Shown: positions 1 to 41,347 of the stretch, piece by piece
How the letters are laid out: every line of letters begins with the position of its first letter
Position numbering within the stretch: position 1 is the stretch's first letter
Source: a virus
Taxonomy: Duplodnaviria > Heunggongvirae > Uroviricota > Caudoviricetes
Virus record (IMG/VR): IMGVR_UViG_3300025889_000082
Location: 1 to 41,347 of that record
Reading direction: 5' to 3' (one strand)
DNA: 41,347 nucleotides
The notes under the pieces: model-generated
Seen by the model: the letters and a program-made list of their open reading frames with translations, nothing else
Told to the model about the DNA's origin: nothing
Database searches by the model: none
Made by a program: the position numbers and the translations under genes

Positions 1-1
1 A

Positions 2-3000
2 ATTGAATGGTTAAGAAGTGTTACTTTCTGGGGTAAGCCTAAAGAAGGTAAAGGTGCTGGTTATAACAGTATGTGGTTTGAGAGAGTGGGTACAGGTGAA
101 GAAGGTGAGTTAAGATTATTCTTCTCTGGAAAAGGAGAGAGTGTATCTTTCACTCCTTTAGCAATGGCAGAACAAAAAGAAACAATTCTTACTATTGTAC
201 AAAATATGTACAACAACGTTAATGCTAGAAAGGTACAAAATACAGATGAATATAATTTACCATATGAAGAGATTATAGGTATTGGTGAAAATGGTGTTCC
301 ACAAACTAAAGAGTGGCAAAACTACCAAACATATTTATTATCAGATGAGGGAAGAACAGCTGATGAGATTCCTTTATTCACTGATATTGCTGCTTTAGAA
401 TCTCCTGAAGATACTAATAGAGAGGGTGTATATTTTACACTAAGTGATGCTGCTGAGAACTTCACTATGTCAGAGGTGGTTAGAACTGTACCAAAGACTG
501 TTACTCCTGGTGGAATTAAAACTACAGCTGCTACAGTTACACAAACCACTCCTTATGGTACACAAGCTGGTCCTACATTAACCACTTCTACAGAATCTTT
601 AGAAGAAGAGTTTAAGATAGGAGAAACAAAAGAAGCTCCTATAGAGAAAGCACCTAATTCAAACTTTGTATTAGATGGTAAGACTAAGAATGTATTTGTT
701 TCTCCAAAAGGAACAAGAATAGCTTTCACAGCTAATCGTGACTTATTGGCTAAAGGAGATATTGATAATGGTATTAAGATATTAAAAGGAGAAGATTTAG
801 ATAAAGCTGAGCAAGCTTTAATTGCTGCAAATACTAAGAAGGAAGATGTAGGAAGAGCTTTAAAAGCCCCTATTGCTAACATGTTAAAGGTGCCTGTACA
901 AAAACAGGCTATTGAAGAAGATGAAGAAAGCTTTGCAATTCCTGATGAGCAAGATGCAGATGAGATAGTAATACCAGTTGCAGAACCAAAAGCTGAAGCA
1001 GAGATTACAGTGAAGGGACCTAACGTAAGAAATAGTGCTATCAAAGCTGCCTTATTAGAAGATGAAGAAGGAGACTTACGTGAAATCATAGAGAAGAAGA
1101 ATAAGATATTCAGACCTGAGAACTGGTCTAAGGTGGAGAAGTGGTTAAAGACCATCTTACCTGGTAACCTATCTGTATACAGAGTGGCTAATGTCATCAA
1201 AGCTACAGGAGGAAGAAAGGCTTATGGTATGTATAAGAAAGGTGCTATCTATGTAACTCAAAATGCAGAAGCTGGTACAACATACCATGAGGTGTTCCAT
1301 GCTATATGGAATATGTTTAGCACTCCTAAAGAACGTAAGGCTATTGTAAATGAGTTTAAGAATAGACCAGGTAGCTTTGAAGATAGAGTTACAGGACAGC
1401 AGGTTAAGTATTCTGAGGCAACTCCTGCACAAATCAAGGAACAATTAGCAGAAGAGTTTAGAGAGTATGTATTAGAGAATAAGCTACCACCTAAACCAGC
1501 TGATGGCAGACCTTATATTATTAAGTTGTTTAGTGAGTTACTTCACTTTATTAAGACTTTCTTTACAGGACCTCAGGCAGCTAGAAACACAGAAGAGTTA
1601 TTCAAGAGAATAGGAGAAGGATTCTATAAGAATGCATCTCCATATGCTTCTAAGTTAGGGTTAGCTCAGGCTGGTATCATTGATATTGAAGATGCCATGG
1701 GTGATCCAACTAGTGAATACAGTTTGATTGCAAAAGGTTTGACAGGAGAGAATGTACATGACATCATTCAACAGATGACATATTCCACTCTTACCAACCT
1801 TATTGCTACTAACCAAAGCTTATTTGAAATAGAATCTCAAGATAGAGCTTCATTATATAAAGAGGCTAAAGATAACCTTGAATATACAGTGGTTGGTAAG
1901 GTGAAGAACATAGCTGCTAAGATGCTTGCTGAAGGAAAGATTACAAAAGAAGAAGCAGCATCTGATATTGCAGAAGCTGAGCAGTTATATAAGATTATAG
2001 ATAAAAACTGGGATGAGATAACTCAAATCTTTGAAGAACAATTGTTATCTTATTCTATTAAGTTTGATGATAATGACCAAACTCAGTTAACAAATGAGAA
2101 CAATACAGGTAGAGGTGATCATCATGACCAAGAGAAAATAGATACATTTAAGAAAGCAAATGCTGCTATTAAGTTGTTGTTTGCTACTATTCCTTACAGA
2201 AATACAAAAGGTAAAAGAATATTGTCTTCAATCAATGGTGTTAAGTTAATACCAATGAGTAAGGTGTATATTGATTTGAAGAACGCTTTATACAATGCAG
2301 ACACTATTGATGATATGATGGAGAAGCTACGTGAATATGTAGAATCTCAAAAACCTGAGTATAGTGTAATATATGAAAGACTTACTAAACAACCAGTTAC
2401 TGAGAAGTTAAATCCTTATGCTAAGGCATCCACTGAGGCTGATCTTCAATTAGCTGCATCTTTCTATGGTGTAATGAAAGGACAAGCTCCTGATGTAGTT
2501 ACAGTGTATACACTTCCTGATGGAACTGTTACAACTACTGATATGTCTGTTGGTACAGCAGCTAAGCAAATTGCTGTTGATATGGAAAATAGCATTATTA
2601 GTTCTATACAAAATAACTTAGGTAAGTATTTCACATTTGATGCTGCCAATAAGATGTATAGAAACATCAAGAGAAACATTGATGATGAGAAGTTAGGAAC
2701 ATTAGAAAAGAGTGTAGCATTCCTTAAGTCATTAGGAATAGAAGTTCCTGCTAGAATGATTAGAAGATTTGGGTTTGAGAGTGATTTCAATAAGGCAGTT
2801 GCTGGTTTAAAAGCAAACTTATTAGCTGCTGATGAGATTAAGTTCATCTCTACTAAAACTATTAACACGTCTGGTAGAATAAGAGAAATCTCTGAAATGC
2901 TTGCTAAGATTCAAAGCCCTGACTTTGAGAGCACATACTTTAACTTAGAAGGGGATAGAGTACAGTCTTTCATTGGTGGTAACGTTATTAGTAACTTACA

Positions 3001-6000
3001 TGACTTCTTAATCAAGATTGATAATAAGAAACAATTAATTGGTTCTAGATATGAGTATTTACTTACAGATAAGTTTGCTAATATAGGTTCTGTATTCATG
3101 GACAAGATCTTTGATAAAAACTCAGGAAACAAACTTCCTAAAGGGAATGACTTCTTAAGTACAGCTTATGCTGGTGGTATGATTGATGAAGGTCTTGGCA
3201 AAAGAAAAGACCCATCTAGTCTTAGCCCTAGCGAGCGTTTGAAAGAAGAGTTAAATCTTAACTTAGCAGGTTACTATATGAACCTTGTTCCAGGAGATGC
3301 CTCTTTGGAATGGGCAAATTATGTAGGTAATAGTATTTTATTAAACAGTTTAAAGAAAGATAATAGTCCAATACACAGAGTATTTAGAGGATACTTCCTA
3401 TCAGAGTTGGCTGTTTCTAGAGAGAATAGACCTATTGTACAAGATGAGAATGAGACTAGAAAGTCTACAGACCTACGTTTCTTCAAGAATATATTAGGAC
3501 CAGAGTTACATAGTGAAATTTTAGCATATGATCCAAAAGGACAAAAGTCTCTTGAAGATGTTTATGATCACTTTGAACCAAAGATAAACAGAGCTATAGA
3601 TGCTTTCATTAAGAAGGATGTAGAGAGAAGAAAGTCTGTATATTCTAACTATAATCTTCTTTACTTAAATGAGAAAGGATATAACTTTAATGGTATAGAG
3701 TTTGAGAAGAAGGAGGCTTTGAGTGAGAATGATGTAAATGTAAATCTTACATACTTATCTGTTAACTATATGATTAACAACATAGAGTTACACAAACTTA
3801 TTTACTCAGATCCATATTTCTACAAGGATGAACTGAAGCGTATTAAGAGCTTCTTATCTCCACGTCAAGCCCTTGTATATGGTTCATCCATGTTCAACGC
3901 AGCTTTAAACAATGTATATAATGAAGGTTACACAGACATTGAAGACATTGGTTATACTAACTTCTTAGATGACTATTTCAAAACAATCACATTAGAAGAT
4001 GTCAAAGGTATAGCAGATGTAGAAGGATTTAGTAAAGAGTATGCATCTTACACTGAAACTGATGGTGCTGGTATGATTACTGCTAAGGCATATCGTAACT
4101 TTAGAATACGTGCTCATAACTGGAATCCTAATGAAGAGAGACAATATAGATATGATGTAGCATTTGAAAAGAGAGAGAAAGGTCAAAAGCTTTCTCCTAA
4201 TGAACTGAACTTATTAGAAGCAGGAAACCCACAAGTGAAGAGTGCTTACACTCCATTAAAGCCAATTGTGGCTGGAGCTAAGATGAGTAAGAATCCTTGG
4301 AATGATGTGGTGTTAGATAAGTTTGCACTTTATCCATTGAGTTTCAGAGTGTTACATGAGATTAATAAAGATTCAAATGCTGTTAAGTTATACAATAAGA
4401 TGCAAGCATCTAAAGTTGACTACGCTGTATTTGATAGTGGTAGAAAGGTAGGTGGTGGTAATTTGATTAAGGTATATGATGAGAAGGGTAACTTTAATGA
4501 CACTCTTGTTGCTGAGGCAGATAAAATCACTGTACCATTTAGTATCATAAGTGTACAGTCTGAAGTGCCTTCAAAGGATGCAGCTTTTGTAACAAGAGGT
4601 TCTCAAATCACTAAGTTAGTTACATTAGACTTCTTACAAGCTGGTGTACCTATTGACTTTATGCCTGATGAGAAAGACTTTAACAAACGTCTAGCTGCTT
4701 GGGAAGAGCTTAAGGATGAGAAAGCTATGGCTGATGCATCTCCATTATTCAAATATATACTTGAGAACCAGGATTTATTAGAGGAGATGATTAACATAGG
4801 TTATAAGAATCTTCTTGATAAGTTAGGTATTAAGCAAACTAAACAAGGATTTGAGGTTCTAGACCCTGAGAAGATTGCTCAAACATTACGTTCTGAGTTA
4901 TTCAAAAGAGAGGTGAATCGTAATATAGTGGCTGCACTTACAGGCTTTGAAAAAGGTCAAGTGTTGATTGAAGCTAGTCCTATGTATAGCCAAGTGAGAA
5001 ACATTCTTTACTCTATCATAGATAAGAACATTGTACGTCCAAAGATTAGTGGTGGAATGAAGGTACAGATTCCTTCTACAATGTTTGAATCAGTAAGACC
5101 TGTGTCAGATAAACCAGGATTGTATGAGTCAAATGTATTGAAGTTTTATGAGAAAGGTGGTGAGCGTGTTGCTGAGGTAATGGTAGGAAGATGGTTTGAT
5201 AGTGACATGTCTGATGAAGAGTTATTAAACTACTTAAACACAACCAAAGAAGGTCAGGCATTATTAAAGGGTGTAGCGTTTCGTATTCCTACACAGAAGC
5301 AAAACTCTGTGGATGTAATCAAGATAGCTAAGTTCTTACCTAAAGAGTTTGGAGACTCTGTAGTGGTTCCATCTGCATTGGTTCAGAAGGTGGGATCTGA
5401 CTTTGACATAGATAAATTGTCTATGTACTTCAAGAACATCTACAAAGGAAAAGATGGTAAGCCTAAGATGATTCCATATTTTGGAATAGGAGATGCTGCT
5501 ATCAAGAAGTTTGAAGAGTTGTTTGACAAGGGAGAGTTCTTAACTCCTGAGCAAGTACAAGAACTTGACAGATACATAGCAGAAGAAACATTCAGATTAG
5601 AAGACTTACTTGAAGAGCAATCTAATGCAAGTAAGTTGATCACAGCAATTGTTGGTAACTTAAATGGATTAGTGAATGAAGAAGAAATCACTCAAGAGTT
5701 CACTAAGGGTATCAAAGCTAAAGATCAATTAATCAATCTATTATATAAGAAGTCTATTGAGAACCAGTATATTCAGTCCCTTGAGAACATCATTGGAAGT
5801 GAAGCTAACTACAATAGATTAGTTACACCAAACTCTGCTAAGCCATTAAAAGACTTATCAACTGAGATTACAGGTAAATTAGGATTTGGTTCATTTGACT
5901 ATTCTTCTACTGACAACATGTTGAATCAAACGTTTATGTCTAGACTTAGACAAGCGTTTGTACGTGGTAAATATGCTATTGGTCTAGCTGCTGTAGCTCA

Positions 6001-7978
6001 GACTAACCATGCTCAGAACCAACGTTCTAATATGTATGTAGATAGAGGGTTAATGTATAAGTTAAGTAAGTCTGATCAAAAATGGTTAGGAGATGGTATT
6101 GTTAGATTTGATAAGTATAACACAGTTAATGTTAATGGCAGAACTGTTCCTAGCTTGTCTGGTATCAAAGATGCTAACAATAAGAATGATATCTCTGATA
6201 TTATAGGTATGTTCATTGATGGTTATGTGGATATTGCTAAAGGTCCATGGATTATGGAATTAGGTGCAAATCCTAACGTAGCTCCTACTTGGTTATTCTT
6301 AATTAAACTTGGAGTTCCAGTTAAAGATGTAGCATATTTCATGAACCAACCAATCATTCGTGACTACATGCGTGAGTTAGAGAACAGTGGATACAGTTGG
6401 TTATTTAATGATGCAATATTAGATAGAGTTAAAGAGTCTGAAAAGTATAAGGTGGAACCAAGTAAGGTGGCTGGTATTAAGAATATTCCTAATATCTCCA
6501 CACTTGATGCTAACTTAAGCAAAACATCATTTGATGCTAATGAAAAAGCTGAACAACAGTTCATCTTAAATGAGTTCTTGAAGTATGGTATGATGGCTAA
6601 CCAATTGTTTAAAGTGGTACAAGGTTCTAACTTTGACACAACAGCTTTCAATGACCCAATGTTGATCTTTAAGAAAGAAGAGCAATTGTCTCAAGCTAGA
6701 GAAACAATCATATCTTCTGTAGATAACTTATTAAACAAATCTTTTATAGGTAGATTAAGAGTGGGATTACGTGATAGTAGAAATGCTATTGGTGATACAG
6801 CATTGACTTCTGATACTAAGAGAGTAAGAGCTGTAATTCAGAATGTGTTAAGACCTTATGTAAACCTATCTGATAGACAATTTGTTAAGGTGGCTAGAAA
6901 GGCAGTTAATGATTTATTTGACTGGGCTGTACAAACTAACCCAACATTCAAGATTAATATGGAGAAAGACTTATTATCTAAGAATGGTACAGCTAAAGAA
7001 ATCACAGACTACTTTAATAAGATTAAGAATGATGTTACACATGAGTTATATAATAATGTGATTGTCAATTCATTAGCTCCTAAGTTTTCTGGAGCTGAAG
7101 AAAGACGTCCTAATAACTTATACGTAACAGGTAAGGATAACAAGGTGTATGATCAGAATAAAATGATTTATGGCTTTGAAGAGTTGAGAAACTACATGGA
7201 AGCTACAGGAGATTTACCTTTGTATAAGAAGCTTGTTAAGCTTTCTATCTTACAGTCTGGATTATCTACTTCTCCTATATCTTTCACATCTCTTATCCCT
7301 TATGATGATTTTGTAGAAGAATACAATGAAATTTTGTCCAAGTTAGAAGTTTTACCTAACTTAGCTGACTTCTATACATTGAATGTTTTTGAGAGAAACA
7401 ACTGGAATGATGATGAGATTGTTCCTCATAAGAAAGCACAATGGAAGACTGAGAAGCAAAAGGATGGTAAGTTGAAAACTAGATATGACAACAATGCATT
7501 AACTATCTTAAACACTGGTGCAAACATTGCAATGAGAAATGGAACAATTCCTCAGGTAATTAAGATATCAACCTTGTCTAGAGAGAGCACTAAGGATATT
7601 ATTGTATATAGTTGGGAAGAGATTCCTAAAGGAAAGACAAGAGCTGAGATGGTCAAAGCATCTGATTTTTCTTTCATTAAGAAAGGATTATTCAAGAAGG
7701 TAACAGAAGATGGTGTTAATCCTTTGATTACTTATAATACTAAAGGATATACATTCATTGTTTATAAAGCTATCAATGCATGGGGTGATTCTTTCAGAGC
7801 TAATGAGTTCTATGACTATGCTGCTCAATCTAAGATTGACAATGGTTTTATGGAGGTGAAAGAAGTAGGTGATGAGGAGATTAATTCAATATTTATGTAT
7901 GGAGCTAAAACTCCTCCAACTCAAGCGTCTGAAATAGATGATGTATTAAACAAGAAAGATCAAGGCTGTAAAAAATAA
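2..7978 (+). CDS. Virion-packaged RNA polymerase (crAss-like, phi14:2 gp66-type) with N-terminal zincin-like domain; 5'-truncated by the window
   Basis: Frame is open from position 2 (IEWLRSVTFWGK...) upstream of the listed ATG at 71. RIPTQ...GSDFDIDK (DFDID at 5399-5413) matches the crAss-like vRNAP catalytic loop. DGAG at 4061-4072 resembles the DGxG motif of two-barrel/RNAi-type polymerases. HEVFH at 1286-1300 is followed by EQLAEEF. Confidence 0.9.
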   Translation: MEWLRSVTFWGKPKEGKGAGYNSMWFERVGTGEEGELRLFFSGKGESVSFTPLAMAEQKETILTIVQNMYNNVNARKVQNTDEYNLPYEEIIGIGENGVPQTKEWQNYQTYLLSDEGRTADEIPLFTDIAALESPEDTNREGVYFTLSDAAENFTMSEVVRTVPKTVTPGGIKTTAATVTQTTPYGTQAGPTLTTSTESLEEEFKIGETKEAPIEKAPNSNFVLDGKTKNVFVSPKGTRIAFTANRDLLAKGDIDNGIKILKGEDLDKAEQALIAANTKKEDVGRALKAPIANMLKVPVQKQAIEEDEESFAIPDEQDADEIVIPVAEPKAEAEITVKGPNVRNSAIKAALLEDEEGDLREIIEKKNKIFRPENWSKVEKWLKTILPGNLSVYRVANVIKATGGRKAYGMYKKGAIYVTQNAEAGTTYHEVFHAIWNMFSTPKERKAIVNEFKNRPGSFEDRVTGQQVKYSEATPAQIKEQLAEEFREYVLENKLPPKPADGRPYIIKLFSELLHFIKTFFTGPQAARNTEELFKRIGEGFYKNASPYASKLGLAQAGIIDIEDAMGDPTSEYSLIAKGLTGENVHDIIQQMTYSTLTNLIATNQSLFEIESQDRASLYKEAKDNLEYTVVGKVKNIAAKMLAEGKITKEEAASDIAEAEQLYKIIDKNWDEITQIFEEQLLSYSIKFDDNDQTQLTNENNTGRGDHHDQEKIDTFKKANAAIKLLFATIPYRNTKGKRILSSINGVKLIPMSKVYIDLKNALYNADTIDDMMEKLREYVESQKPEYSVIYERLTKQPVTEKLNPYAKASTEADLQLAASFYGVMKGQAPDVVTVYTLPDGTVTTTDMSVGTAAKQIAVDMENSIISSIQNNLGKYFTFDAANKMYRNIKRNIDDEKLGTLEKSVAFLKSLGIEVPARMIRRFGFESDFNKAVAGLKANLLAADEIKFISTKTINTSGRIREISEMLAKIQSPDFESTYFNLEGDRVQSFIGGNVISNLHDFLIKIDNKKQLIGSRYEYLLTDKFANIGSVFMDKIFDKNSGNKLPKGNDFLSTAYAGGMIDEGLGKRKDPSSLSPSERLKEELNLNLAGYYMNLVPGDASLEWANYVGNSILLNSLKKDNSPIHRVFRGYFLSELAVSRENRPIVQDENETRKSTDLRFFKNILGPELHSEILAYDPKGQKSLEDVYDHFEPKINRAIDAFIKKDVERRKSVYSNYNLLYLNEKGYNFNGIEFEKKEALSENDVNVNLTYLSVNYMINNIELHKLIYSDPYFYKDELKRIKSFLSPRQALVYGSSMFNAALNNVYNEGYTDIEDIGYTNFLDDYFKTITLEDVKGIADVEGFSKEYASYTETDGAGMITAKAYRNFRIRAHNWNPNEERQYRYDVAFEKREKGQKLSPNELNLLEAGNPQVKSAYTPLKPIVAGAKMSKNPWNDVVLDKFALYPLSFRVLHEINKDSNAVKLYNKMQASKVDYAVFDSGRKVGGGNLIKVYDEKGNFNDTLVAEADKITVPFSIISVQSEVPSKDAAFVTRGSQITKLVTLDFLQAGVPIDFMPDEKDFNKRLAAWEELKDEKAMADASPLFKYILENQDLLEEMINIGYKNLLDKLGIKQTKQGFEVLDPEKIAQTLRSELFKREVNRNIVAALTGFEKGQVLIEASPMYSQVRNILYSIIDKNIVRPKISGGMKVQIPSTMFESVRPVSDKPGLYESNVLKFYEKGGERVAEVMVGRWFDSDMSDEELLNYLNTTKEGQALLKGVAFRIPTQKQNSVDVIKIAKFLPKEFGDSVVVPSALVQKVGSDFDIDKLSMYFKNIYKGKDGKPKMIPYFGIGDAAIKKFEELFDKGEFLTPEQVQELDRYIAEETFRLEDLLEEQSNASKLITAIVGNLNGLVNEEEITQEFTKGIKAKDQLINLLYKKSIENQYIQSLENIIGSEANYNRLVTPNSAKPLKDLSTEITGKLGFGSFDYSSTDNMLNQTFMSRLRQAFVRGKYAIGLAAVAQTNHAQNQRSNMYVDRGLMYKLSKSDQKWLGDGIVRFDKYNTVNVNGRTVPSLSGIKDANNKNDISDIIGMFIDGYVDIAKGPWIMELGANPNVAPTWLFLIKLGVPVKDVAYFMNQPIIRDYMRELENSGYSWLFNDAILDRVKESEKYKVEPSKVAGIKNIPNISTLDANLSKTSFDANEKAEQQFILNEFLKYGMMANQLFKVVQGSNFDTTAFNDPMLIFKKEEQLSQARETIISSVDNLLNKSFIGRLRVGLRDSRNAIGDTALTSDTKRVRAVIQNVLRPYVNLSDRQFVKVARKAVNDLFDWAVQTNPTFKINMEKDLLSKNGTAKEITDYFNKIKNDVTHELYNNVIVNSLAPKFSGAEERRPNNLYVTGKDNKVYDQNKMIYGFEELRNYMEATGDLPLYKKLVKLSILQSGLSTSPISFTSLIPYDDFVEEYNEILSKLEVLPNLADFYTLNVFERNNWNDDEIVPHKKAQWKTEKQKDGKLKTRYDNNALTILNTGANIAMRNGTIPQVIKISTLSRESTKDIIVYSWEEIPKGKTRAEMVKASDFSFIKKGLFKKVTEDGVNPLITYNTKGYTFIVYKAINAWGDSFRANEFYDYAAQSKIDNGFMEVKEVGDEEINSIFMYGAKTPPTQASEIDDVLNKKDQGCKK

Positions 7979-7990
7979 AAATCAATCCAA

Positions 7991-10900
7991 ATGGCTGAAT
8001 GTCAAGTATTTAGAAATGATGATGGTGTAATTGAAAGAGTGGAAGCTCCTAATGGACAACCTTCCACTCTGTATAAAACTCTGCAAGATCTTGTAAAAGA
8101 CAAGGAGCAAGCTCTACGTCTATGGGCCCAAGTGTACACTGACTCATTTAAAAACTGGTTTGGTAATTGGGAAAAGGGTCAGGGTTCTAAAACAGTAGAT
8201 GCTAATGGTGAACCATTAATAGTTTATCATGGGGGTGGAGATTTAACAGGTAAAACAATTAATGTACCTTTTCATGTAGCTCCTTCTATGGAAGAGGCTG
8301 CTATATGGGCAAGTAGACCAGGCAAAACATATGGTGGAGGATTGTTTTCAAGAAAGGATCTTTTAGAACTTAATTATAATGGAGTAAAAGATAGTAGTGG
8401 AAAACAAATTAAGACAACTTTTGTACGTGATCCTAAAACAAAAGAATATACTCCAAGTGTAGAAAGAGCTATTGAAATACTAGATGAGTATGAAAAGTTT
8501 ACTCTTACTCCTCTTTTTATAAGCACACAAAATAATTGGGAAGAAACAGAACTTAATGGAAAAGAGTTAAAAGAACTTAGAATATTTAATCCTAATCAAG
8601 TTAAGTCTGTACTTAATGAAGGATCATTTGCTATTGACAAAGGTGGATATGATAATACACAGGTGAGAACTGAAGCTATCCCTAGTGGAGGAAATGTTGT
8701 AGAACGTAAAATGGCAAGAAAGTCTGAGCTTGAAGGACGTGGTGCTTTCAATGTACAGTTTATTGAGGGAGGTATTAAGTATAGCTTTGATCCTACTAAT
8801 ATCTACTTTCAGGATAAGGAAATGGAAAGCTCCACTGCATCTGCACAAACTATAGCTAAGATTAAAGAGGTGCTTAATAAGATGGGAGTTAGCATAGAAG
8901 AGTTATATAGTTATGCTAAGAAAAATAACATTGATGTAAAAGGCAAGTCTGGATTGGCTGACCTTACTAGAGGAGTCATAGCTATAGCTGACCAACAAGA
9001 AGGACAAGCATTAACAGAGGAGATGGTACACATAGCTACAGCTATGATAGAACAAACTAATCCTGCGTTAATCACTCAGATGATTTCTAAGATAGATAGA
9101 TTTAAGATTTATAAAGAAACATTTGAAGCATATAAAGATACTTACACACTTCCTAATGGCAAACCTGATATTCGTAGAATAAAGAAGGAAGCTGTTGATA
9201 AGTTAATAGCTGAGCTGATTGTTAACCAAATGGAAAACACAGATCAGTTCCCTGAATTAAGAGAAGAGGTTAACCAATCTTTTGTAAGAAACTTATGGAA
9301 TACTATTCTTGATTTCATTAAAGGAATGTATACCAAAGCAAACATTGATATATTTACAGAGGTAGCTTCTCAGATAGGATCAGGAGATATCAGTGGTGAT
9401 ATAGCTGACATGAAGCAAGGAGGTATATTCTTCCAGCTGTCTGATGCTCAAAAGAAAATTGTAGATAGCTTAGATCAAACTAAGAATACTATCACTAAGG
9501 TTTATGAAGATCAGGAGAAAGTAGATCCTATATTACTTGACTCAGAAGAAGCAAGTAACTACTATCAAGCTCAAAAGCCTGATGGTACCACTGAAAGAGT
9601 ACTTAAGAGAGTTACTGATAGAGTGAAGGCTTGGTATAAGAAGAAGTTCCCTGGAAAGATATTTACTAAACAGGAGAAAGAATTTAATGAATTAAAGAGA
9701 AAGTTTGGTGTTAAAGGTCACCAAGATCTTGAGGATATCCATCACAGATACTATAATGAAGATGGTACCAGAAGAGTAAAACCTATAGATGCTCCAAGCA
9801 CTTTCAACTTGGACACTAAACAAATGTACCAACTCCTTGAAAACTATTATGTAAAATTGATTGATAGTTTTGATAAGGATACAATAATTAGAGCTGAGGT
9901 TATTATATATAATTCTAAGGATAAAGAAGCAGGAACAATTGACTTCTTGGCAATTGAACCAGATGGTAAAACACACATCTTAGACTGGAAGTTCTTGCAG
10001 TTTGCAGAAGGTTCAGAAGATGTAGCATTCTTTAAACAAGGAGCATATGATATCCAGCTAGGAACTTACAAGGACATCTTACGTAATTATTATGGAGTGA
10101 AGAGTTTTGGTATGACCAGAGCTATTCCTATCATGATGAAGATGGAGATGGAAAATAAACCAGATGGTACTTCTGAGAATGTAATTAAAGGAATAGCAAT
10201 TGGTTCTGTAGATCCAAAACAAATCACAGACTTAAGATTGCTTCCTGTATCTGAGAAGACAGAATCTACTGGTTATCAAAAACTTGATAAGTATTTGGCT
10301 AAGTTGAATAGCTTATATGAACGTATTTCTAGTCAACCTGCAGAGGAAGAAGAGCGTCAGTTTAAGTATGCTCGTATGAGAGAACTTAAAAGAGCTATAC
10401 GTCTTGCACAAGGAACTGGTAATATTGCTGAATTAATTAATGTTATCTTAACTACTAGAGCTAAGGGAGAACAACTTATTAATACATATGATGTATCCTT
10501 TAAGAATAGAGATGCAAACTCTGAAGACTCTACCAATGAAGAACTATCTGAGTTTGCAGGAGAGTTAAGAAACTACATAGAAACTGCTGAAATCTTTGAT
10601 AGAGTGGATGCAGAAATTGGTGATCTTATCTATTCTCCTGAAATGGAAATAGATGCTAAAACAGATGAAGATAAGAAGTTACTTAATGAGTTAAAGACAT
10701 TAAGAGATAATCTTAAGCGTGAGGGAGAAAATATCTACAAGTCCAAGCAAGAGCTTATTGACATTGCCTTCAAGTTTGCAGATAAACATATTGGTCAAAG
10801 AAACTTAATCACAGGTCTGACTAAGCCTGAAGCTGTTACAAAAGGTTTGGCTTCCAACTTTAGAGGCTTAGAAGACTTAGGACAAAGATCTTTGAATATA

Positions 10901-13552
10901 CTTGCTAAGTTAAACAGACAAGCTAGAACTAATGCCAATGCTGAGTCTTTAGAGGAAATCAAAGAGTTGATGGATATTAGAGAGAGGTTTGTTAAGAGAG
11001 GTGGAGACATTAGACAGACTATTAAAAAGATCTATCAAAAGGATGATAAAGGACAATGGATAAACAGACTTGTATATAAGTTTGATAAGAAGTTCTTTGA
11101 AGAAGTTGATGCTAGAGCTGCAGCTGGAGGAGATATGACTTGGCTTAGAAATAACATTGATGTTGATGCCTATAAGAAAGAAGCAGATGCTGTTCTAGAA
11201 AAGAATCTTAAACGTATAAATGAGCAGTTTCCTGGTGATAGTCCAGAAATTGTAGAGAAAAGAGAAAAGGCAATTACACAAGAAAGTCGCAAGTATGATA
11301 TTACTAGAAAAGACTTTAATGGTTGGAACAATTATATTATTAAAAGACATCCTATAAGTAAATGGGAATCTGCTGATTATAAGGATATTAAGAATGATCC
11401 AGACTTACTAGCATTATATAATTACGTTAGTAAGATTAATAAAAAGGCTAACCAAGAAGGATTTATTCAAAACTCTGTATCATCATTCTTCTTGCCATTT
11501 GTTAGAAAGACAATGGCAGAAAGTCTTGTTTGGGATGGTAAGTTATCTGTAATGGATAATTTCTATCAAAGCTTAAAGATTAATCCAGATGATGTAGGAT
11601 ATGGTAAGTTTGATGAAATCACTGGTAAGATGGAGAACTCCATTCCTAAGTATTACACATATGACTTTACCAATAAAGATGGTGTGAATGATTATTCTGA
11701 GGTGAGTGAAGACTTATTTAAGAACATGATCTTATACATCCAACAGGTTAATAAGTATAAATACCTAACAGAAGTAGAAGAACAAGTTAAATTCTTACGT
11801 ACTATTGAGGAGTTCAAGAATGCACATCTTGCTGTAGACAGAGTTAGTAATATTGTGATGGATGATGATGGTGAGCCTAAAGTGATGACAGGTAATGATG
11901 AGAACATCAAAATGTTAGATGACTTTACAAGAGCTGTATTCTATGAACAAAAGTATGTATTGTCAGATACTGACACTCCACTATACTTTGGTAAGGTGGT
12001 AAATGGTATGAAAGGAGTGTTTAATTCTATAGTGGGAAGAGAGGTGTTTAAACCTAATGAGCAAGTAACAGCAACATCTATGATTAAAACCATGGATGCT
12101 ATGAACAGAGGATTTCAAATTAAAACATTAGGTCTTGAGTTCTTATCAGGAGCTGTGAACGCATTTGGTACTAACATTCAGATGGCTGCCCAAGCAGGAG
12201 AATACTTCAAAGCAAGAGAGTTTGCTAAGAATGAAGCAAAGCTTTTATTACAGAATATAGAAGATAAACAAAAGTTTGTTGAGTTAATCAATACATTCTT
12301 ACCTCTTTCAGAAGATCCTTCTTATGAAATGTTTAAGAAAGCAGGTTTAACTACATTAACTCAGAATAACTTAGGTGACATGTTGATGATATTTATGAAA
12401 TATCCTGAACAACATGCAGAAAAGACAACCTTCCTTACCTTGTTAGAAAACACAATGGTAGTAGATGGTAAGATTGTAAGCATACCTAAGTATGTAAAAA
12501 ACAAATACAAAGATCGTAACTCTAGTCAAGCTAGATATAGAGAGACTAAACCTTTGATAGAGAAGGAGATAGAGGAATTGAAGAAAGACAAATCTATTGC
12601 TGCTACATCAAAAATGGAAGATGGCAAGTTAGTTATCCCTGGTTTAGATTTAAGCAATAAAAAAGAGCTACAAAGATTAGGACTTCTAAGCAAACGCTTA
12701 TCTGAGGCTGCAACTGGTAATGTTAGTAAAGAGAATATGAACAGAATGGGGATGTCTATCTGGACAGCTAGCATGATGGTATTCAAGAGATGGATTCCTA
12801 AGCTTGCAGACACACGTTTCTCTGAGTTCAGAAAGGTAGCTAATGACTTCTCTGTAGAGTTTGGAGAAGAGGGTATCCATGGAGAGAGCTATGATATTGG
12901 TAGAATACGTCTACTAGGTTCTGTATTAGGAAGATCTATCATGGAACGTAGTAACTATATCAAGGATATTCTTGTTATGAATGATGCAGGTATTGCAGAA
13001 CTTGATAGAATGTACTATGAATATGCTCAAGAATATAAGAAAAGAACTGGTGAAGAGATGACTATGACCAAGGATGATTTCATTGACATGGTTAGAAACA
13101 ACTTACGTAACCAGCTTAAGGAATTAGCAATCTTGTTATCTTTACTTGGTGCAATGCTTGCTCTTGGTATTATGGCTCCTGATGATGATGAGGGAGATAG
13201 AGCTTCTAGAAACTTCCACAGATATGCACAAAAGACAGTTGATAAGTTTGTGGGTGAACTTTCCTTCTTCTATAACCCAGCTGAGGTGCAAAGATTGGCT
13301 AGTGGTAGTATCTTCCCAGCAATTGGAGTTTTAGATGATGTAAGCAAGTTCACAAAACACTTCTTTATAGAAACAACAGGTATGGACTTTGATCCAAGCA
13401 CCACAGAAGAAGAAGCTAGAAAGAAAGCAAGACCTATCAAATACTTAATGAAAGCAGCTCCTGTAACTAAATCTATATTGACTTATGGAGCAATATTTAG
13501 CCCTGAGTTTGCTAAAGAATTTGATATTACTATCCAAAAACAAAATAGATAG
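7991..13552 (+). CDS. Large polyvalent virion cargo/ejection protein (ART-PolyVal-like, degenerate zincin, PD-(D/E)xK nuclease-like, C-terminal TM helix)
   Basis: 1853 aa directly after the vRNAP. Motifs: FKNWFGNWE...VDANGEPLIVYHG...ELRIFNPNQVKS; EEMVH (9017-9031); AGTIDFLAIEPDGKTHILDWK...QLGTY; hydrophobic LAILLSLLGAMLALGIMA near the C-terminus. Confidence 0.75.
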   Translation: MAECQVFRNDDGVIERVEAPNGQPSTLYKTLQDLVKDKEQALRLWAQVYTDSFKNWFGNWEKGQGSKTVDANGEPLIVYHGGGDLTGKTINVPFHVAPSMEEAAIWASRPGKTYGGGLFSRKDLLELNYNGVKDSSGKQIKTTFVRDPKTKEYTPSVERAIEILDEYEKFTLTPLFISTQNNWEETELNGKELKELRIFNPNQVKSVLNEGSFAIDKGGYDNTQVRTEAIPSGGNVVERKMARKSELEGRGAFNVQFIEGGIKYSFDPTNIYFQDKEMESSTASAQTIAKIKEVLNKMGVSIEELYSYAKKNNIDVKGKSGLADLTRGVIAIADQQEGQALTEEMVHIATAMIEQTNPALITQMISKIDRFKIYKETFEAYKDTYTLPNGKPDIRRIKKEAVDKLIAELIVNQMENTDQFPELREEVNQSFVRNLWNTILDFIKGMYTKANIDIFTEVASQIGSGDISGDIADMKQGGIFFQLSDAQKKIVDSLDQTKNTITKVYEDQEKVDPILLDSEEASNYYQAQKPDGTTERVLKRVTDRVKAWYKKKFPGKIFTKQEKEFNELKRKFGVKGHQDLEDIHHRYYNEDGTRRVKPIDAPSTFNLDTKQMYQLLENYYVKLIDSFDKDTIIRAEVIIYNSKDKEAGTIDFLAIEPDGKTHILDWKFLQFAEGSEDVAFFKQGAYDIQLGTYKDILRNYYGVKSFGMTRAIPIMMKMEMENKPDGTSENVIKGIAIGSVDPKQITDLRLLPVSEKTESTGYQKLDKYLAKLNSLYERISSQPAEEEERQFKYARMRELKRAIRLAQGTGNIAELINVILTTRAKGEQLINTYDVSFKNRDANSEDSTNEELSEFAGELRNYIETAEIFDRVDAEIGDLIYSPEMEIDAKTDEDKKLLNELKTLRDNLKREGENIYKSKQELIDIAFKFADKHIGQRNLITGLTKPEAVTKGLASNFRGLEDLGQRSLNILAKLNRQARTNANAESLEEIKELMDIRERFVKRGGDIRQTIKKIYQKDDKGQWINRLVYKFDKKFFEEVDARAAAGGDMTWLRNNIDVDAYKKEADAVLEKNLKRINEQFPGDSPEIVEKREKAITQESRKYDITRKDFNGWNNYIIKRHPISKWESADYKDIKNDPDLLALYNYVSKINKKANQEGFIQNSVSSFFLPFVRKTMAESLVWDGKLSVMDNFYQSLKINPDDVGYGKFDEITGKMENSIPKYYTYDFTNKDGVNDYSEVSEDLFKNMILYIQQVNKYKYLTEVEEQVKFLRTIEEFKNAHLAVDRVSNIVMDDDGEPKVMTGNDENIKMLDDFTRAVFYEQKYVLSDTDTPLYFGKVVNGMKGVFNSIVGREVFKPNEQVTATSMIKTMDAMNRGFQIKTLGLEFLSGAVNAFGTNIQMAAQAGEYFKAREFAKNEAKLLLQNIEDKQKFVELINTFLPLSEDPSYEMFKKAGLTTLTQNNLGDMLMIFMKYPEQHAEKTTFLTLLENTMVVDGKIVSIPKYVKNKYKDRNSSQARYRETKPLIEKEIEELKKDKSIAATSKMEDGKLVIPGLDLSNKKELQRLGLLSKRLSEAATGNVSKENMNRMGMSIWTASMMVFKRWIPKLADTRFSEFRKVANDFSVEFGEEGIHGESYDIGRIRLLGSVLGRSIMERSNYIKDILVMNDAGIAELDRMYYEYAQEYKKRTGEEMTMTKDDFIDMVRNNLRNQLKELAILLSLLGAMLALGIMAPDDDEGDRASRNFHRYAQKTVDKFVGELSFFYNPAEVQRLASGSIFPAIGVLDDVSKFTKHFFIETTGMDFDPSTTEEEARKKARPIKYLMKAAPVTKSILTYGAIFSPEFAKEFDITIQKQNR

Positions 13553-13585
13553 TTATTGCTATATTATGTAGGAATCCTTTTCCTA

Positions 13586-13619
13586 ACTCATTGAAACTAA
13601 ATTAAATTTGCTATTTTTG
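13586..13619 (+). promoter_or_regulatory. Putative Bacteroidota-type promoter variant ACTCATTG-N18-TATTTTTG upstream of the long fibre gene
   Basis: TAnnTTTG element at 13612-13619 in a 143-bp intergenic gap. The upstream octamer is shared with 36514-36521. Confidence 0.5.
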
Positions 13620-13624
13620 CGTAT

Positions 13625-13657
13625 ATAGGTGTACCTTTTGCTAGAGTGTACACCTAT
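13625..13657 (+). promoter_or_regulatory. Stem-loop (10-bp perfect stem), either a terminator for the cargo genes or a 5' leader structure
   Basis: ATAGGTGTAC (13625-34) and GTACACCTAT (13648-57) are exact reverse complements, followed by a T/A-rich run. Confidence 0.55.
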
Positions 13658-13695
13658 TTGTATATCAATTACTTATACATTATTTTTATTAATAT

Positions 13696-16600
13696 ATGGA
13701 TCCAATTTGCTCTACTGAACCTTGTCCAGTCATACTGAATTCTACCTGCGTATTCTATGAAGGTGCTAATTTGTTGTACACTGGTATCAATACTAATGAC
13801 AGCATCCAAACTGCTCTACAAAAAATAGATGCTAAGTTTCAGGAAGCTGCAATTGGATATTTATTTAATAATGGTGTCTATCAGTCTGGACCAGGATTAC
13901 CTGTAGGACTTGGTGGCACTATGGATCATGACACTATTATTACAGCTGCAGGATTTGATTTAACATATACAGGAGATGTATATGCAGCTAAACATATTAC
14001 AATTGGTGGTACCTCTTCTGATTTTGTTAAGGGAGATGGTAGCTTAGATAGTACAGCATACCAACCAGCAGGTGCTTATATCACAGCACTTACAGGAGAT
14101 GGAACTGCTTCAGGACCTGGTTCTGCATTGTTTACATTAGCAACAGTTAACCCTGCTCCTGCTACCTATGGTTCTGCTACACAAGTTCCTAGATTTACAG
14201 TGGATGGAAAAGGACGTGTTACAAGTGTTACTCCTGTAACAATTGCTGTTCCTTCTGCATCTTTATCTTTTATAGGAGATGTAACAGGTATTGGAACAAC
14301 AGGTTCTCCTGTGACGTTGACATTGGCTACAGTGAACAATGATGTATATGGAAGTAATACTTTCTTAAAGTTTGCTGTGAATGCTAAAGGATTGGTTACA
14401 TCAGCCACTCCTGTTACACATCTTGATATTGAATCTGTGCTTGGATACATACCTGTTCCTAGCACTAGAACATTAACAATCAATGGTGTTGCCTATTCAT
14501 TATCTGCAAATAGAACATGGTCAGTAGGTACCTTGATTTCTGTGGCATTAACAATGCCTCCAGCATTCACTGTACTCACATCTGCAACAGGAACAAATGG
14601 TACAATCAATGTCATAGCTAATGGTTCAGCCTCTCAATATATAAGAGGTGATGGTACTCTTGGTAGCTATTTTGGTACAGCAGGTACATCAGGCTCCAGT
14701 GGTACATCAGGTATATCTGGAGACAAATATAGAACAACATCCACTACACCTTTTACATTAGGTAATAGTGGTACGTTGATTGTAGCAACACAGCTAGGAT
14801 ATAGTGTAGCTCAATCCATCATAGTAGTGTATGATCTTAACAACTTCCAAGAGTGTGAGGTGGTTGCTTATGACTTTAACACTGGTTTATTAGAATTTGC
14901 ATTTCCTACAAGAACTGTAGGAAGTGGTACATATAGTGATTGGACAGTAAACTTAGATGGTGCTAGTGGTGGTAATGGAACTTCTGGAACCTCTGGTTCT
15001 AGTGGTACTACAGGATCTAGTGGCTCTAGTGGAACTGCTGGTACATCTGGCTCTGCTGGTACATCAGGTAGCAGTGGTAGTAGTGGTGTAAGTGGAACCT
15101 TTGGTACATCAGGAACTGATGGTAGCTCTGGCACTTCTGGTTCTTCTGGAACAACTGGTACATCTGGTTCTAGTGGATCTTCAGGTACAAATGGTTCTTC
15201 TGGAACCTCTGGAACATCTGCAAGCTCTGGTAGTTCAGGCACCACTGGTACATCTGGTACTAGTGCAAGCTCTGGTACTTCTGGATCTTCTGGATCTTCT
15301 GGTACAAGTGGAACTAATGGTACGTCTGGTACAGCTGGAACATCAGGGTCATCTGGAACAAGTGGAACAAATGGTAGCTCTGGAACCAGTGGTACATCAG
15401 CTACATCTGGCTCTTCTGGCTCTAGTGGTACATCTGGCTCTAGTGGTACGTCTGGATCAAGTGGTACAAGTGGATCAGCAGGAACAAGTGCTACCTCTGG
15501 AACTTCTGGATCTAGTGGTACGTCTGCTACAAGTGGAAGTTCTGGTAGCTCAGGTACAAGTGGTACGTCTGGTTCATCAGGAACAAGTGCAACAGCAGGT
15601 TCTAGTGGAACCTCTGCAACTAGTGGATCTTCTGGCACTTCTGCTTCTTCAGGCACAAGTGGGTCTTCTGGAACTAGTGGAACAAGTGGAAGTAGTGGTA
15701 CATCAGCAACAAGTGGTACTTCAGGATCATCTGGATCATCTGGAACAAATGGTTCTAGTGGAACAAGTGCTTCCTCAGGTACATCTGGTAGCTCTGCTAC
15801 ATCAGGTACATCTGCTACAAGTGGTTCGTCAGGATCTAGTGGAACCTCTGGTACATCTGGAAGTTCTGGAACGTCAGCTTCAAGTGGTTCTAGTGGAACA
15901 AGTGGAACGTCAGGTTCAAGTGGTACATCAGGTACTAATGGAAGTTCTGGTACAAGTGCTACATCAGGCTCATCAGGTACAAGTGCAACCAGTGGCTCTT
16001 CAGGTACTAGTGGTACAAAGGGTACGTCTGGAACTAGTGGGACAAGTGGAAGCAGTGGATCAAGTGGAACTTCTGCAACTTCAGGATCAAGTGGAACCAG
16101 TGGTACTAATGGATCAAGTGGCACAGCAGGTACATCTGGTACGTCTGCAAGTAGTGGTACTTCAGGTAGTTCTGGCACATCTGGTACAGCAGGAAGCTCT
16201 GGTGTAAGTGGTGTGGCTGGTGGTCTTGTATACTACATGAACTTGTCTACTAATACCAATAGTGCATTTGGTACACCTACATACAAGGAGTGGAGTCCTA
16301 TTGCATCAGGTGCTGCACAACAGACAACTAATATTACATTAGGTGCTTCTGCTAGTGGTACTATTGCAACATTTGCTACAGATAGTGGTGTTCCAGGAGC
16401 AACTGTATTAGAAGCAGGTAACTGGGCTTGGACATTGCACTTCTTATCTAGTGCTGATTCAACATGGGATATAGACGTACATTTATATAAATATACAACA
16501 GGTGGTGTTTCTACAATGTTAGGAAACACAAACAATGTTGTTACAACAATTAGTGGAACTGTAGTAACACAAATCTACATTGACACATTCATTGCATCAC

Positions 16601-19344
16601 AGTCATTGAATTCAACAGATAGACTGTATTGCCAAGTGAACGTAATAAATAATGATAGCGTAAGCAGAACATTAACTCTCTATACAGAAGGAACAAGTTA
16701 TTATTCTTACGCACAAACCACATTCAATCCTCCTAGTGGTACCTCTGGTACATCTGGAGCTAATGGTTCTTCAGGCACCTCTGGAACGTCAGGGTCTTCA
16801 GGTACATCAGCTACCAGTGGTACGTCTGGTTCAAGTGGATCAAGTGGTACAAGTGGAACTAAGGGTACCTCTGGTACATCAGGCACAAGTGGAAGTTCTG
16901 GCACTAGTGGAACGAGTGGTTCTTCTGGTACCAGTGGCTCTAGTGGTACTAGTGGGTCAAGTGGAACAAGTGCTACAAGTGGATCAAGTGGTACATCAGC
17001 AACCTCTGGTTCATCTGGTTCTTCTGGAACATCTGGCACATCAGGATCTTCAGGAACTTCTGCTTCTAGTGGAAGCTCTGGTACGTCTGGCACATCTGGA
17101 TCTAGTGGCACAAGTGCTACTAGTGGATCTAGTGGAACTAGTGGAAGCTCTGGAACAAGTGGGTCTAGTGGCACATCAGCTACATCTGGGTCTTCAGGTA
17201 CAAGTGGAACAAAAGGAACAAGTGGTACAAGTGGTACCAATGGTTCTTCAGGTACAAGTGGTACGTCTGGGTCTTCTGGTACAGCAGGTACAAGTGGTAG
17301 CTCTGGTTCTAGTGGAACATCTGGTTCTAGTGGTACAAGTGCAACATCAGGATCTTCTGGGTCTAGTGGTACTAGTGGCACGAGTGGAAGTAGTGGAACA
17401 TCAGGAACTGATGGAAGCTCAGGTAGTAGTGGTACAAGTGGTTCATCTGGTACATCAGCAACATCAGGCACTTCTGGTTCATCAGGTACTTCAGGTACTA
17501 AGGGGACATCAGGTACATCAGGAGCAAATGGTTCCAGTGGTACTAGTGGTACTAAGGGCACATCTGGAACTAGTGGAACTTCTGGTTCATCAGGAACATC
17601 AGCTACAAGTGGTTCCTCTGGAACATCTGGTACAGATGGTAGTTCTGGGTCTTCTGGAACAAGTGGTACAGATGGTAGTTCTGGTTCAAGTGGTACATCT
17701 GGTACTGATGGTAGCTCAGGTTCATCAGGAACATCTGGAACTTCTGGTTCTTCAGGAACAAGTGGTACTAAAGGAACATCAGGAACTTCTGGAGCTAATG
17801 GTTCTAGTGGTACTTCAGGAACAAAAGGTACATCTGGAACTTCTGGAACTTCAGGCTCTAGTGGAACTGCTGGTACTAGTGGTAGTTCTGGTACAAGTGC
17901 AGCTAATGGAACTTCTGGAACTTCAGGAACTGATGGATCTTCTGGAACTAGTGGTATAAACGCAACTGCAGGAACTAGTGGTGTAAGTGGTTCTAGTGGT
18001 ACTAGTGCTACAGCTGGAACAAGTGGTACCAATGGATCTAGTGGAACTTCTGGTGCCAATGGTGCTGCAGGTAGCAGTGGTACTTCTGGTACGTCAGGAG
18101 CAAATGGTGCTGCTGGGTCTAGTGGTACTAGTGGAACAAAGGGAACATCAGGAACATCTGGAGCTAATGGAGCTGCTGGTTCTTCAGGAACTAGTGGTAC
18201 TAAGGGTACAAGTGGTACAGCAGGAGCCAATGGTGCTAATGGATCTAGTGGAACGTCTGGTGCAGGTACAATCAGTGGTACTACAGGTTATATAGCCAAA
18301 TTTACTAATAGTACAACTGTTGGTAATAGTATTATAAGTGAAAGTGGTACTGTTATATCAGTCGCTGGAAGTTTAACTGCAACAGGTACTGTAACTGGAA
18401 ATGGTGTATCAATTGGTGCAAGTGATGTAAGGTCAAGTAGTAATGTTTTGACATTAGGTGGAACTTCAGAAGTTATTCGTATTGTTGGTTCTACTGGCTT
18501 TGTAGGTGTTGGTACTACTGCACCATCTTATCAATTAGATGTTCAAGTAAATAATGGTTCTTTCACATCAAGAATTAAAAACTTAAACACCACAACTGAT
18601 AACGCAGGTTTAATAGTTAGTGCTGGTGTTAATGCAGGTAATGAAATTATTTTACTTGAGAATGCTGCTGGTACTGATAGATTTACTGTATTTGCAAATG
18701 GGCAGGTGACAATGGTTGGAGCAAACACTACAACTGTTCCTATACTTGGTATAACAGTGTCAGGTTCTGGTGCATTCCAAAGAGGTGTTAGAATGTTAAA
18801 TAGTGGTATGGGTGCTGGGGATAGTTTAATGTATGCAACTGGACAGTCTGATGGTTCTAAAAACATGGGTCAATTCTATTTCTATTATGCTGGTGCAGCA
18901 AGTAATAGTAATAGATTGTCAATGGGATTACATTCTGTTGATGATGTATTTAATATTTTTGGAAGTTCTAACGTAACCATAGGCACAACATCAGATGCAG
19001 GGTATAAACTATATGTTAGTGGCACTATCTACGCAACTGGAGATATCACAGCATCTTCTGATGCCAGATATAAAACAAACATCAGACCAATTGAGAATGC
19101 TTTAGAAAAGATAGTTAGCTCAAGAGGGGTGGTATATGACAGAGTGGATGAAGAGAGCTTTGACAACATTGGATTTATTGCTCAAGAATTGGAGGTGTAT
19201 TTCCCAGAACTAGTTTCTACAGATAACCAAGGATTCAAGGGAGTTAAATACCAAAATGCTGTAGCTGTTCTATTCGAGGGAATCAAAGAACAACAAAAAC
19301 AAATTGAAGAATTAAAAACTTTAATAGATGGCTTTACCAAGTAG
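13696..19344 (+). CDS. Long tail fibre/adhesin with Gly-X-Ser repeat shafts and C-terminal peptidase S74 intramolecular chaperone
   Basis: Cys-rich N-terminus; two GDxxG..TLATVN..YGS..VxxKGxVTS shaft repeats; two (GTS/GSS)n blocks; GFVGVGTTAP...LDV-type repeats; SDARYKTNI...GFIAQE...KYQ...LFEGIKEQQKQIEEL S74 signature. Confidence 0.88.
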   Translation: MDPICSTEPCPVILNSTCVFYEGANLLYTGINTNDSIQTALQKIDAKFQEAAIGYLFNNGVYQSGPGLPVGLGGTMDHDTIITAAGFDLTYTGDVYAAKHITIGGTSSDFVKGDGSLDSTAYQPAGAYITALTGDGTASGPGSALFTLATVNPAPATYGSATQVPRFTVDGKGRVTSVTPVTIAVPSASLSFIGDVTGIGTTGSPVTLTLATVNNDVYGSNTFLKFAVNAKGLVTSATPVTHLDIESVLGYIPVPSTRTLTINGVAYSLSANRTWSVGTLISVALTMPPAFTVLTSATGTNGTINVIANGSASQYIRGDGTLGSYFGTAGTSGSSGTSGISGDKYRTTSTTPFTLGNSGTLIVATQLGYSVAQSIIVVYDLNNFQECEVVAYDFNTGLLEFAFPTRTVGSGTYSDWTVNLDGASGGNGTSGTSGSSGTTGSSGSSGTAGTSGSAGTSGSSGSSGVSGTFGTSGTDGSSGTSGSSGTTGTSGSSGSSGTNGSSGTSGTSASSGSSGTTGTSGTSASSGTSGSSGSSGTSGTNGTSGTAGTSGSSGTSGTNGSSGTSGTSATSGSSGSSGTSGSSGTSGSSGTSGSAGTSATSGTSGSSGTSATSGSSGSSGTSGTSGSSGTSATAGSSGTSATSGSSGTSASSGTSGSSGTSGTSGSSGTSATSGTSGSSGSSGTNGSSGTSASSGTSGSSATSGTSATSGSSGSSGTSGTSGSSGTSASSGSSGTSGTSGSSGTSGTNGSSGTSATSGSSGTSATSGSSGTSGTKGTSGTSGTSGSSGSSGTSATSGSSGTSGTNGSSGTAGTSGTSASSGTSGSSGTSGTAGSSGVSGVAGGLVYYMNLSTNTNSAFGTPTYKEWSPIASGAAQQTTNITLGASASGTIATFATDSGVPGATVLEAGNWAWTLHFLSSADSTWDIDVHLYKYTTGGVSTMLGNTNNVVTTISGTVVTQIYIDTFIASQSLNSTDRLYCQVNVINNDSVSRTLTLYTEGTSYYSYAQTTFNPPSGTSGTSGANGSSGTSGTSGSSGTSATSGTSGSSGSSGTSGTKGTSGTSGTSGSSGTSGTSGSSGTSGSSGTSGSSGTSATSGSSGTSATSGSSGSSGTSGTSGSSGTSASSGSSGTSGTSGSSGTSATSGSSGTSGSSGTSGSSGTSATSGSSGTSGTKGTSGTSGTNGSSGTSGTSGSSGTAGTSGSSGSSGTSGSSGTSATSGSSGSSGTSGTSGSSGTSGTDGSSGSSGTSGSSGTSATSGTSGSSGTSGTKGTSGTSGANGSSGTSGTKGTSGTSGTSGSSGTSATSGSSGTSGTDGSSGSSGTSGTDGSSGSSGTSGTDGSSGSSGTSGTSGSSGTSGTKGTSGTSGANGSSGTSGTKGTSGTSGTSGSSGTAGTSGSSGTSAANGTSGTSGTDGSSGTSGINATAGTSGVSGSSGTSATAGTSGTNGSSGTSGANGAAGSSGTSGTSGANGAAGSSGTSGTKGTSGTSGANGAAGSSGTSGTKGTSGTAGANGANGSSGTSGAGTISGTTGYIAKFTNSTTVGNSIISESGTVISVAGSLTATGTVTGNGVSIGASDVRSSSNVLTLGGTSEVIRIVGSTGFVGVGTTAPSYQLDVQVNNGSFTSRIKNLNTTTDNAGLIVSAGVNAGNEIILLENAAGTDRFTVFANGQVTMVGANTTTVPILGITVSGSGAFQRGVRMLNSGMGAGDSLMYATGQSDGSKNMGQFYFYYAGAASNSNRLSMGLHSVDDVFNIFGSSNVTIGTTSDAGYKLYVSGTIYATGDITASSDARYKTNIRPIENALEKIVSSRGVVYDRVDEESFDNIGFIAQELEVYFPELVSTDNQGFKGVKYQNAVAVLFEGIKEQQKQIEELKTLIDGFTK
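14971..16221 (+). repeat. Coding triplet repeat block 1, (G-T/S-S)n, about 415 aa
   Basis: Gly at nearly every third residue (occasional Ala), X/Y almost only Ser/Thr, with heavily mixed synonymous codons. Confidence 0.95.
16738..18261 (+). repeat. Coding triplet repeat block 2, (G-T/S-S)n with GTK, GTD, GAN and GAA variants, about 505 aa
   Basis: Same periodicity, with higher-order units such as GTSGTDGSSGSS x3 (about 17620-17725) and GTSGANGAAGSS. Confidence 0.95.
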
Positions 19345-19780
19345 TGGACCATTAAGCTTTTCACAAATAGGAGCAGCACTGTGTACACCACAGTCTGCTC
19401 CTTACTCATTAAGATCAATGAGTTCTGCAGCTGGTTTTTCTACACCAGATTCTGTAAGTGAGTTCTATGGATATAGTTGTGATAGTTGTTCTATTTCAGG
19501 TACTAATGTAGCAAGTCCATCTGCTACTTATGTATCAGGTACTGTTTATATAACTGGAACTAAAACAGTTAGATTTTCTACATTTGGAGGTGCTTCTCCT
19601 GGTGCATTTACTAACTCATATTTAGTATTAACTGGTAGTGGAAACTATTCTCAAAATCCAACAAGAAACCAAACACAAACAACAGACATTACACTTACTA
19701 CTGGAACATATCCATTTACACTAGAACTACTTTCATATAGTGGAACTTCAGGTAATAACGCTTCAATAAATTGTTTATAA
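19328..19780 (+). CDS. Tail-fibre-associated protein
   Basis: Overlaps the fibre stop. MALPSSGPLSFSQI...SVSEFYG N-terminal module resembles small genes that commonly follow S74 fibres; the C-terminal part is beta-rich. Confidence 0.6.
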   Translation: MALPSSGPLSFSQIGAALCTPQSAPYSLRSMSSAAGFSTPDSVSEFYGYSCDSCSISGTNVASPSATYVSGTVYITGTKTVRFSTFGGASPGAFTNSYLVLTGSGNYSQNPTRNQTQTTDITLTTGTYPFTLELLSYSGTSGNNASINCL

Positions 19781-19796
19781 AACTTAAAATAAAAAT

Positions 19797-20156
19797 ATGG
19801 AAATTGTTTATCAATGGGTGATATCCCAAATGCAAGAAGTGCCTCAAGAAGGTTCTTTAACAGATATAGTAATGTTTATTCACTGGAGAAGAAATGCATT
19901 TACAACAGTAGATGGCAAAGAGTATGTAGCAGATACATATGGAGCATATGCATGTCCTGCTCCAAGTGGAACAGACTTCACTCCTTATAGTGAACTTACT
20001 GAGGATCAAGTAATTAGCTGGTTAGATGCTGGCTTAGATGTAGAAGCTATTAATAGGAACTTAGCAGCTCAGTTAGATCAACAAATCAATCCTCCTCTTA
20101 TAGTCCTACCTCTACCTTGGGAAACTACCACCACTACAACTACAACTACAATATAA
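19797..20156 (+). CDS. Conserved phage protein (fibre-accessory type) with C-terminal poly-Thr tail
   Basis: IHWRRNA...FTPYSELTEDQVISWL...LPLPW core; ends ETTTTTTTTI. Confidence 0.65.
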   Translation: MEIVYQWVISQMQEVPQEGSLTDIVMFIHWRRNAFTTVDGKEYVADTYGAYACPAPSGTDFTPYSELTEDQVISWLDAGLDVEAINRNLAAQLDQQINPPLIVLPLPWETTTTTTTTTI

Positions 20157-20188
20157 TTTGGTATATTAAAACATTGTTCTTAACTTTG
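20157..20188 (+). promoter_or_regulatory. Bacteroidota primary-sigma promoter TTTG-N20-TAACTTTG
   Basis: Exact match to the -33/-7 consensus in the intergenic gap upstream of 20207. Confidence 0.75.
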
Positions 20189-20206
20189 TTTATAAAACTA
20201 TAATAT

Positions 20207-20554
20207 ATGAAAGCTTTAGAGTTAAAGTTTGGTAAGGAGAAAATTCAAGGAAGAGAGACATTCTTTTCTACAGCTGACTTATTAAAAGCAGCTATTAATA
20301 ATGTACCTAGAGAAGGAGGTATGGATGTTAAAGAGATGTCTACAAGACTTCGCTTATTAAAGATTGTAGATGCTCACAAAGAGTTTAATATTGAAGAGAA
20401 AGACTTTACAGATTCTTACTTAGCTATCAGAAAGACTGTAGAGTTTGAAGATGCTGACTTTGTAAAGTTGAAAGATTTATTCAATGCTGTGAAGTGGGGT
20501 GTTGTTTCTGAATTCATTATTGAGTTAGGTGAAACATTAGAAAAAACTAAATAA
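20207..20554 (+). CDS. Hypothetical protein (possible assembly chaperone)
   Basis: 115-aa ORF with its own promoter and an A-rich start; converges on and overlaps the glycosylation operon by 8 bp. Confidence 0.7.
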   Translation: MKALELKFGKEKIQGRETFFSTADLLKAAINNVPREGGMDVKEMSTRLRLLKIVDAHKEFNIEEKDFTDSYLAIRKTVEFEDADFVKLKDLFNAVKWGVVSEFIIELGETLEKTK

Positions 20555-21614
20555 GTTTTTTCACTTCTTCCAATACATCATTCATAGAAATAGCCTTATG
20601 ACATTCAAAATGTCTAGGGCTATTTTCATTTTCAGGACACCAGTTCCAGTCTCCCTTATTAAACTTAAACAATGGATTGTTCCAACATCCATGGCACACA
20701 TTCTTATTAGTGATTCTTATACAACTAAACTCATGGTCTTCTTCTGTGAAGTTAGATATCATCACTGTCTCTTTACCAACAGCCCAGTTTAACCAGCTGA
20801 TGCCACTAGATAGTCCTATATATGCCTTTGCATAATATAGATAGTTCATTACATTGTTTAAGGAAGTGTCTGTAAGTTTGATTGCACCTAAGTCATCAGC
20901 TTCTTGAGACATCTCAATCACTTTATATCCCATTGATTGTAGCTCACTGATAAGCTCTTTCCAATAATACCAATGTTTACATTGTGCTGTAGATCTTGTA
21001 GATATGCAAATATATCTATCTTCTATAGGACGTGTTGGTGTAAAAGCTATCCTAGGTTGTATTTCTCTATGCTTTAGATTTAATATATTAGAAGCTGCTT
21101 GTTGTAATGGTATAGTGGCAGGATGTATAGGTTCTTTATTACTATCCCAGAACCATCCTATTTCAAACATTGCTATGAGGTTATCTACTCTCACCCCTCT
21201 ACCTACAAACTTAAGCTCAGGATATACAGACTCAAACAGTTCATTCTTGAATGTAGATACTATGACATCACATTGGTATACATTCTTAAACTCTAAACAG
21301 TATGGTATCCAAGCAATGCTGTCTCCCAATGAACTAGATTCAAAAGATATAAACACACGCTTACCTTTTATTTCATCTAACAGATTGATTTGCTTAATGG
21401 TGCGTCCTTGATACTTAATGAATATAGCTATGTCTGATAGATATTTTCTGCTAAGCTTAGCCCAACTTCCTGGTCTCATCTTCACTTCATATATAATCTC
21501 ACTCTTTGATGTAGTTGTATCTACAAACACTACATCATACTCTCTGTTCTTGCCCTCATCTCCTAGTAACTCAAAGTGCAAACCATGGACATGTGTTAAA
21601 TTATAAGTTACCAT
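20547..21614 (-). CDS. AAH/TibC (BAHT)-like protein O-glycosyltransferase (autotransporter heptosyltransferase family, GT-B fold)
   Basis: GSWAKLSRKY...KRVFISFESSSLGDSIAWIPY, STAQCKHW, GLSSGISWLNWAVGKETVMISNFT and Cys cluster VCHGCWN...WCP...FEC all parallel recalled AAH/TibC motifs. Confidence 0.8.
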   Translation of the reverse strand: MVTYNLTHVHGLHFELLGDEGKNREYDVVFVDTTTSKSEIIYEVKMRPGSWAKLSRKYLSDIAIFIKYQGRTIKQINLLDEIKGKRVFISFESSSLGDSIAWIPYCLEFKNVYQCDVIVSTFKNELFESVYPELKFVGRGVRVDNLIAMFEIGWFWDSNKEPIHPATIPLQQAASNILNLKHREIQPRIAFTPTRPIEDRYICISTRSTAQCKHWYYWKELISELQSMGYKVIEMSQEADDLGAIKLTDTSLNNVMNYLYYAKAYIGLSSGISWLNWAVGKETVMISNFTEEDHEFSCIRITNKNVCHGCWNNPLFKFNKGDWNWCPENENSPRHFECHKAISMNDVLEEVKKLI

Positions 21615-22623
21615 ATGCTTCTATGTATAATTGTTTTGTTATTTCAGATGTGTATTCTTTACCTATTATACGAACGTTGTCGTAATATTTCTTTAATATC
21701 TTACACACTTCCAACCAGCTTCTACTTTTACGTGCATTTAGCATTTCTTTTCTTCTGTGGTCATAGGTTTTAATTGTTTCTTCTATACCTGTAATAACAG
21801 CAGCTGTACTAATTTCAGGTATCACCCACATACCATCCATATGTCTACTTCCTTTGTAAGTTCCCACAATGGGAATAGCACATGCTGTGGCTTCCATAAG
21901 TGTTAGGTTAGGATGGCCTGCTTCTAGCATAGATGGATGTAAGAATATATCATGTGTTTGATATAGCTCTCTCATCTCTTCATCTGTAGGATTTGTTAAC
22001 TTTAAAGTTAACTTTGGATAGTCTAATAAGTCTTTATGAATTTCAAAGAACTTTTGGTTATCAGGATGACCAGCTATAGTGATAGGAAGATTCAACTGCT
22101 TAGCTGCTTCTATACCATATCTAAATCCTTTTCTATCAAACCCACTGTCTCCACCTAGTCCATTGTTAGCTATCATCAATAGTGCATATTCAAATGTAGT
22201 TGTGAAAGCATAGTTTGGTGTAAAGAAATCTGTATCTGCACCATGTGGTAGGTAGAACAACTTATCCACTGTATCAAAGTAGTCTATTAAATACTCAGCA
22301 TGTGTAAAGGATATAATACTTCCTTTCATAGCTTCTACATTCTGATTGTACACCCAGCTATCTTTACCATACCATTCTGTGTGGTGGTCATGTAGTGAAT
22401 AGATATAAGGGATGCCTCTATCTTTACAGTCTAGAGCTAAGTTAGCAAGATGTACATGTACTATCTGGTCAGGCTTTTTCTCCACCTGATTGATATATTG
22501 TATATCAACAGTTTCTCCTAGTTGTTCTAGTCCTTGTTTATATGCCCATATAAGTCTTTCTACAGCACCCCAACCATTTGGTGGGATGGTAATTAATCCT
22601 GTGGCTACTTGTACTATCCCCAT
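21601..22623 (-). CDS. Glycosyltransferase, GT4-like (GT-B)
   Basis: IPPNGWGAVE, RKGFRYGIEA, DIFLHPSMLEAGHPNLTLMEA (ExnE motif). Confidence 0.85.
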   Translation of the reverse strand: MGIVQVATGLITIPPNGWGAVERLIWAYKQGLEQLGETVDIQYINQVEKKPDQIVHVHLANLALDCKDRGIPYIYSLHDHHTEWYGKDSWVYNQNVEAMKGSIISFTHAEYLIDYFDTVDKLFYLPHGADTDFFTPNYAFTTTFEYALLMIANNGLGGDSGFDRKGFRYGIEAAKQLNLPITIAGHPDNQKFFEIHKDLLDYPKLTLKLTNPTDEEMRELYQTHDIFLHPSMLEAGHPNLTLMEATACAIPIVGTYKGSRHMDGMWVIPEISTAAVITGIEETIKTYDHRRKEMLNARKSRSWLEVCKILKKYYDNVRIIGKEYTSEITKQLYIEAYGNL

Positions 22624-23306
22624 TTTCTTTCAAATTTAATTTTGTCTTCCTCCATTTTCTTAATGCTTTCAGGAGTGAGCTTGGTTATATTTACGCTCCT
22701 TAAATGACAAACAATAGAATCTTTTACCAAGGCATGTTTAATACCATGTTTCATCAACATTCTTGCATAGTCATTGTCTTGGTAATACATATCAAACTGC
22801 TCATCAAAAGGACTAATCTTATCTAGTGCTTCCTTTTTAATAACTAAACACCAACCCATCACTGCTTCATGTACAGTGTAGTCTTCAAAGTACTTAGATG
22901 GACTATCTATAAAATGCCAATCAAAAAACCTTATATATAATGCAGGATCTTTTGGAGAGAAAGAATGTATGTCTGGTCTTTCTTTACTAATAGCCATTAT
23001 TTCAGATAGCCAGTTCTTCTCATAACCTACATCATTGTTAGATATGATAACCCATTCTGATGTTACATAGTTCATAGCAATGTTAATAAACTTGTTATAG
23101 TTAAATGGTTCATTAGGCTTAATGTAATTGGCTACTATTTGTGTTTCAAGATAGTCTTTTGTATAGTCATCTCCTGACTCCACTAAGTGTATCTTGAACT
23201 TATATCCTATTTCACTATCACGTAGGGTGTATATAGTTCTTAAAGTCATTCTAAGATTCTTTTCAGTCTTAGTATTTGTAAGTATGATTACGTCTATTGT
23301 TTGCAT
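22614..23306 (-). CDS. Glycosyltransferase, GT2-like (GT-A)
   Basis: IDVIILT...FNYNKFIN...IISNNDV...FDEQFDMYYQDNDY...HL. Confidence 0.82.
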   Translation of the reverse strand: MQTIDVIILTNTKTEKNLRMTLRTIYTLRDSEIGYKFKIHLVESGDDYTKDYLETQIVANYIKPNEPFNYNKFINIAMNYVTSEWVIISNNDVGYEKNWLSEIMAISKERPDIHSFSPKDPALYIRFFDWHFIDSPSKYFEDYTVHEAVMGWCLVIKKEALDKISPFDEQFDMYYQDNDYARMLMKHGIKHALVKDSIVCHLRSVNITKLTPESIKKMEEDKIKFERKWG

Positions 23307-23308
23307 GT

Positions 23309-23860
23309 TTATTTTTTTAATAGTCCCCAGAAGTATAAATCACAGCTATTCTCATCTACATAGAAATGATGTGCAGCAAAATACTTATCTAAATCTATAG
23401 CTGCTCTTACATCTAATTCTGTAACATTCATATAATACCCAGCCCAATCTTCTTCTTGTATTGTGAATGGACTATCTTGTGGATCAAATATACTAGTTCC
23501 ATGTGTAGGTCTTCCTGTCGTAGCACATGTAAATAAAAACAATCCTCCTGGACGTAATAGATTATCTATAACATTCTGGATAGTTTCCTTCCAATACATA
23601 TCATGTTCAAACACTTCTGTGCTTATAACAGTGTCATACTTTTTACCATCTATAGGTCTGTATTCATGTCCTTTACTTACAACATTTACATTTCTACCCT
23701 TACCAATATCTATACCAATATAGGAATAGTCTTCAAATAGATAGTGATTGTTACCATTTAAGTCTAGTGAACCAATGTCACAGACATTTACATTATTGAA
23801 ATACTCAGGAAAGATTTGTTTTACAAAGTTGCAAAATGCTTGCTCTGCTGGATGTGCCAT
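23309..23860 (-). CDS. Class I SAM-dependent methyltransferase (possible sugar O-methyltransferase)
   Basis: VCDIGSLDLNG motif I, YIGIDIG, YDTVISTEVFEHD, LLRPGGLFLFT. Confidence 0.85.
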   Translation of the reverse strand: MAHPAEQAFCNFVKQIFPEYFNNVNVCDIGSLDLNGNNHYLFEDYSYIGIDIGKGRNVNVVSKGHEYRPIDGKKYDTVISTEVFEHDMYWKETIQNVIDNLLRPGGLFLFTCATTGRPTHGTSIFDPQDSPFTIQEEDWAGYYMNVTELDVRAAIDLDKYFAAHHFYVDENSCDLYFWGLLKK

Positions 23861-23861
23861 A

Positions 23862-24848
23862 TTAGTTTAATTTAATTGTTCCCTTTTCTTTAAACAGGGA
23901 TAAGTTTTGGTTGGTTAATGTAAATTTCTTAGACAAAAATAAGTATTTTTTATCAATGTCATACACTTCTACACGTATTTCTTCTCCATCTAATTTGTAT
24001 GTATTGAACCAGTAGTGTCCTTTACCTAATATCTGTGTTTGTGTTAGTTCATTATTCTTGTAAATGTCAACATGTTTCCACTCTTCTAGTATAAGTGTAT
24101 TCATTATAAATAGAACAGGCTCTTCTGGAACCACCTCATTATACAATAGCTCACAGTTAAAGAGTCCATATCTAAGCACATTCACATCACTGTCTGTGAA
24201 GATGTTAGAGCTATGGTCATGTACTAGTAAGAACTGGTCTTCATGTTTACTAAACTGTTCGTAGAAAGATAGTTCTAATGTATAGCCCATAGGAATTCTT
24301 AACCACTCGTGTACATCTAATGGAGGTTGGAATGTATATAGGAAGTAGTCTAGATTACCACCAAACAATAAGGTTTCATATACATAAGAACCTTCACAGT
24401 CCCTATACTCCTCAGGTCTAAAGAATAACATCTTCTTACCCAAGCCACCCATTTCATCCATCAGTCCAACTAGTTTTGCTGCATCAGGTTGAGATAGAAG
24501 AACATCACACTCTGTAAATACAAACTCATCATAGCCCATTGCTTTTGCTAGGTTCATTCCAGCTCTCATGTTTCTGCATATAGGTAGTGTGTGTCCTGCA
24601 TTAAATATATTTATAATATATTCATCTGTTTGAAACCACCAGTTGGGAGTGTATGTAGGGGGGAGGAAGGTGTTGTTGCTATCATAGATGGTATATTGCA
24701 CCTTTTCAGCAGTGGCTTTATCAATTGGCAAATGAGCTACAATCATAATATCCCACCCTGTATGTTTGAATCCATCTATACATCTGTTAAGAATATCTAT
24801 CTCTCTTTGACCAGATGGATAACAATCTATAATAGCTATTCTTTTCAT
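23862..24848 (-). CDS. Putative glycosyltransferase-like protein of unassigned family
   Basis: Lies within the GT operon; contains TECDV (DxD-like); N-terminus is paralogous to the middle domain of the neighbouring 883-aa protein. Confidence 0.55.
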   Translation of the reverse strand: MKRIAIIDCYPSGQREIDILNRCIDGFKHTGWDIMIVAHLPIDKATAEKVQYTIYDSNNTFLPPTYTPNWWFQTDEYIINIFNAGHTLPICRNMRAGMNLAKAMGYDEFVFTECDVLLSQPDAAKLVGLMDEMGGLGKKMLFFRPEEYRDCEGSYVYETLLFGGNLDYFLYTFQPPLDVHEWLRIPMGYTLELSFYEQFSKHEDQFLLVHDHSSNIFTDSDVNVLRYGLFNCELLYNEVVPEEPVLFIMNTLILEEWKHVDIYKNNELTQTQILGKGHYWFNTYKLDGEEIRVEVYDIDKKYLFLSKKFTLTNQNLSLFKEKGTIKLN

Positions 24849-27496
24849 TTCTTTCTAAATGATTTTTCCATGTTGTCTATTAAGGAGAATCCATCTGCTT
24901 GGGTAGTAAGTCTTTCGTACACAATACCCATCTTTTGGTTGTTAAATATAATGTTGAAATACATATCTGCAGCATCCCAAGGTTCTTTACGTAATGTTTC
25001 TTTCAACCATGGAGCTATATGTATAGGGAACATAATTGATTGTAAACCAATGATATGATCTGTTTCATACATTACATCATTAATCTTTCTCACCTCAGGG
25101 CTTTGTGGCCAGCCATGTTCTAATGTATCTTTATCTCCAAAGGACATGAATTCAATATTGTTAATAATCATTTCATGTGCACAGCTTTCCACAGTGGATA
25201 TGAAGTGTTCAATTGGTGCTTCAATAATACAATCACCTTCACACACCATCAAGAAATCACAGTCATGGAATTCACTTAGGATGGCATCTCTGAATGCTTG
25301 GTAGCATCCATAATGTGCTGGGGTAAGTGCAGTGCCATACTGTTGAACTTGCTGTTCATTGAAGAGTTCCATTGAAACACAAAAGGGCCTGATGCAGTTG
25401 TGCTCAGGTGGTAATGATCTGTAGGGATAGTTAAGATGTAATTTGTATTCCCATCCATGGTCTCTAACTCTTTCAAGGGATGCTCTGCTAGCTTGTTCTC
25501 TTTCATCGTTTAATGTAGTTTGTATATGAACTAATTTAATTCTAGGTCTTTCTTTCTTCTTAAATTCAAACCTACCTGTGCTTTGATACTTATCTAAATT
25601 GTCCTTATGTAGGGTGTGTTTTTCTATCTTGTAGCAATGGTCTCCATCATAGAAGTCTAGTTGTATATCAATAGGCTCTCCCTTAAATACAAAAGGATAC
25701 ATCCATTCTCTAGTCTTAGCCACCTGTATTCTCTTATCTATATCACCAATAGTAACATATATAGTTCTATGGTCTACATTATATGTAAAGAAATAGAACA
25801 TATAATTGTTTGGTTTTCCAACAATTGGTATAATAGAATAATATTCACTGTTAGAAGATGTGCCTAAGCCACTATGAACCAATAAGGTTTCTTGTTCATT
25901 GGTGATTATTTCTGTATTATCATCAGTGATTCTCTTTGATAGATAGTCTTCTAGGAAGTTATGAGCTCCTATCCACTCACAGATTCTGTTGTATTCTTGT
26001 GGATCTGTAGCGTCATCAAATGTCTTCAAGAAATAATCTACATCATACATCATTCCATTGGTCTGAATTCCCTTACCCATAGGTGTAGGGAGGGTAGCTA
26101 CATATGCGTTCTTACCAGAGGATAATGCTTTTTCAATAACATCTAAATCTTTACTATCTACCACCACATCATATGTATTGTAGAACACTCTCTTATATCC
26201 ATTCTGTTTAGCAGCTTTCATTCCATTGAATATATTAACTAACACTGTAAGGGACTGGTTGGTATCCTTCAATCCATTGATATTAATCTCAGCATAGTAG
26301 TTAGGAGTATCATTATAAAACCTAGTGTAATAGCTATGATGAGTGAGTGGGTTGTTCTTGTCATATACATAATAGTCTACCATGCGTTGTGTCTCATCGT
26401 CTACAGGATAGTGACTTACTAACATAATCTTTCTACCTAAGGGCTTCATAGATTGTATTGTACGTTTTGTAAGACTAACTCTTTCCTTCAGATTGGGATA
26501 GGTACCTATGATGATAAGTTCCTCATCTAATCTGTTGAGATTTAGACGTATCATAATATTAACTAAATCAAAAGAAACATCTCCTGTTAGATACATAACA
26601 TCTTCCTGTCCATTATACTTATTACAATACACATCTAGATTATACATCATCTTAATTAAGTCAGGATACTCCATGGCTTCTTTGATGGCTATAGGGTTTA
26701 GTTCCTTATTGCCTCTGTCTCCTTTGGATGGGAAGAAGAACACATCACATGCCTGTAAGAATTCAGATACATCATTACGTTCTCCCCAGACAACACAATT
26801 ATCTGGTTTGTTATTCATCAATGGTTCCCAATAGTCTTTAAAGTTGTCTGCTTGGTTACCTAGGAAATGAAACTTCACCTTATACTTCTCCAAGTGCTTA
26901 GCTATTTCAAAAGCATAGGCTTGGTTCTTTCTTGGAGTGAACAATCCCACTATAGCAAAGTGTTTATATGCAGGATCTAAGCCTAGTTTATTCTGCATCT
27001 CTATTTTGTTACGCTCTTTCTTATCTATAGGGTATTCAATAATCTCTGTTGGAACAGGTAAGTTTACATATTTAAAAGCATTGTATGCACTAACAAATAT
27101 AAATTTATCAGGTAGATAGTATTTATGTTTAGGATTGAAAGAACTATCATGTGTAGTTTCTACTATCTTCCAAGGTTTTTTTAAATCATACAAGTAGTCT
27201 GCAGATTGTCTATCTAAGAACATCTCTGGAAACTCTTCCATAGCTATTACATCTGGTTGCCAGTTCTCTACCACTCTTGTAAGCTCTTCATACTTGTTCT
27301 CTCCTAGGGATATAAAGTTGTTAACTCCTACTAGTTCTATAATTCTATTTCTTTGCACTACAAAGTTCCATGCTATGAATGCATGTTCTATCACTAATAT
27401 ATCAAACACATCCTTAAGAAGTGCTATCTTATTCACTGTTACCTGAGGGGCTCCTCCTGTTGATAGATGAGGAGTGATTACTAATAGTTTTTTCAT
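24845..27496 (-). CDS. Tri-domain glycosyltransferase: GT4-like + unassigned GT-A-like + GT25-like
   Basis: Likely start MKKLLVITPHLSTGGAPQ at 27496 (ATGA overlap with the upstream gene). FFFPSK..ELNPIAIKEA (GT4); middle domain with YDVVVD; C-terminal HYGCYQAF...VCEGD (GT25-like). Confidence 0.75.
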   Translation of the reverse strand: MKKLLVITPHLSTGGAPQVTVNKIALLKDVFDILVIEHAFIAWNFVVQRNRIIELVGVNNFISLGENKYEELTRVVENWQPDVIAMEEFPEMFLDRQSADYLYDLKKPWKIVETTHDSSFNPKHKYYLPDKFIFVSAYNAFKYVNLPVPTEIIEYPIDKKERNKIEMQNKLGLDPAYKHFAIVGLFTPRKNQAYAFEIAKHLEKYKVKFHFLGNQADNFKDYWEPLMNNKPDNCVVWGERNDVSEFLQACDVFFFPSKGDRGNKELNPIAIKEAMEYPDLIKMMYNLDVYCNKYNGQEDVMYLTGDVSFDLVNIMIRLNLNRLDEELIIIGTYPNLKERVSLTKRTIQSMKPLGRKIMLVSHYPVDDETQRMVDYYVYDKNNPLTHHSYYTRFYNDTPNYYAEININGLKDTNQSLTVLVNIFNGMKAAKQNGYKRVFYNTYDVVVDSKDLDVIEKALSSGKNAYVATLPTPMGKGIQTNGMMYDVDYFLKTFDDATDPQEYNRICEWIGAHNFLEDYLSKRITDDNTEIITNEQETLLVHSGLGTSSNSEYYSIIPIVGKPNNYMFYFFTYNVDHRTIYVTIGDIDKRIQVAKTREWMYPFVFKGEPIDIQLDFYDGDHCYKIEKHTLHKDNLDKYQSTGRFEFKKKERPRIKLVHIQTTLNDEREQASRASLERVRDHGWEYKLHLNYPYRSLPPEHNCIRPFCVSMELFNEQQVQQYGTALTPAHYGCYQAFRDAILSEFHDCDFLMVCEGDCIIEAPIEHFISTVESCAHEMIINNIEFMSFGDKDTLEHGWPQSPEVRKINDVMYETDHIIGLQSIMFPIHIAPWLKETLRKEPWDAADMYFNIIFNNQKMGIVYERLTTQADGFSLIDNMEKSFRKK

Positions 27497-28431
27497 ATAA
27501 GTCTGGATATTATATTTATAACGTGTTCTACAGATGGATGGCATTCAAATGTTTCTTTCTTCTCTAAGCATCCAATTAGAGGTTGTACAGAGTCTATAGT
27601 GTCCCAATACTCAAGAGCATATTTCATGTTAGAGCTGCAATGTAATCCACAGCTTCCTCCAATATATTCATGTCTCCACCCCTGCTCTCCATATCTATAA
27701 GGAGTTCTAAACTCAGGATTGATAGCTGATCCTAATTCAAATATTAATGTTTCAGTGGTGGCTGCTAGATGTAGAATACCAGAGTCCATAGTGACTACAG
27801 CTGTAGAATTGTTAAGGATGTACCAAGTTTCAGATATGGATGTCTGATTCATTAGGTTGATGATGTTGGTGTTTCCTAATTCATGTACAGGTTTGTTTAC
27901 ATTAAAGAAACCTGTCTCAGAACTATCTTTACCTATGGCAACCACTTTGTATCCCAGCTCAATTAACTTTTCAGATAGTTTAAGCCAATTATCTTGAGAC
28001 CAAGTTCTATTAGGCCAGCTGTTAACAGGATGTATCACTACATATTTACCTGATATATTGTTAACCATTTGTTCTGTTGGTCTATAGAAACAATCCATCT
28101 CATCTCTTCTAAGCATAAATCCTAAATGAATTGCATGGAACTGCCTGATATCCATCATGTTATGCTTCATTTCTACACCTCTCTCATCCTTCTTACCTAC
28201 CAAATAGAATGAATTATGAACAATGTAATTACTTTGTATATACTCCATGTCTATAGAGCTGTTCTTATAGCTCTTCTCTACATAAGGATTCATCTTAAAT
28301 AACTCAGGCATCTGAGACAGTATAGTTATCTTTCTACCATAGCTTTCAGATAGTTTTTTGATGGTGGGAGTAGCACAAATAAGGTCCCCAAGACCATTAC
28401 ATTCTGATAAGTTTAAACAAACTGGTTTCAT
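27493..28431 (-). CDS. GT9-like glycosyltransferase (ADP-heptose:LPS heptosyltransferase superfamily) with C-terminal Cys cluster
   Basis: GLGDLICATPTIKKL, VIHP..SWPNRTW, DSGILHLAA, CGLHC...CLE...FECHP. Confidence 0.8.
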   Translation of the reverse strand: MKPVCLNLSECNGLGDLICATPTIKKLSESYGRKITILSQMPELFKMNPYVEKSYKNSSIDMEYIQSNYIVHNSFYLVGKKDERGVEMKHNMMDIRQFHAIHLGFMLRRDEMDCFYRPTEQMVNNISGKYVVIHPVNSWPNRTWSQDNWLKLSEKLIELGYKVVAIGKDSSETGFFNVNKPVHELGNTNIINLMNQTSISETWYILNNSTAVVTMDSGILHLAATTETLIFELGSAINPEFRTPYRYGEQGWRHEYIGGSCGLHCSSNMKYALEYWDTIDSVQPLIGCLEKKETFECHPSVEHVINIISRLI

Positions 28432-28432
28432 T

Positions 28433-28479
28433 GTTGTTTATTTTCAACAAAGTTACTATATTTGTGGGGAATATTCAAC
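28433..28479. promoter_or_regulatory. Overlapping divergent promoter pair
   Basis: Plus strand GTTG(28433-36)-N20-TATATTTG(28457-64); minus strand GTTG(28479-76)-N20-TAACTTTG(28455-48). Confidence 0.65.
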
Positions 28480-28488
28480 AAATTTTTT

Positions 28489-28857
28489 ATGCAAATAGAA
28501 GTAAGTATTGGAGAAATAGTGGACAAATGGACCATTCTTTCTATCAAAGCCCTAAATATTACAGACAAAGATAAGTTAGTCAATGTATTTAAAGAACGTA
28601 ACTATCTAAATACCATCATAGATCCTGAGGTTTTACATGATTCTTTAACAGATAGTTTGCTCACAGTAAACAAAAGACTCTGGGATGTAGAGGATAGACT
28701 CAGAGATTGTGAAAGAAGCAAGGTGTTTGATGACCACTTTGTACAACTAGCCAGATCTGTTTATATGTTGAATGACAAGCGAGCACATATTAAAAAAGAA
28801 ATTAATATTAAGTGGGGATCTGACTTTATAGAGGAGAAATCCTACCAGCCATACTAG
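28489..28857 (+). CDS. DUF6165-like helical protein
   Basis: Likely start MQIEVSIGEIVDK at 28489. The pattern VSIGEIVDK.TIL.IK...VN..LW.VED.LR...FVQLARSVY..ND.RA.IKKEIN...EEKSY is recalled as DUF6165. Confidence 0.7.
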   Translation: MQIEVSIGEIVDKWTILSIKALNITDKDKLVNVFKERNYLNTIIDPEVLHDSLTDSLLTVNKRLWDVEDRLRDCERSKVFDDHFVQLARSVYMLNDKRAHIKKEINIKWGSDFIEEKSYQPY

Positions 28858-28867
28858 CAAAAAAAGA

Positions 28868-28899
28868 TTTGGTAGTTTCATTTTTTTACCTTACTTTTG
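28868..28899 (+). promoter_or_regulatory. Bacteroidota primary-sigma promoter TTTG-N20-TACTTTTG upstream of the lysis cassette
   Basis: Exact consensus spacing in an intergenic region. Confidence 0.75.
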
Positions 28900-28946
28900 C
28901 GAGGAATTCTATAGTTTAACCTAAATAGGTCTTCCTGACCACATTG

Positions 28947-28976
28947 TACACCCATGTTCTGGGTGTATTTTATTTT
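28947..28976 (+). terminator. Intrinsic terminator-like hairpin
   Basis: TACACCCA-tgttc-TGGGTGTA (8-bp stem) followed by TTTTATTTT. Confidence 0.6.
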
Positions 28977-28981
28977 ATACC

Positions 28982-29278
28982 ATGAGAGAAAATTCTAGTA
29001 TCCAAGCCTTCAAGGTGTGGGTGTTCCCTAGCCTAGTATCAATCATCAGCCTTTTAATATGGAATGATGTAAATGAAATCAAGTCTGATGTCAAAGCCCT
29101 AATGGCCCAGTCTAATATAGACAAGACACGTATTGATAACCTTGAAAGACAGGTATACAAAACAACTGCTTCCTATCCTACTATTCCCCCTGTGACACCA
29201 GTGGTAATGGAAACTGTAGGGGTTCTTCCTGAACAATTAACACTTAAACAGAAAAAGTATGAAAAAGTTCTTCTCTGA
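28982..29278 (+). CDS. Putative holin/antiholin-like membrane protein
   Basis: One N-terminal TM helix plus a coiled-coil; first gene of the lysis cassette. Confidence 0.5.
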   Translation: MRENSSIQAFKVWVFPSLVSIISLLIWNDVNEIKSDVKALMAQSNIDKTRIDNLERQVYKTTASYPTIPPVTPVVMETVGVLPEQLTLKQKKYEKVLL

Positions 29279-29501
29279 TCTATTTAATGACAGTAATTCA
29301 ATTAATGAGAAAGCTGTAATTGGATTTGCAGCATTTGTTATGATGGTGGTGTTTGCTGTAGCAGATATTGTTACAGGGGCTATGAATAAACCACTCTTAG
29401 TTAATGAGTTCATATTTGACTCATTCAAGGTGTTAACTATTGCTTGCTTTGGTATTGCATCTGTTGACAAATGGATAAATAAAACCAAAGGAAATGAATA
29501 A
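29259..29501 (+). CDS. Putative holin (2 TM)
   Basis: 80 aa with two hydrophobic helices and a charged C-terminus, upstream of the endolysin. Confidence 0.6.
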   Translation: MKKFFSDLFNDSNSINEKAVIGFAAFVMMVVFAVADIVTGAMNKPLLVNEFIFDSFKVLTIACFGIASVDKWINKTKGNE

Positions 29502-30090
29502 ACTTCTTACAGGAATAATAGTGGTGCTAGTGTTTTATGTAGCGTTCTCAAAGAATGGCTGCACTCCTAAGCATCAGAAGTCTGATACAACTATTGTACA
29601 TGATACAACCTGGTCTGTACATGATAGTCTTATTTACAGCAAACCTAAACCTGCTAAGATTATACATGACACTATTCCTCCAATCTTCTTAGCTGATACA
29701 AACTATGCACGTCTTAAACAACAGTATGATTCTTTATTAAAAGAATTCTTTGCTCTTAAGATATATGCTGATACAGTGAGACTAGACACTCTTGGATATG
29801 TTTCTATTATAGACTCTGTGCAGAAGAATGGTATATTAGGTAGATCATTCCACACAAACTATAAGATTCCTACAGTGACTGTTACTAAGACTATCACTCA
29901 CTATGCTCCTCCTACATCAGCTCTATTCTTTGGTGGTGGTGTTCAGGGTAACAAGACCATGGGAGTAACAGGTGCTCATATTGGACTTCTTTATAAGTCT
30001 AAGAAAGATAAAATCGTTGGACTCAACGTGGGCTCAACCATAGGTGAACAATTAACCTTTGGCATAAGCTCTTATTGGAAAATTAAATAA
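29494..30090 (+). CDS. Exported/membrane-anchored lysis-cassette protein (candidate spanin-like)
   Basis: N-terminal hydrophobic segment followed by a Cys, short coiled segment, and C-terminal Gly-rich amphipathic beta-strands ending SYWKIK. Confidence 0.5.
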   Translation: MNKLLTGIIVVLVFYVAFSKNGCTPKHQKSDTTIVHDTTWSVHDSLIYSKPKPAKIIHDTIPPIFLADTNYARLKQQYDSLLKEFFALKIYADTVRLDTLGYVSIIDSVQKNGILGRSFHTNYKIPTVTVTKTITHYAPPTSALFFGGGVQGNKTMGVTGAHIGLLYKSKKDKIVGLNVGSTIGEQLTFGISSYWKIK

Positions 30091-30097
30091 AAATAAC

Positions 30098-30277
30098 ATG
30101 AGTATTATATCATTTATTAAATCATTGTTTGCTAAACGTGAAGAACATGTTAAATCTGTTGAACAAATAGACAAACAAATAGAAGAGGCTTTATATAAAG
30201 TTGAACCTGTAGAAGCTAAACCTAAGAAGAAAGCTAAAAAGAAACCTGCAAAAAAGAAAGTAAATGGATCTAAGTAA
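30098..30277 (+). CDS. Small protein (59 aa) with Lys-rich tail, missing from the ORF track
   Basis: Translated by hand: MSIISFIKSLFAKREEHVKS...KPKKKAKKKPAKKKVNGSK. Fills the gap and overlaps the endolysin start. Confidence 0.6.
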   Translation: MSIISFIKSLFAKREEHVKSVEQIDKQIEEALYKVEPVEAKPKKKAKKKPAKKKVNGSK

Positions 30278-30863
30278 GTTAAAAGGACATGTTCCTGATA
30301 AAGTGATAGAACAAATTCCTGGTATACAGGAAAAGTTTGGCATTAATACAGGGCTAAGACTTGCTCATTTCCTAGCACAAGCTGGTCATGAAAGTGGTGG
30401 TTTTAGAATAGTTAATGAAAACCTTAACTATTCAGCTAAAGGATTGCAGGGTATATTCAAAAAGTATTTCCCTTCTGAAGCTGTAGCTTTAGATTATGCT
30501 AAGAAACCACAGAAGATTGCTAATAGGGTGTATTCTGGTAGAATGGGTAATGGTAATGAAGCTAGTGGAGATGGCTATAAATTCAGAGGAAGAGGATATA
30601 TTCAATTGACAGGACGTGATAATTACACAGCATTTGGTAAGTCAATTGGTGTAGCTATAGAAGAGAACCCTGACTTGGTGTCTACACAATATGCACTATC
30701 ATCAGCTGCTTGGTTTTGGAGCAAAAACAATTTGAATAAGATTGCAGATACAGGAGCTACAGATGCTGCTGTTACAATGATTACTAAGAGAGTGAATGGT
30801 GGTACCATTGGCTTGGCTGATAGAATTAAACACTTTAAAGAATTTTATTCACTACTAACATAA
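30264..30863 (+). CDS. Endolysin, glycoside hydrolase family 19
   Basis: RLAHFLAQAGHESGGF, ENLNYS, FRGRGYIQLTGRDNY, ITKRVNGGTIGLADR. Confidence 0.92.
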   Translation: MDLSKLKGHVPDKVIEQIPGIQEKFGINTGLRLAHFLAQAGHESGGFRIVNENLNYSAKGLQGIFKKYFPSEAVALDYAKKPQKIANRVYSGRMGNGNEASGDGYKFRGRGYIQLTGRDNYTAFGKSIGVAIEENPDLVSTQYALSSAAWFWSKNNLNKIADTGATDAAVTMITKRVNGGTIGLADRIKHFKEFYSLLT

Positions 30864-30869
30864 ACCAAC

Positions 30870-30998
30870 ATGGCAAAAGCAAAAAATGCAGGCAGTGCTA
30901 AGAAGATCACTTTTGGAAAACGCAAGGGTGGTAAAGCTGCTAAGACGTCAGGACCTAAAGATAAAGCTGTAAGTAAATACAGAGGACAAGGAAGATGA
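30870..30998 (+). CDS. Small basic protein (42 aa) ending YRGQGR, missing from the ORF track
   Basis: MAKAKNAGSAKKITFGKRKGGKAAKTSGPKDKAVSKYRGQGR; ATGA overlap with the next gene. Confidence 0.6.
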   Translation: MAKAKNAGSAKKITFGKRKGGKAAKTSGPKDKAVSKYRGQGR

Positions 30999-31459
30999 TA
31001 AATTTATTATTGATATTAACATTATGGTTTCAAACACCATCTGTTGCCATTGGTAATATAACAAACAAGGTGAAGATTGGAGCACTTGCTGGTAATCGTA
31101 AACTTGAGTTTGGTGTAAGAAATGTTTTAGAAGAAATCCTACAGGACAAGAGCTATGACATAGACCATAGCTCTGATAGTAGATTAGATATTGACATTAT
31201 ATATTTAGATGTTCTAAAAACACAATCTAGTTTTTCTGTAATGCATTCTAACAAAGAGTCTGTAGTTATTAGACTATATGGAACAATAATTAAAGATGGT
31301 AAAGTTATTAAGAAAGCTCTTGTTGAAGAGTCTGCAGATGAAACAAGTATGTCCACTTTATTGATAGATGAGGGGGGCAAATTTAACCAACAGAATCTAT
31401 CCACAGCTTTGAAGAAAGCATGTAATTCACTGGTTAACAAACTATTAGACACAAAATAA
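30995..31459 (+). CDS. Exported alpha/beta protein (CsgG/LptE/TolB-N-like fold, tentative)
   Basis: Signal-like N-terminus; VAIGNITN...FGVRNVLEEILQ...; C-terminal helix TALKKACNSLV. Confidence 0.45.
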   Translation: MINLLLILTLWFQTPSVAIGNITNKVKIGALAGNRKLEFGVRNVLEEILQDKSYDIDHSSDSRLDIDIIYLDVLKTQSSFSVMHSNKESVVIRLYGTIIKDGKVIKKALVEESADETSMSTLLIDEGGKFNQQNLSTALKKACNSLVNKLLDTK

Positions 31460-33148
31460 ATGAAAAAACTACTATTTTTTGTCACAATTTTTCAAATAAT
31501 TGTGACATTTTCTTATGCACAACTTCCAGAATTAAGGTTAACACCTACAGTTCAAAGCGTCAATTCAAGAGGAACTCAGATAGTTAAGGGAGATACAATT
31601 GTTCTTGACCTTGAGCTTAAACCAAATGGTTCAGCTGTAAGGTCTTTTTACTTAGATTTCCAACATCAGATTACAGCTATCAATTTTATTGATGTTGTAT
31701 TTCCAACATCAAGCTCAGCTCTTCCACAAGGAGCTACTGCTACCTTCCAGAATAACTACTATCCTGGATACACATTCAATAAGAATGCTAACAACACAAC
31801 TACAGATGGTCTTACCAACTTTAACTATGCTAACTATACATATACACAAGGAGGTAACAAAGCCATCAATCGTATATGGATTAACACAGCTTCTGCTACC
31901 AATCTTAGTGATGGAGTTATTGGCAGATTAAGATTTAAGGTGGCTAATATAGATGCAGGTTTTGCATATGACTCAGTGTATTTTAATGCTGCTTATGCAT
32001 ACACAGCAAACTATAACACCCTAAGTAGTGTATACATGCCTAAGCCTACAGGGGCTTGGGTAACACCTATTCCTAGTTCAAATGCTTTGATTAATGGTCA
32101 GGTGGATGTAGGTAAGATTGTTCCTACAATATATATTGTGGACACATTAAGTGGTATTGTCAAAGCACAAGTGACTCCTTCAACTAATGGTACCTTCTTC
32201 TTAGGATCTGAACTATCTCCTAATACATGGTATAGAGCATTTGCTGTAGTGCCTTCAGATAGTTTAGGTAGTTATTTGAATAAAGCCATTACAGTTAGTG
32301 ATTATACAGCAGCACAGAATGAGTTTATCAAACAGGATTTGTTTGGAGGATTTACATTAACCACTATGAAATCAGGAGCTAGTTTCTTAGCTGCTGATGT
32401 AAATAAAAATTACAGATTTGATGGTGGAGATTTAACAGCTTTGTTTGCTCAGGTAAGTTTAGTAGATACAATTATTAGACCTACTGCTGGTCAAACTGTA
32501 TATACAATTCCAATGTTTGCAGCTAGTGAATTTGATACATTGTCTCCTGCTTACTGGCATACAGCTAATCAATATGGTGTATTGTTTAAGACAGGAACTA
32601 CAGCTCAAGATTTAAAACTTAAATACTTAATCCCTGGAGACATTAACAGATCACATAGCTCTCAGGTGGTTCTTCCAGATAACACAATACAAGCATACAG
32701 TGTGAAAGCATCTGCTGTGAACACTACAAGAAAGCCTGGTACAATTGATGTAAGTTTAAACAATCTTACAGTGTTAGGTAATGAATTCACAATTCCTATC
32801 AATGTAGATACAAAAGGAGACACATTATCAGGACTACAGTTTGAATTTGTATATGATCCAGCTAAGGTGAAGTTTGAGTCAATAAAGATAGACATGCCTA
32901 CATGGTTAGTATTTGTTAACAACACTGCTGGAAAGATAAAGTTTGGGGCTGTAGACAGAGAACTAAGAACAGGATACACAGGTGGAACACCATTTAAGTT
33001 AGTGTTCTCTACACTAGAAAATGGATTAAACATCAACTCTGCTATCAAAGTGACAGAAAACATGGATGCTTCTAATATGCAGGGTACTCAGTTAGGTATG
33101 AATCTAAACTCAACAACAATTAAATTAACAGGATATAACAACTTCTAA
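31460..33148 (+). CDS. Secreted protein with cohesin-like domains and a dockerin/EF-hand-like segment
   Basis: Signal peptide; N- and C-terminal beta-sandwiches (LSGLQFEFVYDPAKVKF is cohesin-like); ADVNKNYRFDGGDL and GDINRS are Ca-loop-like. Confidence 0.6.
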   Translation: MKKLLFFVTIFQIIVTFSYAQLPELRLTPTVQSVNSRGTQIVKGDTIVLDLELKPNGSAVRSFYLDFQHQITAINFIDVVFPTSSSALPQGATATFQNNYYPGYTFNKNANNTTTDGLTNFNYANYTYTQGGNKAINRIWINTASATNLSDGVIGRLRFKVANIDAGFAYDSVYFNAAYAYTANYNTLSSVYMPKPTGAWVTPIPSSNALINGQVDVGKIVPTIYIVDTLSGIVKAQVTPSTNGTFFLGSELSPNTWYRAFAVVPSDSLGSYLNKAITVSDYTAAQNEFIKQDLFGGFTLTTMKSGASFLAADVNKNYRFDGGDLTALFAQVSLVDTIIRPTAGQTVYTIPMFAASEFDTLSPAYWHTANQYGVLFKTGTTAQDLKLKYLIPGDINRSHSSQVVLPDNTIQAYSVKASAVNTTRKPGTIDVSLNNLTVLGNEFTIPINVDTKGDTLSGLQFEFVYDPAKVKFESIKIDMPTWLVFVNNTAGKIKFGAVDRELRTGYTGGTPFKLVFSTLENGLNINSAIKVTENMDASNMQGTQLGMNLNSTTIKLTGYNNF

Positions 33149-33519
33149 TGAAAGAATTAAAAGTATTACTAGGAATTTATTTCCTAATCATTATAACAGT
33201 GATTGCTTGTACAAAGGTGGCATCTGTACCAGTAATTGAACTAGGTGAAAAAGCTACAGCTACAAAGATTAATAGTGTATATCCTCCTATCACTACAGGT
33301 AAGGTGGTAGCTAATCTATCAGTGACTCCTGGAGCTAAATATTCAATTCAGTTAACTAATTTAACTGGAGATGTTAAATATGCAACAGGTTTTACAGCTG
33401 ATAAAACATTGGTAACTAAGGATTTAGACTACTCAGATGTTAAATCTGGAGACTATATGATTGTATTAATTGATATAGCTGGTAATGAATATAAACATAA
33501 TATAACTATTAAAAAATAA
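33148..33519 (+). CDS. Lipoprotein consisting of a T9SS C-terminal sorting-domain-like fold
   Basis: Lipobox-like VIAC; VYPP...YSIQLTNLTG...LDYSDVKSGDYMIVL...ITIKK resembles the type A CTD pattern. Confidence 0.5.
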   Translation: MKELKVLLGIYFLIIITVIACTKVASVPVIELGEKATATKINSVYPPITTGKVVANLSVTPGAKYSIQLTNLTGDVKYATGFTADKTLVTKDLDYSDVKSGDYMIVLIDIAGNEYKHNITIKK

Positions 33520-33524
33520 TCAAC

Positions 33525-33827
33525 ATGGCAGAAGAAAAAGAAGAATCAACTGGTACCTCTATCAAGAGCATTATCATTGGTTTAATCAGCACAATCACAC
33601 TAGGTGTGGGTGGTTTTATTACAACTAAGTTAACAGGAGGTGATGAGAAAGAAACTCCAGCTCAACAAGCTGCTCCAGTTATTAACATCCAAAATACCAA
33701 TCAACAGTCTCAAGCTGCAGGTGGTAAAACTGTTATCATCAAGGAGAAAGAAGCTGCAACTAAACCTGCACCTGCTCCTAAGAAGAAAGAAGGGGATGAA
33801 TTTAAAGAAGAAGCTCCAAAGTGGTAA
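33525..33827 (+). CDS. Single-TM membrane protein with low-complexity tail
   Basis: IIIGLISTITLGVGGFIT TM; Ala/Pro/Lys-rich tail. Confidence 0.6.
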   Translation: MAEEKEESTGTSIKSIIIGLISTITLGVGGFITTKLTGGDEKETPAQQAAPVINIQNTNQQSQAAGGKTVIIKEKEAATKPAPAPKKKEGDEFKEEAPKW

Positions 33828-33828
33828 T

Positions 33829-33966
33829 ATGGCACAGAAGAAAAAGAAACCTGTTGCTCAGAGATCTAGAAGATCTGGTATAAAGAAAGCTGAGCTAGTA
33901 AAATCAAACCAAGAAACAATTGCAAACGTATGGACTTATTTAAACACAAACCAGCTGAGAAAGTAG
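33829..33966 (+). CDS. Possible small basic protein (45 aa)
   Basis: ATG 1 nt after the previous stop; MAQKKKKPVAQRSRRSGIKK...; overlaps the next gene by 37 nt. Confidence 0.35.
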   Translation: MAQKKKKPVAQRSRRSGIKKAELVKSNQETIANVWTYLNTNQLRK

Positions 33967-34520
33967 AACAACCTTCAGGGTTCAAAGAATTATTAAATGC
34001 TATGATGCTTAGACGTTGGTATATCACAGCGTTGGTATTAGGATCATTTGTGTTAATCATAGGTGGAATATTTATGGCTCTTAACAATAACATATCTGCT
34101 GCTGCAGAATGGAAAGAGCTGTTGTTATTAATGTTAGGTGCATTCATTGGTAGCTATGGTAAAATCATAGACTACTGGTTCTCTGATACAGACAAGGATA
34201 AGATGTTAGTACAGAAGATGGATGAGGAAGATGGTACTACACTGTCTCACACCAATGATATGAAGGAGTCTAACAAACCTGTAGCTCCATTGATTCCTGA
34301 TGCATTTGTGCAAGGAGCTGTAGCTGCTAGAGAACTTGCTAAAGATGAGCAAGAGCATAGACAAGCTATGGAGATTGATGAACAAGAGCATGAGCAAGAA
34401 ATGGAAAAGCTCAAGCTTGAACATGAGATCAAAGCACATAGACAATGTGATCATGTATATGCTGACGTGGATCATGATGGTGACTATGAATGTATTCACT
34501 GTGGTAAAATCAAAGAATAA
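33930..34520 (+). CDS. 2-TM membrane protein with Glu/His-rich coil and C-terminal Cys/His motif
   Basis: Two hydrophobic helices; EQEHEQE repeats; CDHVY...ECIHCG. Confidence 0.65.
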   Translation: MDLFKHKPAEKVEQPSGFKELLNAMMLRRWYITALVLGSFVLIIGGIFMALNNNISAAAEWKELLLLMLGAFIGSYGKIIDYWFSDTDKDKMLVQKMDEEDGTTLSHTNDMKESNKPVAPLIPDAFVQGAVAARELAKDEQEHRQAMEIDEQEHEQEMEKLKLEHEIKAHRQCDHVYADVDHDGDYECIHCGKIKE

Positions 34521-35239
34521 TGATTAAAATATTATTAGTGTTTGTAACATTTTTATATACAAATTTGTTACAAGCACAATTAGCAAAGACTTCTACAGAG
34601 CAGTATAAAGCTAGCTTTGAGAAGGCTATTGATATTTCAAGCTTTATGGATTATGAAGGACCTCAAATCCCCATCCAAATCCTTAAGTGTGGTATCAATG
34701 ATGAGATGTATGAGATGTACCCTGAGCTGAAAGAGAAACGTGTAGGCTTAGGTGTGGCTAATATATCCATGGAATATTTAGAGAATCTAAACAGATTCAA
34801 GTTTACAGAAGATAAGACTGAAATCAAGAACAGGATGGTGAAGCAGTTCCAAGCTAGTCAAGCTGGAATATCTGAGAACAAACTGGATGGACGTGGCAAG
34901 ATTAACCTTGCTAAGTATTTTGTAACTATTGAATGTTATGATTATAGTATTTCAGAAGATGAGACTATTTCTCTTAAAGAGGGTACAAAGCAACTTATGG
35001 TTACCAGGATTGGTTTACAGGTTAGATTCACTGATGCTGAGACTGGAGTGGTATTTAGTGGTTCTGGGCTTGGTGATGCAAAGACTACTAAAGAAACTGC
35101 TGGTATAACTTCTGATGCTGCTTTAGATCCTGTTAAGTTTAATCAATCTACTATATCAATAGCAACTAAGAAAGCACTAGATATAGCTTGTGCTAGGATA
35201 TTAGATAGGATGGTGAAGAAAGGGATCTTCACAAAATAA
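34520..35239 (+). CDS. CsgG/HfaB-like exported protein
   Basis: Signal peptide; RVGLGVANISMEYLENLNRFKFTE, GLQVRFTDAETGVVFSGSGLG, ATKKALDIA follow the CsgG-family pattern. Confidence 0.65.
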   Translation: MIKILLVFVTFLYTNLLQAQLAKTSTEQYKASFEKAIDISSFMDYEGPQIPIQILKCGINDEMYEMYPELKEKRVGLGVANISMEYLENLNRFKFTEDKTEIKNRMVKQFQASQAGISENKLDGRGKINLAKYFVTIECYDYSISEDETISLKEGTKQLMVTRIGLQVRFTDAETGVVFSGSGLGDAKTTKETAGITSDAALDPVKFNQSTISIATKKALDIACARILDRMVKKGIFTK

Positions 35240-36462
35240 TGAAACAGTTTATTTTTATTCTAATAGCAGTAGTATTACTACCAGTATATGCGTATTCTCA
35301 AACCATTATACAAACTTGGACAGATCCTTGTACAAAAGTTACAAGCGTCTTTAGTATTCCTATTACTGGCTCTACCACTATTATTATTTATAATAAATCT
35401 AAAACTTTTACAGCTAGTGATGTTTATAGTGGGGCTTTTCAAGCCTGGATCAGTCAAGCTTTCGAGGAGTATAAAAAGTTCTCTGCGTGCTCAGTGGCTC
35501 AAGCAACACAAACTGCTACAAATATTACAGCATCTGCTGTCTCGTCAGCTGTAGGTGGAGCTGTTGCATCAGCAGCTAGCTCTGCTGCTTCCTCTGCAGC
35601 AAGTGCTGCAGCTTCTAGTGCAGCTAGTTCTGCTGGTGGAAGTGTAGCTACAGGAGGTGGAGACACAGGTGGGGGTGGATCAACATCCTCTTCTAGTTCA
35701 GAGTCTAGCTCTGGTGGAGGAGGAGGAGAATCAAAATCTGAATCCAAATCAGAAAGTAAATCTGAAAGTAAGGGGGGAGGGGGTAAGTCAGGAGGTAAGG
35801 GGGGAGGTAAAGCTCAAGCTAAGATGAACCCTATACTATTCAACTCTGACTTGACAGCAGGACAGACAATGGATAACTCTATACAGCTTGTAGTGACATC
35901 TGGTATATCACAGTCATCCATGGCTGGTGATGTAAGCTGGGGACTCACAGGAATGGTGTGGAGTAATCTTCAGCAGTTTGCTCTAAGTGGACGCTACACC
36001 AAAATGAACTTTGATGAAGGTAAATTAAGTAGGATAGATAATACTGGTGCTACCATAGTACATGCTTTTGGTAACACTTTTGGTTTCTTAACATATGCAC
36101 AAATATATCCACTAGGAAAATGGGGAGTGACAGGCATAAATGCTACAGTGGCTGTTCAAAAATCAGAACAACAATTCACTACAACTCATTCATTACTAGT
36201 GTTTTATACTAAACCATTTACAATTAACAGAAAACTGACCATATCTCCTGACCTATATATCTCTGGGAGCCCTGTAACTTATGGAATAAAGGATAACACC
36301 TTTGTGATAAGTGAAGATATAATGTTCCTTACAGGCTTCAATATGGACTACTCAATTACAAAAAGATTTAAGTTTAACACTGGTCTTAAGACTAGTCTAA
36401 GCACCAATCCTTCTATACCAATGCTGTTCTTTGCAGTGGTGGGAAGTAAGATAAATTTATAA
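35239..36462 (+). CDS. Exported protein with Ser/Ala/Gly linker and C-terminal outer-membrane beta-barrel-like domain
   Basis: Signal peptide; SAASSAA, GGG and ESKS x4 linker; alternating amphipathic strands ending VVGSKINL. Confidence 0.55.
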   Translation: MKQFIFILIAVVLLPVYAYSQTIIQTWTDPCTKVTSVFSIPITGSTTIIIYNKSKTFTASDVYSGAFQAWISQAFEEYKKFSACSVAQATQTATNITASAVSSAVGGAVASAASSAASSAASAAASSAASSAGGSVATGGGDTGGGGSTSSSSSESSSGGGGGESKSESKSESKSESKGGGGKSGGKGGGKAQAKMNPILFNSDLTAGQTMDNSIQLVVTSGISQSSMAGDVSWGLTGMVWSNLQQFALSGRYTKMNFDEGKLSRIDNTGATIVHAFGNTFGFLTYAQIYPLGKWGVTGINATVAVQKSEQQFTTTHSLLVFYTKPFTINRKLTISPDLYISGSPVTYGIKDNTFVISEDIMFLTGFNMDYSITKRFKFNTGLKTSLSTNPSIPMLFFAVVGSKINL

Positions 36463-36464
36463 CT

Positions 36465-36493
36465 AAAAAAGTTAAAATAGTTATAACTTTTTT
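36465..36493 (+). terminator. AT-rich inverted repeat, possible terminator
   Basis: AAAAAAGTTA (36465-74) and TAACTTTTTT (36484-93) form a 10-bp stem just after a stop codon. Confidence 0.4.
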
Positions 36494-36513
36494 GGTTATT
36501 GTAAATTATTGAT

Positions 36514-36548
36514 ACTCATTGTTAATATTAAAATTCAACATATCTTTG
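36514..36548 (+). promoter_or_regulatory. Putative promoter ACTCATTG-N19-TATCTTTG
   Basis: The -7 element ends 7 nt before the ATG; the upstream octamer is shared with 13586-13593. Confidence 0.55.
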
Positions 36549-36555
36549 TTAGATT

Positions 36556-37665
36556 ATGGCAATACCAAGTAGACAGATAGGCTGGGGCACAACAGACAAC
36601 TTGTTGTGGGAAATCTCTAAACAGATAGAGGGCATTGGTTGTATCATTGCGTGTGGTACTTCTGGGTATGGTACGTCAGGTACATCAGGATACTCAGGAG
36701 ATAAGTATTTAACTACATCTAGTAGTTCATTTACACTAGGTACTTCTACAACATTAACTGTTGGAACTGGTTTAGCTTACACTGTAGCCCAAGACATCAT
36801 CATAGCACATGATATTGATAATCATCAAACTTGTATGGTTGAAAGCTATGATCCTGTTACAGGTATAATGGTTATAGGTCCTCCTTTTACAGTTACTGGT
36901 AGTGGAACCTATACATCTTGGTTTATTAATCTTGATGGAGCAGCTGGGGGTAATGGTACAAGTGGCACTTCTGGAACTTCTGGGTCATCAGGGTCATCTG
37001 GTTCTAGTGGAACTACAGGAACTAGTGGATCTTCAGGTAGCTCAGGAACTAGTGGAATAAAAGGAACAAGTGGCACTAGTGGTACAAATGGCTCTTCTGG
37101 TACTGCTGGAACAAGTGGGTCTTCAGGAACTTCTCCTGTGTTTCCTTTTCCAACAGTATTTGGATTATTCTCTCAAACAGGTGATAGTACTCCAGTTACA
37201 AATACAGTAACAGAAACAACAATCATTAATGGTGGTGTTGGTACACTGACTGTAGGAGCTAATCAATTTTCTGTTGGTGATAGTTTTAGAGCAGACTTTG
37301 GTGGTGTTGTAAGCACTGGTAATAATCAAACTATTAGACTTAGAGTGAAAGCAGGATCTGTAATATTGTTAGATAGTGGAGCACAGAATATAAATAATGT
37401 TACTAACAATGTTTGGTCTTTATCAATCAACTTTACTATTAGACAGTTAGGTGCTGCAGGTGTAGCGTCAATTGTTTCTTTAGGAACATTTAATTATGCT
37501 AAGACAGTAAATGGTACTGTGGAAGGATTTTCTTTCAATACTGTGAATAACACTACATTTAACACAACAGTTAGTAATACATTAGATGTTACAGTTGAAT
37601 GGGGTGCTGCTACTACAGCAAATACTATCTATAGTGACATATTTGTATTAAATAAAATATATTAA
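36556..37665 (+). CDS. Short fibre/decoration protein with Gly-Thr-Ser repeat
   Basis: MAIPSRQIGW N-terminal module; about 95-aa domain paralogous to the long fibre; about 60 aa of GTS/GSS; beta-rich C-terminal domain. Confidence 0.7.
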   Translation: MAIPSRQIGWGTTDNLLWEISKQIEGIGCIIACGTSGYGTSGTSGYSGDKYLTTSSSSFTLGTSTTLTVGTGLAYTVAQDIIIAHDIDNHQTCMVESYDPVTGIMVIGPPFTVTGSGTYTSWFINLDGAAGGNGTSGTSGTSGSSGSSGSSGTTGTSGSSGSSGTSGIKGTSGTSGTNGSSGTAGTSGSSGTSPVFPFPTVFGLFSQTGDSTPVTNTVTETTIINGGVGTLTVGANQFSVGDSFRADFGGVVSTGNNQTIRLRVKAGSVILLDSGAQNINNVTNNVWSLSINFTIRQLGAAGVASIVSLGTFNYAKTVNGTVEGFSFNTVNNTTFNTTVSNTLDVTVEWGAATTANTIYSDIFVLNKIY

Positions 37666-37667
37666 TA

Positions 37668-37805
37668 ATGGCAATACCTTCTAGACAAATAGGATGGAGT
37701 ACAACTGATAATTTGCTTTGGCAAATATCCAAGCAATTGGAGTATTTGACACAAGTGACAGCTAATGGTACTACTACAACCACTACTACAACAGCAGCTC
37801 CTTAA
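37668..37805 (+). CDS. 45-aa mini-protein: shared N-terminal module plus poly-Thr tail, missing from the ORF track
   Basis: MAIPSRQIGWSTTDNLLWQISKQLEYLTQVTANGTTTTTTTTAAP; the first 25 aa nearly duplicate the upstream gene. Confidence 0.85.
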   Translation: MAIPSRQIGWSTTDNLLWQISKQLEYLTQVTANGTTTTTTTTAAP

Positions 37806-37832
37806 TAGGAACAAAACCAACAAACTACATAT

Positions 37833-38849
37833 ATGAAGGATTTAAAATTTATCTGTGCACAACCAGATGATGTCTACTATACATGGCAGGTTCATCTTTG
37901 GTTGGAAAGCTTGAAGAAGCTTGGACATTCAGACAAGGCAATTGTTTTAGTGTACACACCCAGTTTCAGAGAATACAATAAGAAGTGGGAAAAGATAATG
38001 GAACTGTATCCAGAAGCAGACTTTGCTTTCTATAAGGATACAGGAGATGTAAGTCAATACTTAGGAGTATATATTCCTATCCTACGTCCATATTGCTTAA
38101 TGAGATATTTCCAGGACCATCCTGAGATGGTTACCAAAGCAGTGTTTTATTGTGATTGTGATGTAATCTTCACAGAGAAATTTGACCTTGAGAAATTCAA
38201 GGATGATGATGTTAACTACTTATCTGATACAAACAGTTATATTAGTGCTTCATATTTTGATAGTAAATTAAAAGATGTTCTTCCTGATAAACTGGAAGAA
38301 TACAAAACTAGAGATGTTCTAGCTGAGGTGACAAGTTTAGTGGGCATCAGTAGAGAAATAGCTGAAGCTAACAATGATCACTCAGGAGGAGCTCAGTATT
38401 TCCTAAAGAATGTAGACTCTGAGTTTTGGAAGAAGGTGATGAATGACTGTATACTAATACGTGTCTACCTTCAGAATATAAACAAAGCTTTCTTTAAAGA
38501 TGAAAACAAAGGGTTTCAAAGTTGGTGTGCTGACATGTGGGCTGTCCTTTGGAACATATGGCTTAGAGAGAAAGAAACTAAAAACATTCCTGAATTAGAA
38601 TTCTGTTGGTCTTCAGATCCTATCGAGAAACTAGAGAGAACAACACTATTGCATAATGCAGGTATTACAGGACAGAACACCATGGGCTATCCTGCTTTTT
38701 ATAAAGGAGCATATCACACTGGTAAAGATCCTTTTCAAGATACACACTTAGATAAGGTGTTAAATAATGAGGAGTCTAAGAAACGTGCAACTCATTACTA
38801 TCTAAGTCAACTTATTGAATTAAAAAACAAATATAACCTTAACTATTAA
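37833..38849 (+). CDS. GT-A glycosyltransferase resembling plant peptidyl-Ser galactosyltransferase (SGT1/GT96) and Hyp O-arabinosyltransferase (HPAT/GT95)
   Basis: DDVYYTWQ, ILRPYCLMRYF, DCDVIF, GGAQYFL and WCADMWA occur in the same order as recalled HPAT/SGT1 motifs (Y.xWQ, N[RK]P, DxD, W..EMY). Confidence 0.65.
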   Translation: MKDLKFICAQPDDVYYTWQVHLWLESLKKLGHSDKAIVLVYTPSFREYNKKWEKIMELYPEADFAFYKDTGDVSQYLGVYIPILRPYCLMRYFQDHPEMVTKAVFYCDCDVIFTEKFDLEKFKDDDVNYLSDTNSYISASYFDSKLKDVLPDKLEEYKTRDVLAEVTSLVGISREIAEANNDHSGGAQYFLKNVDSEFWKKVMNDCILIRVYLQNINKAFFKDENKGFQSWCADMWAVLWNIWLREKETKNIPELEFCWSSDPIEKLERTTLLHNAGITGQNTMGYPAFYKGAYHTGKDPFQDTHLDKVLNNEESKKRATHYYLSQLIELKNKYNLNY

Positions 38850-38868
38850 CCTAATTAAAAAAACAATT

Positions 38869-39078
38869 ATGGGAAGCAATCAAAATTTAAAAGCTTATGT
38901 TCGCTATGATGGTAGTGGCAGAGTAGTTGCAGGTAGTCTTATCTTTAGAGTTAAGAAGCCTACAGTGGGAAGATGGCATGAAATTGCTATTACAGAATGT
39001 TGTGAGTATGTACCTACAACTACAACAACAACAACAGCAGCTCCTACAACAACAACAACTACTACAGCGGCTCCTTAA
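38869..39078 (+). CDS. Small Cys-containing protein with (T7AAP)x2 tail
   Basis: LKAYVRYDGSGRVVAGSL...WHEI...CC followed by PTTTTTTTAAPTTTTTTTAAP. Confidence 0.8.
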   Translation: MGSNQNLKAYVRYDGSGRVVAGSLIFRVKKPTVGRWHEIAITECCEYVPTTTTTTTAAPTTTTTTTAAP

Positions 39079-39088
39079 AATAAAACTA

Positions 39089-39508
39089 ATGGCAAAATCA
39101 TTATTTCCAGAAGAAATGTTGAGTAAAGGAGGGAGTGAACTATCCTTGGATAAGATCAAAGCAAAACTTAATTACTTTGAACTTCAATTACATGAACTAC
39201 ATTGGCAAACAAAAAGCTTTGCAGAACATAGTGCCTTAGGTGGTATCTATGACAAAGTGTTTGACCTTAAAGATGAGATTGTAGAGAAGATCATGGGCTA
39301 TACAGGAACTAGAACAAAAGCTATGCCTATAGAACCAATTAAGGATTATGCTGTTGGTATGTCTGAGAAGGTGGTTACTGAATTAGAAACCTTTGCTAAA
39401 CAACTTGAAGCATTTGGGGCATCAAATAACATGCCTGATATTGAAAACATAGCACAATCTCTATCTGGAGAAGCTGCTCAAACTAAGTATAGATTAACCT
39501 TGTCTTAA
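39089..39508 (+). CDS. Ferritin/Dps-like four-helix protein (DUF5856-like)
   Basis: Likely start at 39089 (MAKSLF). LHELHWQTKSFAEHSALGGIYD...DEIVEKIMG...IENIAQ is a ferritin-like pattern. Confidence 0.75.
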   Translation: MAKSLFPEEMLSKGGSELSLDKIKAKLNYFELQLHELHWQTKSFAEHSALGGIYDKVFDLKDEIVEKIMGYTGTRTKAMPIEPIKDYAVGMSEKVVTELETFAKQLEAFGASNNMPDIENIAQSLSGEAAQTKYRLTLS

Positions 39509-39798
39509 TGCAAGTAAATAAAAAATTCTTTCCTCAAGTGATGCAAGATAATGAATTAGCATATTTTGCACATCTTGAGGGAATTATTGCATCTGTAGAC
39601 GAATTGTCTACACTTGAAATTACTAAGAACCCTCTATCATATCATTTTAGATTGGCCCCCTCATTGCCTAAATACAATGAGATGTTGCTACAAGAGATTC
39701 TGAAACTACATAATTTGTTTCAAATCAAGCTTAACCTATCTAAAAGTATAAAGAGTTCTGCAACTATAGTGTTTGAAATAAATTTGGAAAATATATAA
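39508..39798 (+). CDS. Hypothetical protein
   Basis: 96-aa ORF coupled to the previous gene (TAATG). Confidence 0.65.
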   Translation: MQVNKKFFPQVMQDNELAYFAHLEGIIASVDELSTLEITKNPLSYHFRLAPSLPKYNEMLLQEILKLHNLFQIKLNLSKSIKSSATIVFEINLENI

Positions 39799-39814
39799 CT
39801 TTTCCATATCTTTG
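39783..39814 (+). promoter_or_regulatory. Bacteroidota primary-sigma promoter TTTG-N20-TATCTTTG
   Basis: Exact consensus, 17 nt upstream of the ATG at 39832. Confidence 0.75.
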
Positions 39815-39831
39815 TGATTAAAACAAAAATT

Positions 39832-40128
39832 ATGTCAGAAGAAATTAAAGAATTTGCTCCAGTGGTAGACTTAAATCAAGCTTCTCAAGAAGCTCCTAAG
39901 TTTGATCCTAGTAAGAAATACACATGGTCTCCTAATGACACATTTGTATTTAGTGGCTCTGAATTTGGTGTTGTATTAAATGCATTGCGTGCTACATTAT
40001 CTACACAAGAAGCTGCTCGTATCCTATTAGCTAATGAAGCCCACGCTGTGGTAGAATCTGCATTAGGTAAGGCTGTAGAAGCTGGTGTAGTTAAAGAAGT
40101 GCCAGAAACTCCTAAAAATAGTTTATAA
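39832..40128 (+). CDS. Hypothetical protein
   Basis: Likely start MSEEIKEF at 39832, since the listed GTG start lies inside the promoter. Confidence 0.65.
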   Translation: MSEEIKEFAPVVDLNQASQEAPKFDPSKKYTWSPNDTFVFSGSEFGVVLNALRATLSTQEAARILLANEAHAVVESALGKAVEAGVVKEVPETPKNSL

Positions 40129-40583
40129 TGGTAACAGTAAAAAAAATAAGCAAAACCTCAAAAGGTAAGAAGTATCAAGGTGGTGGATCTATAGATCCTA
40201 CAACTTTTTTTAAAGAGAGAGCTGCAAAAGATACAACAAAACCTTATAACAGAGAAGAGGCAATTTATAACATGAATAGAATCATTCGTGGTGAATTAAA
40301 ACCTGTTGCAAGTAAACCTCGTTCTACAGCAAAAGGTGTAACCAAATATGCTGATGTTAAGGATGGTGATACTACCTACATGACTAAAGGAGAATTTGAA
40401 AGAAAACATTCAGATCTTATCAAAAAGCAAAAAAGTGGTGGTAAATTATTAAAACGTGCTGATGGTTCTAAATCTCCACGTGGTTTGTGGGACAACATTA
40501 GAGCTGCTAAAGGATCTGGAAAGAAGCCTACAGCTGCCATGCTTAAACAAGAAAAGAAAATAAAAGCTAAAACTAAAAAATAA
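40128..40583 (+). CDS. Small basic protein (putative internal virion protein)
   Basis: Lys-rich; YQGGG and QKSGG motifs; GLWDNIRAAK module. Confidence 0.65.
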   Translation: MVTVKKISKTSKGKKYQGGGSIDPTTFFKERAAKDTTKPYNREEAIYNMNRIIRGELKPVASKPRSTAKGVTKYADVKDGDTTYMTKGEFERKHSDLIKKQKSGGKLLKRADGSKSPRGLWDNIRAAKGSGKKPTAAMLKQEKKIKAKTKK

Positions 40584-40939
40584 TGGCAAAGATTAAAAAA
40601 TCTGCAATTGGTAGTATGTCAGGCTTAAAAGCTTCTGACAAACGTGTGGGCCCTGTTGATCCTGCTGGTGCTTGGACTAAGGTTCAAGAAGCAACTCTAG
40701 CTGATGCTAGAATGACTCCTAAGTTAAAGAAAGACAAGGAATTAGGTGCTACCAAAATGAAAAATGGTGGTGCTATGGGACGTTCTGAAAAGTCTTATGG
40801 TTTACATAAGAAGACAGCTGCTCACAAAGAAATCAATCCAGCTACATTCAGAAAAGCTGCTTTAAAGCGTGAATCTGAAGTGATGGAAAAGCGTAGTGGT
40901 GAGATGGCTCCTAAGTTAAAAATGGCTAAAAAGAAATAA
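40583..40939 (+). CDS. Small basic protein (putative internal virion protein)
   Basis: Lys-rich; MKNGG motif. Confidence 0.65.
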   Translation: MAKIKKSAIGSMSGLKASDKRVGPVDPAGAWTKVQEATLADARMTPKLKKDKELGATKMKNGGAMGRSEKSYGLHKKTAAHKEINPATFRKAALKRESEVMEKRSGEMAPKLKMAKKK

Positions 40940-40941
40940 TC

Positions 40942-41283
40942 ATGGCAAAAGTTAAAAAGGCACAAACAGGTGCTGATGTTCCTAAAGGATATGTTCGTGG
41001 TGAAATGACTGGCAAACTTATCAAGAAGTCTGTTCAAGACAAATGGGAATCTGGTATGGCTGATGCTTTAGATAAGCAAGCTGGTACTGGTAAATATGCT
41101 AAGAAACCTGTTGCAACTAAAAAGGCAGCTCCTAAAGCTAAAGATGGTAAATGGATTCAGAAAGCAATCAACCCTAAACATAAAGGTTATTGCACTCCAA
41201 TGACCAAAGCTACTTGTACTCCTAAGAGAAAAGCATTAGCTAAAACTCTTAAGGCTATGGGTAGAGCTAGAAAAAACAAATAA
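40942..41283 (+). CDS. Small basic protein (putative internal virion protein)
   Basis: AQTGA and AKDGK motifs; KWIQKAI...KRKALAKTLK module; CTPMTKATC. Confidence 0.65.
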   Translation: MAKVKKAQTGADVPKGYVRGEMTGKLIKKSVQDKWESGMADALDKQAGTGKYAKKPVATKKAAPKAKDGKWIQKAINPKHKGYCTPMTKATCTPKRKALAKTLKAMGRARKNK

Positions 41284-41285
41284 CT

Positions 41286-41347
41286 ATGGCTAGAATACCT
41301 AAAGCAAAAGTGTATAACCCACAGAAAGCTGAAGCTTATGTAGGTAA
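41286..41347 (+). CDS. Partial CDS, 3'-truncated by the window
   Basis: MARIPKAKVYNPQKAEAYVG... stays open to the window end. Confidence 0.5.
   Translation, partial: MARIPKAKVYNPQKAEAYVG

What the first reader, a model, noticed from the sequence alone, without database searches (positions are those of the whole stretch)
13696..39078. Candidate phage-encoded virion protein O-glycosylation system: enzymes and Ser/Thr acceptors in one region
Seen: about ten GT or GT-like domains and a methyltransferase, and at least five proteins with Ser/Thr-only tracts (about 900 aa of G-X-S, a second GTS fibre, three poly-Thr tails). Known: the two most diagnostic enzymes resemble families that glycosylate proteins rather than LPS (AAH/TibC on Ser of autotransporter repeats; SGT1/HPAT on plant wall proteins). 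Fibres fold in the cytoplasm, out of reach of the host periplasmic O-glycosylation system. Inference: the phage builds its own glycan coat on fibres, for stability, receptor mimicry or shielding from proteases and grazers.
Basis: partly seen in the sequence, partly recalled or inferred. Interest (0 to 1): 0.92.

Follow-up and report, generated by a model that had tools for sequence, protein, structure and literature searches.

The report
Phage genes for sugar-coating its virion
An uncultured 105-kb phage carries two kinds of sugar-adding enzyme whose genes, across many unrelated phages, come and go together with two kinds of serine/threonine-only tracts in fibre and small virion proteins, so it very probably sugar-coats its own particle, which experiments have shown only for mycobacteriophages.

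Summary
The stretch has a seven-gene minus-strand cassette: a TibC/AAH-type enzyme, GT4, GT2, a methyltransferase, a 328-aa protein, an 899-aa multidomain protein and GT9. It also has a separate GT-A enzyme, two proline-free Gly-Ser/Thr collagen-like fibres and three poly-Thr-tailed proteins.

1. The TibC-like enzyme passes NCBIfam's curated cut-off. It goes with G-[ST]-[ST] repeats.
- Among 23 near-complete relatives, 18 of 18 with the enzyme have many collagen matches. The 5 without it have 0-2, and they fall in three tree groups.
- Among 48 viral records picked only by the repeat, 24 have the enzyme, including 7 of 7 complete ones. In seven genomes of 66-548 kb that I measured it lies 0.3-13 kb from the repeat.
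- Only 1 of 29 control records has it.

2. The 338-aa GT-A enzyme models best onto plant SGT1/HPAT. It lies next to poly-Thr tails in 67 of 75 relatives and about 10 of 12 unrelated phages.

Relatives that lost pair 1 keep pair 2.

The sugars, donor and acceptor sites are unknown, and nothing has been tested at the bench. This scan found both pairings before on other DNA. No paper in the library searched describes either pairing.

The parts
13696..19344 (+). 1882-aa trimeric tail fibre. It has two long proline-free Gly-Ser/Thr collagen-like shafts (about nt 14971-16200 and 16815-18261), a globular insert and a C-terminal S74 self-cleaving chaperone. Proposed acceptor of the TibC-like cassette.
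   Evidence: Pfam Collagen E 5.5e-102 and Peptidase_S74 E 1.7e-12. 783 aa in G-X-Y runs, 57% Ser+Thr, 0% Pro. G-[ST]-[ST] x7 pattern matches.
19797..20156 (+). 119-aa DUF7936 protein ending in nine Thr. Proposed poly-Thr acceptor.
   Evidence: Pfam DUF7936 E 9e-24; phrog_7802; T9 tail with mixed ACT/ACC/ACA codons.
20547..21614 (-). 355-aa TibC/AAH-type (BAHT) protein O-glycosyltransferase. Proposed priming enzyme for Ser/Thr of the G-[ST]-[ST] repeats.
   Evidence: PDB 4rap TibC E 2.2e-44 over residues 50-347. NCBIfam TIGR04414 at 232.4 bits, cut-off 200. Asp98, Thr209, Lys213, Trp274 and four Cys are invariant in 33 phage homologues.
21601..22623 (-). 340-aa GT1/GT4 glycosyltransferase. Proposed first elongating enzyme.
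   Evidence: Pfam Glycos_transf_1 E 2.9e-9. Of the window's genes compared, only this one (and a weak GT9 match) accompanies the TibC-like gene in the distant loci L049-L051 and L054, at 42-46% identity.
22614..23306 (-). 230-aa GT2 glycosyltransferase. A variable member of the cassette.
   Evidence: Pfam Glycos_transf_2 E 2.2e-6; phrog_22332 E 3.7e-13. Present in only some relatives.
23309..23860 (-). 183-aa SAM-dependent methyltransferase. Proposed sugar O-methylase; variable member.
   Evidence: Pfam Methyltransf_23 E 7e-7; phrog_32762 E 2.6e-45.
23862..24848 (-). 328-aa protein with an N-terminal nucleotide-diphospho-sugar-transferase fold and a C-terminal beta-sandwich. Either a GT-A transferase or a sugar nucleotidyltransferase.
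   Evidence: No Pfam, PDB-sequence or NCBIfam hit. AF2 pLDDT 88.8. Foldseek hits to KdsB, IspD, RmlA and to GT-A enzymes, E 1e-6 to 4e-5. Paralogue of residues 341-605 of the 899-aa protein.
24845..27544 (-). 899-aa three-domain enzyme: GT4, a copy of the 328-aa fold, and a GT25-like C-terminus. The true start is probably Met17 at 27496.
   Evidence: Pfam Glycos_transf_1 E 1.5e-9 at residues 181-292. Middle domain E 2e-16 to the 328-aa protein. C-terminus GT25-like, atlas 0.96, with 89 of 100 nearest clusters. The Atlas record starts at residue 17.
27493..28431 (-). 312-aa GT9 (heptosyltransferase-family) enzyme with its own C-terminal Cys cluster. First gene of the minus-strand cassette.
   Evidence: Pfam Glyco_transf_9 E 2.7e-15; WaaF 1psw E 7.8e-6. 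NCBIfam heptosyltransferase I/II and TIGR04414 matches, all below cut-off.
28462..28857 (+). 131-aa DUF6165 protein, divergent from the cassette and conserved with it. Role unknown.
   Evidence: Pfam DUF6165 E 3e-9. Found beside the TibC-like gene in most relatives and in distant L052 and L038-L047.
36556..37665 (+). 369-aa second fibre with a proline-free Gly-Ser/Thr collagen-like segment.
   Evidence: Pfam Collagen E 6e-7; tail-fibre PHROGs; 66 aa of repeats, 55% Ser+Thr, 0% Pro; pattern matches at 36955-37055.
37668..37805 (+). 45-aa mini-protein: the N-terminal 25 residues of the 369-aa fibre followed by T8-AAP. Proposed poly-Thr acceptor.
   Evidence: A homologous mini-ORF with a poly-Thr tail lies directly upstream of the GT-A gene in 56 of 75 relatives.
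37833..38849 (+). 338-aa GT-A glycosyltransferase (phrog_4417) with DxD at 108-110 and an invariant His274. Proposed peptidyl-Thr O-glycosyltransferase for poly-Thr tails.
   Evidence: phrog_4417 E 1.2e-54. 774 family representatives. AF2 pLDDT 97.6. Foldseek: retaining GT-A enzymes in PDB; SGT1 and HPAT top in Swiss-Prot models. Fusions to GT2, GlcNAc-T with O-FucT, and methyltransferases.
38869..39078 (+). 69-aa protein ending in (T7-AAP) twice. Proposed poly-Thr acceptor.
   Evidence: A poly-Thr-tailed ORF lies directly downstream of the GT-A gene in 49 of 75 relatives.

Best explanation
The region encodes the phage's own machinery for O-glycosylating virion proteins in the host cytoplasm. 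It consists of two separable enzyme-acceptor pairs.

Pair 1. The TibC/AAH-type enzyme (20547-21614) puts a first sugar on Ser/Thr of the proline-free G-[ST]-[ST] collagen-like shafts of the fibres. The rest of the cassette (GT4, the 899-aa multidomain enzyme, GT9, and variably GT2, the methyltransferase and the 328-aa protein) extends and methylates the glycan.

Pair 2. The 338-aa GT-A enzyme (37833-38849) glycosylates poly-Thr tails on small virion-associated proteins, and probably on the poly-Thr tracts of two proteins elsewhere in the genome, one of them matching virion-structural PHROGs.

Shown: the family and fold assignments, the conserved catalytic residues, and the gene co-occurrence and neighbourhood.
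Inferred: that the tracts are the acceptors, the order of the steps, and that the glycan stabilises or shields the fibre.
Unknown: the sugars and the nucleotide donor. The phage clade always lacks the Arg that reads adenine in TibC, and the genome has no sugar-activation genes among the three families searched.
For: Family and fold:
- TibC-like enzyme: PDB 4rap E 2e-44; TIGR04414 at 232 bits, above the cut-off of 200; catalytic and iron-finger residues invariant in 33 phage homologues.
- GT-A enzyme: the model is best matched by SGT1 and HPAT, which are protein O-glycosyltransferases; DxD and His are invariant; family members are fused to other GTs and methyltransferases.

Pair 1, within the lineage:
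- 18 of 18 relatives with the TibC-like gene have 6-38 Collagen matches. The 5 without it have 0, 2, 0, 2, 0.
- Three complete genomes without the gene lack the whole cassette and every G-[ST]-[ST] repeat, including those at loci far apart in this genome. The only collagen left is a GPQ type.
- The genomes without the gene fall in three groups on the GT-A tree.

Pair 1, across viruses:
- 24 of 48 records picked only by the repeat pattern hold a TibC-like gene, 7 of 7 among records at least 90% complete and 10 of 11 among those at least 60% complete.
- Among poly-Thr-picked controls, 1 of 29 holds it, and 0 of 12 among those at least 60% complete. Fisher p is 1e-5.
- In seven genomes of 66-548 kb the gene lies 0.3-13 kb from the repeat.
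- In reverse, 4 of 5 further distant TibC-bearing records have collagen-like repeats, and L049's contig also carries the pattern. Three of the four, Microcystis phage Mel-JY01 among them, have the G-[ST]-[ST] type; the fourth has only 21% Ser+Thr.

Pair 2:
- A poly-Thr tail is adjacent in 67 of 75 relatives.
- About 10 of 12 contexts outside the lineage also have one. These include the C-termini of capsid and tail-tube proteins of Enterococcus, Lactobacillus, Clostridium and Staphylococcus phages.
- In 6 of 67 randomly sampled poly-Thr loci the enzyme gene lies directly beside the poly-Thr ORF.

Dissociation and precedent:
- Genomes without pair 1 keep pair 2.
- Glycans on the C-termini of mycobacteriophage capsid and tail-tube proteins are a published precedent (Freeman 2023, as summarised in PMC12619734).
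Against: - There is no biochemical or proteomic evidence for this phage or any relative.
- Many compared records are fragments, and related genomes are not independent samples. The tree used is of one gene.
- In the lineage the cassette sits beside the largest fibre gene, so part of the co-loss could be one deletion.
- GT9, GT4, GT2 and GT25 families usually build lipopolysaccharide or polysaccharide.
- The cassette is on the opposite strand to the structural genes, so its timing may differ from that of the fibres.
- TibC's known acceptors are beta-helix repeats, not collagen-like repeats. The phage enzyme also lacks the beta-hairpin thumb needed for TibC's dodecamer.
- The GT-A enzyme is absent from most poly-Thr-coding viral contigs (1 of 29). 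Two homologues (G060, G051) have no Thr-rich neighbour.
- The complex prediction gave no verdict.
Confidence: 0.72

Rival explanations
1. The minus-strand cassette remodels the host envelope during infection (lipopolysaccharide core, O-antigen or capsule), for example to block superinfection or to stop progeny sticking to debris. The Ser/Thr tracts are unmodified.
For: GT9, GT4, GT2 and GT25 are classic envelope-glycan families. The 312-aa GT9 scores best against LPS heptosyltransferases I and II, below cut-off. The cassette is a separate transcription unit on the other strand. The literature usually assigns phage GTs to DNA or O-antigen modification (PMC7029224, PMC10202952).
Against: The lead enzyme meets the curated cut-off of a family known only to glycosylate proteins. 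The cassette co-varies with the composition of the fibre shaft, not with any host marker, in hosts as different as Bacteroidota-type phages and a Microcystis phage. No membrane-spanning or lipid-carrier enzymes were seen in the cassette. Neighbourhood to the repeat gene is kept in genomes up to 548 kb.
Confidence: 0.1
2. Cassette and Gly-Ser/Thr fibres co-vary because both belong to one exchangeable host-range module. The cassette acts on the receptor that those fibres bind, not on the fibres.
For: Fibre genes and the cassette are adjacent and lie in the variable part of the genome. Phage host-range regions are swapped as blocks.
Against: The associated feature is the repeat shaft, which does not carry receptor specificity. 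In this genome the repeats occur in three fibres at loci up to 70 kb apart, and genomes lacking the cassette have no such repeat anywhere. The association holds across unrelated genome types.
Confidence: 0.07
3. The Ser/Thr tracts are plain flexible linkers or spacers, and their nearness to glycosyltransferases has no functional meaning (linkage or compositional chance).
For: Poly-Thr and Gly-Ser tracts are common linkers. Most poly-Thr-coding viral contigs lack the GT-A enzyme.
Against: Fisher p is 1e-5 against controls. Co-loss occurred in three tree groups. The GT-A gene is directly adjacent to poly-Thr tails in phages of at least six host genera. Codons are scrambled under a kept protein pattern.
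Confidence: 0.08
4. The glycosyltransferases modify phage DNA (glycosylated bases) to evade restriction.
For: This is a known role of phage GTs (cited in PMC12619734).
Against: No hydroxymethyl-base or deazaguanine synthesis genes were noted in the window. BAHT and SGT1/HPAT-like folds are protein-directed. A seven-gene cassette with a methyltransferase fits a glycan chain rather than a base adduct.
Confidence: 0.03

Closest known systems
TibC/TibA and AAH/AIDA-I: bacterial autotransporter heptosyltransferases (BAHT; TIGR04414; PDB 4RAP, 4RB4; PMC4358343)
   Same: Same family by the curated cut-off. N-terminal barrel plus GT-B core. The catalytic Asp, Thr/Lys for the beta-phosphate, Trp for the sugar and the four-Cys iron finger are all kept. 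Ser stands at the position that lets AAH accept both heptose epimers. A cytoplasmic enzyme that hyperglycosylates Ser in a repetitive protein encoded nearby.
   Different: Encoded by a phage. The presumed acceptor is a collagen-like G-[ST]-[ST] repeat of a fibre, not a beta-helix adhesin. The Arg that reads adenine N1 is never present in 33 phage homologues. The beta-hairpin thumb that builds the dodecamer ring is deleted. The enzyme is followed by several further GTs, so probably a chain is built rather than single heptoses. In many phages the domain is fused into proteins of 700-1500 aa.
Mycobacteriophage virion glycosylation (Che8, Corndog, Myrna; Freeman et al. 2023, Cell Host Microbe 31:1216; seen here only through citing papers)
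   Same: Phage-encoded glycosyltransferases plus a methyltransferase, with glycans on C-terminal tails of virion proteins. The GT-A homologues in Gram-positive phages sit next to capsid and tail-tube proteins with Thr tails, the same two proteins.
   Different: No Mycobacterium phage among 77 tblastn hits of the GT-A enzyme, so probably a different enzyme family. The hosts are Bacteroidota-type and Firmicutes. Collagen-like fibre shafts are a second acceptor class. Nothing is shown by experiment here.
Plant and algal peptidyl-Ser alpha-galactosyltransferase SGT1 (GT96) and hydroxyproline O-arabinosyltransferases HPAT/RDN (GT95)
   Same: Best structural matches of the 338-aa enzyme (E 1e-9 to 5e-7, TM about 0.6). 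GT-A fold with DxD. They prime O-glycans on runs of hydroxy-amino acids in repetitive, extended peptides.
   Different: Only 11-14% sequence identity and no sequence-level hit. The plant enzymes are Golgi membrane proteins acting on Ser or Hyp; the phage enzyme is soluble and its presumed acceptor is poly-Thr. Membership in GT95/GT96 is not shown.
Giant-virus self-glycosylation (PBCV-1 capsid, Mimivirus fibrils; review PMC4691112 listed, not read)
   Same: Virus-encoded, host-independent glycosylation of the virus's own surface proteins. The PBCV-1 A64R glycosyltransferase is among the fold matches of the 328-aa protein.
   Different: Those are eukaryotic viruses with other enzyme families. 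The resemblance rests on my own knowledge and was not tested here beyond one fold match.
Collagen-like phage and prophage tail fibres (E. coli O157 prophage collagens, PMC3368898) and glycosylated-Thr collagen of Riftia (from memory)
   Same: Trimeric G-X-Y shaft ended by a folding domain. In Riftia cuticle collagen, glycosylated Thr in the Y position replaces hydroxyproline as the stabiliser.
   Different: The phage repeats have no Pro at all. That glycosylation stabilises them is an inference.

Membership tests
BAHT (TibC/AAH, TIGR04414) | Whole-protein score above the curated equivalog cut-off | tested here: met
   232.4 bits against a cut-off of 200, profile positions 27-374 of 374. PDB TibC E 2.2e-44.
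BAHT (TibC/AAH, TIGR04414) | Catalytic base Asp-110 in the LGD loop | tested here: met
   Asp98 aligns with Asp-110. Invariant in 33 phage homologues.
BAHT (TibC/AAH, TIGR04414) | Four-Cys iron finger (Cys-339, 342, 358, 370) | tested here: met
   Cys307, 310, 326 and 338 align and are invariant. Iron binding itself was not tested.
BAHT (TibC/AAH, TIGR04414) | Four donor-binding residues (Thr-226, Lys-230, Trp-305, Arg-286) | tested here: inconclusive
   Thr, Lys and Trp are kept. The Arg-286 position is Val here and V/T/A/C/I in all 33 phage homologues. In TibC this Arg contacts adenine N1, so the donor nucleotide may differ.
BAHT (TibC/AAH, TIGR04414) | Beta-hairpin thumb (Phe-265, Val-266) for dodecamer assembly | tested here: not met
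   In the phmmer alignment the TibC residues around 258-270 are an insertion relative to the phage protein (the thumb is described). The oligomeric state is therefore open.
BAHT (TibC/AAH, TIGR04414) | Heptosyl transfer from ADP-heptose to Ser of a protein | not testable with these tools
   No GmhA-type, HldE-type or NTP_transferase genes in the genome. The host is unknown.
GT95/GT96 (HPAT, SGT1) | Sequence-level membership | tested here: not met
   No Pfam, NCBIfam or PDB-sequence hit. 11-14% identity in the structural alignments.
GT95/GT96 (HPAT, SGT1) | GT-A fold with a DxD motif, closest to these families | tested here: met
   Top nine Swiss-Prot model hits are SGT1 and HPAT/RDN, TM 0.53-0.62. 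D108 and D110 are invariant in 86 sequences.
Collagen triple-helix repeat (PF01391) | Uninterrupted G-X-Y periodicity over long runs | tested here: met
   Pfam E 5.5e-102 with 8 stretches. 783 aa in runs of at least six triplets.
Collagen triple-helix repeat (PF01391) | Imino acids (Pro/Hyp) stabilising the helix | tested here: not met
   0% Pro in the repeats. No 2OG-Fe(II) oxygenase in the genome. Formation of a triple helix is not shown.
Phage virion glycosylation system (Che8 type) | Phage-encoded GTs plus a methyltransferase, with Ser/Thr-rich tails on virion proteins | tested here: met
   A 1560-aa protein matching the virion-structural family phrog_37948 (E 9e-94) carries a T7 tract.
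Phage virion glycosylation system (Che8 type) | Glycans detected on virion proteins | not testable with these tools
   This is a metagenomic virus record; no proteomic data are available.

The most novel reading that the evidence does not exclude
Phages of many lineages (66-548 kb genomes, hosts from Bacteroidota to cyanobacteria) build imino-acid-free collagen whose triple helix is stabilised not by hydroxyproline but by dense O-glycosylation of Ser/Thr. The sugars would be installed by a phage-specific branch of the BAHT family that has dropped the adenine-reading Arg and the dodecamer thumb, and so may use a different donor and assembly. In parallel, a second, SGT1/HPAT-like enzyme family writes mucin-like glycans on poly-Thr tags of capsid, tail-tube and whisker proteins. 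Sugar-coated virions would then be common in nature rather than a mycobacteriophage oddity.
Probability: 0.35. Interest if true: 0.88.

Novelty: new variant of a known kind. Interest (0 to 1): 0.78.

Why it matters
Phage glycosyltransferases are routinely annotated as DNA- or O-antigen-modifying 'morons'. If two widespread enzyme families instead write glycans on the virion itself, three things follow.
- Many fibre, capsid and tail-tube proteins in databases are glycoproteins. Their mass, stability, antigenicity and receptor behaviour are then mispredicted from sequence.
- Phage-therapy and display work with Enterococcus, Lactobacillus, Staphylococcus and Clostridium phages would have to reckon with a glycan shield, as already shown for antibody recognition of mycobacteriophages.
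- A proline-free, glycosylation-dependent collagen would be a new solution to triple-helix stability and a possible biomaterial.

Soluble enzymes that glycosylate simple G-S/T or poly-Thr tags in the bacterial cytoplasm would also be useful glyco-engineering tools. The hypothesis is directly testable in culturable carriers named in the next steps.

Tried and rejected
- Megablast of 19.8 kb against GenBank phages found no match.
- PDB sequence searches for the 338-aa, 328-aa and 899-aa proteins found nothing meaningful.
- The search for related loci with the 86-row alignment failed because it had no conserved stretch. A 17-row alignment worked but returned only close relatives.
- Complex prediction of the GT-A enzyme with the 69-aa poly-Thr protein gave no verdict (0.11 against a mark of 0.32). 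It is not evidence either way.
- Expectation that the GT-A enzyme accompanies poly-Thr tracts in general: not met. It is present in 1 of 29 poly-Thr-picked records and 3 of 48 repeat-picked records. Poly-Thr tracts have other or no partners elsewhere.
- Idea that the GT25-like domain acts on hydroxylysine of G-T-K triplets as in animal collagen: no lysyl- or prolyl-hydroxylase-type oxygenase in the genome, so set aside.
- Phage-encoded ADP-heptose or other NDP-sugar synthesis: none found for SIS_2, CTP_transf_like or NTP_transferase.
- The ±10 kb flanks of distant TibC-like loci showed no Ser/Thr-rich acceptor. This first looked like a counter-example, until whole-record searches found the repeats further away.
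- Freeman et al. 2023 could not be read. It is cited only through other papers.
- Long minus-strand ORFs inside the fibre gene (14868-16178, 16707-18230) are shadow frames of the repeat, not genes.


Full report
**What the DNA is.** The window is the first 41,347 bases of a single 105,347-bp IMG/VR virus record. The record has 35.6% G+C and CheckV rates it 92% complete. Earlier notes of this scan call it a crAss-like phage of Bacteroidota; I did not test that label. Phage nature is clear from several features: a fibre with an S74 chaperone, a GH19 endolysin at 30264-30863, matches to virion-structural PHROGs, and about 100 related viral contigs of 90-119 kb. The nearest GenBank phage by the GT-A protein is Chryseobacterium phage MA9V-3, at 37% identity.

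**Checking the observation.**
- A minus-strand cassette runs from 28431 down to 20547. In order it holds GT9 (312 aa), an 899-aa protein, a 328-aa protein, a methyltransferase, GT2, GT1/GT4 and a 355-aa GT9-like protein.
- The 899-aa protein has a GT4 domain by Pfam. Its middle domain is paralogous to the 328-aa protein (25% identity, E 2e-16). Its C-terminus resembles GT25 by language-model features only.
- The model of the 328-aa protein (pLDDT 88.8) has the nucleotide-diphospho-sugar-transferase fold. Foldseek ranks sugar nucleotidyltransferases (KdsB, IspD, RmlA) beside GT-A transferases such as COLGALT1 and PBCV-1 A64R, so I can name only the fold class.
- A separate plus-strand gene, 37833-38849, belongs to phrog_4417, annotated 'unknown function'.
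- The count is six firm GT domains, one probable and two possible, plus the methyltransferase.
- The acceptor-like tracts are all real. The 1882-aa fibre matches Collagen at E 5.5e-102 and has 783 aa in G-X-Y runs with 57% Ser+Thr and no Pro. The 369-aa fibre is of the same type. Three proteins end in T7-T9.
- Outside the window, the genome has a third such fibre (88631-93256) and two more poly-Thr proteins. One of these is a 1560-aa protein that matches virion-structural PHROGs.
- The repeats are kept at the protein level. A degenerate G-[ST]-[ST] x7 DNA pattern hits 12 times against 0 in shuffles, codons are mixed, and Tandem Repeats Finder sees only 62-79% matching units.

**The TibC-like enzyme.**
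- The 355-aa protein aligns with TibC over residues 50-347 at E 2e-44. It scores 232 bits against the NCBIfam equivalog 'autotransporter strand-loop-strand O-heptosyltransferase', whose cut-off is 200.
- I mapped the residues that the TibC structure paper defines (PMC4358343). The catalytic Asp-110, Thr-226, Lys-230, Trp-305 and the four iron-finger Cys are present here and invariant in 33 phage homologues.
- Pro-300 is Ser, as in AAH.
- Arg-286, which contacts adenine N1 and was proposed to explain ADP specificity, is Val here and is never Arg in the phage set.
- The beta-hairpin thumb that links TibC dimers into the dodecamer appears as a TibC-specific insertion in the alignment.
- So this is a true family member with a phage-specific active-site and assembly variant. 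The donor is open.
- The genome has no GmhA-, HldE- or NTP-transferase-type genes.

**Does the TibC-like enzyme go with the Gly-Ser/Thr fibres?**

*Within the lineage.*
- I took 23 near-complete relatives. The enzyme is in 18, and all 18 have 6-38 Pfam Collagen matches. The five without it have 0, 2, 0, 2, 0.
- I fetched three complete genomes that lack it. They lack the entire cassette and DUF6165, and they have no G-[ST]-[ST] repeat anywhere. The fibre homologues keep only 7-15% of their length. The single collagen-like gene left, in G018, is a GPQ type with 5% Ser+Thr.
- On a tree of the GT-A protein the five fall in three groups, one of them nearly identical to a genome that has the enzyme. 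At least two or three separate joint changes are therefore needed. This is a single-gene tree.

*Across viruses.*
- A scan of IMG/VR for the repeat pattern alone gave 120 stretches. Of 48 whole records that could be searched, 24 hold a TibC-like gene at 34-54% identity.
- That includes 7 of 7 records at least 90% complete and 10 of 11 at least 60% complete.
- A control set picked by a poly-Thr pattern gave 1 of 29, and that one belongs to this lineage. It gave 0 of 12 at 60% completeness or more. Fisher p is 1e-5.
- In seven genomes of 66, 69, 166, 170, 249, 299 and 548 kb, the gene lies 3, 5.6, 0.3, 13, 4.4, 5 and 5 kb from the nearest repeat.

*In reverse.*
- I had first counted the distant TibC-bearing contigs as lacking acceptors in their flanks. 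Whole-record searches showed that four of five carry collagen-like repeats elsewhere on the record, and three of the four are of the G-[ST]-[ST] type.
- The fourth (G103) has collagen-like repeats with only 21% Ser+Thr. L049's contig also carries the pattern.
- Microcystis phage Mel-JY01 is one of them. Its repeat frame lies 4-7 kb from the enzyme domain.

*Caveats.* Many records are fragments, relatives are not independent, and adjacency means some joint losses could be single deletions. The loss of repeats at loci far apart in the genome argues against pure linkage.

**The GT-A enzyme and poly-Thr tails.**
- The 338-aa protein has no Pfam, NCBIfam or PDB-sequence match. It belongs to a large family of 774 representatives at 50% identity.
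- Long members are fused to GT2, a DXD sugar-binding domain, GlcNAc-transferase plus O-fucosyltransferase, methyltransferases or a radical-SAM domain.
- Asp108, Asp110, His274 and five other residues are invariant in 86 sequences.
- The AF2 model (pLDDT 97.6) matches retaining GT-A enzymes in the PDB: WbbM, glycogenin, UGGT and alpha-1,3-GalT.
- Among Swiss-Prot models its nine best hits are Arabidopsis and Chlamydomonas SGT1 and the HPAT/RDN hydroxyproline arabinosyltransferases (E 1e-9 to 5e-7, TM 0.53-0.62). Family membership is not shown.

*Neighbours.*
- Here the gene lies between the 45-aa protein and the 69-aa protein. The 45-aa protein shares 22 of its first 25 residues with the 369-aa fibre and ends T8-AAP.
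- In 80 relatives, 56 of 75 with both flanks have a poly-Thr-tailed ORF directly upstream and 49 directly downstream. 67 have at least one.
- Outside the lineage, tblastn finds the family in 77 GenBank phage records, mostly of Gram-positive hosts. In the ones I opened, the gene directly follows a virion protein with a Thr tail:
  - the phiFL1A major tail protein;
  - Semele gp074 and gp075;
  - iLp84_8, with Thr tails also on the capsid and tail proteins of that phage;
  - the phiCTP1 tail tube;
  - Staphylococcus DH5;
  - the Enterococcus 4995_1 capsid protein.
- Variant forms occur in ENFP1 (TTVAP repeats), G048 (TSTP repeats), MA9V-3 (internal tracts) and Planchet (poly-Thr in another frame after the capsid gene).
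- Two homologues (G060, G051) have none.
- Of 67 randomly sampled viral loci with a T7 ORF, six have the enzyme gene directly beside that ORF. At whole-record level only 1 of 29 does. The enzyme predicts the tail, but the tail does not predict this enzyme.

**Putting it together.** The two pairs are separable. Genomes that lack the cassette and the repeats keep the GT-A gene and poly-Thr proteins. Most repeat-bearing genomes with a TibC-like gene lack the GT-A family.

I read the region as two self-glycosylation modules acting in the cytoplasm on proteins destined for the virion. The only experimental precedent I could trace is mycobacteriophage glycosylation of capsid and tail-tube C-termini (Freeman 2023, summarised in PMC12619734 and PMC13313380). 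No paper in the library searched links BAHT enzymes to phage collagen-like fibres, or this GT-A family to poly-Thr tails.

This scan has reached both pairings before on other genomes. What this window adds is both modules in one genome, and their dissociation among its relatives.

**Rivals.** Host-envelope remodelling is the main alternative, because GT9, GT4, GT2 and GT25 usually build lipopolysaccharide or polysaccharide and the cassette is a separate transcription unit. It does not explain why the enzyme tracks the composition of a fibre shaft across hosts as different as Bacteroidota-type phages and a cyanophage. A shared host-range module, meaningless linkers and DNA modification are less likely still, for the reasons given in the Rival explanations section. 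I put the main reading at about 0.72. The purpose (triple-helix stabilisation in the absence of proline, protease or antibody shielding) remains inference.

Noticed in passing
L398:2700-2921 (Enterococcus phage Planchet, OX422066.1): The major capsid gene ends at 2772. A different frame, overlapping its end, then encodes about 40 residues of poly-Thr/Ser up to a stop, just before the GT-A homologue. This may be a capsid extension reached by programmed frameshifting.
   Followed up: partly
L255:29-3050 (Microcystis phage Mel-JY01, PP395634.1): A 1016-aa open frame on the plus strand carries 606 aa of Gly-Ser/Thr collagen-like repeats, where GenBank annotates minus-strand hypothetical CDSs. These are probably shadow ORFs. 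The TibC-like domain is the C-terminus of a 1226-aa protein annotated 'methyltransferase FkbM', and a 'cytidylyltransferase like protein' lies 3 kb away, possibly a phage-encoded sugar activation step.
   Followed up: partly
window 14868-16178(-), 16707-18230(-), 15092-16207(+), 16736-17959(+): Long ORFs of 370-507 aa inside the fibre gene in other frames and on the other strand (Pro-Leu-Val-Pro-Glu-rich or Leu-Val-Gln-rich). They are shadow frames of the Gly-Ser/Thr repeat, not genes.
   Followed up: yes
window 27493-27544: The 899-aa ORF overlaps the upstream GT9 gene by 52 nt. The ESM Atlas record starts at its residue 17 (Met, nt 27496), which reduces the overlap to 4 nt and is the likelier start.
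   Followed up: partly
window 36556-36630 and 37668-37742: The 369-aa fibre and the 45-aa poly-Thr mini-protein share 22 of their first 25 residues. The mini-protein looks like the fibre's N-terminal (virion-attachment?) module carrying only a Thr tag. Relatives keep this family upstream of the GT-A gene.
   Followed up: partly
window 28462-28857: A DUF6165 protein (weak DUF4254 match) is divergently placed next to the cassette. It travels with the TibC-like gene even in distant loci (L052, L038-L047), and is absent with the cassette in G017-G019. Function unknown.
   Followed up: partly
window 30995-36462: After the GH19 endolysin comes a run of genes for signal-peptide or lipoprotein-like proteins. 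One is a 562-aa protein with a C-terminal cohesin-like domain. Another is a 407-aa protein with a poly-Ala/Ser and Ser-Glu-Ser-Lys low-complexity segment. Part of this block is missing in relatives G017 and G018.
   Followed up: no
G004-G006, G010, G011, G020, G021 (relatives); G047, G048, G070: In many relatives and unrelated phages the TibC-like domain is the C-terminal part of open frames of 1130-1530 aa. The stand-alone 355-aa form seen here is one of several architectures.
   Followed up: no
window 2-13552: Two giant ORFs (2658 aa, open at the 5' end, and 1853 aa) upstream of the fibre have no PHROG match. They are only 28-49% identical in relatives.
   Followed up: no
G018 (relative) 6485-7426(-): A genome lacking the TibC-like gene carries a conventional Gly-Pro-Gln type collagen-like protein (5% Ser+Thr) next to its poly-Thr proteins. 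Collagen-like fibres as such do not need the cassette; only the Ser/Thr type goes with it.
   Followed up: partly

Follow-up and report, generated by a model that had tools for sequence, protein, structure and literature searches.

A thumb-less TibC relative encoded beside proline-free collagen-like fibres: a putative protein O-glycosyltransferase of an uncultured phage

Interest in enzymes of the BAHT family, including TibC and AAH, has come from their virulence-linked modification of proteobacterial autotransporters. The donor used by TibC is ADP-heptose, as it is for the LPS enzymes WaaC and WaaF. TibC handles a folded beta-helix within a dodecameric ring, in which a beta-hairpin thumb with a hydrophobic tip (F265/V266) joins dimers into the dodecamer (PMC4358343). 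Activity is lost in TibC mutants altered at the conserved catalytic, donor and metal residues, in the thumb-tip mutants F265D and V266D, and in R286A, for which activity is described as abolished or largely diminished (PMC4358343).

Collagen-type Gly-X-Y repeats rich in hydroxy-amino acids are found in BclA of Bacillus anthracis and in Riftia cuticle collagen. The glycan of BclA is composed of multiple sugars and is partly methylated, and to our knowledge the glycosyltransferases acting on BclA and on Riftia collagen have not been reported to be of the BAHT type. Known stabilisers of collagen are proline/hydroxyproline, Lys-Asp/Glu salt bridges and glycosylated threonine; for the GPT repeats of BclA, which carry O-linked oligosaccharides, and for Riftia collagen, which carries galactosylated threonine, glycosylation has been proposed or shown to replace hydroxyproline as the stabiliser (PMC11923368).

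Phages can also glycosylate their own virions. According to a later paper that cites the work, mycobacteriophage glycosyltransferases decorate the phage's own structural proteins in the infected cell, where capsid and tail-tube subunits are modified on their C-terminal tails (Freeman et al., 2023, PMC10527164, cited in PMC12619734), whereas a collagen-like fibre is the target proposed below. The accounts of mycobacteriophage virion glycosylation that our searches retrieved report neither a BAHT-type enzyme nor a collagen-like fibre, and our literature searches returned no paper that links BAHT enzymes to phages or to collagen-like repeats.

Family, fold and conserved residues of the BAHT protein

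The phage described here is uncultured and is represented by a 105-kb IMG/VR virus record (IMGVR_UViG_3300025889_000082) rated 92% complete, of which the first 41,347 nucleotides form the window that was analysed. The record includes a collagen/S74 tail fibre and an endolysin, in agreement with the phage context originally given for the BAHT gene, and a megablast search with 13 kb against deposited phages yielded no match. The gene occupies exactly the minus-strand interval that had been predicted (Table 1), and PHROGs holds no family for its product.

The original prediction was that this ORF encodes a BAHT-type protein glycosyltransferase rather than an LPS-type GT9 enzyme, and profile searches agree. 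The NCBIfam profile TIGR04414 (hepto_Aah_TibC), which has a curated cut-off of 200 bits and had been suggested as a check, matches the protein at 232.4 bits (E = 8e-69) over model positions 27-374 of 374, and a six-frame search of the genome retrieves the same ORF at 230.5 bits. The LPS heptosyltransferase profile TIGR02193 reaches 19.4 bits against a cut-off of 185, and the GT9 signature PF01075, which operates at the superfamily level, passes at 26.9 bits against 22. TibC (4RAP) is the solved-structure sequence match of the protein (E = 2e-44).

An AF2 model of the protein (pLDDT 95.7) predicts the same domain order and fold as are present in TibC and AAH (PDB 4RAP, 4RB4): an N-terminal flattened beta-barrel built from strands at residues 2-77, an atypical GT-B core, and an inserted four-Cys iron finger of the 1Fe-0S type. 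A best structural match to a non-protein GT9 had been named as evidence that would overturn the assignment, but Foldseek places TibC 4RAP at the top (TM 0.87, E = 1e-34) and WaaC as the next family (TM 0.51), with WaaC/WaaF entries at 0.36-0.53. WaaC and WaaF (GT9; PDB 2H1H, 1PSW) share the PF01075 C-terminal lobe and similar donor-side residues with the BAHT protein; however, both the beta-barrel and the iron finger predicted here are missing from them, and their acceptor is a lipid-linked sugar. The BAHT ORF is a true TibC relative, though not a canonical member of the family. It lacks the thumb and the adenine-contacting Arg and is not accompanied by an autotransporter in the genome (see below); its identity to TibC/AAH is approximately 30-35%, and the two lie on opposite sides of a fully supported split.

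All three motifs cited in the original prediction, namely the N-terminal beta domain, the LGD loop and the four-Cys cluster, were located. The loop corresponds to L96-G97-D98, where D98 aligns to the catalytic D110 of TibC, as evident also from the D110A crystal entry 4RB4, which reads LGA at this column. Residues C307, C310, C326 and C338 correspond to TibC C339/342/358/370, an alignment from which iron binding is predicted. The LGD and four-Cys columns are invariant across 53 diverse homologues, and D98 is Asp in 165 of 166 sequences in a larger alignment. Contacts to the donor are also retained, with the beta-phosphate ligands T209 and K213 and the sugar-contacting W274 equivalent to TibC Thr226, Lys230 and Trp305, and both alignments conserve these residues together with D98 and the four cysteines. 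Across 117 clade members, which share 33-76% identity with the BAHT protein, variation at the catalytic Asp, the two beta-phosphate ligands, the Trp and the metal site is absent or nearly so, which makes it likely that selection for catalysis has been maintained.

Other TibC features have been lost. The thumb tip falls in a ten-residue gap in the alignment with TibC and the AF2 model has no hairpin there; the corresponding segment is 34 amino acids long in 48 of 49 canonical sequences and 23-25 amino acids long in the BAHT protein and 86 of the 117 clade members. The dodecameric state originally carried over from TibC and AAH is thus not expected to apply. A TibC-type ring appears unlikely, given that both the thumb loss and the N-terminal fusions of 350-1100 amino acids in relatives argue against it; a dimer or another small oligomer is predicted instead, and substrate handling must differ from that of TibC. 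Likewise, Val255 occupies the position of the adenine-contacting Arg286 of TibC, and this column reads Arg in 46 of 49 canonical sequences, as opposed to 12 of 117 on the side of the tree that includes the phage protein.

A seven-gene glycan operon adjoining fibre genes

TibC, AAH and the BAHT protein are alike in being soluble proteins encoded beside a long, repetitive, Ser-rich surface protein, yet the genetic settings differ. The BAHT gene is one of seven minus-strand genes that extend from 28431 to 20547 and adjoin the fibre genes (Table 1), joined by overlaps of 4-52 nucleotides or gaps of 1-2 nucleotides. The constant partner of BAHT genes is the GT4 domain of the 899-aa protein, homologues of which occur in 79 of 80 viral BAHT loci. 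In 50 of these 80 loci this domain is fused N-terminally to BAHT in a single ORF, whereas the two are separate genes of the same operon in the window. Neither Pfam nor NCBIfam matches the 328-aa operon protein, and ORFs related to it in other loci match residues 341-660 of the 899-aa protein. The other GT9 of the operon was considered as a second BAHT enzyme and rejected, since it lacks a barrel, is only 24% identical to the BAHT protein in an alignment of 118 residues, and has WaaF (1PSW, E = 8e-6) as its best solved-sequence match.

Table 1. Candidate acceptors and glycan operon genes within the window.
Feature	Coordinates	Strand	Length (aa)	Supporting observations
Tail fibre, proposed main acceptor	13696..19344	+	1882	PF01391 E 5e-102; PF13884 (S74 intramolecular chaperone) at residues 1788-1840; tail-fibre PHROGs
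DUF7936 protein, possible extra acceptor	19797..20156	+		PF25590 E 9e-24; ends in nine Thr; between fibre and BAHT
Thumb-less BAHT-family putative protein O-glycosyltransferase	20547..21614	-	355	ATG-to-stop; last gene of operon
GT4-family glycosyltransferase	21601..22623	-	340	PF00534/PF13692; overlaps BAHT start by 14 nt; homologue in 27/80 viral BAHT loci
GT2-family (GT-A) glycosyltransferase	22614..23306	-	230	PF00535 28 bits; in 8/80 viral BAHT loci
SAM-dependent methyltransferase-like protein	23309..23860	-	183	PF13489 29.6 bits; in 4/80 viral BAHT loci
328-aa protein	23862..24848	-	328	Paralogue of ~residues 340-660 of 899-aa protein (phmmer E 1e-16)
Multidomain glycosyltransferase	24845..27544	-	899	N-terminal GT4 domain at ~residues 18-310; PF00534 at residues 181-292
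Barrel-less WaaF-like GT9, first operon gene	27493..28431	-	312	PF01075 56.8 bits; in 29/80 viral BAHT loci
Second repeat protein, candidate acceptor	36556..37665	+	369	PF01391 29.6 bits; tail-fibre PHROGs

As had been noted, the large tail fibre ends 1.2 kb from the 3′ end of the BAHT gene. It contains at least 261 Gly-X-Y triplets, in which X is Thr (58%) or Ser (34%) and Y is Ser (80%), along with non-collagen knobs and its C-terminal chaperone. These triplets include no proline and only 17 charged residues. In BclA and Riftia collagen, by contrast, the repeats include proline and the glycosylated residue is a Thr at position Y. A proline-free run of 22 Gly-Ser/Thr-Ser triplets spans residues 128-193 of the second repeat protein, and a third such protein (1541 aa) is encoded outside the window at genome position 88631-93253. 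The partner of TibC and AAH is an autotransporter beta-helix, whereas the neighbour here is a collagen-type repeat, and no ORF of the 105-kb genome matches an AIDA-I passenger or beta-domain even at E < 1. DUF7936 proteins are also found in the fibre module of relatives.

Association of BAHT genes with Gly-X-Y repeats

To evaluate the pairing, 38 viral loci in which the downstream flank of the BAHT gene reaches at least 9 kb were inspected. A proline-free, Ser/Thr-rich Gly-X-Y ORF was found in 31 of them, convergent with the BAHT gene in 30 of the 31, and seven loci lack such a fibre nearby. An upstream-flank control (0 of 13) is weak because the glycosyltransferase operon fills the upstream side. 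Therefore, a test starting from the fibres was added, limited to those whose stop codon is followed by at least 4 kb. A BAHT gene was present near 16 of 26 Ser/Thr-rich fibres, leaving 10 with none nearby, versus 2 of 24 fibres that contain proline or are poor in Ser/Thr (Fisher p = 1e-4). In 1.0 Mb of endolysin-centred viral DNA, which gives a rough background only, as these loci are kin of the phage and many are short, one BAHT gene and one fibre occurred, both in the same locus. Many of the loci are related by descent and so these counts are not independent events; the pairing is seen in 17 of 28 clusters at 60% identity.

Cellular genomes exhibit the same relationship. An ORF of the (G-S/T-S)n type lies within 4 kb of the BAHT gene in 18 of 32 cellular loci on the fibre side of the tree versus 0 of 48 canonical loci (p = 1e-9), and some of these repeat ORFs encode lipoproteins on a complete chromosome, where the part that was read contains no phage genes. 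A gene for an AIDA-like passenger adjoins BAHT in 33 of 80 cellular loci, and all of those represented on the tree belong to the canonical side. In this tree of 166 sequences, a single branch with SH-aLRT support of 100 separates the autotransporter-linked enzymes from the side that holds every viral copy, and the type of neighbour (Gly-X-Y or AIDA-like) requires only one change. The tree is unrooted, so that the ‘fibre side’ may be a grade, and its sequences were chosen for likeness to the BAHT protein of the window.

Judged from the genes, targeting of fibres by BAHT proteins is well supported by this association. The original prediction had proposed an enzyme repurposed for the Ser-rich fibre; service to the fibre gains strong support from comparative genomics in both directions and from cellular genomes, but a capture from an autotransporter enzyme does not fit the deep split. 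Because the viral copies lie across this supported split together with cellular members, they represent a sister lineage rather than a recent acquisition.

This lineage is a second branch of the BAHT family, probably the larger of the two, with a different predicted acceptor class; its members occur on at least 585 IMG/VR contigs and form 1,282 protein clusters at 50% identity. Only 4 of 50,697 deposited phage records contain a BAHT homologue. For most environmental members, the automatically assigned name ‘autotransporter O-heptosyltransferase’ gives a misleading picture.

Proposed function, alternative explanations and sugar donor

Our best explanation, which we hold with a probability of roughly 70%, is that the BAHT protein and its operon partners O-glycosylate the collagen-like triplets of the phage’s own fibres. 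Under this reading, the BAHT product belongs to the TibC/AAH superfamily and acts in the cytoplasm as a soluble protein O-glycosyltransferase, within a lineage that modifies Gly-Ser/Thr-Ser triplet repeats instead of autotransporter beta-helices. The operon would be expressed beside the fibre genes during infection. Using Asp98 as the general base and a nucleotide sugar made by the host, the BAHT protein would then place the first sugar on the hydroxyls of Ser, and perhaps Thr, in the several hundred G-T/S-S triplets of the fibre chains. The GT4 domain of the 899-aa protein may work directly with it, and the WaaF-like GT9, the other GT4, the GT2 and the methyltransferase may extend and cap the glycan. 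By analogy with BclA, a multi-sugar, partly methylated glycan is plausible. Such sugars could stabilise the triple helix in the absence of proline or salt bridges, shield the fibre and shape its surface. A co-fold prediction of the BAHT protein with a 45-residue repeat (fibre residues 1306-1350) returned a score of 0.01 (mark 0.34), values that weigh neither for nor against the pairing.

A protein O-glycosyltransferase need not have the fibre as its main target. The virion-region proteins with poly-Thr tails are candidates, as evident by Thr runs in the ORFs at 19797-20156 and 38824-39075 and in four more outside the window, and Gly-Ser-Ser envelope lipoproteins of the host might serve as well, given that small GSS-repeat lipoproteins adjoin BAHT genes in cellular relatives, among them members of the Arenicellales and Methylococcales. 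The cultured Microcystis phage Mel-JY01, moreover, carries a fused BAHT gene with no Gly-X-Y neighbour and with a Ser-rich structural protein directly upstream. However, poly-Thr tails are inconsistent near BAHT genes, many loci having no run of six or more Ser/Thr residues, whereas a Gly-X-Y fibre accompanies BAHT genes consistently (31 of 38 loci); in addition, TibC and AAH are Ser-directed (PMC4358343), and most Y positions in the fibre triplets are Ser. It is therefore unlikely that the fibre is at most a side substrate. Less probable still is a role in which the operon remodels a host surface glycan during infection, such as the LPS core, the capsule or an S-layer glycan, for instance so that superinfection is blocked. 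Genes that lie close to tail-fibre genes can owe this position to a hypervariable island that they share, rather than to an enzyme-substrate relationship, and the cluster indeed behaves as a variable island, because it is present in only 1 of 80 homologous endolysin-centred loci even though it lies approximately 2 kb from the endolysin gene in the window. The GT9 signature of the BAHT protein, the second, WaaF-like GT9, and the further accessory genes that relatives carry in this island, such as APS kinase and sulfotransferase, would also suit this role. Nevertheless, the fold and profile comparisons given above favour protein-modifying TibC, and the protein retains the iron finger and the beta-barrel by which the protein-acting branch is recognised. 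BAHT genes associate specifically with proline-free Ser/Thr-rich repeats rather than with fibres generally, and the association recurs beside repeat lipoproteins on a bacterial chromosome, in a part that showed no phage genes as far as it was read. Scans of six operon products also revealed no match to a flippase, ligase or undecaprenyl-phosphate transferase.

The inactivity of TibC mutants at the thumb tip and at Arg286, both altered in the phage protein, raises the further prospect that the BAHT fold no longer transfers sugar and acts, for example, as a fibre-binding assembly factor or chaperone. We regard this as very improbable, since the catalytic Asp, beta-phosphate ligands, Trp and metal site are invariant or nearly so in the 117 clade members, and the BAHT gene is embedded among, and often fused to, other glycosyltransferases.

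If the fibres are glycosylated as we propose, this would explain how collagen-type shafts that lack proline and almost lack charge remain stable, and collagen-like tail fibres would be added to the few virion components of phages known to be glycosylated, which would matter for host recognition and protease resistance. The compact enzyme-plus-repeat pair may also serve to make sugar-coated collagen-like materials. A broader idea, which we offer tentatively and consider somewhat doubtful, is that Gly-Ser/Thr-Ser triplets are O-glycosylated by the entire thumb-less, TibC-like iron-finger lineage, which is encoded on at least hundreds of contigs from uncultured phages as well as by some free-living bacteria, and that the donor may be other than ADP-heptose. 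A sugar coat, in place of proline, hydroxyproline or salt bridges, would let these imino-acid-free helices fold, which would represent a third, sugar-only mode of collagen stability.

With respect to the donor, ADP-heptose is slightly favoured. The absence of ADP-heptose synthesis genes from the window had been pointed out, and for the ADP-heptose and nucleotide-sugar activation genes searched (gmhA, the rfaE kinase domain, NTP_transferase and CTP_transf_like) it extends to the whole 105-kb record. Synthesis of ADP-heptose by the phage itself was rejected as a candidate, because gmhA is absent from 48 BAHT-carrying viral records, nine of them at least 90% complete and including that of Mel-JY01. 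The original prediction also suggested that the donor may be novel, in part because many Bacteroidota LPS cores lack heptose, which is a weak argument. As a general statement, an inability of Bacteroidota to supply heptose is rejected, because the heptose-7-phosphate kinase (ADP-heptose kinase) scores above its cut-off in 98 of 201 sampled Bacteroidota genomes; a Bacteroidota host for this phage is, moreover, only presumed. A stronger case for an altered donor, which the original prediction did not include, comes from the alignments, in which the adenine-contacting Arg has been lost across the clade.

Identity, fold and active site of the phage enzyme

The phage gene for a BAHT enzyme (a TibC/AAH-type protein glycosyltransferase) is an ATG-to-stop open reading frame whose product covers almost the entire TIGR04414 model of NCBIfam, which represents the TibC/AAH equivalog, with a score (232.4 bits, E 8e-69) that exceeds the curated cut-off of 200 bits. 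Pfam reports only the generic GT9 C-lobe (PF01075, 26.9 bits), and a PHROGs search with the protein returned no family. Residues 50-347 match the sequence of TibC (PDB 4RAP) at E 2e-44. In the alignment, the LGD loop falls at TibC Asp110, in the column that reads LGA in the D110A crystal entry 4RB4, and C307, C310, C326 and C338 align with the TibC iron ligands C339, C342, C358 and C370 (PMC4358343). The original prediction had been made from the loop, the four-Cys cluster and the N-terminal beta domain, all of which are present, and the family-model search that it proposed likewise comes out in its favor.

An AlphaFold2 model of very high confidence (pLDDT 95.7, pTM 0.92), for which 53 diverse homologues served as input, was compared with PDB entries by using Foldseek. 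All 21 TibC chains rank at the top (TM 0.82-0.88, lowest E 1e-34), whereas the runners-up WaaC, WaaF and a Veillonella GT9 reach only TM 0.36-0.54 at E values of about 1e-8. Therefore, the alternative that the closest structural relative is a non-protein GT9, which would have counted against the assignment, does not arise. TibC residues whose importance was revealed by mutagenesis (PMC4358343) are retained across the family, both on the canonical side of autotransporter-linked enzymes and on the side that includes the viral copies. These are the catalytic base D110 (D98 in the phage protein), the beta-phosphate contacts T226 and K230 (T209 and K213), the heptose O4 contact W305 (W274) and the four iron-binding cysteines.

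Unlike TibC, the phage enzyme carries Val255 in place of Arg286, a residue that bonds adenine N1 and whose change to Ala abolishes or largely diminishes activity (PMC4358343). Among autotransporter-side sequences, 46 of 49 have Arg at this position, whereas only 12 of the 117 on the phage's side do. Also deleted relative to TibC is the tip of the thumb, a beta-hairpin whose tip residues F265 and V266 join dimers into a dodecamer, and whose F265D and V266D variants yield dimers (PMC4358343). In 48 of 49 canonical sequences the thumb segment is 34 residues long, compared to 23-25 in the phage enzyme and in 86 of the 117 members of its clade. Thus, a TibC-type 12-mer is unlikely, and a putative iron-finger dimer may be retained. 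The enzyme passes the family model and is predicted to share the chemistry of TibC, but three features that define the family are missing: the thumb, one donor contact and a neighbouring autotransporter. It is best placed in a thumb-less superfamily lineage that is paired with Gly-Ser/Thr-Ser repeats.

A collagen-like fibre as the predicted acceptor

The window covers the initial 41 kb of a 105,347-bp IMG/VR virus record with a CheckV completeness of 92%, and it holds PHROG tail-fibre matches and a gene for a GH19-type endolysin. Seven closely spaced minus-strand genes (28431 to 20547), joined by 4-52 nt overlaps or separated by 1-2 nt gaps, end with the one for BAHT. This operon is convergent with the fibre module, and the two stop codons lie 1.2 kb apart, which agrees with the distance to a Ser-rich fibre noted originally.

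Features of the phage genome (window positions unless stated otherwise; operon genes numbered in order of transcription)
Feature	Position	Strand	Length (aa)	Assignment
Collagen-like fibre	13696-19344	+	1882	Gly-X-Y repeats (PF01391, E 5e-102); C-terminal S74 chaperone domain
115-aa ORF	20207-20554	+	115	
Operon gene 1		-		WaaF-like GT9
Operon gene 2	24845-27544	-	899	N-terminal GT4 domain
Operon gene 3	23862-24848	-	328	Unannotated; paralogue of middle part of 899-aa protein (E 1e-16)
Operon gene 4		-		Methyltransferase
Operon gene 5		-		GT2
Operon gene 6		-		GT4
Operon gene 7	20547-21614	-	355	BAHT
Repeat protein	36556-37665		369	Proline-free Gly-Ser/Thr-Ser
PHROG 4417 protein	37833-38849	+	338	Function unassigned in PHROGs
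Small ORF	38824-39075			Ends in two T7-AAP repeats
Repeat protein	88631-93253 (genome)		1541	Proline-free Gly-Ser/Thr-Ser

The fibre contains at least 261 triplets, with Thr (58%) or Ser (34%) at position X and Ser (80%) at position Y. These repeats hold no Pro, carry charges at only 17 of 522 X and Y positions, and provide about 450 hydroxyl side chains. Two further proteins encoded by the genome have proline-free repeats of this type (see table), and runs of Thr terminate several others. Collagens are known to be stabilized by Pro/Hyp, by Lys-Asp/Glu salt bridges or by glycosylated Thr, and (Gly-Pro-Thr)10 requires galactosylation to fold, with Riftia and BclA cited as further cases (PMC11923368). 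The phage fibre differs in having neither Pro/Hyp nor such salt bridges. Two families of prolyl-hydroxylase-type oxygenases (PF13759, PF13640), which are carried by relatives with other fibres, are absent from this genome, as fits a shaft that has no proline to hydroxylate. We predict, with a probability of about 0.7, that BAHT starts O-glycosylation of the phage's own collagen-like fibres. The enzyme would attach the first O-linked sugar, and the fused or adjacent GT4 domain and the remaining operon enzymes would extend the glycan.

Homologues of the window's genes were sought in 80 viral BAHT loci. The GT4 domain of the 899-aa protein (about residues 18-310) is present in 79 of them, and in 50 it is fused just upstream of BAHT in a single open reading frame, a classic sign suggesting that the two domains function jointly. 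Other operon genes are variable (GT9 in 29 loci, the 340-aa-type GT4, 'GT4-340', in 27, GT2 in eight and methyltransferase in four). Where at least 9 kb of flank lies downstream of BAHT, a fibre-like ORF (at least 60 residues of Gly-X-Y repeat, at least 40% Ser/Thr, at most 3% Pro) is found in 31 of 38 loci; 30 of these are convergent with BAHT, and many begin within 0.4-2 kb. The association also holds when loci are retrieved by the fibre repeat only, ignoring BAHT. Of 26 fibres that are rich in Ser/Thr, free of proline and followed by at least 4 kb past the stop, 16 have BAHT nearby, versus two of 24 loci whose Gly-X-Y ORFs contain Pro or are poor in Ser/Thr (Fisher p 1e-4). Moreover, 1.0 Mb of viral DNA centred on endolysin homologues holds one BAHT and one such fibre, both in the same locus.

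The glycosylation cluster lies 2-10 kb from the endolysin gene in the window but occurs in only one of 80 loci centred on endolysin homologues (73-82% identical). This leaves two readings, a mobile endolysin or a cluster that behaves as a variable island in related phages. In three relatives (~70% identity), the cluster is flanked by several 2OG-Fe(II) oxygenases (PF13759, PF13640), neither of which was found in this phage's genome, as well as by a sulfotransferase and an APS kinase. The island is thus built from modules, which in other phages may add hydroxylation and sulfation. The 328-aa module has free-standing copies in further loci that match about residues 341-660 of the 899-aa protein. 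The 3′ ends of BAHT and the convergent 115-aa ORF overlap by 8 bp (20547-20554), leaving no room for a terminator between the transcription units. The PHROG 4417 protein was initially read as a GT-A enzyme. Its homologues lie no more than 10 kb from BAHT in 18 of 80 viral loci, and it may form a second protein-glycosylation pair with the small ORF that follows.

Cellular relatives and the age of the pairing

Among contigs sampled at one genome per species, the best BAHT matches (58-64% identity) are on short or phage-like MAG contigs, and genuine cellular copies are 30-40% identical. An AIDA-like passenger gene adjoins 33 of 80 cellular BAHT genes, mostly directly downstream (Bradyrhizobium, Paraburkholderia, Reyranella and others), which is the textbook arrangement. 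Other cellular BAHT genes (Methylococcales, Arenicellales, a Pseudobdellovibrionaceae MAG, Burkholderiaceae) are abutted by small Gly-Ser/Thr-Ser repeat ORFs. On the complete Arenicellales chromosome OZ244198.1 (locus L269, 8492-12562), BAHT is flanked by three proteins of 137, 203 and 153 amino acids, each with a signal peptide and either a clear lipobox (two proteins) or a similar Cys motif (the third), after which come (GSS/GTS)n tracts and a poly-Asp tail. Ordinary two-component and metabolic genes surround this group, with no phage genes in the stretch read. Such proteins would be an undescribed class of lipoproteins that is probably glycosylated. Comparable pairs are found in Methylococcales and in other Gammaproteobacteria.

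A quick-search, unrooted maximum-likelihood tree of 166 BAHT domains, sampled by likeness to the phage enzyme, requires only one change of neighbour type between Gly-X-Y and AIDA-like. The separating branch (SH-aLRT 100, length about 0.5) divides 117 sequences, comprising all 85 viral copies (the window's among them) and 32 cellular ones, from 49 that include the AAH reference next to AIDA-I. By a relaxed repeat detector, a (G-S/T-S)n ORF lies within 4 kb of BAHT at 18 of 32 cellular loci on the phage's side versus none of 48 canonical loci (p 1e-9), where related loci are non-independent observations. With clustering at 70%, 60% and 50% identity, the pairing is seen in 44 of 62, 17 of 28 and five of eight clusters, respectively, and is therefore old.

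Sugar donor, host and spread of the family

Searches of the phage genome for gmhA, the rfaE kinase domain, NTP_transferase and CTP_transf_like gave no match, and thus all donors for the operon must come from the host. For these genes, the absence noted in the window extends to the whole record, and gmhA is also missing from 48 BAHT-carrying viral records, among them nine with a completeness of 90% or more, some about 320 kb in length, and the cultured Microcystis phage Mel-JY01. It had been suggested that the donor may be novel, on the grounds that the window has no ADP-heptose synthesis genes and that many Bacteroidota LPS cores lack heptose. MAG binning does hint at a Bacteroidota host. However, in the phylum to which a Flavobacteriales MAG belongs, 98 of 201 sampled genomes have a heptose-7-phosphate kinase family match above cut-off (128 at E ≤ 1e-60), so that supply of ADP-heptose by the host is quite possible and the LPS argument is weak. 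The two GT9 enzymes of the operon, one of them WaaF-like, favor heptose, while loss of the adenine-binding Arg leaves room for another nucleotide. On balance, we predict ADP-heptose as the donor at slightly better than even odds.

Close BAHT homologues occur on five MAG contigs labelled Gammaproteobacteria, Bacteroides, Ignavibacteriaceae and Flavobacteriales (L247, L248, L251, L254 and L255), and on most of these the GT4 partner and a collagen-like fibre are encoded too. They resemble phage contigs that ended up in bacterial MAGs during binning, and may hint at hosts or reflect mere contamination.

Full-text literature searches found no report linking BAHT enzymes with phages or collagen-like proteins. 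The family far exceeds the size that published work implies. Across 1.84 billion cluster representatives, an exhaustive search yielded 1,282 clusters (E ≤ 1e-3), mostly multidomain proteins of 600-2,000 amino acids with BAHT near the C-terminus. A word-indexed search of 5.8 billion sequences yielded 1,731 relatives, the closest 69-78% identical and several on ~100 kb contigs. At least 585 IMG/VR viral contigs carry a relative, as do only four of 50,697 deposited phage records, namely three megaphage records and Mel-JY01. In the latter (PP395634.1; locus L006, 3065-8430), BAHT forms the C-terminus of a 1226-aa protein that bears the annotation 'methyltransferase FkbM'. This domain has no Gly-X-Y neighbour, and directly upstream lies the gene for a 508-aa 'structural protein' that is 26% Ser/Thr and contains repeated ISSS/SGS motifs.

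What the first reader, a model, noticed from the sequence alone, without database searches (positions are those of the whole stretch)
20547..28431. Seven-gene glycosylation operon inverted inside the structural region
Seen: the only minus-strand block in the window, about 7.9 kb, with overlapping or near-abutting genes (ATGA-type coupling) and an 8-bp convergent overlap with no terminator. It contains GT9, GT4+X+GT25, X, MTase, GT2, GT4 and BAHT, enough for a multi-sugar methylated glycan. No flippase, polymerase or ligase is present, which argues for direct cytoplasmic stepwise transfer rather than O-antigen conversion. Inference: an exchangeable glyco-cassette diversifying virion surfaces.
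Basis: partly seen in the sequence, partly recalled or inferred. Interest (0 to 1): 0.72.

Follow-up and report, generated by a model that had tools for sequence, protein, structure and literature searches.

The report
Phage fibre sugar-coating gene cassette
An uncultured freshwater phage carries a tight seven-gene operon of soluble sugar-adding enzymes, led by a relative of the bacterial enzymes that sugar-coat adhesin proteins, and comparative evidence says it most likely decorates the phage's own serine/threonine-rich collagen-like tail fibres, a kind of virus self-glycosylation so far shown by experiment only in a few other viruses.

Summary
Positions 20547-28431 carry seven translationally coupled minus-strand genes: GT9, a three-glycosyltransferase fusion, a stand-alone copy of that fusion's middle module, a SAM methyltransferase, GT2, GT4, and a TibC/Aah-type protein O-heptosyltransferase (BAHT). 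One correction: the fusion gene starts at 27496, not 27544. "GT25" is supported only as a GT-A fold.

None of the seven has a membrane segment. The 105-kb phage record has no multi-pass membrane protein, integrase, ADP-heptose synthesis gene or hydroxymethylase.

All 6 near-complete relatives carry BAHT. GT9, the fusion, GT4 and BAHT form a stable core. Accessory genes (GT2, methyltransferases, 2OG oxygenases, sulfotransferase with APS kinase) give at least 15 cassette architectures.

The likely acceptor is the Gly-Ser/Thr-Ser/Thr collagen-like fibres. Such repeats lie beside this BAHT clade in unrelated phages and next to a stand-alone BAHT in bacterial chromosomes, but beside none of about 71 classical bacterial BAHTs. 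Fibre proline content also tracks oxygenase presence in the cassette.

No glycan, donor sugar or acceptor has been shown experimentally. Other notes in this scan flagged the same region and the BAHT gene. I read this as a new variant of a known kind; confidence about 0.6.

The parts
27493..28431 (-). First gene of the operon: GT9-family glycosyltransferase (312 aa), LPS-heptosyltransferase-like
   Evidence: PF01075, 56.8 bits. Heptosyltransferase I/II models score 42-43 bits, below their cut-offs. Best solved relative is WaaF (1PSW), E 7.8e-6. Found in 24 of 49 related loci.
24845..27496 (-). 883-aa fusion of three glycosyltransferases: GT-B/GT4 (1-321), GT-A (about 325-575), beta-sandwich (about 550-645), GT-A (about 649-883). 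Start corrected from 27544.
   Evidence: Start corrected. AF2 models have pLDDT 80. Residues 1-321 match HepE with Z 24.1. The middle domain matches glycogenin with Z 13.7, and the C-terminal domain matches GnT-I (Z 15.6), POMGNT1 (15.2) and PBCV-1 A64R (13.4). The tandem GT-A part matches COLGALT1, LH3 and mimivirus R699 (Foldseek E 1e-11). Found in 45 of 49 loci.
23862..24848 (-). 328-aa stand-alone paralogue of the fusion's middle GT-A plus beta-sandwich module (accessory gene)
   Evidence: It aligns over its full length to residues about 325-650 of the fusion, with invariant H, D, D, D and LE positions. tblastn hits fall inside the fusion orthologues. No Pfam or PHROG family. Atlas relatives are phage-only clusters.
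23309..23860 (-). SAM-dependent methyltransferase (183 aa), accessory gene
   Evidence: phrog_32762, E 2.6e-45; PF13489, 29.6 bits. Present in only 6 of 49 loci.
22614..23306 (-). GT2-family (GT-A) glycosyltransferase (230 aa), accessory gene
   Evidence: PF00535, 28.1 bits; phrog_22332, E 3.7e-13. Present in 12 of 49 loci.
21601..22623 (-). GT4-family (GT-B) glycosyltransferase (340 aa), core gene; fused to BAHT in some relatives
   Evidence: PF00534 and PF13692, 37 bits. Present in 42 of 49 loci. Forms a single 699-701-aa GT4-BAHT ORF in L031, L032 and L035-L044.
20547..21614 (-). Last gene: BAHT (Aah/TibC-type protein O-heptosyltransferase homologue, 355 aa), proposed initiating enzyme
   Evidence: TIGR04414, 232.4 bits against a cut-off of 200. 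TibC (4RAP), E 2.2e-44. The catalytic Asp, Thr/Lys/Trp and the four iron-binding Cys are invariant in 34 phage sequences; the Arg286 equivalent is not conserved.
28432..28488 (.). Short divergent control region between the operon and the DUF6165 gene
   Evidence: TAACTTTG lies on the minus strand 16 nt upstream of the GT9 ATG. TATATTTG lies on the plus strand 23 nt upstream of the ATG at 28489. Both fit the Bacteroidota -7 box TAnnTTTG (my own knowledge). The motif is only about 2-fold enriched in intergenic DNA genome-wide, so this is a weak lead.
28489..28857 (+). DUF6165 protein (122 aa from the ATG at 28489), a conserved neighbour and possible eighth component
   Evidence: PF19662, E 3e-9. 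Present in 30 of 49 loci. Co-directional with BAHT and overlapping its end in L031 and L035-L044; co-directional about 1.9 kb upstream of it in L049. Role unknown.
13696..19344 (+). 1882-aa collagen-like tail fibre (Ser 24%, Thr 17%, Gly 21%; Gly-Thr/Ser-Ser triplets; S74 chaperone end), proposed main acceptor
   Evidence: PF01391, E 5.5e-102, and PF13884. Composition and sequence. Across all the window's collagen-like runs (this fibre and the 369-aa one), X positions are T 133 and S 74 of 228, and Y positions are S 176. Equivalent fibres lie convergent to BAHT in 25 of 33 loci that have at least 5 kb of flank.
36556..37665 (+). 369-aa small collagen-like fibre protein with 22 Gly-Ser/Thr triplets, a possible further acceptor
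   Evidence: phrog_5073 and others. Sequence and composition.

Best explanation
The block is a phage-encoded cytoplasmic protein O-glycosylation operon whose substrate is most likely the phage's own collagen-like fibre proteins.

Proposed course of events. During infection the seven soluble enzymes are made from one translationally coupled transcript. The BAHT-clade enzyme attaches the first sugar to Ser/Thr hydroxyls of the (Gly-Ser/Thr-Ser/Thr)n shafts of the 1882-aa, 1541-aa and 369-aa fibres. That sugar is a heptose or a related NDP-sugar supplied by the host. The GT9 enzyme, the GT4 enzyme, the three-domain fusion, its stand-alone paralogue and the GT2 enzyme then extend the glycan one sugar at a time. 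The SAM methyltransferase caps it. The fibres are then built into virions.

What is shown: gene content, solubility, retention of catalytic residues, synteny, modular variation, and the statistical association of this BAHT clade with Ser/Thr collagen-like repeats.

What is inferred: the acceptor, the order of enzyme action, the donor sugars, and the purpose. Possible purposes are stabilising a proline-free triple helix, shielding, or tuning adsorption.
For: 1. Enzyme identity.
- BAHT scores over the curated cut-off. The TibC catalytic Asp110, Thr226, Lys230, Trp305 and the four iron-binding Cys are invariant in 34 phage sequences.
- There are eight glycosyltransferase-like domains plus one methyltransferase.

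2. Cytoplasmic location, not lipid-linked.
- The seven proteins have no convincing membrane segment.
- No protein in the 105-kb record has more than 3 hydrophobic segments.
- No integrase or resolvase was found.

3. Linkage.
- GT4 and BAHT are one ORF in L031, L032 and L035-L044. ORFs of 1134-1213 aa fuse BAHT with GT4, or with a GT4-type domain like the fusion's N-terminus, in other relatives.
- The cassette sits convergent to a collagen-like fibre gene in 25 of 33 viral loci with enough flank.
- All 6 relatives that are at least 90% complete carry BAHT.

4. Independent co-occurrence.
- Ser/Thr-rich collagen-like repeats lie beside BAHT homologues in Microcystis phage Mel-JY01 and in a 735-kb phage.
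- The same holds in 6 of the 7 closest 'genome' loci, and in 0 of about 71 classical bacterial BAHT loci covering 1.3 Mb.
- All such cases fall in one clade of 26 rows with SH-aLRT 100.
- In true bacterial context (L162, L163), a stand-alone BAHT lies about 170 nt from a 206-208-aa lipoprotein ending in about 24 Gly-Ser-Ser triplets, with no other glycosyltransferase recognised among the ten neighbouring ORFs scanned in L163.

5. Enzyme and substrate vary together.
- Proline in the adjacent fibre's repeats (4.8-22% of X/Y positions) occurs in exactly the 9 loci whose cassette carries DUF6445, with or without 2OG-Fe(II) oxygenases.
- It is at most 2.1% in all the others. The trait needs 2-3 changes on the BAHT tree.

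6. Precedent.
- Virus-encoded cytoplasmic glycosylation of virion proteins is known in mycobacteriophages (cited in PMC11256854 and PMC12619734), chloroviruses (PMC7826918, PMC9614988) and mimivirus collagen-like proteins (PMC9614988).
Against: - No biochemical or proteomic data exist for this phage or any relative.
- The known acceptors of BAHTs are beta-helical autotransporter passengers, not collagen-like repeats. The phage enzyme lacks the TibC Arg286 adenine contact and apparently the beta-hairpin thumb, so both the donor and the quaternary structure may differ.
- More distant BAHT-bearing phage loci (L046-L051, LR756504) show no collagen-like repeats within 10-20 kb.
- Adjacency of cassette and fibre means that co-variation could partly reflect linkage rather than function.
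- One relative (G004) has a proline-containing stretch in its distal fibre without any oxygenase.
- GT9, GT4 and GT-A enzymes are also the normal toolkit of LPS-core synthesis.
- The phage carries no ADP-heptose synthesis genes, so it depends on what the unknown host makes.
Confidence: 0.6

Rival explanations
1. The operon glycosylates a protein other than the collagen-like fibres. Candidates are the capsid, the giant 2635-aa and 1853-aa proteins, the exported Ser/Thr-rich proteins downstream, or a host protein such as a receptor or a defence factor.
For: - BAHT shows that the target is a protein but does not name it.
- Other Ser/Thr-rich proteins exist, for example the 407-aa protein at 35239-36462 with Ser 15% and Thr 10%.
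- Distant BAHT phage loci lack collagen-like repeats nearby.
Against: - The clade-wide and cross-lineage association is with Gly-Ser/Thr repeats specifically, including a two-gene bacterial pair.
- The giant ORFs are poorly conserved (26-30% identity) while the cassette is conserved.
- The downstream Ser/Thr-rich proteins carry N-terminal export signals. The whole block 30995-36462 is absent from G002 and G011, and only a 43-aa fragment of one ORF is found in G004; all three keep at least part of the cassette.
Confidence: 0.15
2. The enzymes remodel the host's LPS or lipo-oligosaccharide core on the cytoplasmic face of the inner membrane, and the host's own MsbA flips the product. The effect would be to alter the cell surface during infection, for example to stop progeny from re-adsorbing to debris or to exclude competing phages.
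For: - GT9 (WaaC/WaaF-like), GT4 (WaaG-like) and GT-A enzymes are the classical core-oligosaccharide toolkit. The best solved relative of the first gene is WaaF. WaaG appears among the structural matches of the GT4 domain.
Against: - The conserved anchor of the cassette is a BAHT, a family known only to act on proteins. It is physically fused to the GT4 in relatives.
- The GT9 scores far below the equivalog cut-offs for LPS heptosyltransferases (43 against 135-185 bits).
- No membrane-association segments were found.
- The phage appears strictly lytic.
- The cassette co-varies with fibre sequence.
Confidence: 0.12
3. The glycosyltransferases hypermodify phage DNA with glycans to escape host restriction, as T-even and other phages do.
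For: Multi-glycosyltransferase DNA hypermodification by viruses is documented (Pyle et al. 2024, cited in PMC12619734). T4 alpha-glucosyltransferase appears among the GT-B structural matches (Z about 20).
Against: - The record has no thymidylate-synthase-like hydroxymethylase.
- BAHT is a protein-modifying family.
- The cassette lies in the late/structural region next to fibre genes, not in the replication block.
- The T4 match is generic GT-B fold similarity, ranked below dozens of GT4 enzymes.
Confidence: 0.03

Closest known systems
Bacterial autotransporter heptosyltransferases (BAHT: AAH, TibC; Yao et al. 2014, PMC4358343)
   Same: - Sequence membership: TIGR04414 over the cut-off; E 2e-44 to TibC.
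- Conserved catalytic Asp, beta-phosphate/sugar contacts (Thr, Lys, Trp) and the Cys4 iron finger.
- A cytoplasmic, soluble enzyme that modifies many Ser residues of a repetitive structural protein before assembly or export.
   Different: - Encoded by a phage, or in bacteria placed next to Gly-Ser-Ser lipoproteins, with no autotransporter in the record.
- The adenine-contacting Arg286 is replaced by Val/Thr/Ala.
- The beta-hairpin thumb needed for the dodecamer appears to be deleted.
- Position 300 is Ser, as in AAH.
- It heads a multi-enzyme elongation pathway, whereas AAH and TibC add single heptoses.
- At most 37% identical to classical bacterial members, and forms a separate clade.
Mycobacteriophage virion O-glycosylation (Che8, Corndog, Myrna; Freeman et al. 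2023, known to me through citations in PMC11256854 and PMC12619734; the paper itself is not held)
   Same: Phage-encoded glycosyltransferases beside structural genes; glycans on Ser/Thr-rich stretches of virion proteins; cytoplasmic and independent of a flippase.
   Different: - There the targets are the C-terminal tails of capsid and tail-tube subunits, and 1-4 glycosyltransferases are involved.
- Here the presumed targets are kilobase-long collagen-like fibre shafts, eight glycosyltransferase-like domains are present, the initiator is a BAHT, and the host is probably Gram-negative.
- Here nothing has been shown experimentally.
Chlorovirus PBCV-1 capsid glycosylation enzymes A064R (two rhamnosyltransferases plus a methyltransferase) and A111/114R (three glycosyltransferase functions) (PMC9614988, PMC7826918)
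   Same: Virus-encoded soluble multi-domain glycosyltransferase fusions together with sugar methylation. The A64R domain-1 structure is among the matches of the fusion's C-terminal GT-A domain (Z 13.4).
   Different: The chlorovirus infects a eukaryotic alga, makes N-linked glycans on the capsid protein, and uses no BAHT and no collagen-like acceptor.
Collagen glycosylation machinery: human COLGALT1 (GT25) and LH3, and mimivirus L230/R699 acting on viral collagen-like proteins (PMC9614988; structures 9EVJ, 6FXR, 9DYT)
   Same: - The tandem GT-A arrangement of the fusion's C-terminal two thirds finds these as its best Foldseek matches (E 1e-11).
- The substrate class, collagen-like triple-helix proteins, is the same.
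- Relatives' cassettes add 2OG-Fe(II) oxygenases, the enzyme class of collagen hydroxylases.
   Different: - No Pfam GT25 match.
- TM-scores are low (0.2-0.3) because the domains are oriented differently.
- Those enzymes glycosylate hydroxylysine. Here Lys is rare (10 of 228 Y positions) and Ser/Thr are the likely acceptors.
BclA, the collagen-like exosporium glycoprotein of Bacillus anthracis (Daubenspeck et al. 2004, listed as ref 237 in PMC9614988; details from my own knowledge)
   Same: A prokaryotic collagen-like fibre whose Gly-Pro-Thr triplets carry O-linked oligosaccharides that end in a methylated sugar, made by dedicated cytoplasmic enzymes.
   Different: Gram-positive spore protein; rhamnose/anthrose chemistry; no BAHT; not viral.
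Temperate-phage O-antigen conversion (gtrABC, Wzy-dependent systems)
   Same: Phage-borne glycosyltransferases.
   Different: Those systems need GtrA/GtrB/GtrC-type membrane proteins and lysogeny. None of these is found here.

Membership tests
BAHT (TIGR04414, Aah/TibC autotransporter O-heptosyltransferase) | Profile score above the curated equivalog cut-off | tested here: met
   232.4 bits against a cut-off of 200, covering residues 24-354. TibC 4RAP, E 2.2e-44.
BAHT (TIGR04414, Aah/TibC autotransporter O-heptosyltransferase) | Catalytic base Asp110 and donor contacts Thr226, Lys230, Trp305 (PMC4358343) | tested here: met
   These map to D98, T209, K213 and W274, which are invariant in 34 distinct phage sequences.
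BAHT (TIGR04414, Aah/TibC autotransporter O-heptosyltransferase) | Cys4 iron-finger (TibC Cys339, 342, 358, 370) | tested here: met
   C307, C310, C326 and C338 are invariant in 34 sequences. Iron binding itself was not tested.
BAHT (TIGR04414, Aah/TibC autotransporter O-heptosyltransferase) | Arg286 contact to adenine N1, which gives specificity for ADP-activated heptose | tested here: not met
   The aligned position is Val255, and Val/Thr/Ala/Ile/Cys across the phage clade. The donor nucleotide may therefore differ.
BAHT (TIGR04414, Aah/TibC autotransporter O-heptosyltransferase) | Beta-hairpin thumb (Phe265/Val266) that builds the dodecamer ring | tested here: inconclusive
   The pairwise HMMER alignment shows a gap of about 10 residues where the thumb lies. 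No structure model of this protein was made.
BAHT (TIGR04414, Aah/TibC autotransporter O-heptosyltransferase) | Acceptor is an autotransporter passenger domain encoded nearby | tested here: not met
   No PF03797 match in the 105-kb record. The giant proteins have no Pfam match. The neighbours are collagen-like fibres instead.
BAHT (TIGR04414, Aah/TibC autotransporter O-heptosyltransferase) | Heptosyl transfer to Ser demonstrated | not testable with these tools
   Needs an enzyme assay or mass spectrometry.
Phage virion O-glycosylation systems (mycobacteriophage type) | Phage glycosyltransferase genes next to structural genes, and Ser/Thr-rich acceptor stretches in virion proteins | tested here: met
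   The cassette lies between fibre, lysis and fibre genes. The fibres have 41% Ser+Thr.
Phage virion O-glycosylation systems (mycobacteriophage type) | Glycans detected on virion proteins | not testable with these tools
   The phage is uncultured and no proteomic data exist.
O-antigen conversion / Wzx-Wzy or GtrABC systems | Multi-pass membrane flippase, polymerase or ligase, and a temperate lifestyle | tested here: not met
   A hydropathy scan of all 119 ORFs found none with more than 3 hydrophobic segments; the few with 2-3 are proteins of 52-196 aa. No integrase or resolvase. The record is 92% complete, so absence is not absolute.
LPS inner-core heptosyltransferases (WaaC/WaaF/WaaQ, GT9) | Score above the equivalog cut-offs | tested here: not met
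   The first gene scores 43.4 (cut-off 134.6) for heptosyltransferase II and 41.8 (cut-off 185.3) for heptosyltransferase I. It passes only the general GT9 Pfam model at 56.8 bits.
GT25 (PF01755; LPS beta-1,4-galactosyltransferase / COLGALT) | Match to the family profile | tested here: inconclusive
   No Pfam match in the isolated domain at E up to 1, nor in a six-frame search of the genome at E up to 10. At fold level the domain resembles the COLGALT1 tandem GT-A. One related Atlas cluster has PF01755 on 17% of its members.

The most novel reading that the evidence does not exclude
This is a distinct BAHT clade that has switched acceptor from autotransporter beta-helices to (Gly-Ser/Thr-Ser/Thr)n collagen-like repeats. 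The dense O-glycans it starts would take the place of hydroxyproline as the stabiliser of an imino-acid-free triple helix. That would make the cassette an obligatory fibre-maturation system rather than an optional coat, which would explain why all 6 complete relatives keep it. The swappable accessory genes (extra glycosyltransferases, O-methylation, sulfation with its own PAPS supply, 2OG-oxygenase hydroxylation matched to proline-bearing fibres) would then write a strain-specific 'glycocode' on the fibres that sets adsorption and escape properties.
Probability: 0.25. Interest if true: 0.85.

Novelty: new variant of a known kind. Interest (0 to 1): 0.72.

Why it matters
Self-glycosylation of phage particles was demonstrated only recently, and only in mycobacteriophages. 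This locus would extend it to a very abundant group of environmental phages: more than 598 contigs carry a capsid protein related to this phage's, and in the best 80 it is 96-99% identical. It would also extend it to tail fibres, the parts that decide host range, and to a much larger enzyme set.

The locus offers a concrete, cheap test: co-express one enzyme with one repeat segment. It also suggests that a family known as a virulence-factor modifier in enteric pathogens has a second, unrecognised substrate class in phages and in free-living bacteria.

If glycans do stabilise proline-free collagen helices, that bears on collagen biophysics and on engineering phage fibres and recombinant collagens.

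Tried and rejected
- Megablast of the block against 50,697 phage records found no match.
- PHROGs and Pfam on the two giant ORFs gave nothing usable.
- The sigma-70 promoter and terminator scan was at chance level. The TAnnTTTG motif is not enriched in the window (63 against 50 expected) and is only about 2-fold enriched in intergenic DNA genome-wide. I therefore treat the promoter and the Bacteroidota-host reading as weak leads only.
- Pfam GT25 was not found.
- Complex prediction of BAHT with the DUF6165 neighbour gave no verdict (score 0.01). This is neither evidence for nor against binding.
- Literature searches for a phage BAHT or a crAss-like heptosyltransferase found no paper. The Freeman 2023 paper is not held.
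- I considered the idea that the whole cassette is hypervariable relative to the genome and rejected it. Core glycosylation genes are 68-79% identical to G002 and G004 against 75-90% for most core genes. Only the capsid protein (97%) is far more conserved.
- I considered prolyl 4-hydroxylation as the role of the relatives' oxygenases. Proline sits mostly in the X position (GPT, GPQ), not the Y position, so I leave that role open.


Full report
**What is there**

The window is the first 41,347 nt of a 105,347-nt IMG/VR virus record that CheckV rates 92% complete. ORF listing shows seven minus-strand genes filling 20547-28431 with almost no spacing. The junctions are two ATGA overlaps, gaps of 1 and 2 nt, and overlaps of 10 and 14 nt. 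The leaders are A-rich and lack Shine-Dalgarno motifs. The last gene overlaps the convergent plus-strand gene 20207-20554 by 8 nt.

In order of transcription the genes are:
- A GT9 enzyme of 312 aa (PF01075, 56.8 bits). Its best solved relative is WaaF, E 7.8e-6.
- A long multi-domain protein.
- A 328-aa protein with no family.
- A 183-aa SAM methyltransferase (phrog_32762, E 2.6e-45).
- A GT2 enzyme (230 aa).
- A GT4 enzyme (340 aa).
- A 355-aa protein that passes the curated NCBIfam equivalog for autotransporter O-heptosyltransferases (TIGR04414, 232.4 bits against a cut-off of 200).

**Corrections to the observation**

The long gene was called from the ATG at 27544. In most orthologues a stop codon lies within about 12 codons of that point, and most orthologues begin MKKLL. 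The real start is the ATG at 27496, giving 883 aa and an ATGA overlap with the GT9 stop.

Two AlphaFold models (pLDDT 80) divide this protein as follows:
- Residues 1-321: a GT-B/GT4 domain (Z 24.1 to HepE, rmsd 3.2 over 299 residues).
- Residues about 325-575: a GT-A domain (Z 13.7 to glycogenin).
- A beta-sandwich.
- Residues about 649-883: a second GT-A domain (Z 15.6 to GnT-I, 15.2 to POMGNT1, 13.4 to the PBCV-1 capsid-glycosylating A64R).

The two GT-A domains together find the tandem GT-A collagen enzymes COLGALT1 and LH3, and mimivirus R699, as their best Foldseek matches (E about 1e-11, but TM only 0.2-0.3). Pfam GT25 is not matched. 'GT25' is therefore a fold-level resemblance, not a family assignment.

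The 328-aa 'X' protein aligns over its whole length to the middle GT-A plus beta-sandwich module of the fusion, with shared invariant His, Asp and Glu positions. The block thus encodes eight glycosyltransferase-like domains and one methyltransferase.

**Genomic setting**

Structural genes run on the plus strand from 73 kb to the end of the record: large terminase, portal, major head protein, a 1541-aa collagen-like fibre and a 1560-aa virion protein. They continue into the window with two giant ORFs (2635 and 1853 aa) and a 1882-aa collagen-like fibre that ends in an S74 chaperone.

After the minus-strand cassette come a DUF6165 gene, an endolysin, a run of proteins with N-terminal hydrophobic segments, and a 369-aa collagen-like fibre protein. 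A 30-kb minus-strand replication block follows outside the window.

'Inverted inside the late/structural region' is accurate. 'The only minus-strand block' holds for the window apart from two small conserved ORFs.

**Is it a protein glycosylation system?**

- None of the seven proteins has a convincing membrane segment. No ORF in the record has more than three hydrophobic segments, so no Wzx, Wzy, WaaL or GtrA-like partner is present.
- There is no integrase or resolvase, which argues against lysogenic serotype conversion.
- There is no thymidylate-synthase-like hydroxymethylase, which argues against DNA glycosylation.

The BAHT aligns to TibC with E 2.2e-44. Using the residues defined in the TibC structure paper (PMC4358343):
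- The catalytic base Asp110, the donor contacts Thr226, Lys230 and Trp305, and all four iron-binding cysteines are retained and are invariant in 34 distinct phage sequences of 33-78% identity.
- Arg286, which contacts adenine N1 and explains ADP specificity, is Val here and Val/Thr/Ala/Ile/Cys in the clade.
- Position 300 is Ser, as in AAH.
- The beta-hairpin thumb that builds the TibC dodecamer falls in a gap of about 10 residues.

The enzyme is therefore almost certainly active, but its donor nucleotide and its oligomeric state may differ from TibC.

The phage has no GmhA, HldE-kinase or adenylyltransferase family genes, so donors must come from the host. A heptose-kinase domain passes its curated cut-off in 50 of 101 sampled Bacteroidota genomes. 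A host of that phylum could therefore supply ADP-heptose, but the host assignment itself is only a lead.

**Comparative evidence: conservation and modularity**

BAHT relatives were found on 49 viral contigs. In the loci that cover the whole cassette the synteny is constant: fibre genes, then convergently BAHT, GT4, variable genes, the fusion, GT9, then the DUF6165 gene and lysis genes.

BAHT (49 loci), the fusion (45), GT4 (42) and GT9 (24) form the core. The 328-aa paralogue as a stand-alone gene (10 loci; in 25 others its tblastn hit falls inside the fusion), GT2 (12) and the methyltransferase (6) are accessory and occur in different orders.

The capsid protein finds more than 598 related contigs, and in the best 80 it is 96-99% identical. 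Among 16 long ones, all 6 that are at least 90% complete carry BAHT.

Against three complete relatives, the core glycosylation genes are 68-79% identical where most core genes are 75-90%. The core is thus inherited with the genome rather than swapped.

Relatives' cassettes carry further accessory genes:
- One or two PF13759 2OG-Fe(II) oxygenases.
- A DUF6445 protein between GT4 and BAHT.
- A sulfotransferase with an APS kinase and a cytidylyltransferase-like protein.
- FkbM-type and other methyltransferases.

I count at least 15 architectures among about 25 non-redundant loci. GT4 and BAHT are a single 699-701-aa ORF in one group of relatives, and ORFs of 1134-1213 aa fuse BAHT with GT4, or with a GT4-type domain like the fusion's N-terminus, in others. 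Such fusions show that these enzymes work together.

**What is the acceptor?**

The three fibres are extraordinary. The 1882-aa and 1541-aa proteins are 24-25% Ser, 17% Thr and 21% Gly, built of Gly-Thr-Ser and Gly-Ser-Ser triplets without proline. In the window's repeats the X position is Thr or Ser in 207 of 228 triplets and the Y position is Ser in 176.

Four lines of evidence link them to the cassette.

1. Ser/Thr-rich, proline-poor collagen-like repeats lie convergent to BAHT in 25 of 33 viral loci that have at least 5 kb of flank.

2. The same pairing recurs in unrelated viruses.
- In Microcystis phage Mel-JY01, an open frame with 202 triplets (80% Ser/Thr) is followed by a structural protein and a 1227-aa FkbM-BAHT fusion.
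- In a 735-kb phage, such repeats lie about 5 kb from BAHT.

3. Among 80 loci from bacterial and archaeal genome assemblies that hold a BAHT homologue, such repeats occur within 10 kb in 6 of the 7 closest with flank (35-58% identity) and in none of about 71 classical ones, which cover 1.3 Mb.
- If the six were placed at random among 78 loci, the chance that all fall in those seven is about 3e-8. The loci are not independent, so I count roughly four or five separate contexts.
- On a tree of 97 BAHTs, all 19 repeat-associated rows fall in one clade of 26 rows with SH-aLRT 100.
- In two Gammaproteobacteria contigs with ordinary chromosomal neighbours (pirin, LysR, a two-component system), a stand-alone BAHT lies about 170 nt from a 206-208-aa lipoprotein that ends in about 24 Gly-Ser-Ser triplets, with no other glycosyltransferase recognised among the ten neighbouring ORFs scanned in L163. 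This is a minimal pair of enzyme and candidate acceptor.

4. Cassette content tracks fibre sequence.
- Proline, mostly in GPT and GPQ triplets, makes up 4.8-22% of X/Y positions in the adjacent fibre in exactly the nine loci whose cassette carries DUF6445 with or without 2OG oxygenases.
- It makes up at most 2.1% in all the others, including this window.
- The trait needs two to three changes on the BAHT tree.
- Caveats: cassette and fibre are neighbours, so linkage contributes to the correlation. One relative has a proline-bearing stretch in its distal fibre without any oxygenase.

**Mechanism proposed**

Shown: the gene set, its solubility, retention of catalytic residues, operon structure, conservation, modular variation, and the association with Ser/Thr collagen-like repeats.

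Inferred:
- BAHT starts the glycan on Ser/Thr of the fibre shafts in the cytoplasm.
- GT9 adds a second heptose-type sugar, as WaaF does in LPS.
- The GT4, GT-A and GT2 domains extend the chain, and the methyltransferase caps it.
- The glycosylated fibres are then assembled into virions.

The purpose is open. Because the shafts lack proline and hydroxyproline, dense O-glycosylation may be what stabilises the triple helix. From my own knowledge, galactosylated Thr stabilises Riftia cuticle collagen. Shielding, or tuning of adsorption, is the alternative.

**Rivals**

- Another protein target remains possible, since distant BAHT phage loci lack nearby repeats (confidence 0.15).
- Remodelling of the host LPS core is not excluded by the absence of a flippase, because core assembly uses the host's MsbA, and GT9, GT4 and GT-A enzymes are core-type enzymes. 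However, the anchor enzyme is protein-specific and fused to the GT4, the GT9 scores far below the LPS equivalog cut-offs, and the phage looks strictly lytic (confidence 0.12).
- DNA glycosylation is unlikely (confidence 0.03).

**Comparison with what is known, and novelty**

The closest families are:
- BAHTs (same fold and catalytic apparatus; different genomic partner, and the adenine contact is lost).
- Mycobacteriophage virion glycosylation (same logic; different targets, scale and enzymes).
- Chlorovirus multi-domain glycosyltransferase/methyltransferase fusions.
- Mimivirus and animal collagen glycosylation.
- The BclA collagen-like glycoprotein.

I found no paper that describes a BAHT in a phage or links BAHTs to collagen-like repeats. 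The library is incomplete, so this is not proof of novelty.

Other notes of this scan flagged the same region and the BAHT gene in this genome.

I class the finding as a new variant of a known kind. It rests entirely on computation.

Noticed in passing
window 27496-27544: The longest-ORF call of the fusion gene runs 48 nt too far upstream. Orthologues have a stop codon there and start at MKKLL, so the true start is the ATG at 27496, overlapping the GT9 stop as ATGA.
   Followed up: yes
window 28489-28857; L031:11062-11445; L035:10999-11376: The DUF6165 protein (122 aa) is a conserved neighbour of the cassette in 30 of 49 loci. In some relatives it is co-directional with BAHT and overlaps its end, so it may be an eighth component. 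Its relatives are mostly viral and its function is unknown.
   Followed up: partly
L007:967-3767 and 8387-8983; L011, L012, L014, L016, L017: Relatives' cassettes carry a sulfation set (APS kinase, cytidylyltransferase-like protein, sulfotransferase), one or two 2OG-Fe(II) oxygenases and a DUF6445 protein. Proline appears in the adjacent collagen-like fibre only where DUF6445 or the oxygenases are present.
   Followed up: partly
L163:9881-11800; L162:8447-11792: In Gammaproteobacteria chromosomal contigs, a stand-alone phage-type BAHT lies about 170 nt from a lipoprotein (LAGC lipobox) that ends in about 24 Gly-Ser-Ser triplets. This is a candidate bacterial glycolipoprotein system.
   Followed up: partly
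L052 (PP395634.1) 1-8430: In Microcystis phage Mel-JY01, the deposited minus-strand CDSs at 1-651 and 739-2298 lie over a plus-strand open frame (2-3052) that encodes 202 collagen-like triplets. This is probably a strand mis-annotation. The BAHT there is the C-terminus of a 1227-aa protein annotated as 'methyltransferase FkbM'.
   Followed up: partly
window 71-13552: The two giant ORFs (2635 and 1853 aa) have no Pfam or PHROG family. They are only 26-30% identical to relatives whose capsid protein is 97% identical, but 47-55% identical to a more distant relative, which suggests module exchange.
   Followed up: no
window 28982-36462: Eight of the ORFs in this stretch have an N-terminal hydrophobic segment, which suggests exported or membrane-anchored proteins. 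One is a 407-aa Ser/Ala/Gly-rich protein. The stretch 30995-36462 is absent from G002 and G011, and only a 43-aa fragment of one ORF matches in G004.
   Followed up: no
G000:C1:93256-95421 (outside the window): A 721-aa protein after the 1541-aa fibre carries about nine Ser-x-Asp-x-Gly-x-x-Trp motifs resembling BNR/Asp-box repeats of sialidase-type beta-propellers. It had no PHROG match.
   Followed up: no
window 29237-29488 (minus strand): A small 83-aa minus-strand ORF between plus-strand genes is conserved at 54-83% identity (median 75%) in 7 related loci, so it is probably a real gene.
   Followed up: no
L158 (CAZWRD010000032.1): A 26.5-kb contig binned into an 'uncultured Bacteroides sp.' MAG carries the same cassette and fibres (BAHT 58% identical). 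It is a phage contig of this clade. The binning is at most a weak hint about the host.
   Followed up: partly

Follow-up and report, generated by a model that had tools for sequence, protein, structure and literature searches.

CsgG forms a nonameric ring that works with the partners CsgF and CsgE on amyloid substrates, and as a membrane pore it depends on a lipid anchor and hydrophobic transmembrane hairpins. Known members of the CsgG/HfaB class export or anchor surface proteins. Two-component spanins consist of a type II inner-membrane protein with a periplasmic coiled coil and a small outer-membrane lipoprotein; great variability is normal for holins and spanins. Among phages, 'curli-like' pairs of CsgG and CsgF genes have been described in pelagimyophages (HTVC008M group) and in the Methylophilales phage Melnitz, where they are suspected of influencing the timing of lysis or the capture of cells (PMC9004378). 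As related in the same paper, citing Zaragoza-Solas et al., an uptake or leak role has been proposed for the curli pores of pelagimyophages. These clusters are the closest precedent for the locus described here, which lies in the genome of an uncultured phage of Flavobacterium-type bacteria (the window, i.e. the whole stretch of 41,347 nucleotides analysed). In both cases a CsgG-fold envelope protein is encoded by a phage near its lysin, with no amyloid subunit genes, and a phage protein that goes by the name CsgG is the top viral structural match of the protein in question (g6). However, the present locus has no CsgF, its g6 has neither a lipobox in its clade nor a Pfam CsgG match of its own, and its probable hosts are Bacteroidota. 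It also carries a 12-strand barrel, a cohesin/dockerin protein, a lipoprotein, two inner-membrane proteins and a second CsgG/YajG-like protein. A sequence-only reading had recognised no described system of such a composition, unaware of the published CsgG/CsgF precedent.

ORF analysis revealed that seven coupled ORFs, g1 to g7, fill positions 30995-36462 on the + strand, along with two small, basic, conserved ORFs without annotation, sb1 and sb2 (Table 1). Neighbouring ORFs among g1-g7 abut or share one base, the sole exception being a 102-nt gap between g4 and g5, which contains the conserved sb2. Each of the seven large products bears a signal peptide, lipobox or transmembrane (TM) helices, which confirmed the coupled run of envelope genes noticed earlier. 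Signal-like N-terminal segments were present in g1, g2, g6 and g7, and a Gln right behind the predicted cleavage site was nearly invariant in g2 and g7 homologues. None of 10 proteins matched the anti-phage defence or exclusion models of PADLOC-DB at E 0.01.

Table 1. Features of the cassette, with positions in the window
Feature	Position	Strand	Description	Basis
Promoter motif	28892..28899	+	Bacteroidota-type -7 motif TAnnTTTG (TACTTTTG), upstream of cassette	Motif match only
gm3	28982..29278	+	98 aa, candidate holin or i-spanin-like lysis protein	N-terminal TM, coiled-coil-like tail
gm2	29259..29501	+	80 aa, two-TM holin-like protein	Two hydrophobic segments
gm1	29494..30090	+	198 aa, exported, probably lipidated	Signal-like N-terminus with Cys23
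Endolysin	30264..30863	+	GH19-type endolysin	PHROG 181 endolysin E 2e-74; Pfam Glyco_hydro_19 E 5e-11
sb1	30870..30998	+	42 aa, very basic, unannotated	Ends ...KYRGQGR; overlaps g1 start
g1	30995..31459	+	Exported YajG (Lipoprotein_16)-like protein	PF03923 in homologues
g2	31460..33148	+	Secreted 562-aa modular protein, variable adhesin-like component	C-terminal cohesin domain, dockerin-like loop
g3	33148..33519	+	123-aa lipoprotein, small beta-sandwich	Lipobox VIAC
g4	33525..33827	+	Bitopic inner-membrane protein	One TM (16-34), disordered periplasmic tether
sb2	33829..33966	+	45 aa, basic, unannotated	Overlaps g5 start
g5	33930..34520	+	Inner-membrane protein	One strong hydrophobic segment, second borderline; C-terminal His/Cys motif
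g6	34520..35239	+	Exported CsgG-fold protein without lipobox, best-conserved cassette gene	AlphaFold2, alignments
g7	35239..36462	+	Signal peptide, N-domain, linker and C-terminal 12-strand outer-membrane barrel	Alignments, AlphaFold2
Terminator	36459..36498	+	Probable operon terminator, 16-bp hairpin then T run	RNAfold -13.5 kcal/mol

When the AlphaFold2 model of g6 (pLDDT 80) was compared with the PDB by Foldseek, CsgG chains (4uv2, 6l7a) came on top with E values of 9e-8 to 1e-5 and TM scores of 0.44-0.58. CsgG also led the matches in AFDB and BFVD, and PelC and LptE were among the structural matches. As modelled, g6 thus belongs to the CsgG/HfaB fold class and shares its fold with bacterial CsgG and HfaB channels (PF03783; PDB 4UV3, 6L7A), the family tie running through intermediates: g6 itself had no Pfam match and its family profile gave no better than E 0.15 for CsgG in the PDB, whereas 15 of 35 aligned distant relatives matched Pfam CsgG (PF03783; best 3.7e-23). 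Unlike the bacterial channels, g6 of the window and its close phage relatives lack the lipobox Cys of a lipid anchor (the first Cys is residue 57), although distant relatives, including marine versions, are lipoproteins with a lipobox. The hairpins, as assessed from sequence and monomer model, are hydrophilic. In the long hairpin 133-172, equivalent to the first transmembrane hairpin of CsgG, Glu146 and Glu148 occupy the side that would face the lipid; the region of the second hairpin (194-210) is poorly formed, with low model confidence. Therefore, a CsgG-type pore is unsupported for g6. Searches of Pfam, PHROGs and NCBIfam revealed no likeness to CsgF, CsgE, CsgA, CsgB or amyloid subunits. 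Identity of g6 was 80-94% over 80 loci; against three phage genomes it was 80-86%, as compared to only 22-39% for the other shared genes, making g6 the best-conserved protein of those compared with these genomes. Synonymous change is free in g6, as also in the invariant residues 61-102 of g5, indicating purifying selection. The companion protein g1 is probably a distant paralogue of g6, with which it has a C-terminal KFNQ..S.A.KKA motif in common. PF03923 was found in all 16 of its homologues (best E 1.7e-6), the window's own g1 falling under the cut-off, and the N-terminal anchor of these homologues is a TM helix, a lipobox or a signal peptide.

The order of parts in g7 is signal peptide, small disulfide-bearing N-domain, Ala/Ser helix, disordered Ser-rich SESK linker and barrel. 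The barrel was modelled at pLDDT 70-85 and matched NanC/KdgM best (TM 0.67), FapF and autotransporter beta-domains matching too, and structural matches also came from a protein atlas. An N-domain, a long disordered linker and a 12-strand barrel likewise make up FapF and type Va autotransporters. However, g7 had no sequence match to these, its N-domain is a small alpha/beta domain instead of a coiled coil, a plug or pore helix was not recognised, and NanC/KdgM porins fit the barrel at least as well; 12-strand barrels occur as plain porins too. As in the 'ring or plug plus barrel' exporters PelC-PelB and LptE-LptD, a gene of the CsgG/PelC/LptE class here adjoins a barrel gene. The periplasmic tail of g4 is Pro/Ala/Gln-rich and disordered, and its C-terminal peptide KKEGDEFKEEAPKW is conserved, with an invariant terminal Trp in an alignment of 22 homologues. 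Residues 61-102 of g5, which has 6737 relatives in the protein collection, did not differ among 20 aligned homologues, and 50 sequences used 2-3 codons for each site. The small ORF sb1 is kept as a protein in 33 loci, its distant marine version directly preceding a g6-like gene, and 19 loci have a conserved sb2, which in some of them follows g6.

Residues 440-552 of g2 matched the cohesin domain (PF00963) at 25.3 bits, against a Pfam cut-off of 24.1. Among 25 homologues, cohesin was found in 17, C-type lectin in nine and Por_Secre_tail in one, and g2 is the least conserved gene of the block (22-70% identity). There was no Pfam dockerin match in g2; its family profile reached the solved dockerin 8ajy weakly (E 6e-4), no single stretch passing alone. 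In atlas clusters of g2 relatives Dockerin_1 was present in 28-58% of members, and Por_Secre_tail also occurred; the window's g2 has no T9SS sorting domain. The lipobox Cys of g3 was invariant across 29 homologues. We considered g3 as a T9SS type A sorting-domain protein and rejected this, since its scores against the T9SS CTD (PF18962/TIGR04183) were under the cut-offs (15.9 bits vs 27, and 15 vs 23) and it is a lipoprotein, not a signal-peptidase-I substrate. Against Por_Secre_tail it gave E 0.017-0.018, and only two of the 29 homologues reached E 0.05. The parts named by the sequence-only reading thus fared unevenly. The predicted folds held for g6, g7 and the cohesin domain of g2, and the beta-barrel and the two inner-membrane proteins were borne out. 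Of the two proposed CsgG/LptE-like proteins, g6 stood and g1 was the weaker; in the cohesin/dockerin-like protein the dockerin half was weak; and the CTD-like lipoprotein kept its lipobox and not its CTD likeness.

Since the products are predicted for both membranes and the periplasm between them, it is plausible that they are arranged across the envelope. The apparatus proposed earlier is thus partly supported; g6 lacks the lipid anchor and hydrophobic hairpins of CsgG. Export signals, folds, synteny, purifying selection and linkage to lysis genes were observed for the module. On this basis we tentatively propose that it encodes a trans-envelope scaffold, made late, for exporting or anchoring the variable, adhesin-like g2, through which the surface of the infected cell would be altered. 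The module would be produced with the lysis genes late in infection, and all its large products would exit the cytoplasm via the Sec pathway. In such a scheme, g4 and g5 would reside in the inner membrane; g1 and g6, of the CsgG/YajG fold class, would lie in the periplasm beneath the outer membrane, probably assembled into oligomeric rings; g7 would place its barrel in the outer membrane, bearing the small domain on a long flexible linker; and g3 would contribute as a lipoprotein. The conserved parts would form the scaffold that holds or exports g2 at the cell surface. The likely purpose would be an altered surface on the dying cell, in which receptors might be masked, sparing progeny from loss to debris or superinfection; alternatively, infected cells might become sticky. 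Phage resistance in Flavobacterium maps to the gliding and T9SS surface machinery (10.1101/2020.10.02.323337; PMC9804748), and surface masking is therefore a plausible benefit.

A trans-envelope scaffold is consistent with the apparent division, as judged from sequence comparison, between conserved machinery (g6, g5) and a variable cargo g2, in which cohesin, C-type lectin, dockerin and T9SS-CTD domains replace one another. It also agrees with the reduced core retained in Flavobacterium phage immuto and in marine versions, and with the predicted envelope direction of neighbouring genes. The modelled architecture of g7 resembles polypeptide transporters (FapF, autotransporters) and simple porins alike. 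Against the scaffold stand the unsupported pore, the missing CsgF, CsgE and amyloid matches, the top rank of NanC among the barrel matches and, in the window's g2, the lack of a sorting domain for crossing the outer membrane. The tight linkage to holin-like genes and endolysin fits a role in lysis equally well.

This linkage was seen in 53 of 61 loci, where the endolysin or the holin-like gm2 lay within 6 kb of the module; some phages carry lysis genes inside it, in the order g5-gm2-lysin-g6. The stretch gm3 to g7 was contiguous in three distant genomes and conserved far above the backbone. In distant genomes gm3, which has a hydrophobic segment at 9-30 and a weak match to holin PHROG 15431 (E 0.0028), accompanies the block at 49-68% identity. 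Depending on the phage, gm1 precedes the lysin or follows g7; it moves together with the module and is 42-55% identical in distant genomes. TAnnTTTG occurred four times on the + strand of 28401-38000, three times in intergenic sequence, and after the hairpin the next copy was at 36541, ahead of a tail-fibre gene. The promoter-like motif preceding gm3 and the terminator-like hairpin following g7, one of each, suggest a single operon. Thus, g1-g7, the holin-like genes and the endolysin are one evolutionary unit and probably also one transcriptional unit, a union that the earlier reading underweighted.

The main rival explanation, which we consider unlikely, is accordingly a lysis accessory: a multi-protein, spanin-like link of inner and outer membrane that ruptures the latter after the wall is cut, or a lysis timer, as already speculated for the CsgGF of Melnitz (PMC9004378). 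The g4 tether with its docking peptide, together with the lipoproteins, recalls i-/o-spanin logic, and as with Rz/Rz1-type spanins a periplasm-spanning inner-membrane protein and lipoprotein(s) lie beside holin and endolysin. However, there are seven to nine genes and not two, the spanin-like topology of g4 comes with a disordered tether, g3 is a folded beta-sandwich of 100 residues, and the module, above all g5 and g6, is extremely conserved, unlike holins and spanins. Moreover, gm3, gm2 and gm1 already provide more ordinary holin/spanin candidates, it is not obvious how lectin, cohesin and dockerin domains would help to disrupt a membrane, and the immuto copy is surrounded by replication and nucleotide genes, with 8 kb separating it from the closest muramidase-type gene.

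Hundreds of phages, jumbo phages among them, carry the block, which is practically absent from bacterial genomes. Dozens of distinct viral contigs share the gene order, more than chance would give, and the order g1-g7 is kept in most of 80 fetched viral loci, so that co-occurrence elsewhere, set beforehand as a test of the earlier reading, was amply found. In immuto, an unrelated myovirus, the cohesin protein, g4, g6, g7 and g1 persist; of two distant marine loci, one (L087) retains g6-g7-g1 and the other (L085) g4-like, g5-like, sb1-like, g6-like and g7-like genes. Near the block, relatives carry further exported or envelope-related genes, namely a signal-bearing Endonuclease_NS, a TonB-dependent-receptor-like outer-membrane protein and C-type lectins.

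Such neighbours appear and vanish around the block, and g1, g3 and g5 are absent or unrecognisable in some lineages, as would be expected if independent envelope 'morons' (e.g. a receptor blocker, porin or adhesin) had clustered by the lysis genes without forming a single apparatus. We regard this as quite improbable, because the 1-base overlaps amount to translational coupling, the order g4-g5-g6-g7 is identical on crAss-like, jumbo and myovirus backbones, the docking-type peptide of g4 is conserved, and the little variation seen in g5 and g6 points to many fixed interfaces.

An uptake or leak channel, in which a CsgG-like ring and a barrel open the outer membrane to nutrients or macromolecules or depolarise the envelope, would suit the fold of g6 and the likeness of g7 to NanC/KdgM porins. 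It is very unlikely, as g6 has no membrane-compatible hairpins, g2, g3, g4 and g5 would go unexplained, and the module is located in a late cassette. Tailed virions assemble in the cytoplasm; virion components, suggested by the position of the block between tail-fibre and other structural genes, are hardly tenable, since signal peptides, lipobox and TM anchors direct the products out of the cytoplasm and the immuto copy lies in a non-structural region, and the earlier view that these are not ordinary virion parts is upheld.

It is conceivable, though doubtful, that the abundant lytic phages of freshwater Bacteroidota carry a self-contained trans-envelope system for export and anchoring that places lectin and cohesin adhesins on the infected cell shortly before lysis. 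Such a system would combine a CsgG-class ring with a barrel like that of FapF or autotransporters and with an inner-membrane pair. If so, variable adhesins would mask receptors on debris or capture neighbouring hosts.

The seven genes g1 to g7 occupy 30995-36462 on the + strand, and neighbours abut or share one base, the single larger gap being that between g4 and g5. The window covers the first 41 kb of an IMG/VR virus record that is 105 kb long, with an estimated completeness of 92%. Four copies of TAnnTTTG, the Bacteroidota-type -7 promoter motif, lie on the + strand of 28401-38000, and three of them are intergenic. Since such a promoter-like motif precedes gm3, and a 16-bp hairpin followed by a T run lies directly 3' of g7, the motifs by themselves suggest that the genes from gm3 to g7 form a single transcript. 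A sigma-70 promoter scan gave matches no better than those in shuffled sequence. Between the 28892 motif and the gm3 start there is also a GC-containing 9-bp hairpin with a T run (28946-28968), which could be the terminator of the upstream gene or a structure in the 5' leader. The 59-aa ORF next to the endolysin gene, with its amphipathic N-terminus and Lys-rich tail, is kept in the closest relatives; it could be a small lysis factor, such as a cationic membrane-active peptide or a holin regulator.

Genes and motifs accompanying g1 to g7 in the window, and nuclease genes flanking the module in related loci
Feature	Position	Strand	Description
TAnnTTTG motif	28457	+	intergenic motif match
TAnnTTTG motif	28892	+	intergenic motif match, 5' of gm3
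gm3	28982-29278	+	upstream of g1; TM, coiled-coil-like tail; weak holin PHROG match
gm2	29259-29501	+	upstream of g1; two TMs, holin-like
gm1	29494-30090	+	upstream of g1; exported, probably lipidated
59-aa Lys-rich ORF	30098-30277	+	directly 5' of endolysin, overlaps endolysin start
GH19 endolysin	30264-30863	+	upstream of g1; PHROG 181, E 2e-74
sb1, 42-aa basic ORF	30870-30998	+	between endolysin and g1; protein conserved in 33 related loci
sb2, 45-aa basic ORF	33829-33966	+	fills g4/g5 gap; protein conserved in 19 related loci
TAnnTTTG motif	36541	+	intergenic motif match, 5' of tail-fibre gene
Endonuclease_NS	L027:8644-9246		flanks module
Endonuclease_NS	L033:9656-10279		flanks module
Endonuclease_NS	L045:8758-9360		flanks module
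Endonuclease_NS	L001:5052-5630		flanks module

The sequence-only reading had treated these genes as one module, and the synteny survey bore this out, the commonest order among 80 fetched loci being g1-g2-g3-g4-g5-g6-g7. A search of viral contigs with g6 returned 512 relatives, mostly on contigs of tens to hundreds of kb, and relatives in the protein collection number about 6400 for g6 and about 6700 for g5, none of them named. The module was found on phage backbones unrelated to each other. It is present in phage records of 238, 269 and 324 kb, all without the 1853-aa giant protein of the window phage, and in the 160-kb Flavobacterium myovirus immuto, where a cohesin protein, a g4-like protein, g6, g7 and g1 lie amid replication and nucleotide-metabolism genes. 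Immuto, on Flavobacterium sp. LMO8, is one cultured carrier. On two short and distant contigs, from a JGI sample and an SRA run, g6 is lipidated and only 35-37% identical; one contig retains g6-g7-g1 and the other g4-like, g5-like, sb1-like, g6-like and g7-like genes. When one genome per species was searched across 185,579 bacterial and archaeal species, g6 matched only two short MAG contigs. These copies (L083 and L084, 80% and 95% identical), binned into 'Thiobacillus' and 'Micavibrio' MAGs, are probably phage DNA mis-binned into bacterial genomes.

We compared the window genome with three cassette-carrying phage genomes of similar size, 113-131 kb (G004, G005 and G009), counting ORFs shared at a coverage of at least 60%. 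No terminase (PF03237) was found in the window phage's own genome to serve as a yardstick, and all shared ORFs were used in its place. Only 16 ORFs were shared, and those outside the block were 22-39% identical. Genes gm3-gm1-lysin-g1 to g7 were contiguous in all three genomes, except that g5 was not found in one, with identities of 80-86% for g6, 65-68% for g1, 48-74% for the lysin, 59-62% for the g7 barrel, 56-57% for g5 and 48-61% for g4. Thus, contiguity together with identity far above that of the backbone indicates that the lysis and envelope genes behave as one cassette, and the few and divergent ORFs shared outside it make the cassette a poor marker of phage relatedness.

Across the loci, identity was 80-94% for g6, 48-82% for the endolysin, 33-89% for g7 and 22-70% for g2; the module holds the most conserved protein among those compared. 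Residues 61-102 of g5 were identical in all 20 aligned homologues, and residues 71-110 of g6 in 65 distinct sequences. Two to four different codons were used at each of these invariant positions, and, judged from the codons, the invariance reflects purifying selection at the protein level; the varied synonymous codons rule out recent transfer or a DNA element as its cause.

In 61 loci the sequence extended at least 5 kb upstream of g6, and 53 of these had the endolysin or gm2 within 6 kb. The lysin can lie upstream on either strand; in some loci gm2, with or without the lysin, is placed between g5 and g6; and gm1 either precedes the lysin or follows g7. These differing arrangements show that the linkage of the module to lysis genes is maintained despite rearrangement. 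Other genes also adjoin the module in relatives. In two loci (L075:8591-12267 and L052:2303-5760) an 825-aa TonB-dependent-receptor-like outer-membrane protein with CarboxypepD_reg, Plug and beta-barrel domains is followed by a 400-aa lipoprotein, a pair that recalls the SusC/SusD arrangement. An Endonuclease_NS protein (non-specific DNA/RNA endonuclease) with a signal peptide flanks the module in jumbo-phage relatives and immuto; this secreted nuclease is absent from the genome of the window phage. In the 238-kb phage, genes for a calcineurin-like metallophosphoesterase and a family-2 glycosyltransferase are inserted into the module, where they separate the holin-like gene from g6 (L027:4501-5995).

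The g6 protein (239 aa) has a signal peptide without a lipobox, and its distant relatives are classic lipoproteins. Its AlphaFold2 model, for which the input alignment took in distant relatives, reached pLDDT 80, and CsgG, the outer-membrane secretion channel, was the best structural match in solved structures, AFDB and viral models alike. No Pfam family was matched by g6 itself, and PF03783 was matched by 15 of 35 aligned relatives (best E 3.7e-23). Some of the relatives in bacteria reach about 500 aa, much longer than g6, and have a large additional C-terminal region. The model contains a hairpin aligning with the first membrane hairpin of CsgG. However, this hairpin carries Glu146 and Glu148 on the would-be lipid face, conservation within the protein is lowest at its tip, and the second hairpin is poorly formed; on the sequence and a monomer model, a CsgG-type pore is therefore not supported. 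Thus, of the earlier claim that g6 is CsgG-like, we accept the modelled fold and superfamily membership and not the pore. The g1 protein (154 aa) matches Pfam Lipoprotein_16 (YajG) weakly, yet the match recurs in 16 of 16 homologues, and its membrane anchor differs by lineage, being a TM extension at the N-terminus, a lipobox or simply a signal peptide. A C-terminal helix, KFNQ..S.A.KKA, is common to g1 and g6, and profile comparison of the two aligned this helix alone (probability 10%). AlphaFold2 folding covered two structures; the folds of g1 and g2 were assigned from sequence.

Compartments of the module proteins were read from their signals. The g2 protein (562 aa) ends in a cohesin domain scoring above the Pfam cut-off and has a loop of weak dockerin likeness; its N-terminal half did not significantly resemble the cohesin domain or any Pfam family. 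Among g2 homologues, 9 of 25 carry C-type lectin domains and one a T9SS (type IX secretion) sorting domain, and Dockerin_1 and Por_Secre_tail are present in Atlas clusters of g2 relatives. The g3 protein had been described as a CTD-like lipoprotein; the lipoprotein part holds, its Cys being invariant across 29 homologues, whereas likeness of its beta-sandwich to the T9SS sorting domain fell below threshold. One TM of g4 precedes a disordered Pro/Ala/Gln-rich tail ending in the conserved peptide KKEGDEFKEEAPKW. In g5, one strong and one borderline hydrophobic segment are followed by a charged tail with a conserved His/Cys motif. Many g5 homologues (e.g. L027:3468-4133) have EF-hand-like DxDGDG loops, two or three in number, ahead of the conserved HxxCxH...CxxC motif, and the window g5 has a charged helix in place of the first loops. 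The g7 protein (407 aa) starts with a signal peptide and a 60-residue alpha/beta domain in which two Cys are conserved; an Ala/Ser helix and a disordered, Ser-rich SESK/EEKK linker, highly variable in length, lead to a C-terminal 12-strand barrel, best matched by NanC/KdgM, FapF and autotransporter beta-domains. Folding the g7 N-domain and barrel with g6 as partner scored 0.00 in runs without controls, a result that counts neither way. In g2 and g7 a Gln is nearly invariant just after the predicted signal-peptidase cleavage site, in agreement with the 'Q-rule' of Bacteroidota signal-peptidase-I substrates, which fits the sole cultured carrier being a Flavobacterium phage.

As to function, we tentatively favour the possibility that the conserved parts form a predicted scaffold which would export or anchor g2 and so remodel the surface of a cell about to lyse. 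A set of nearly invariant 'machine' parts next to a modular lectin/cohesin protein that changes fast resembles secretion or anchoring systems with their cargo, and g6 (CsgG/HfaB class) and g7 (FapF-/autotransporter-like architecture) resemble outer-membrane polypeptide devices. Such remodelling might mask receptors and so keep progeny from being lost on debris, as phage resistance in Flavobacterium maps to gliding and T9SS surface machinery (10.1101/2020.10.02.323337; PMC9804748); it might exclude other phages, or make the infected cell adhesive. Ten proteins gave no PADLOC match to known defence systems (E 0.01). The main rival, which we consider rather unlikely, is that the module acts directly in outer-membrane rupture or lysis timing, a lysis role having been suggested, as speculation, for CsgG/CsgF of phage Melnitz and the pelagimyophages (PMC9004378). 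That the genes are unrelated envelope morons is less probable again, and an uptake or leak channel is quite improbable. Virion parts, a highly implausible reading, were rejected on the export signals of the module proteins.

Published phage proteins of CsgG type are only CsgG/CsgF pairs, from SAR11 and OM43 phages, with speculative roles (PMC9004378). In contrast, the present module, which is fused to a lysis cassette in Bacteroidota phages, comprises two proteins of the CsgG/YajG class, the cohesin/dockerin protein, one lipoprotein, two proteins of the inner membrane, two small basic peptides and a barrel to which a domain is tethered; our literature search found no description of this gene composition. 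The module is very common and crosses unrelated backbones. That it holds the most conserved protein compared points to a strongly selected step of Bacteroidota infection that is in no described lysis or exclusion model. Since immuto and LMO8 are cultured, its function is directly testable. Spanins are, to our knowledge, missing from many Bacteroidota phages, a gap that the module would fill if it serves lysis; should the scaffold export or anchor proteins of the surface, it would be a compact outer-membrane delivery device of a new kind.
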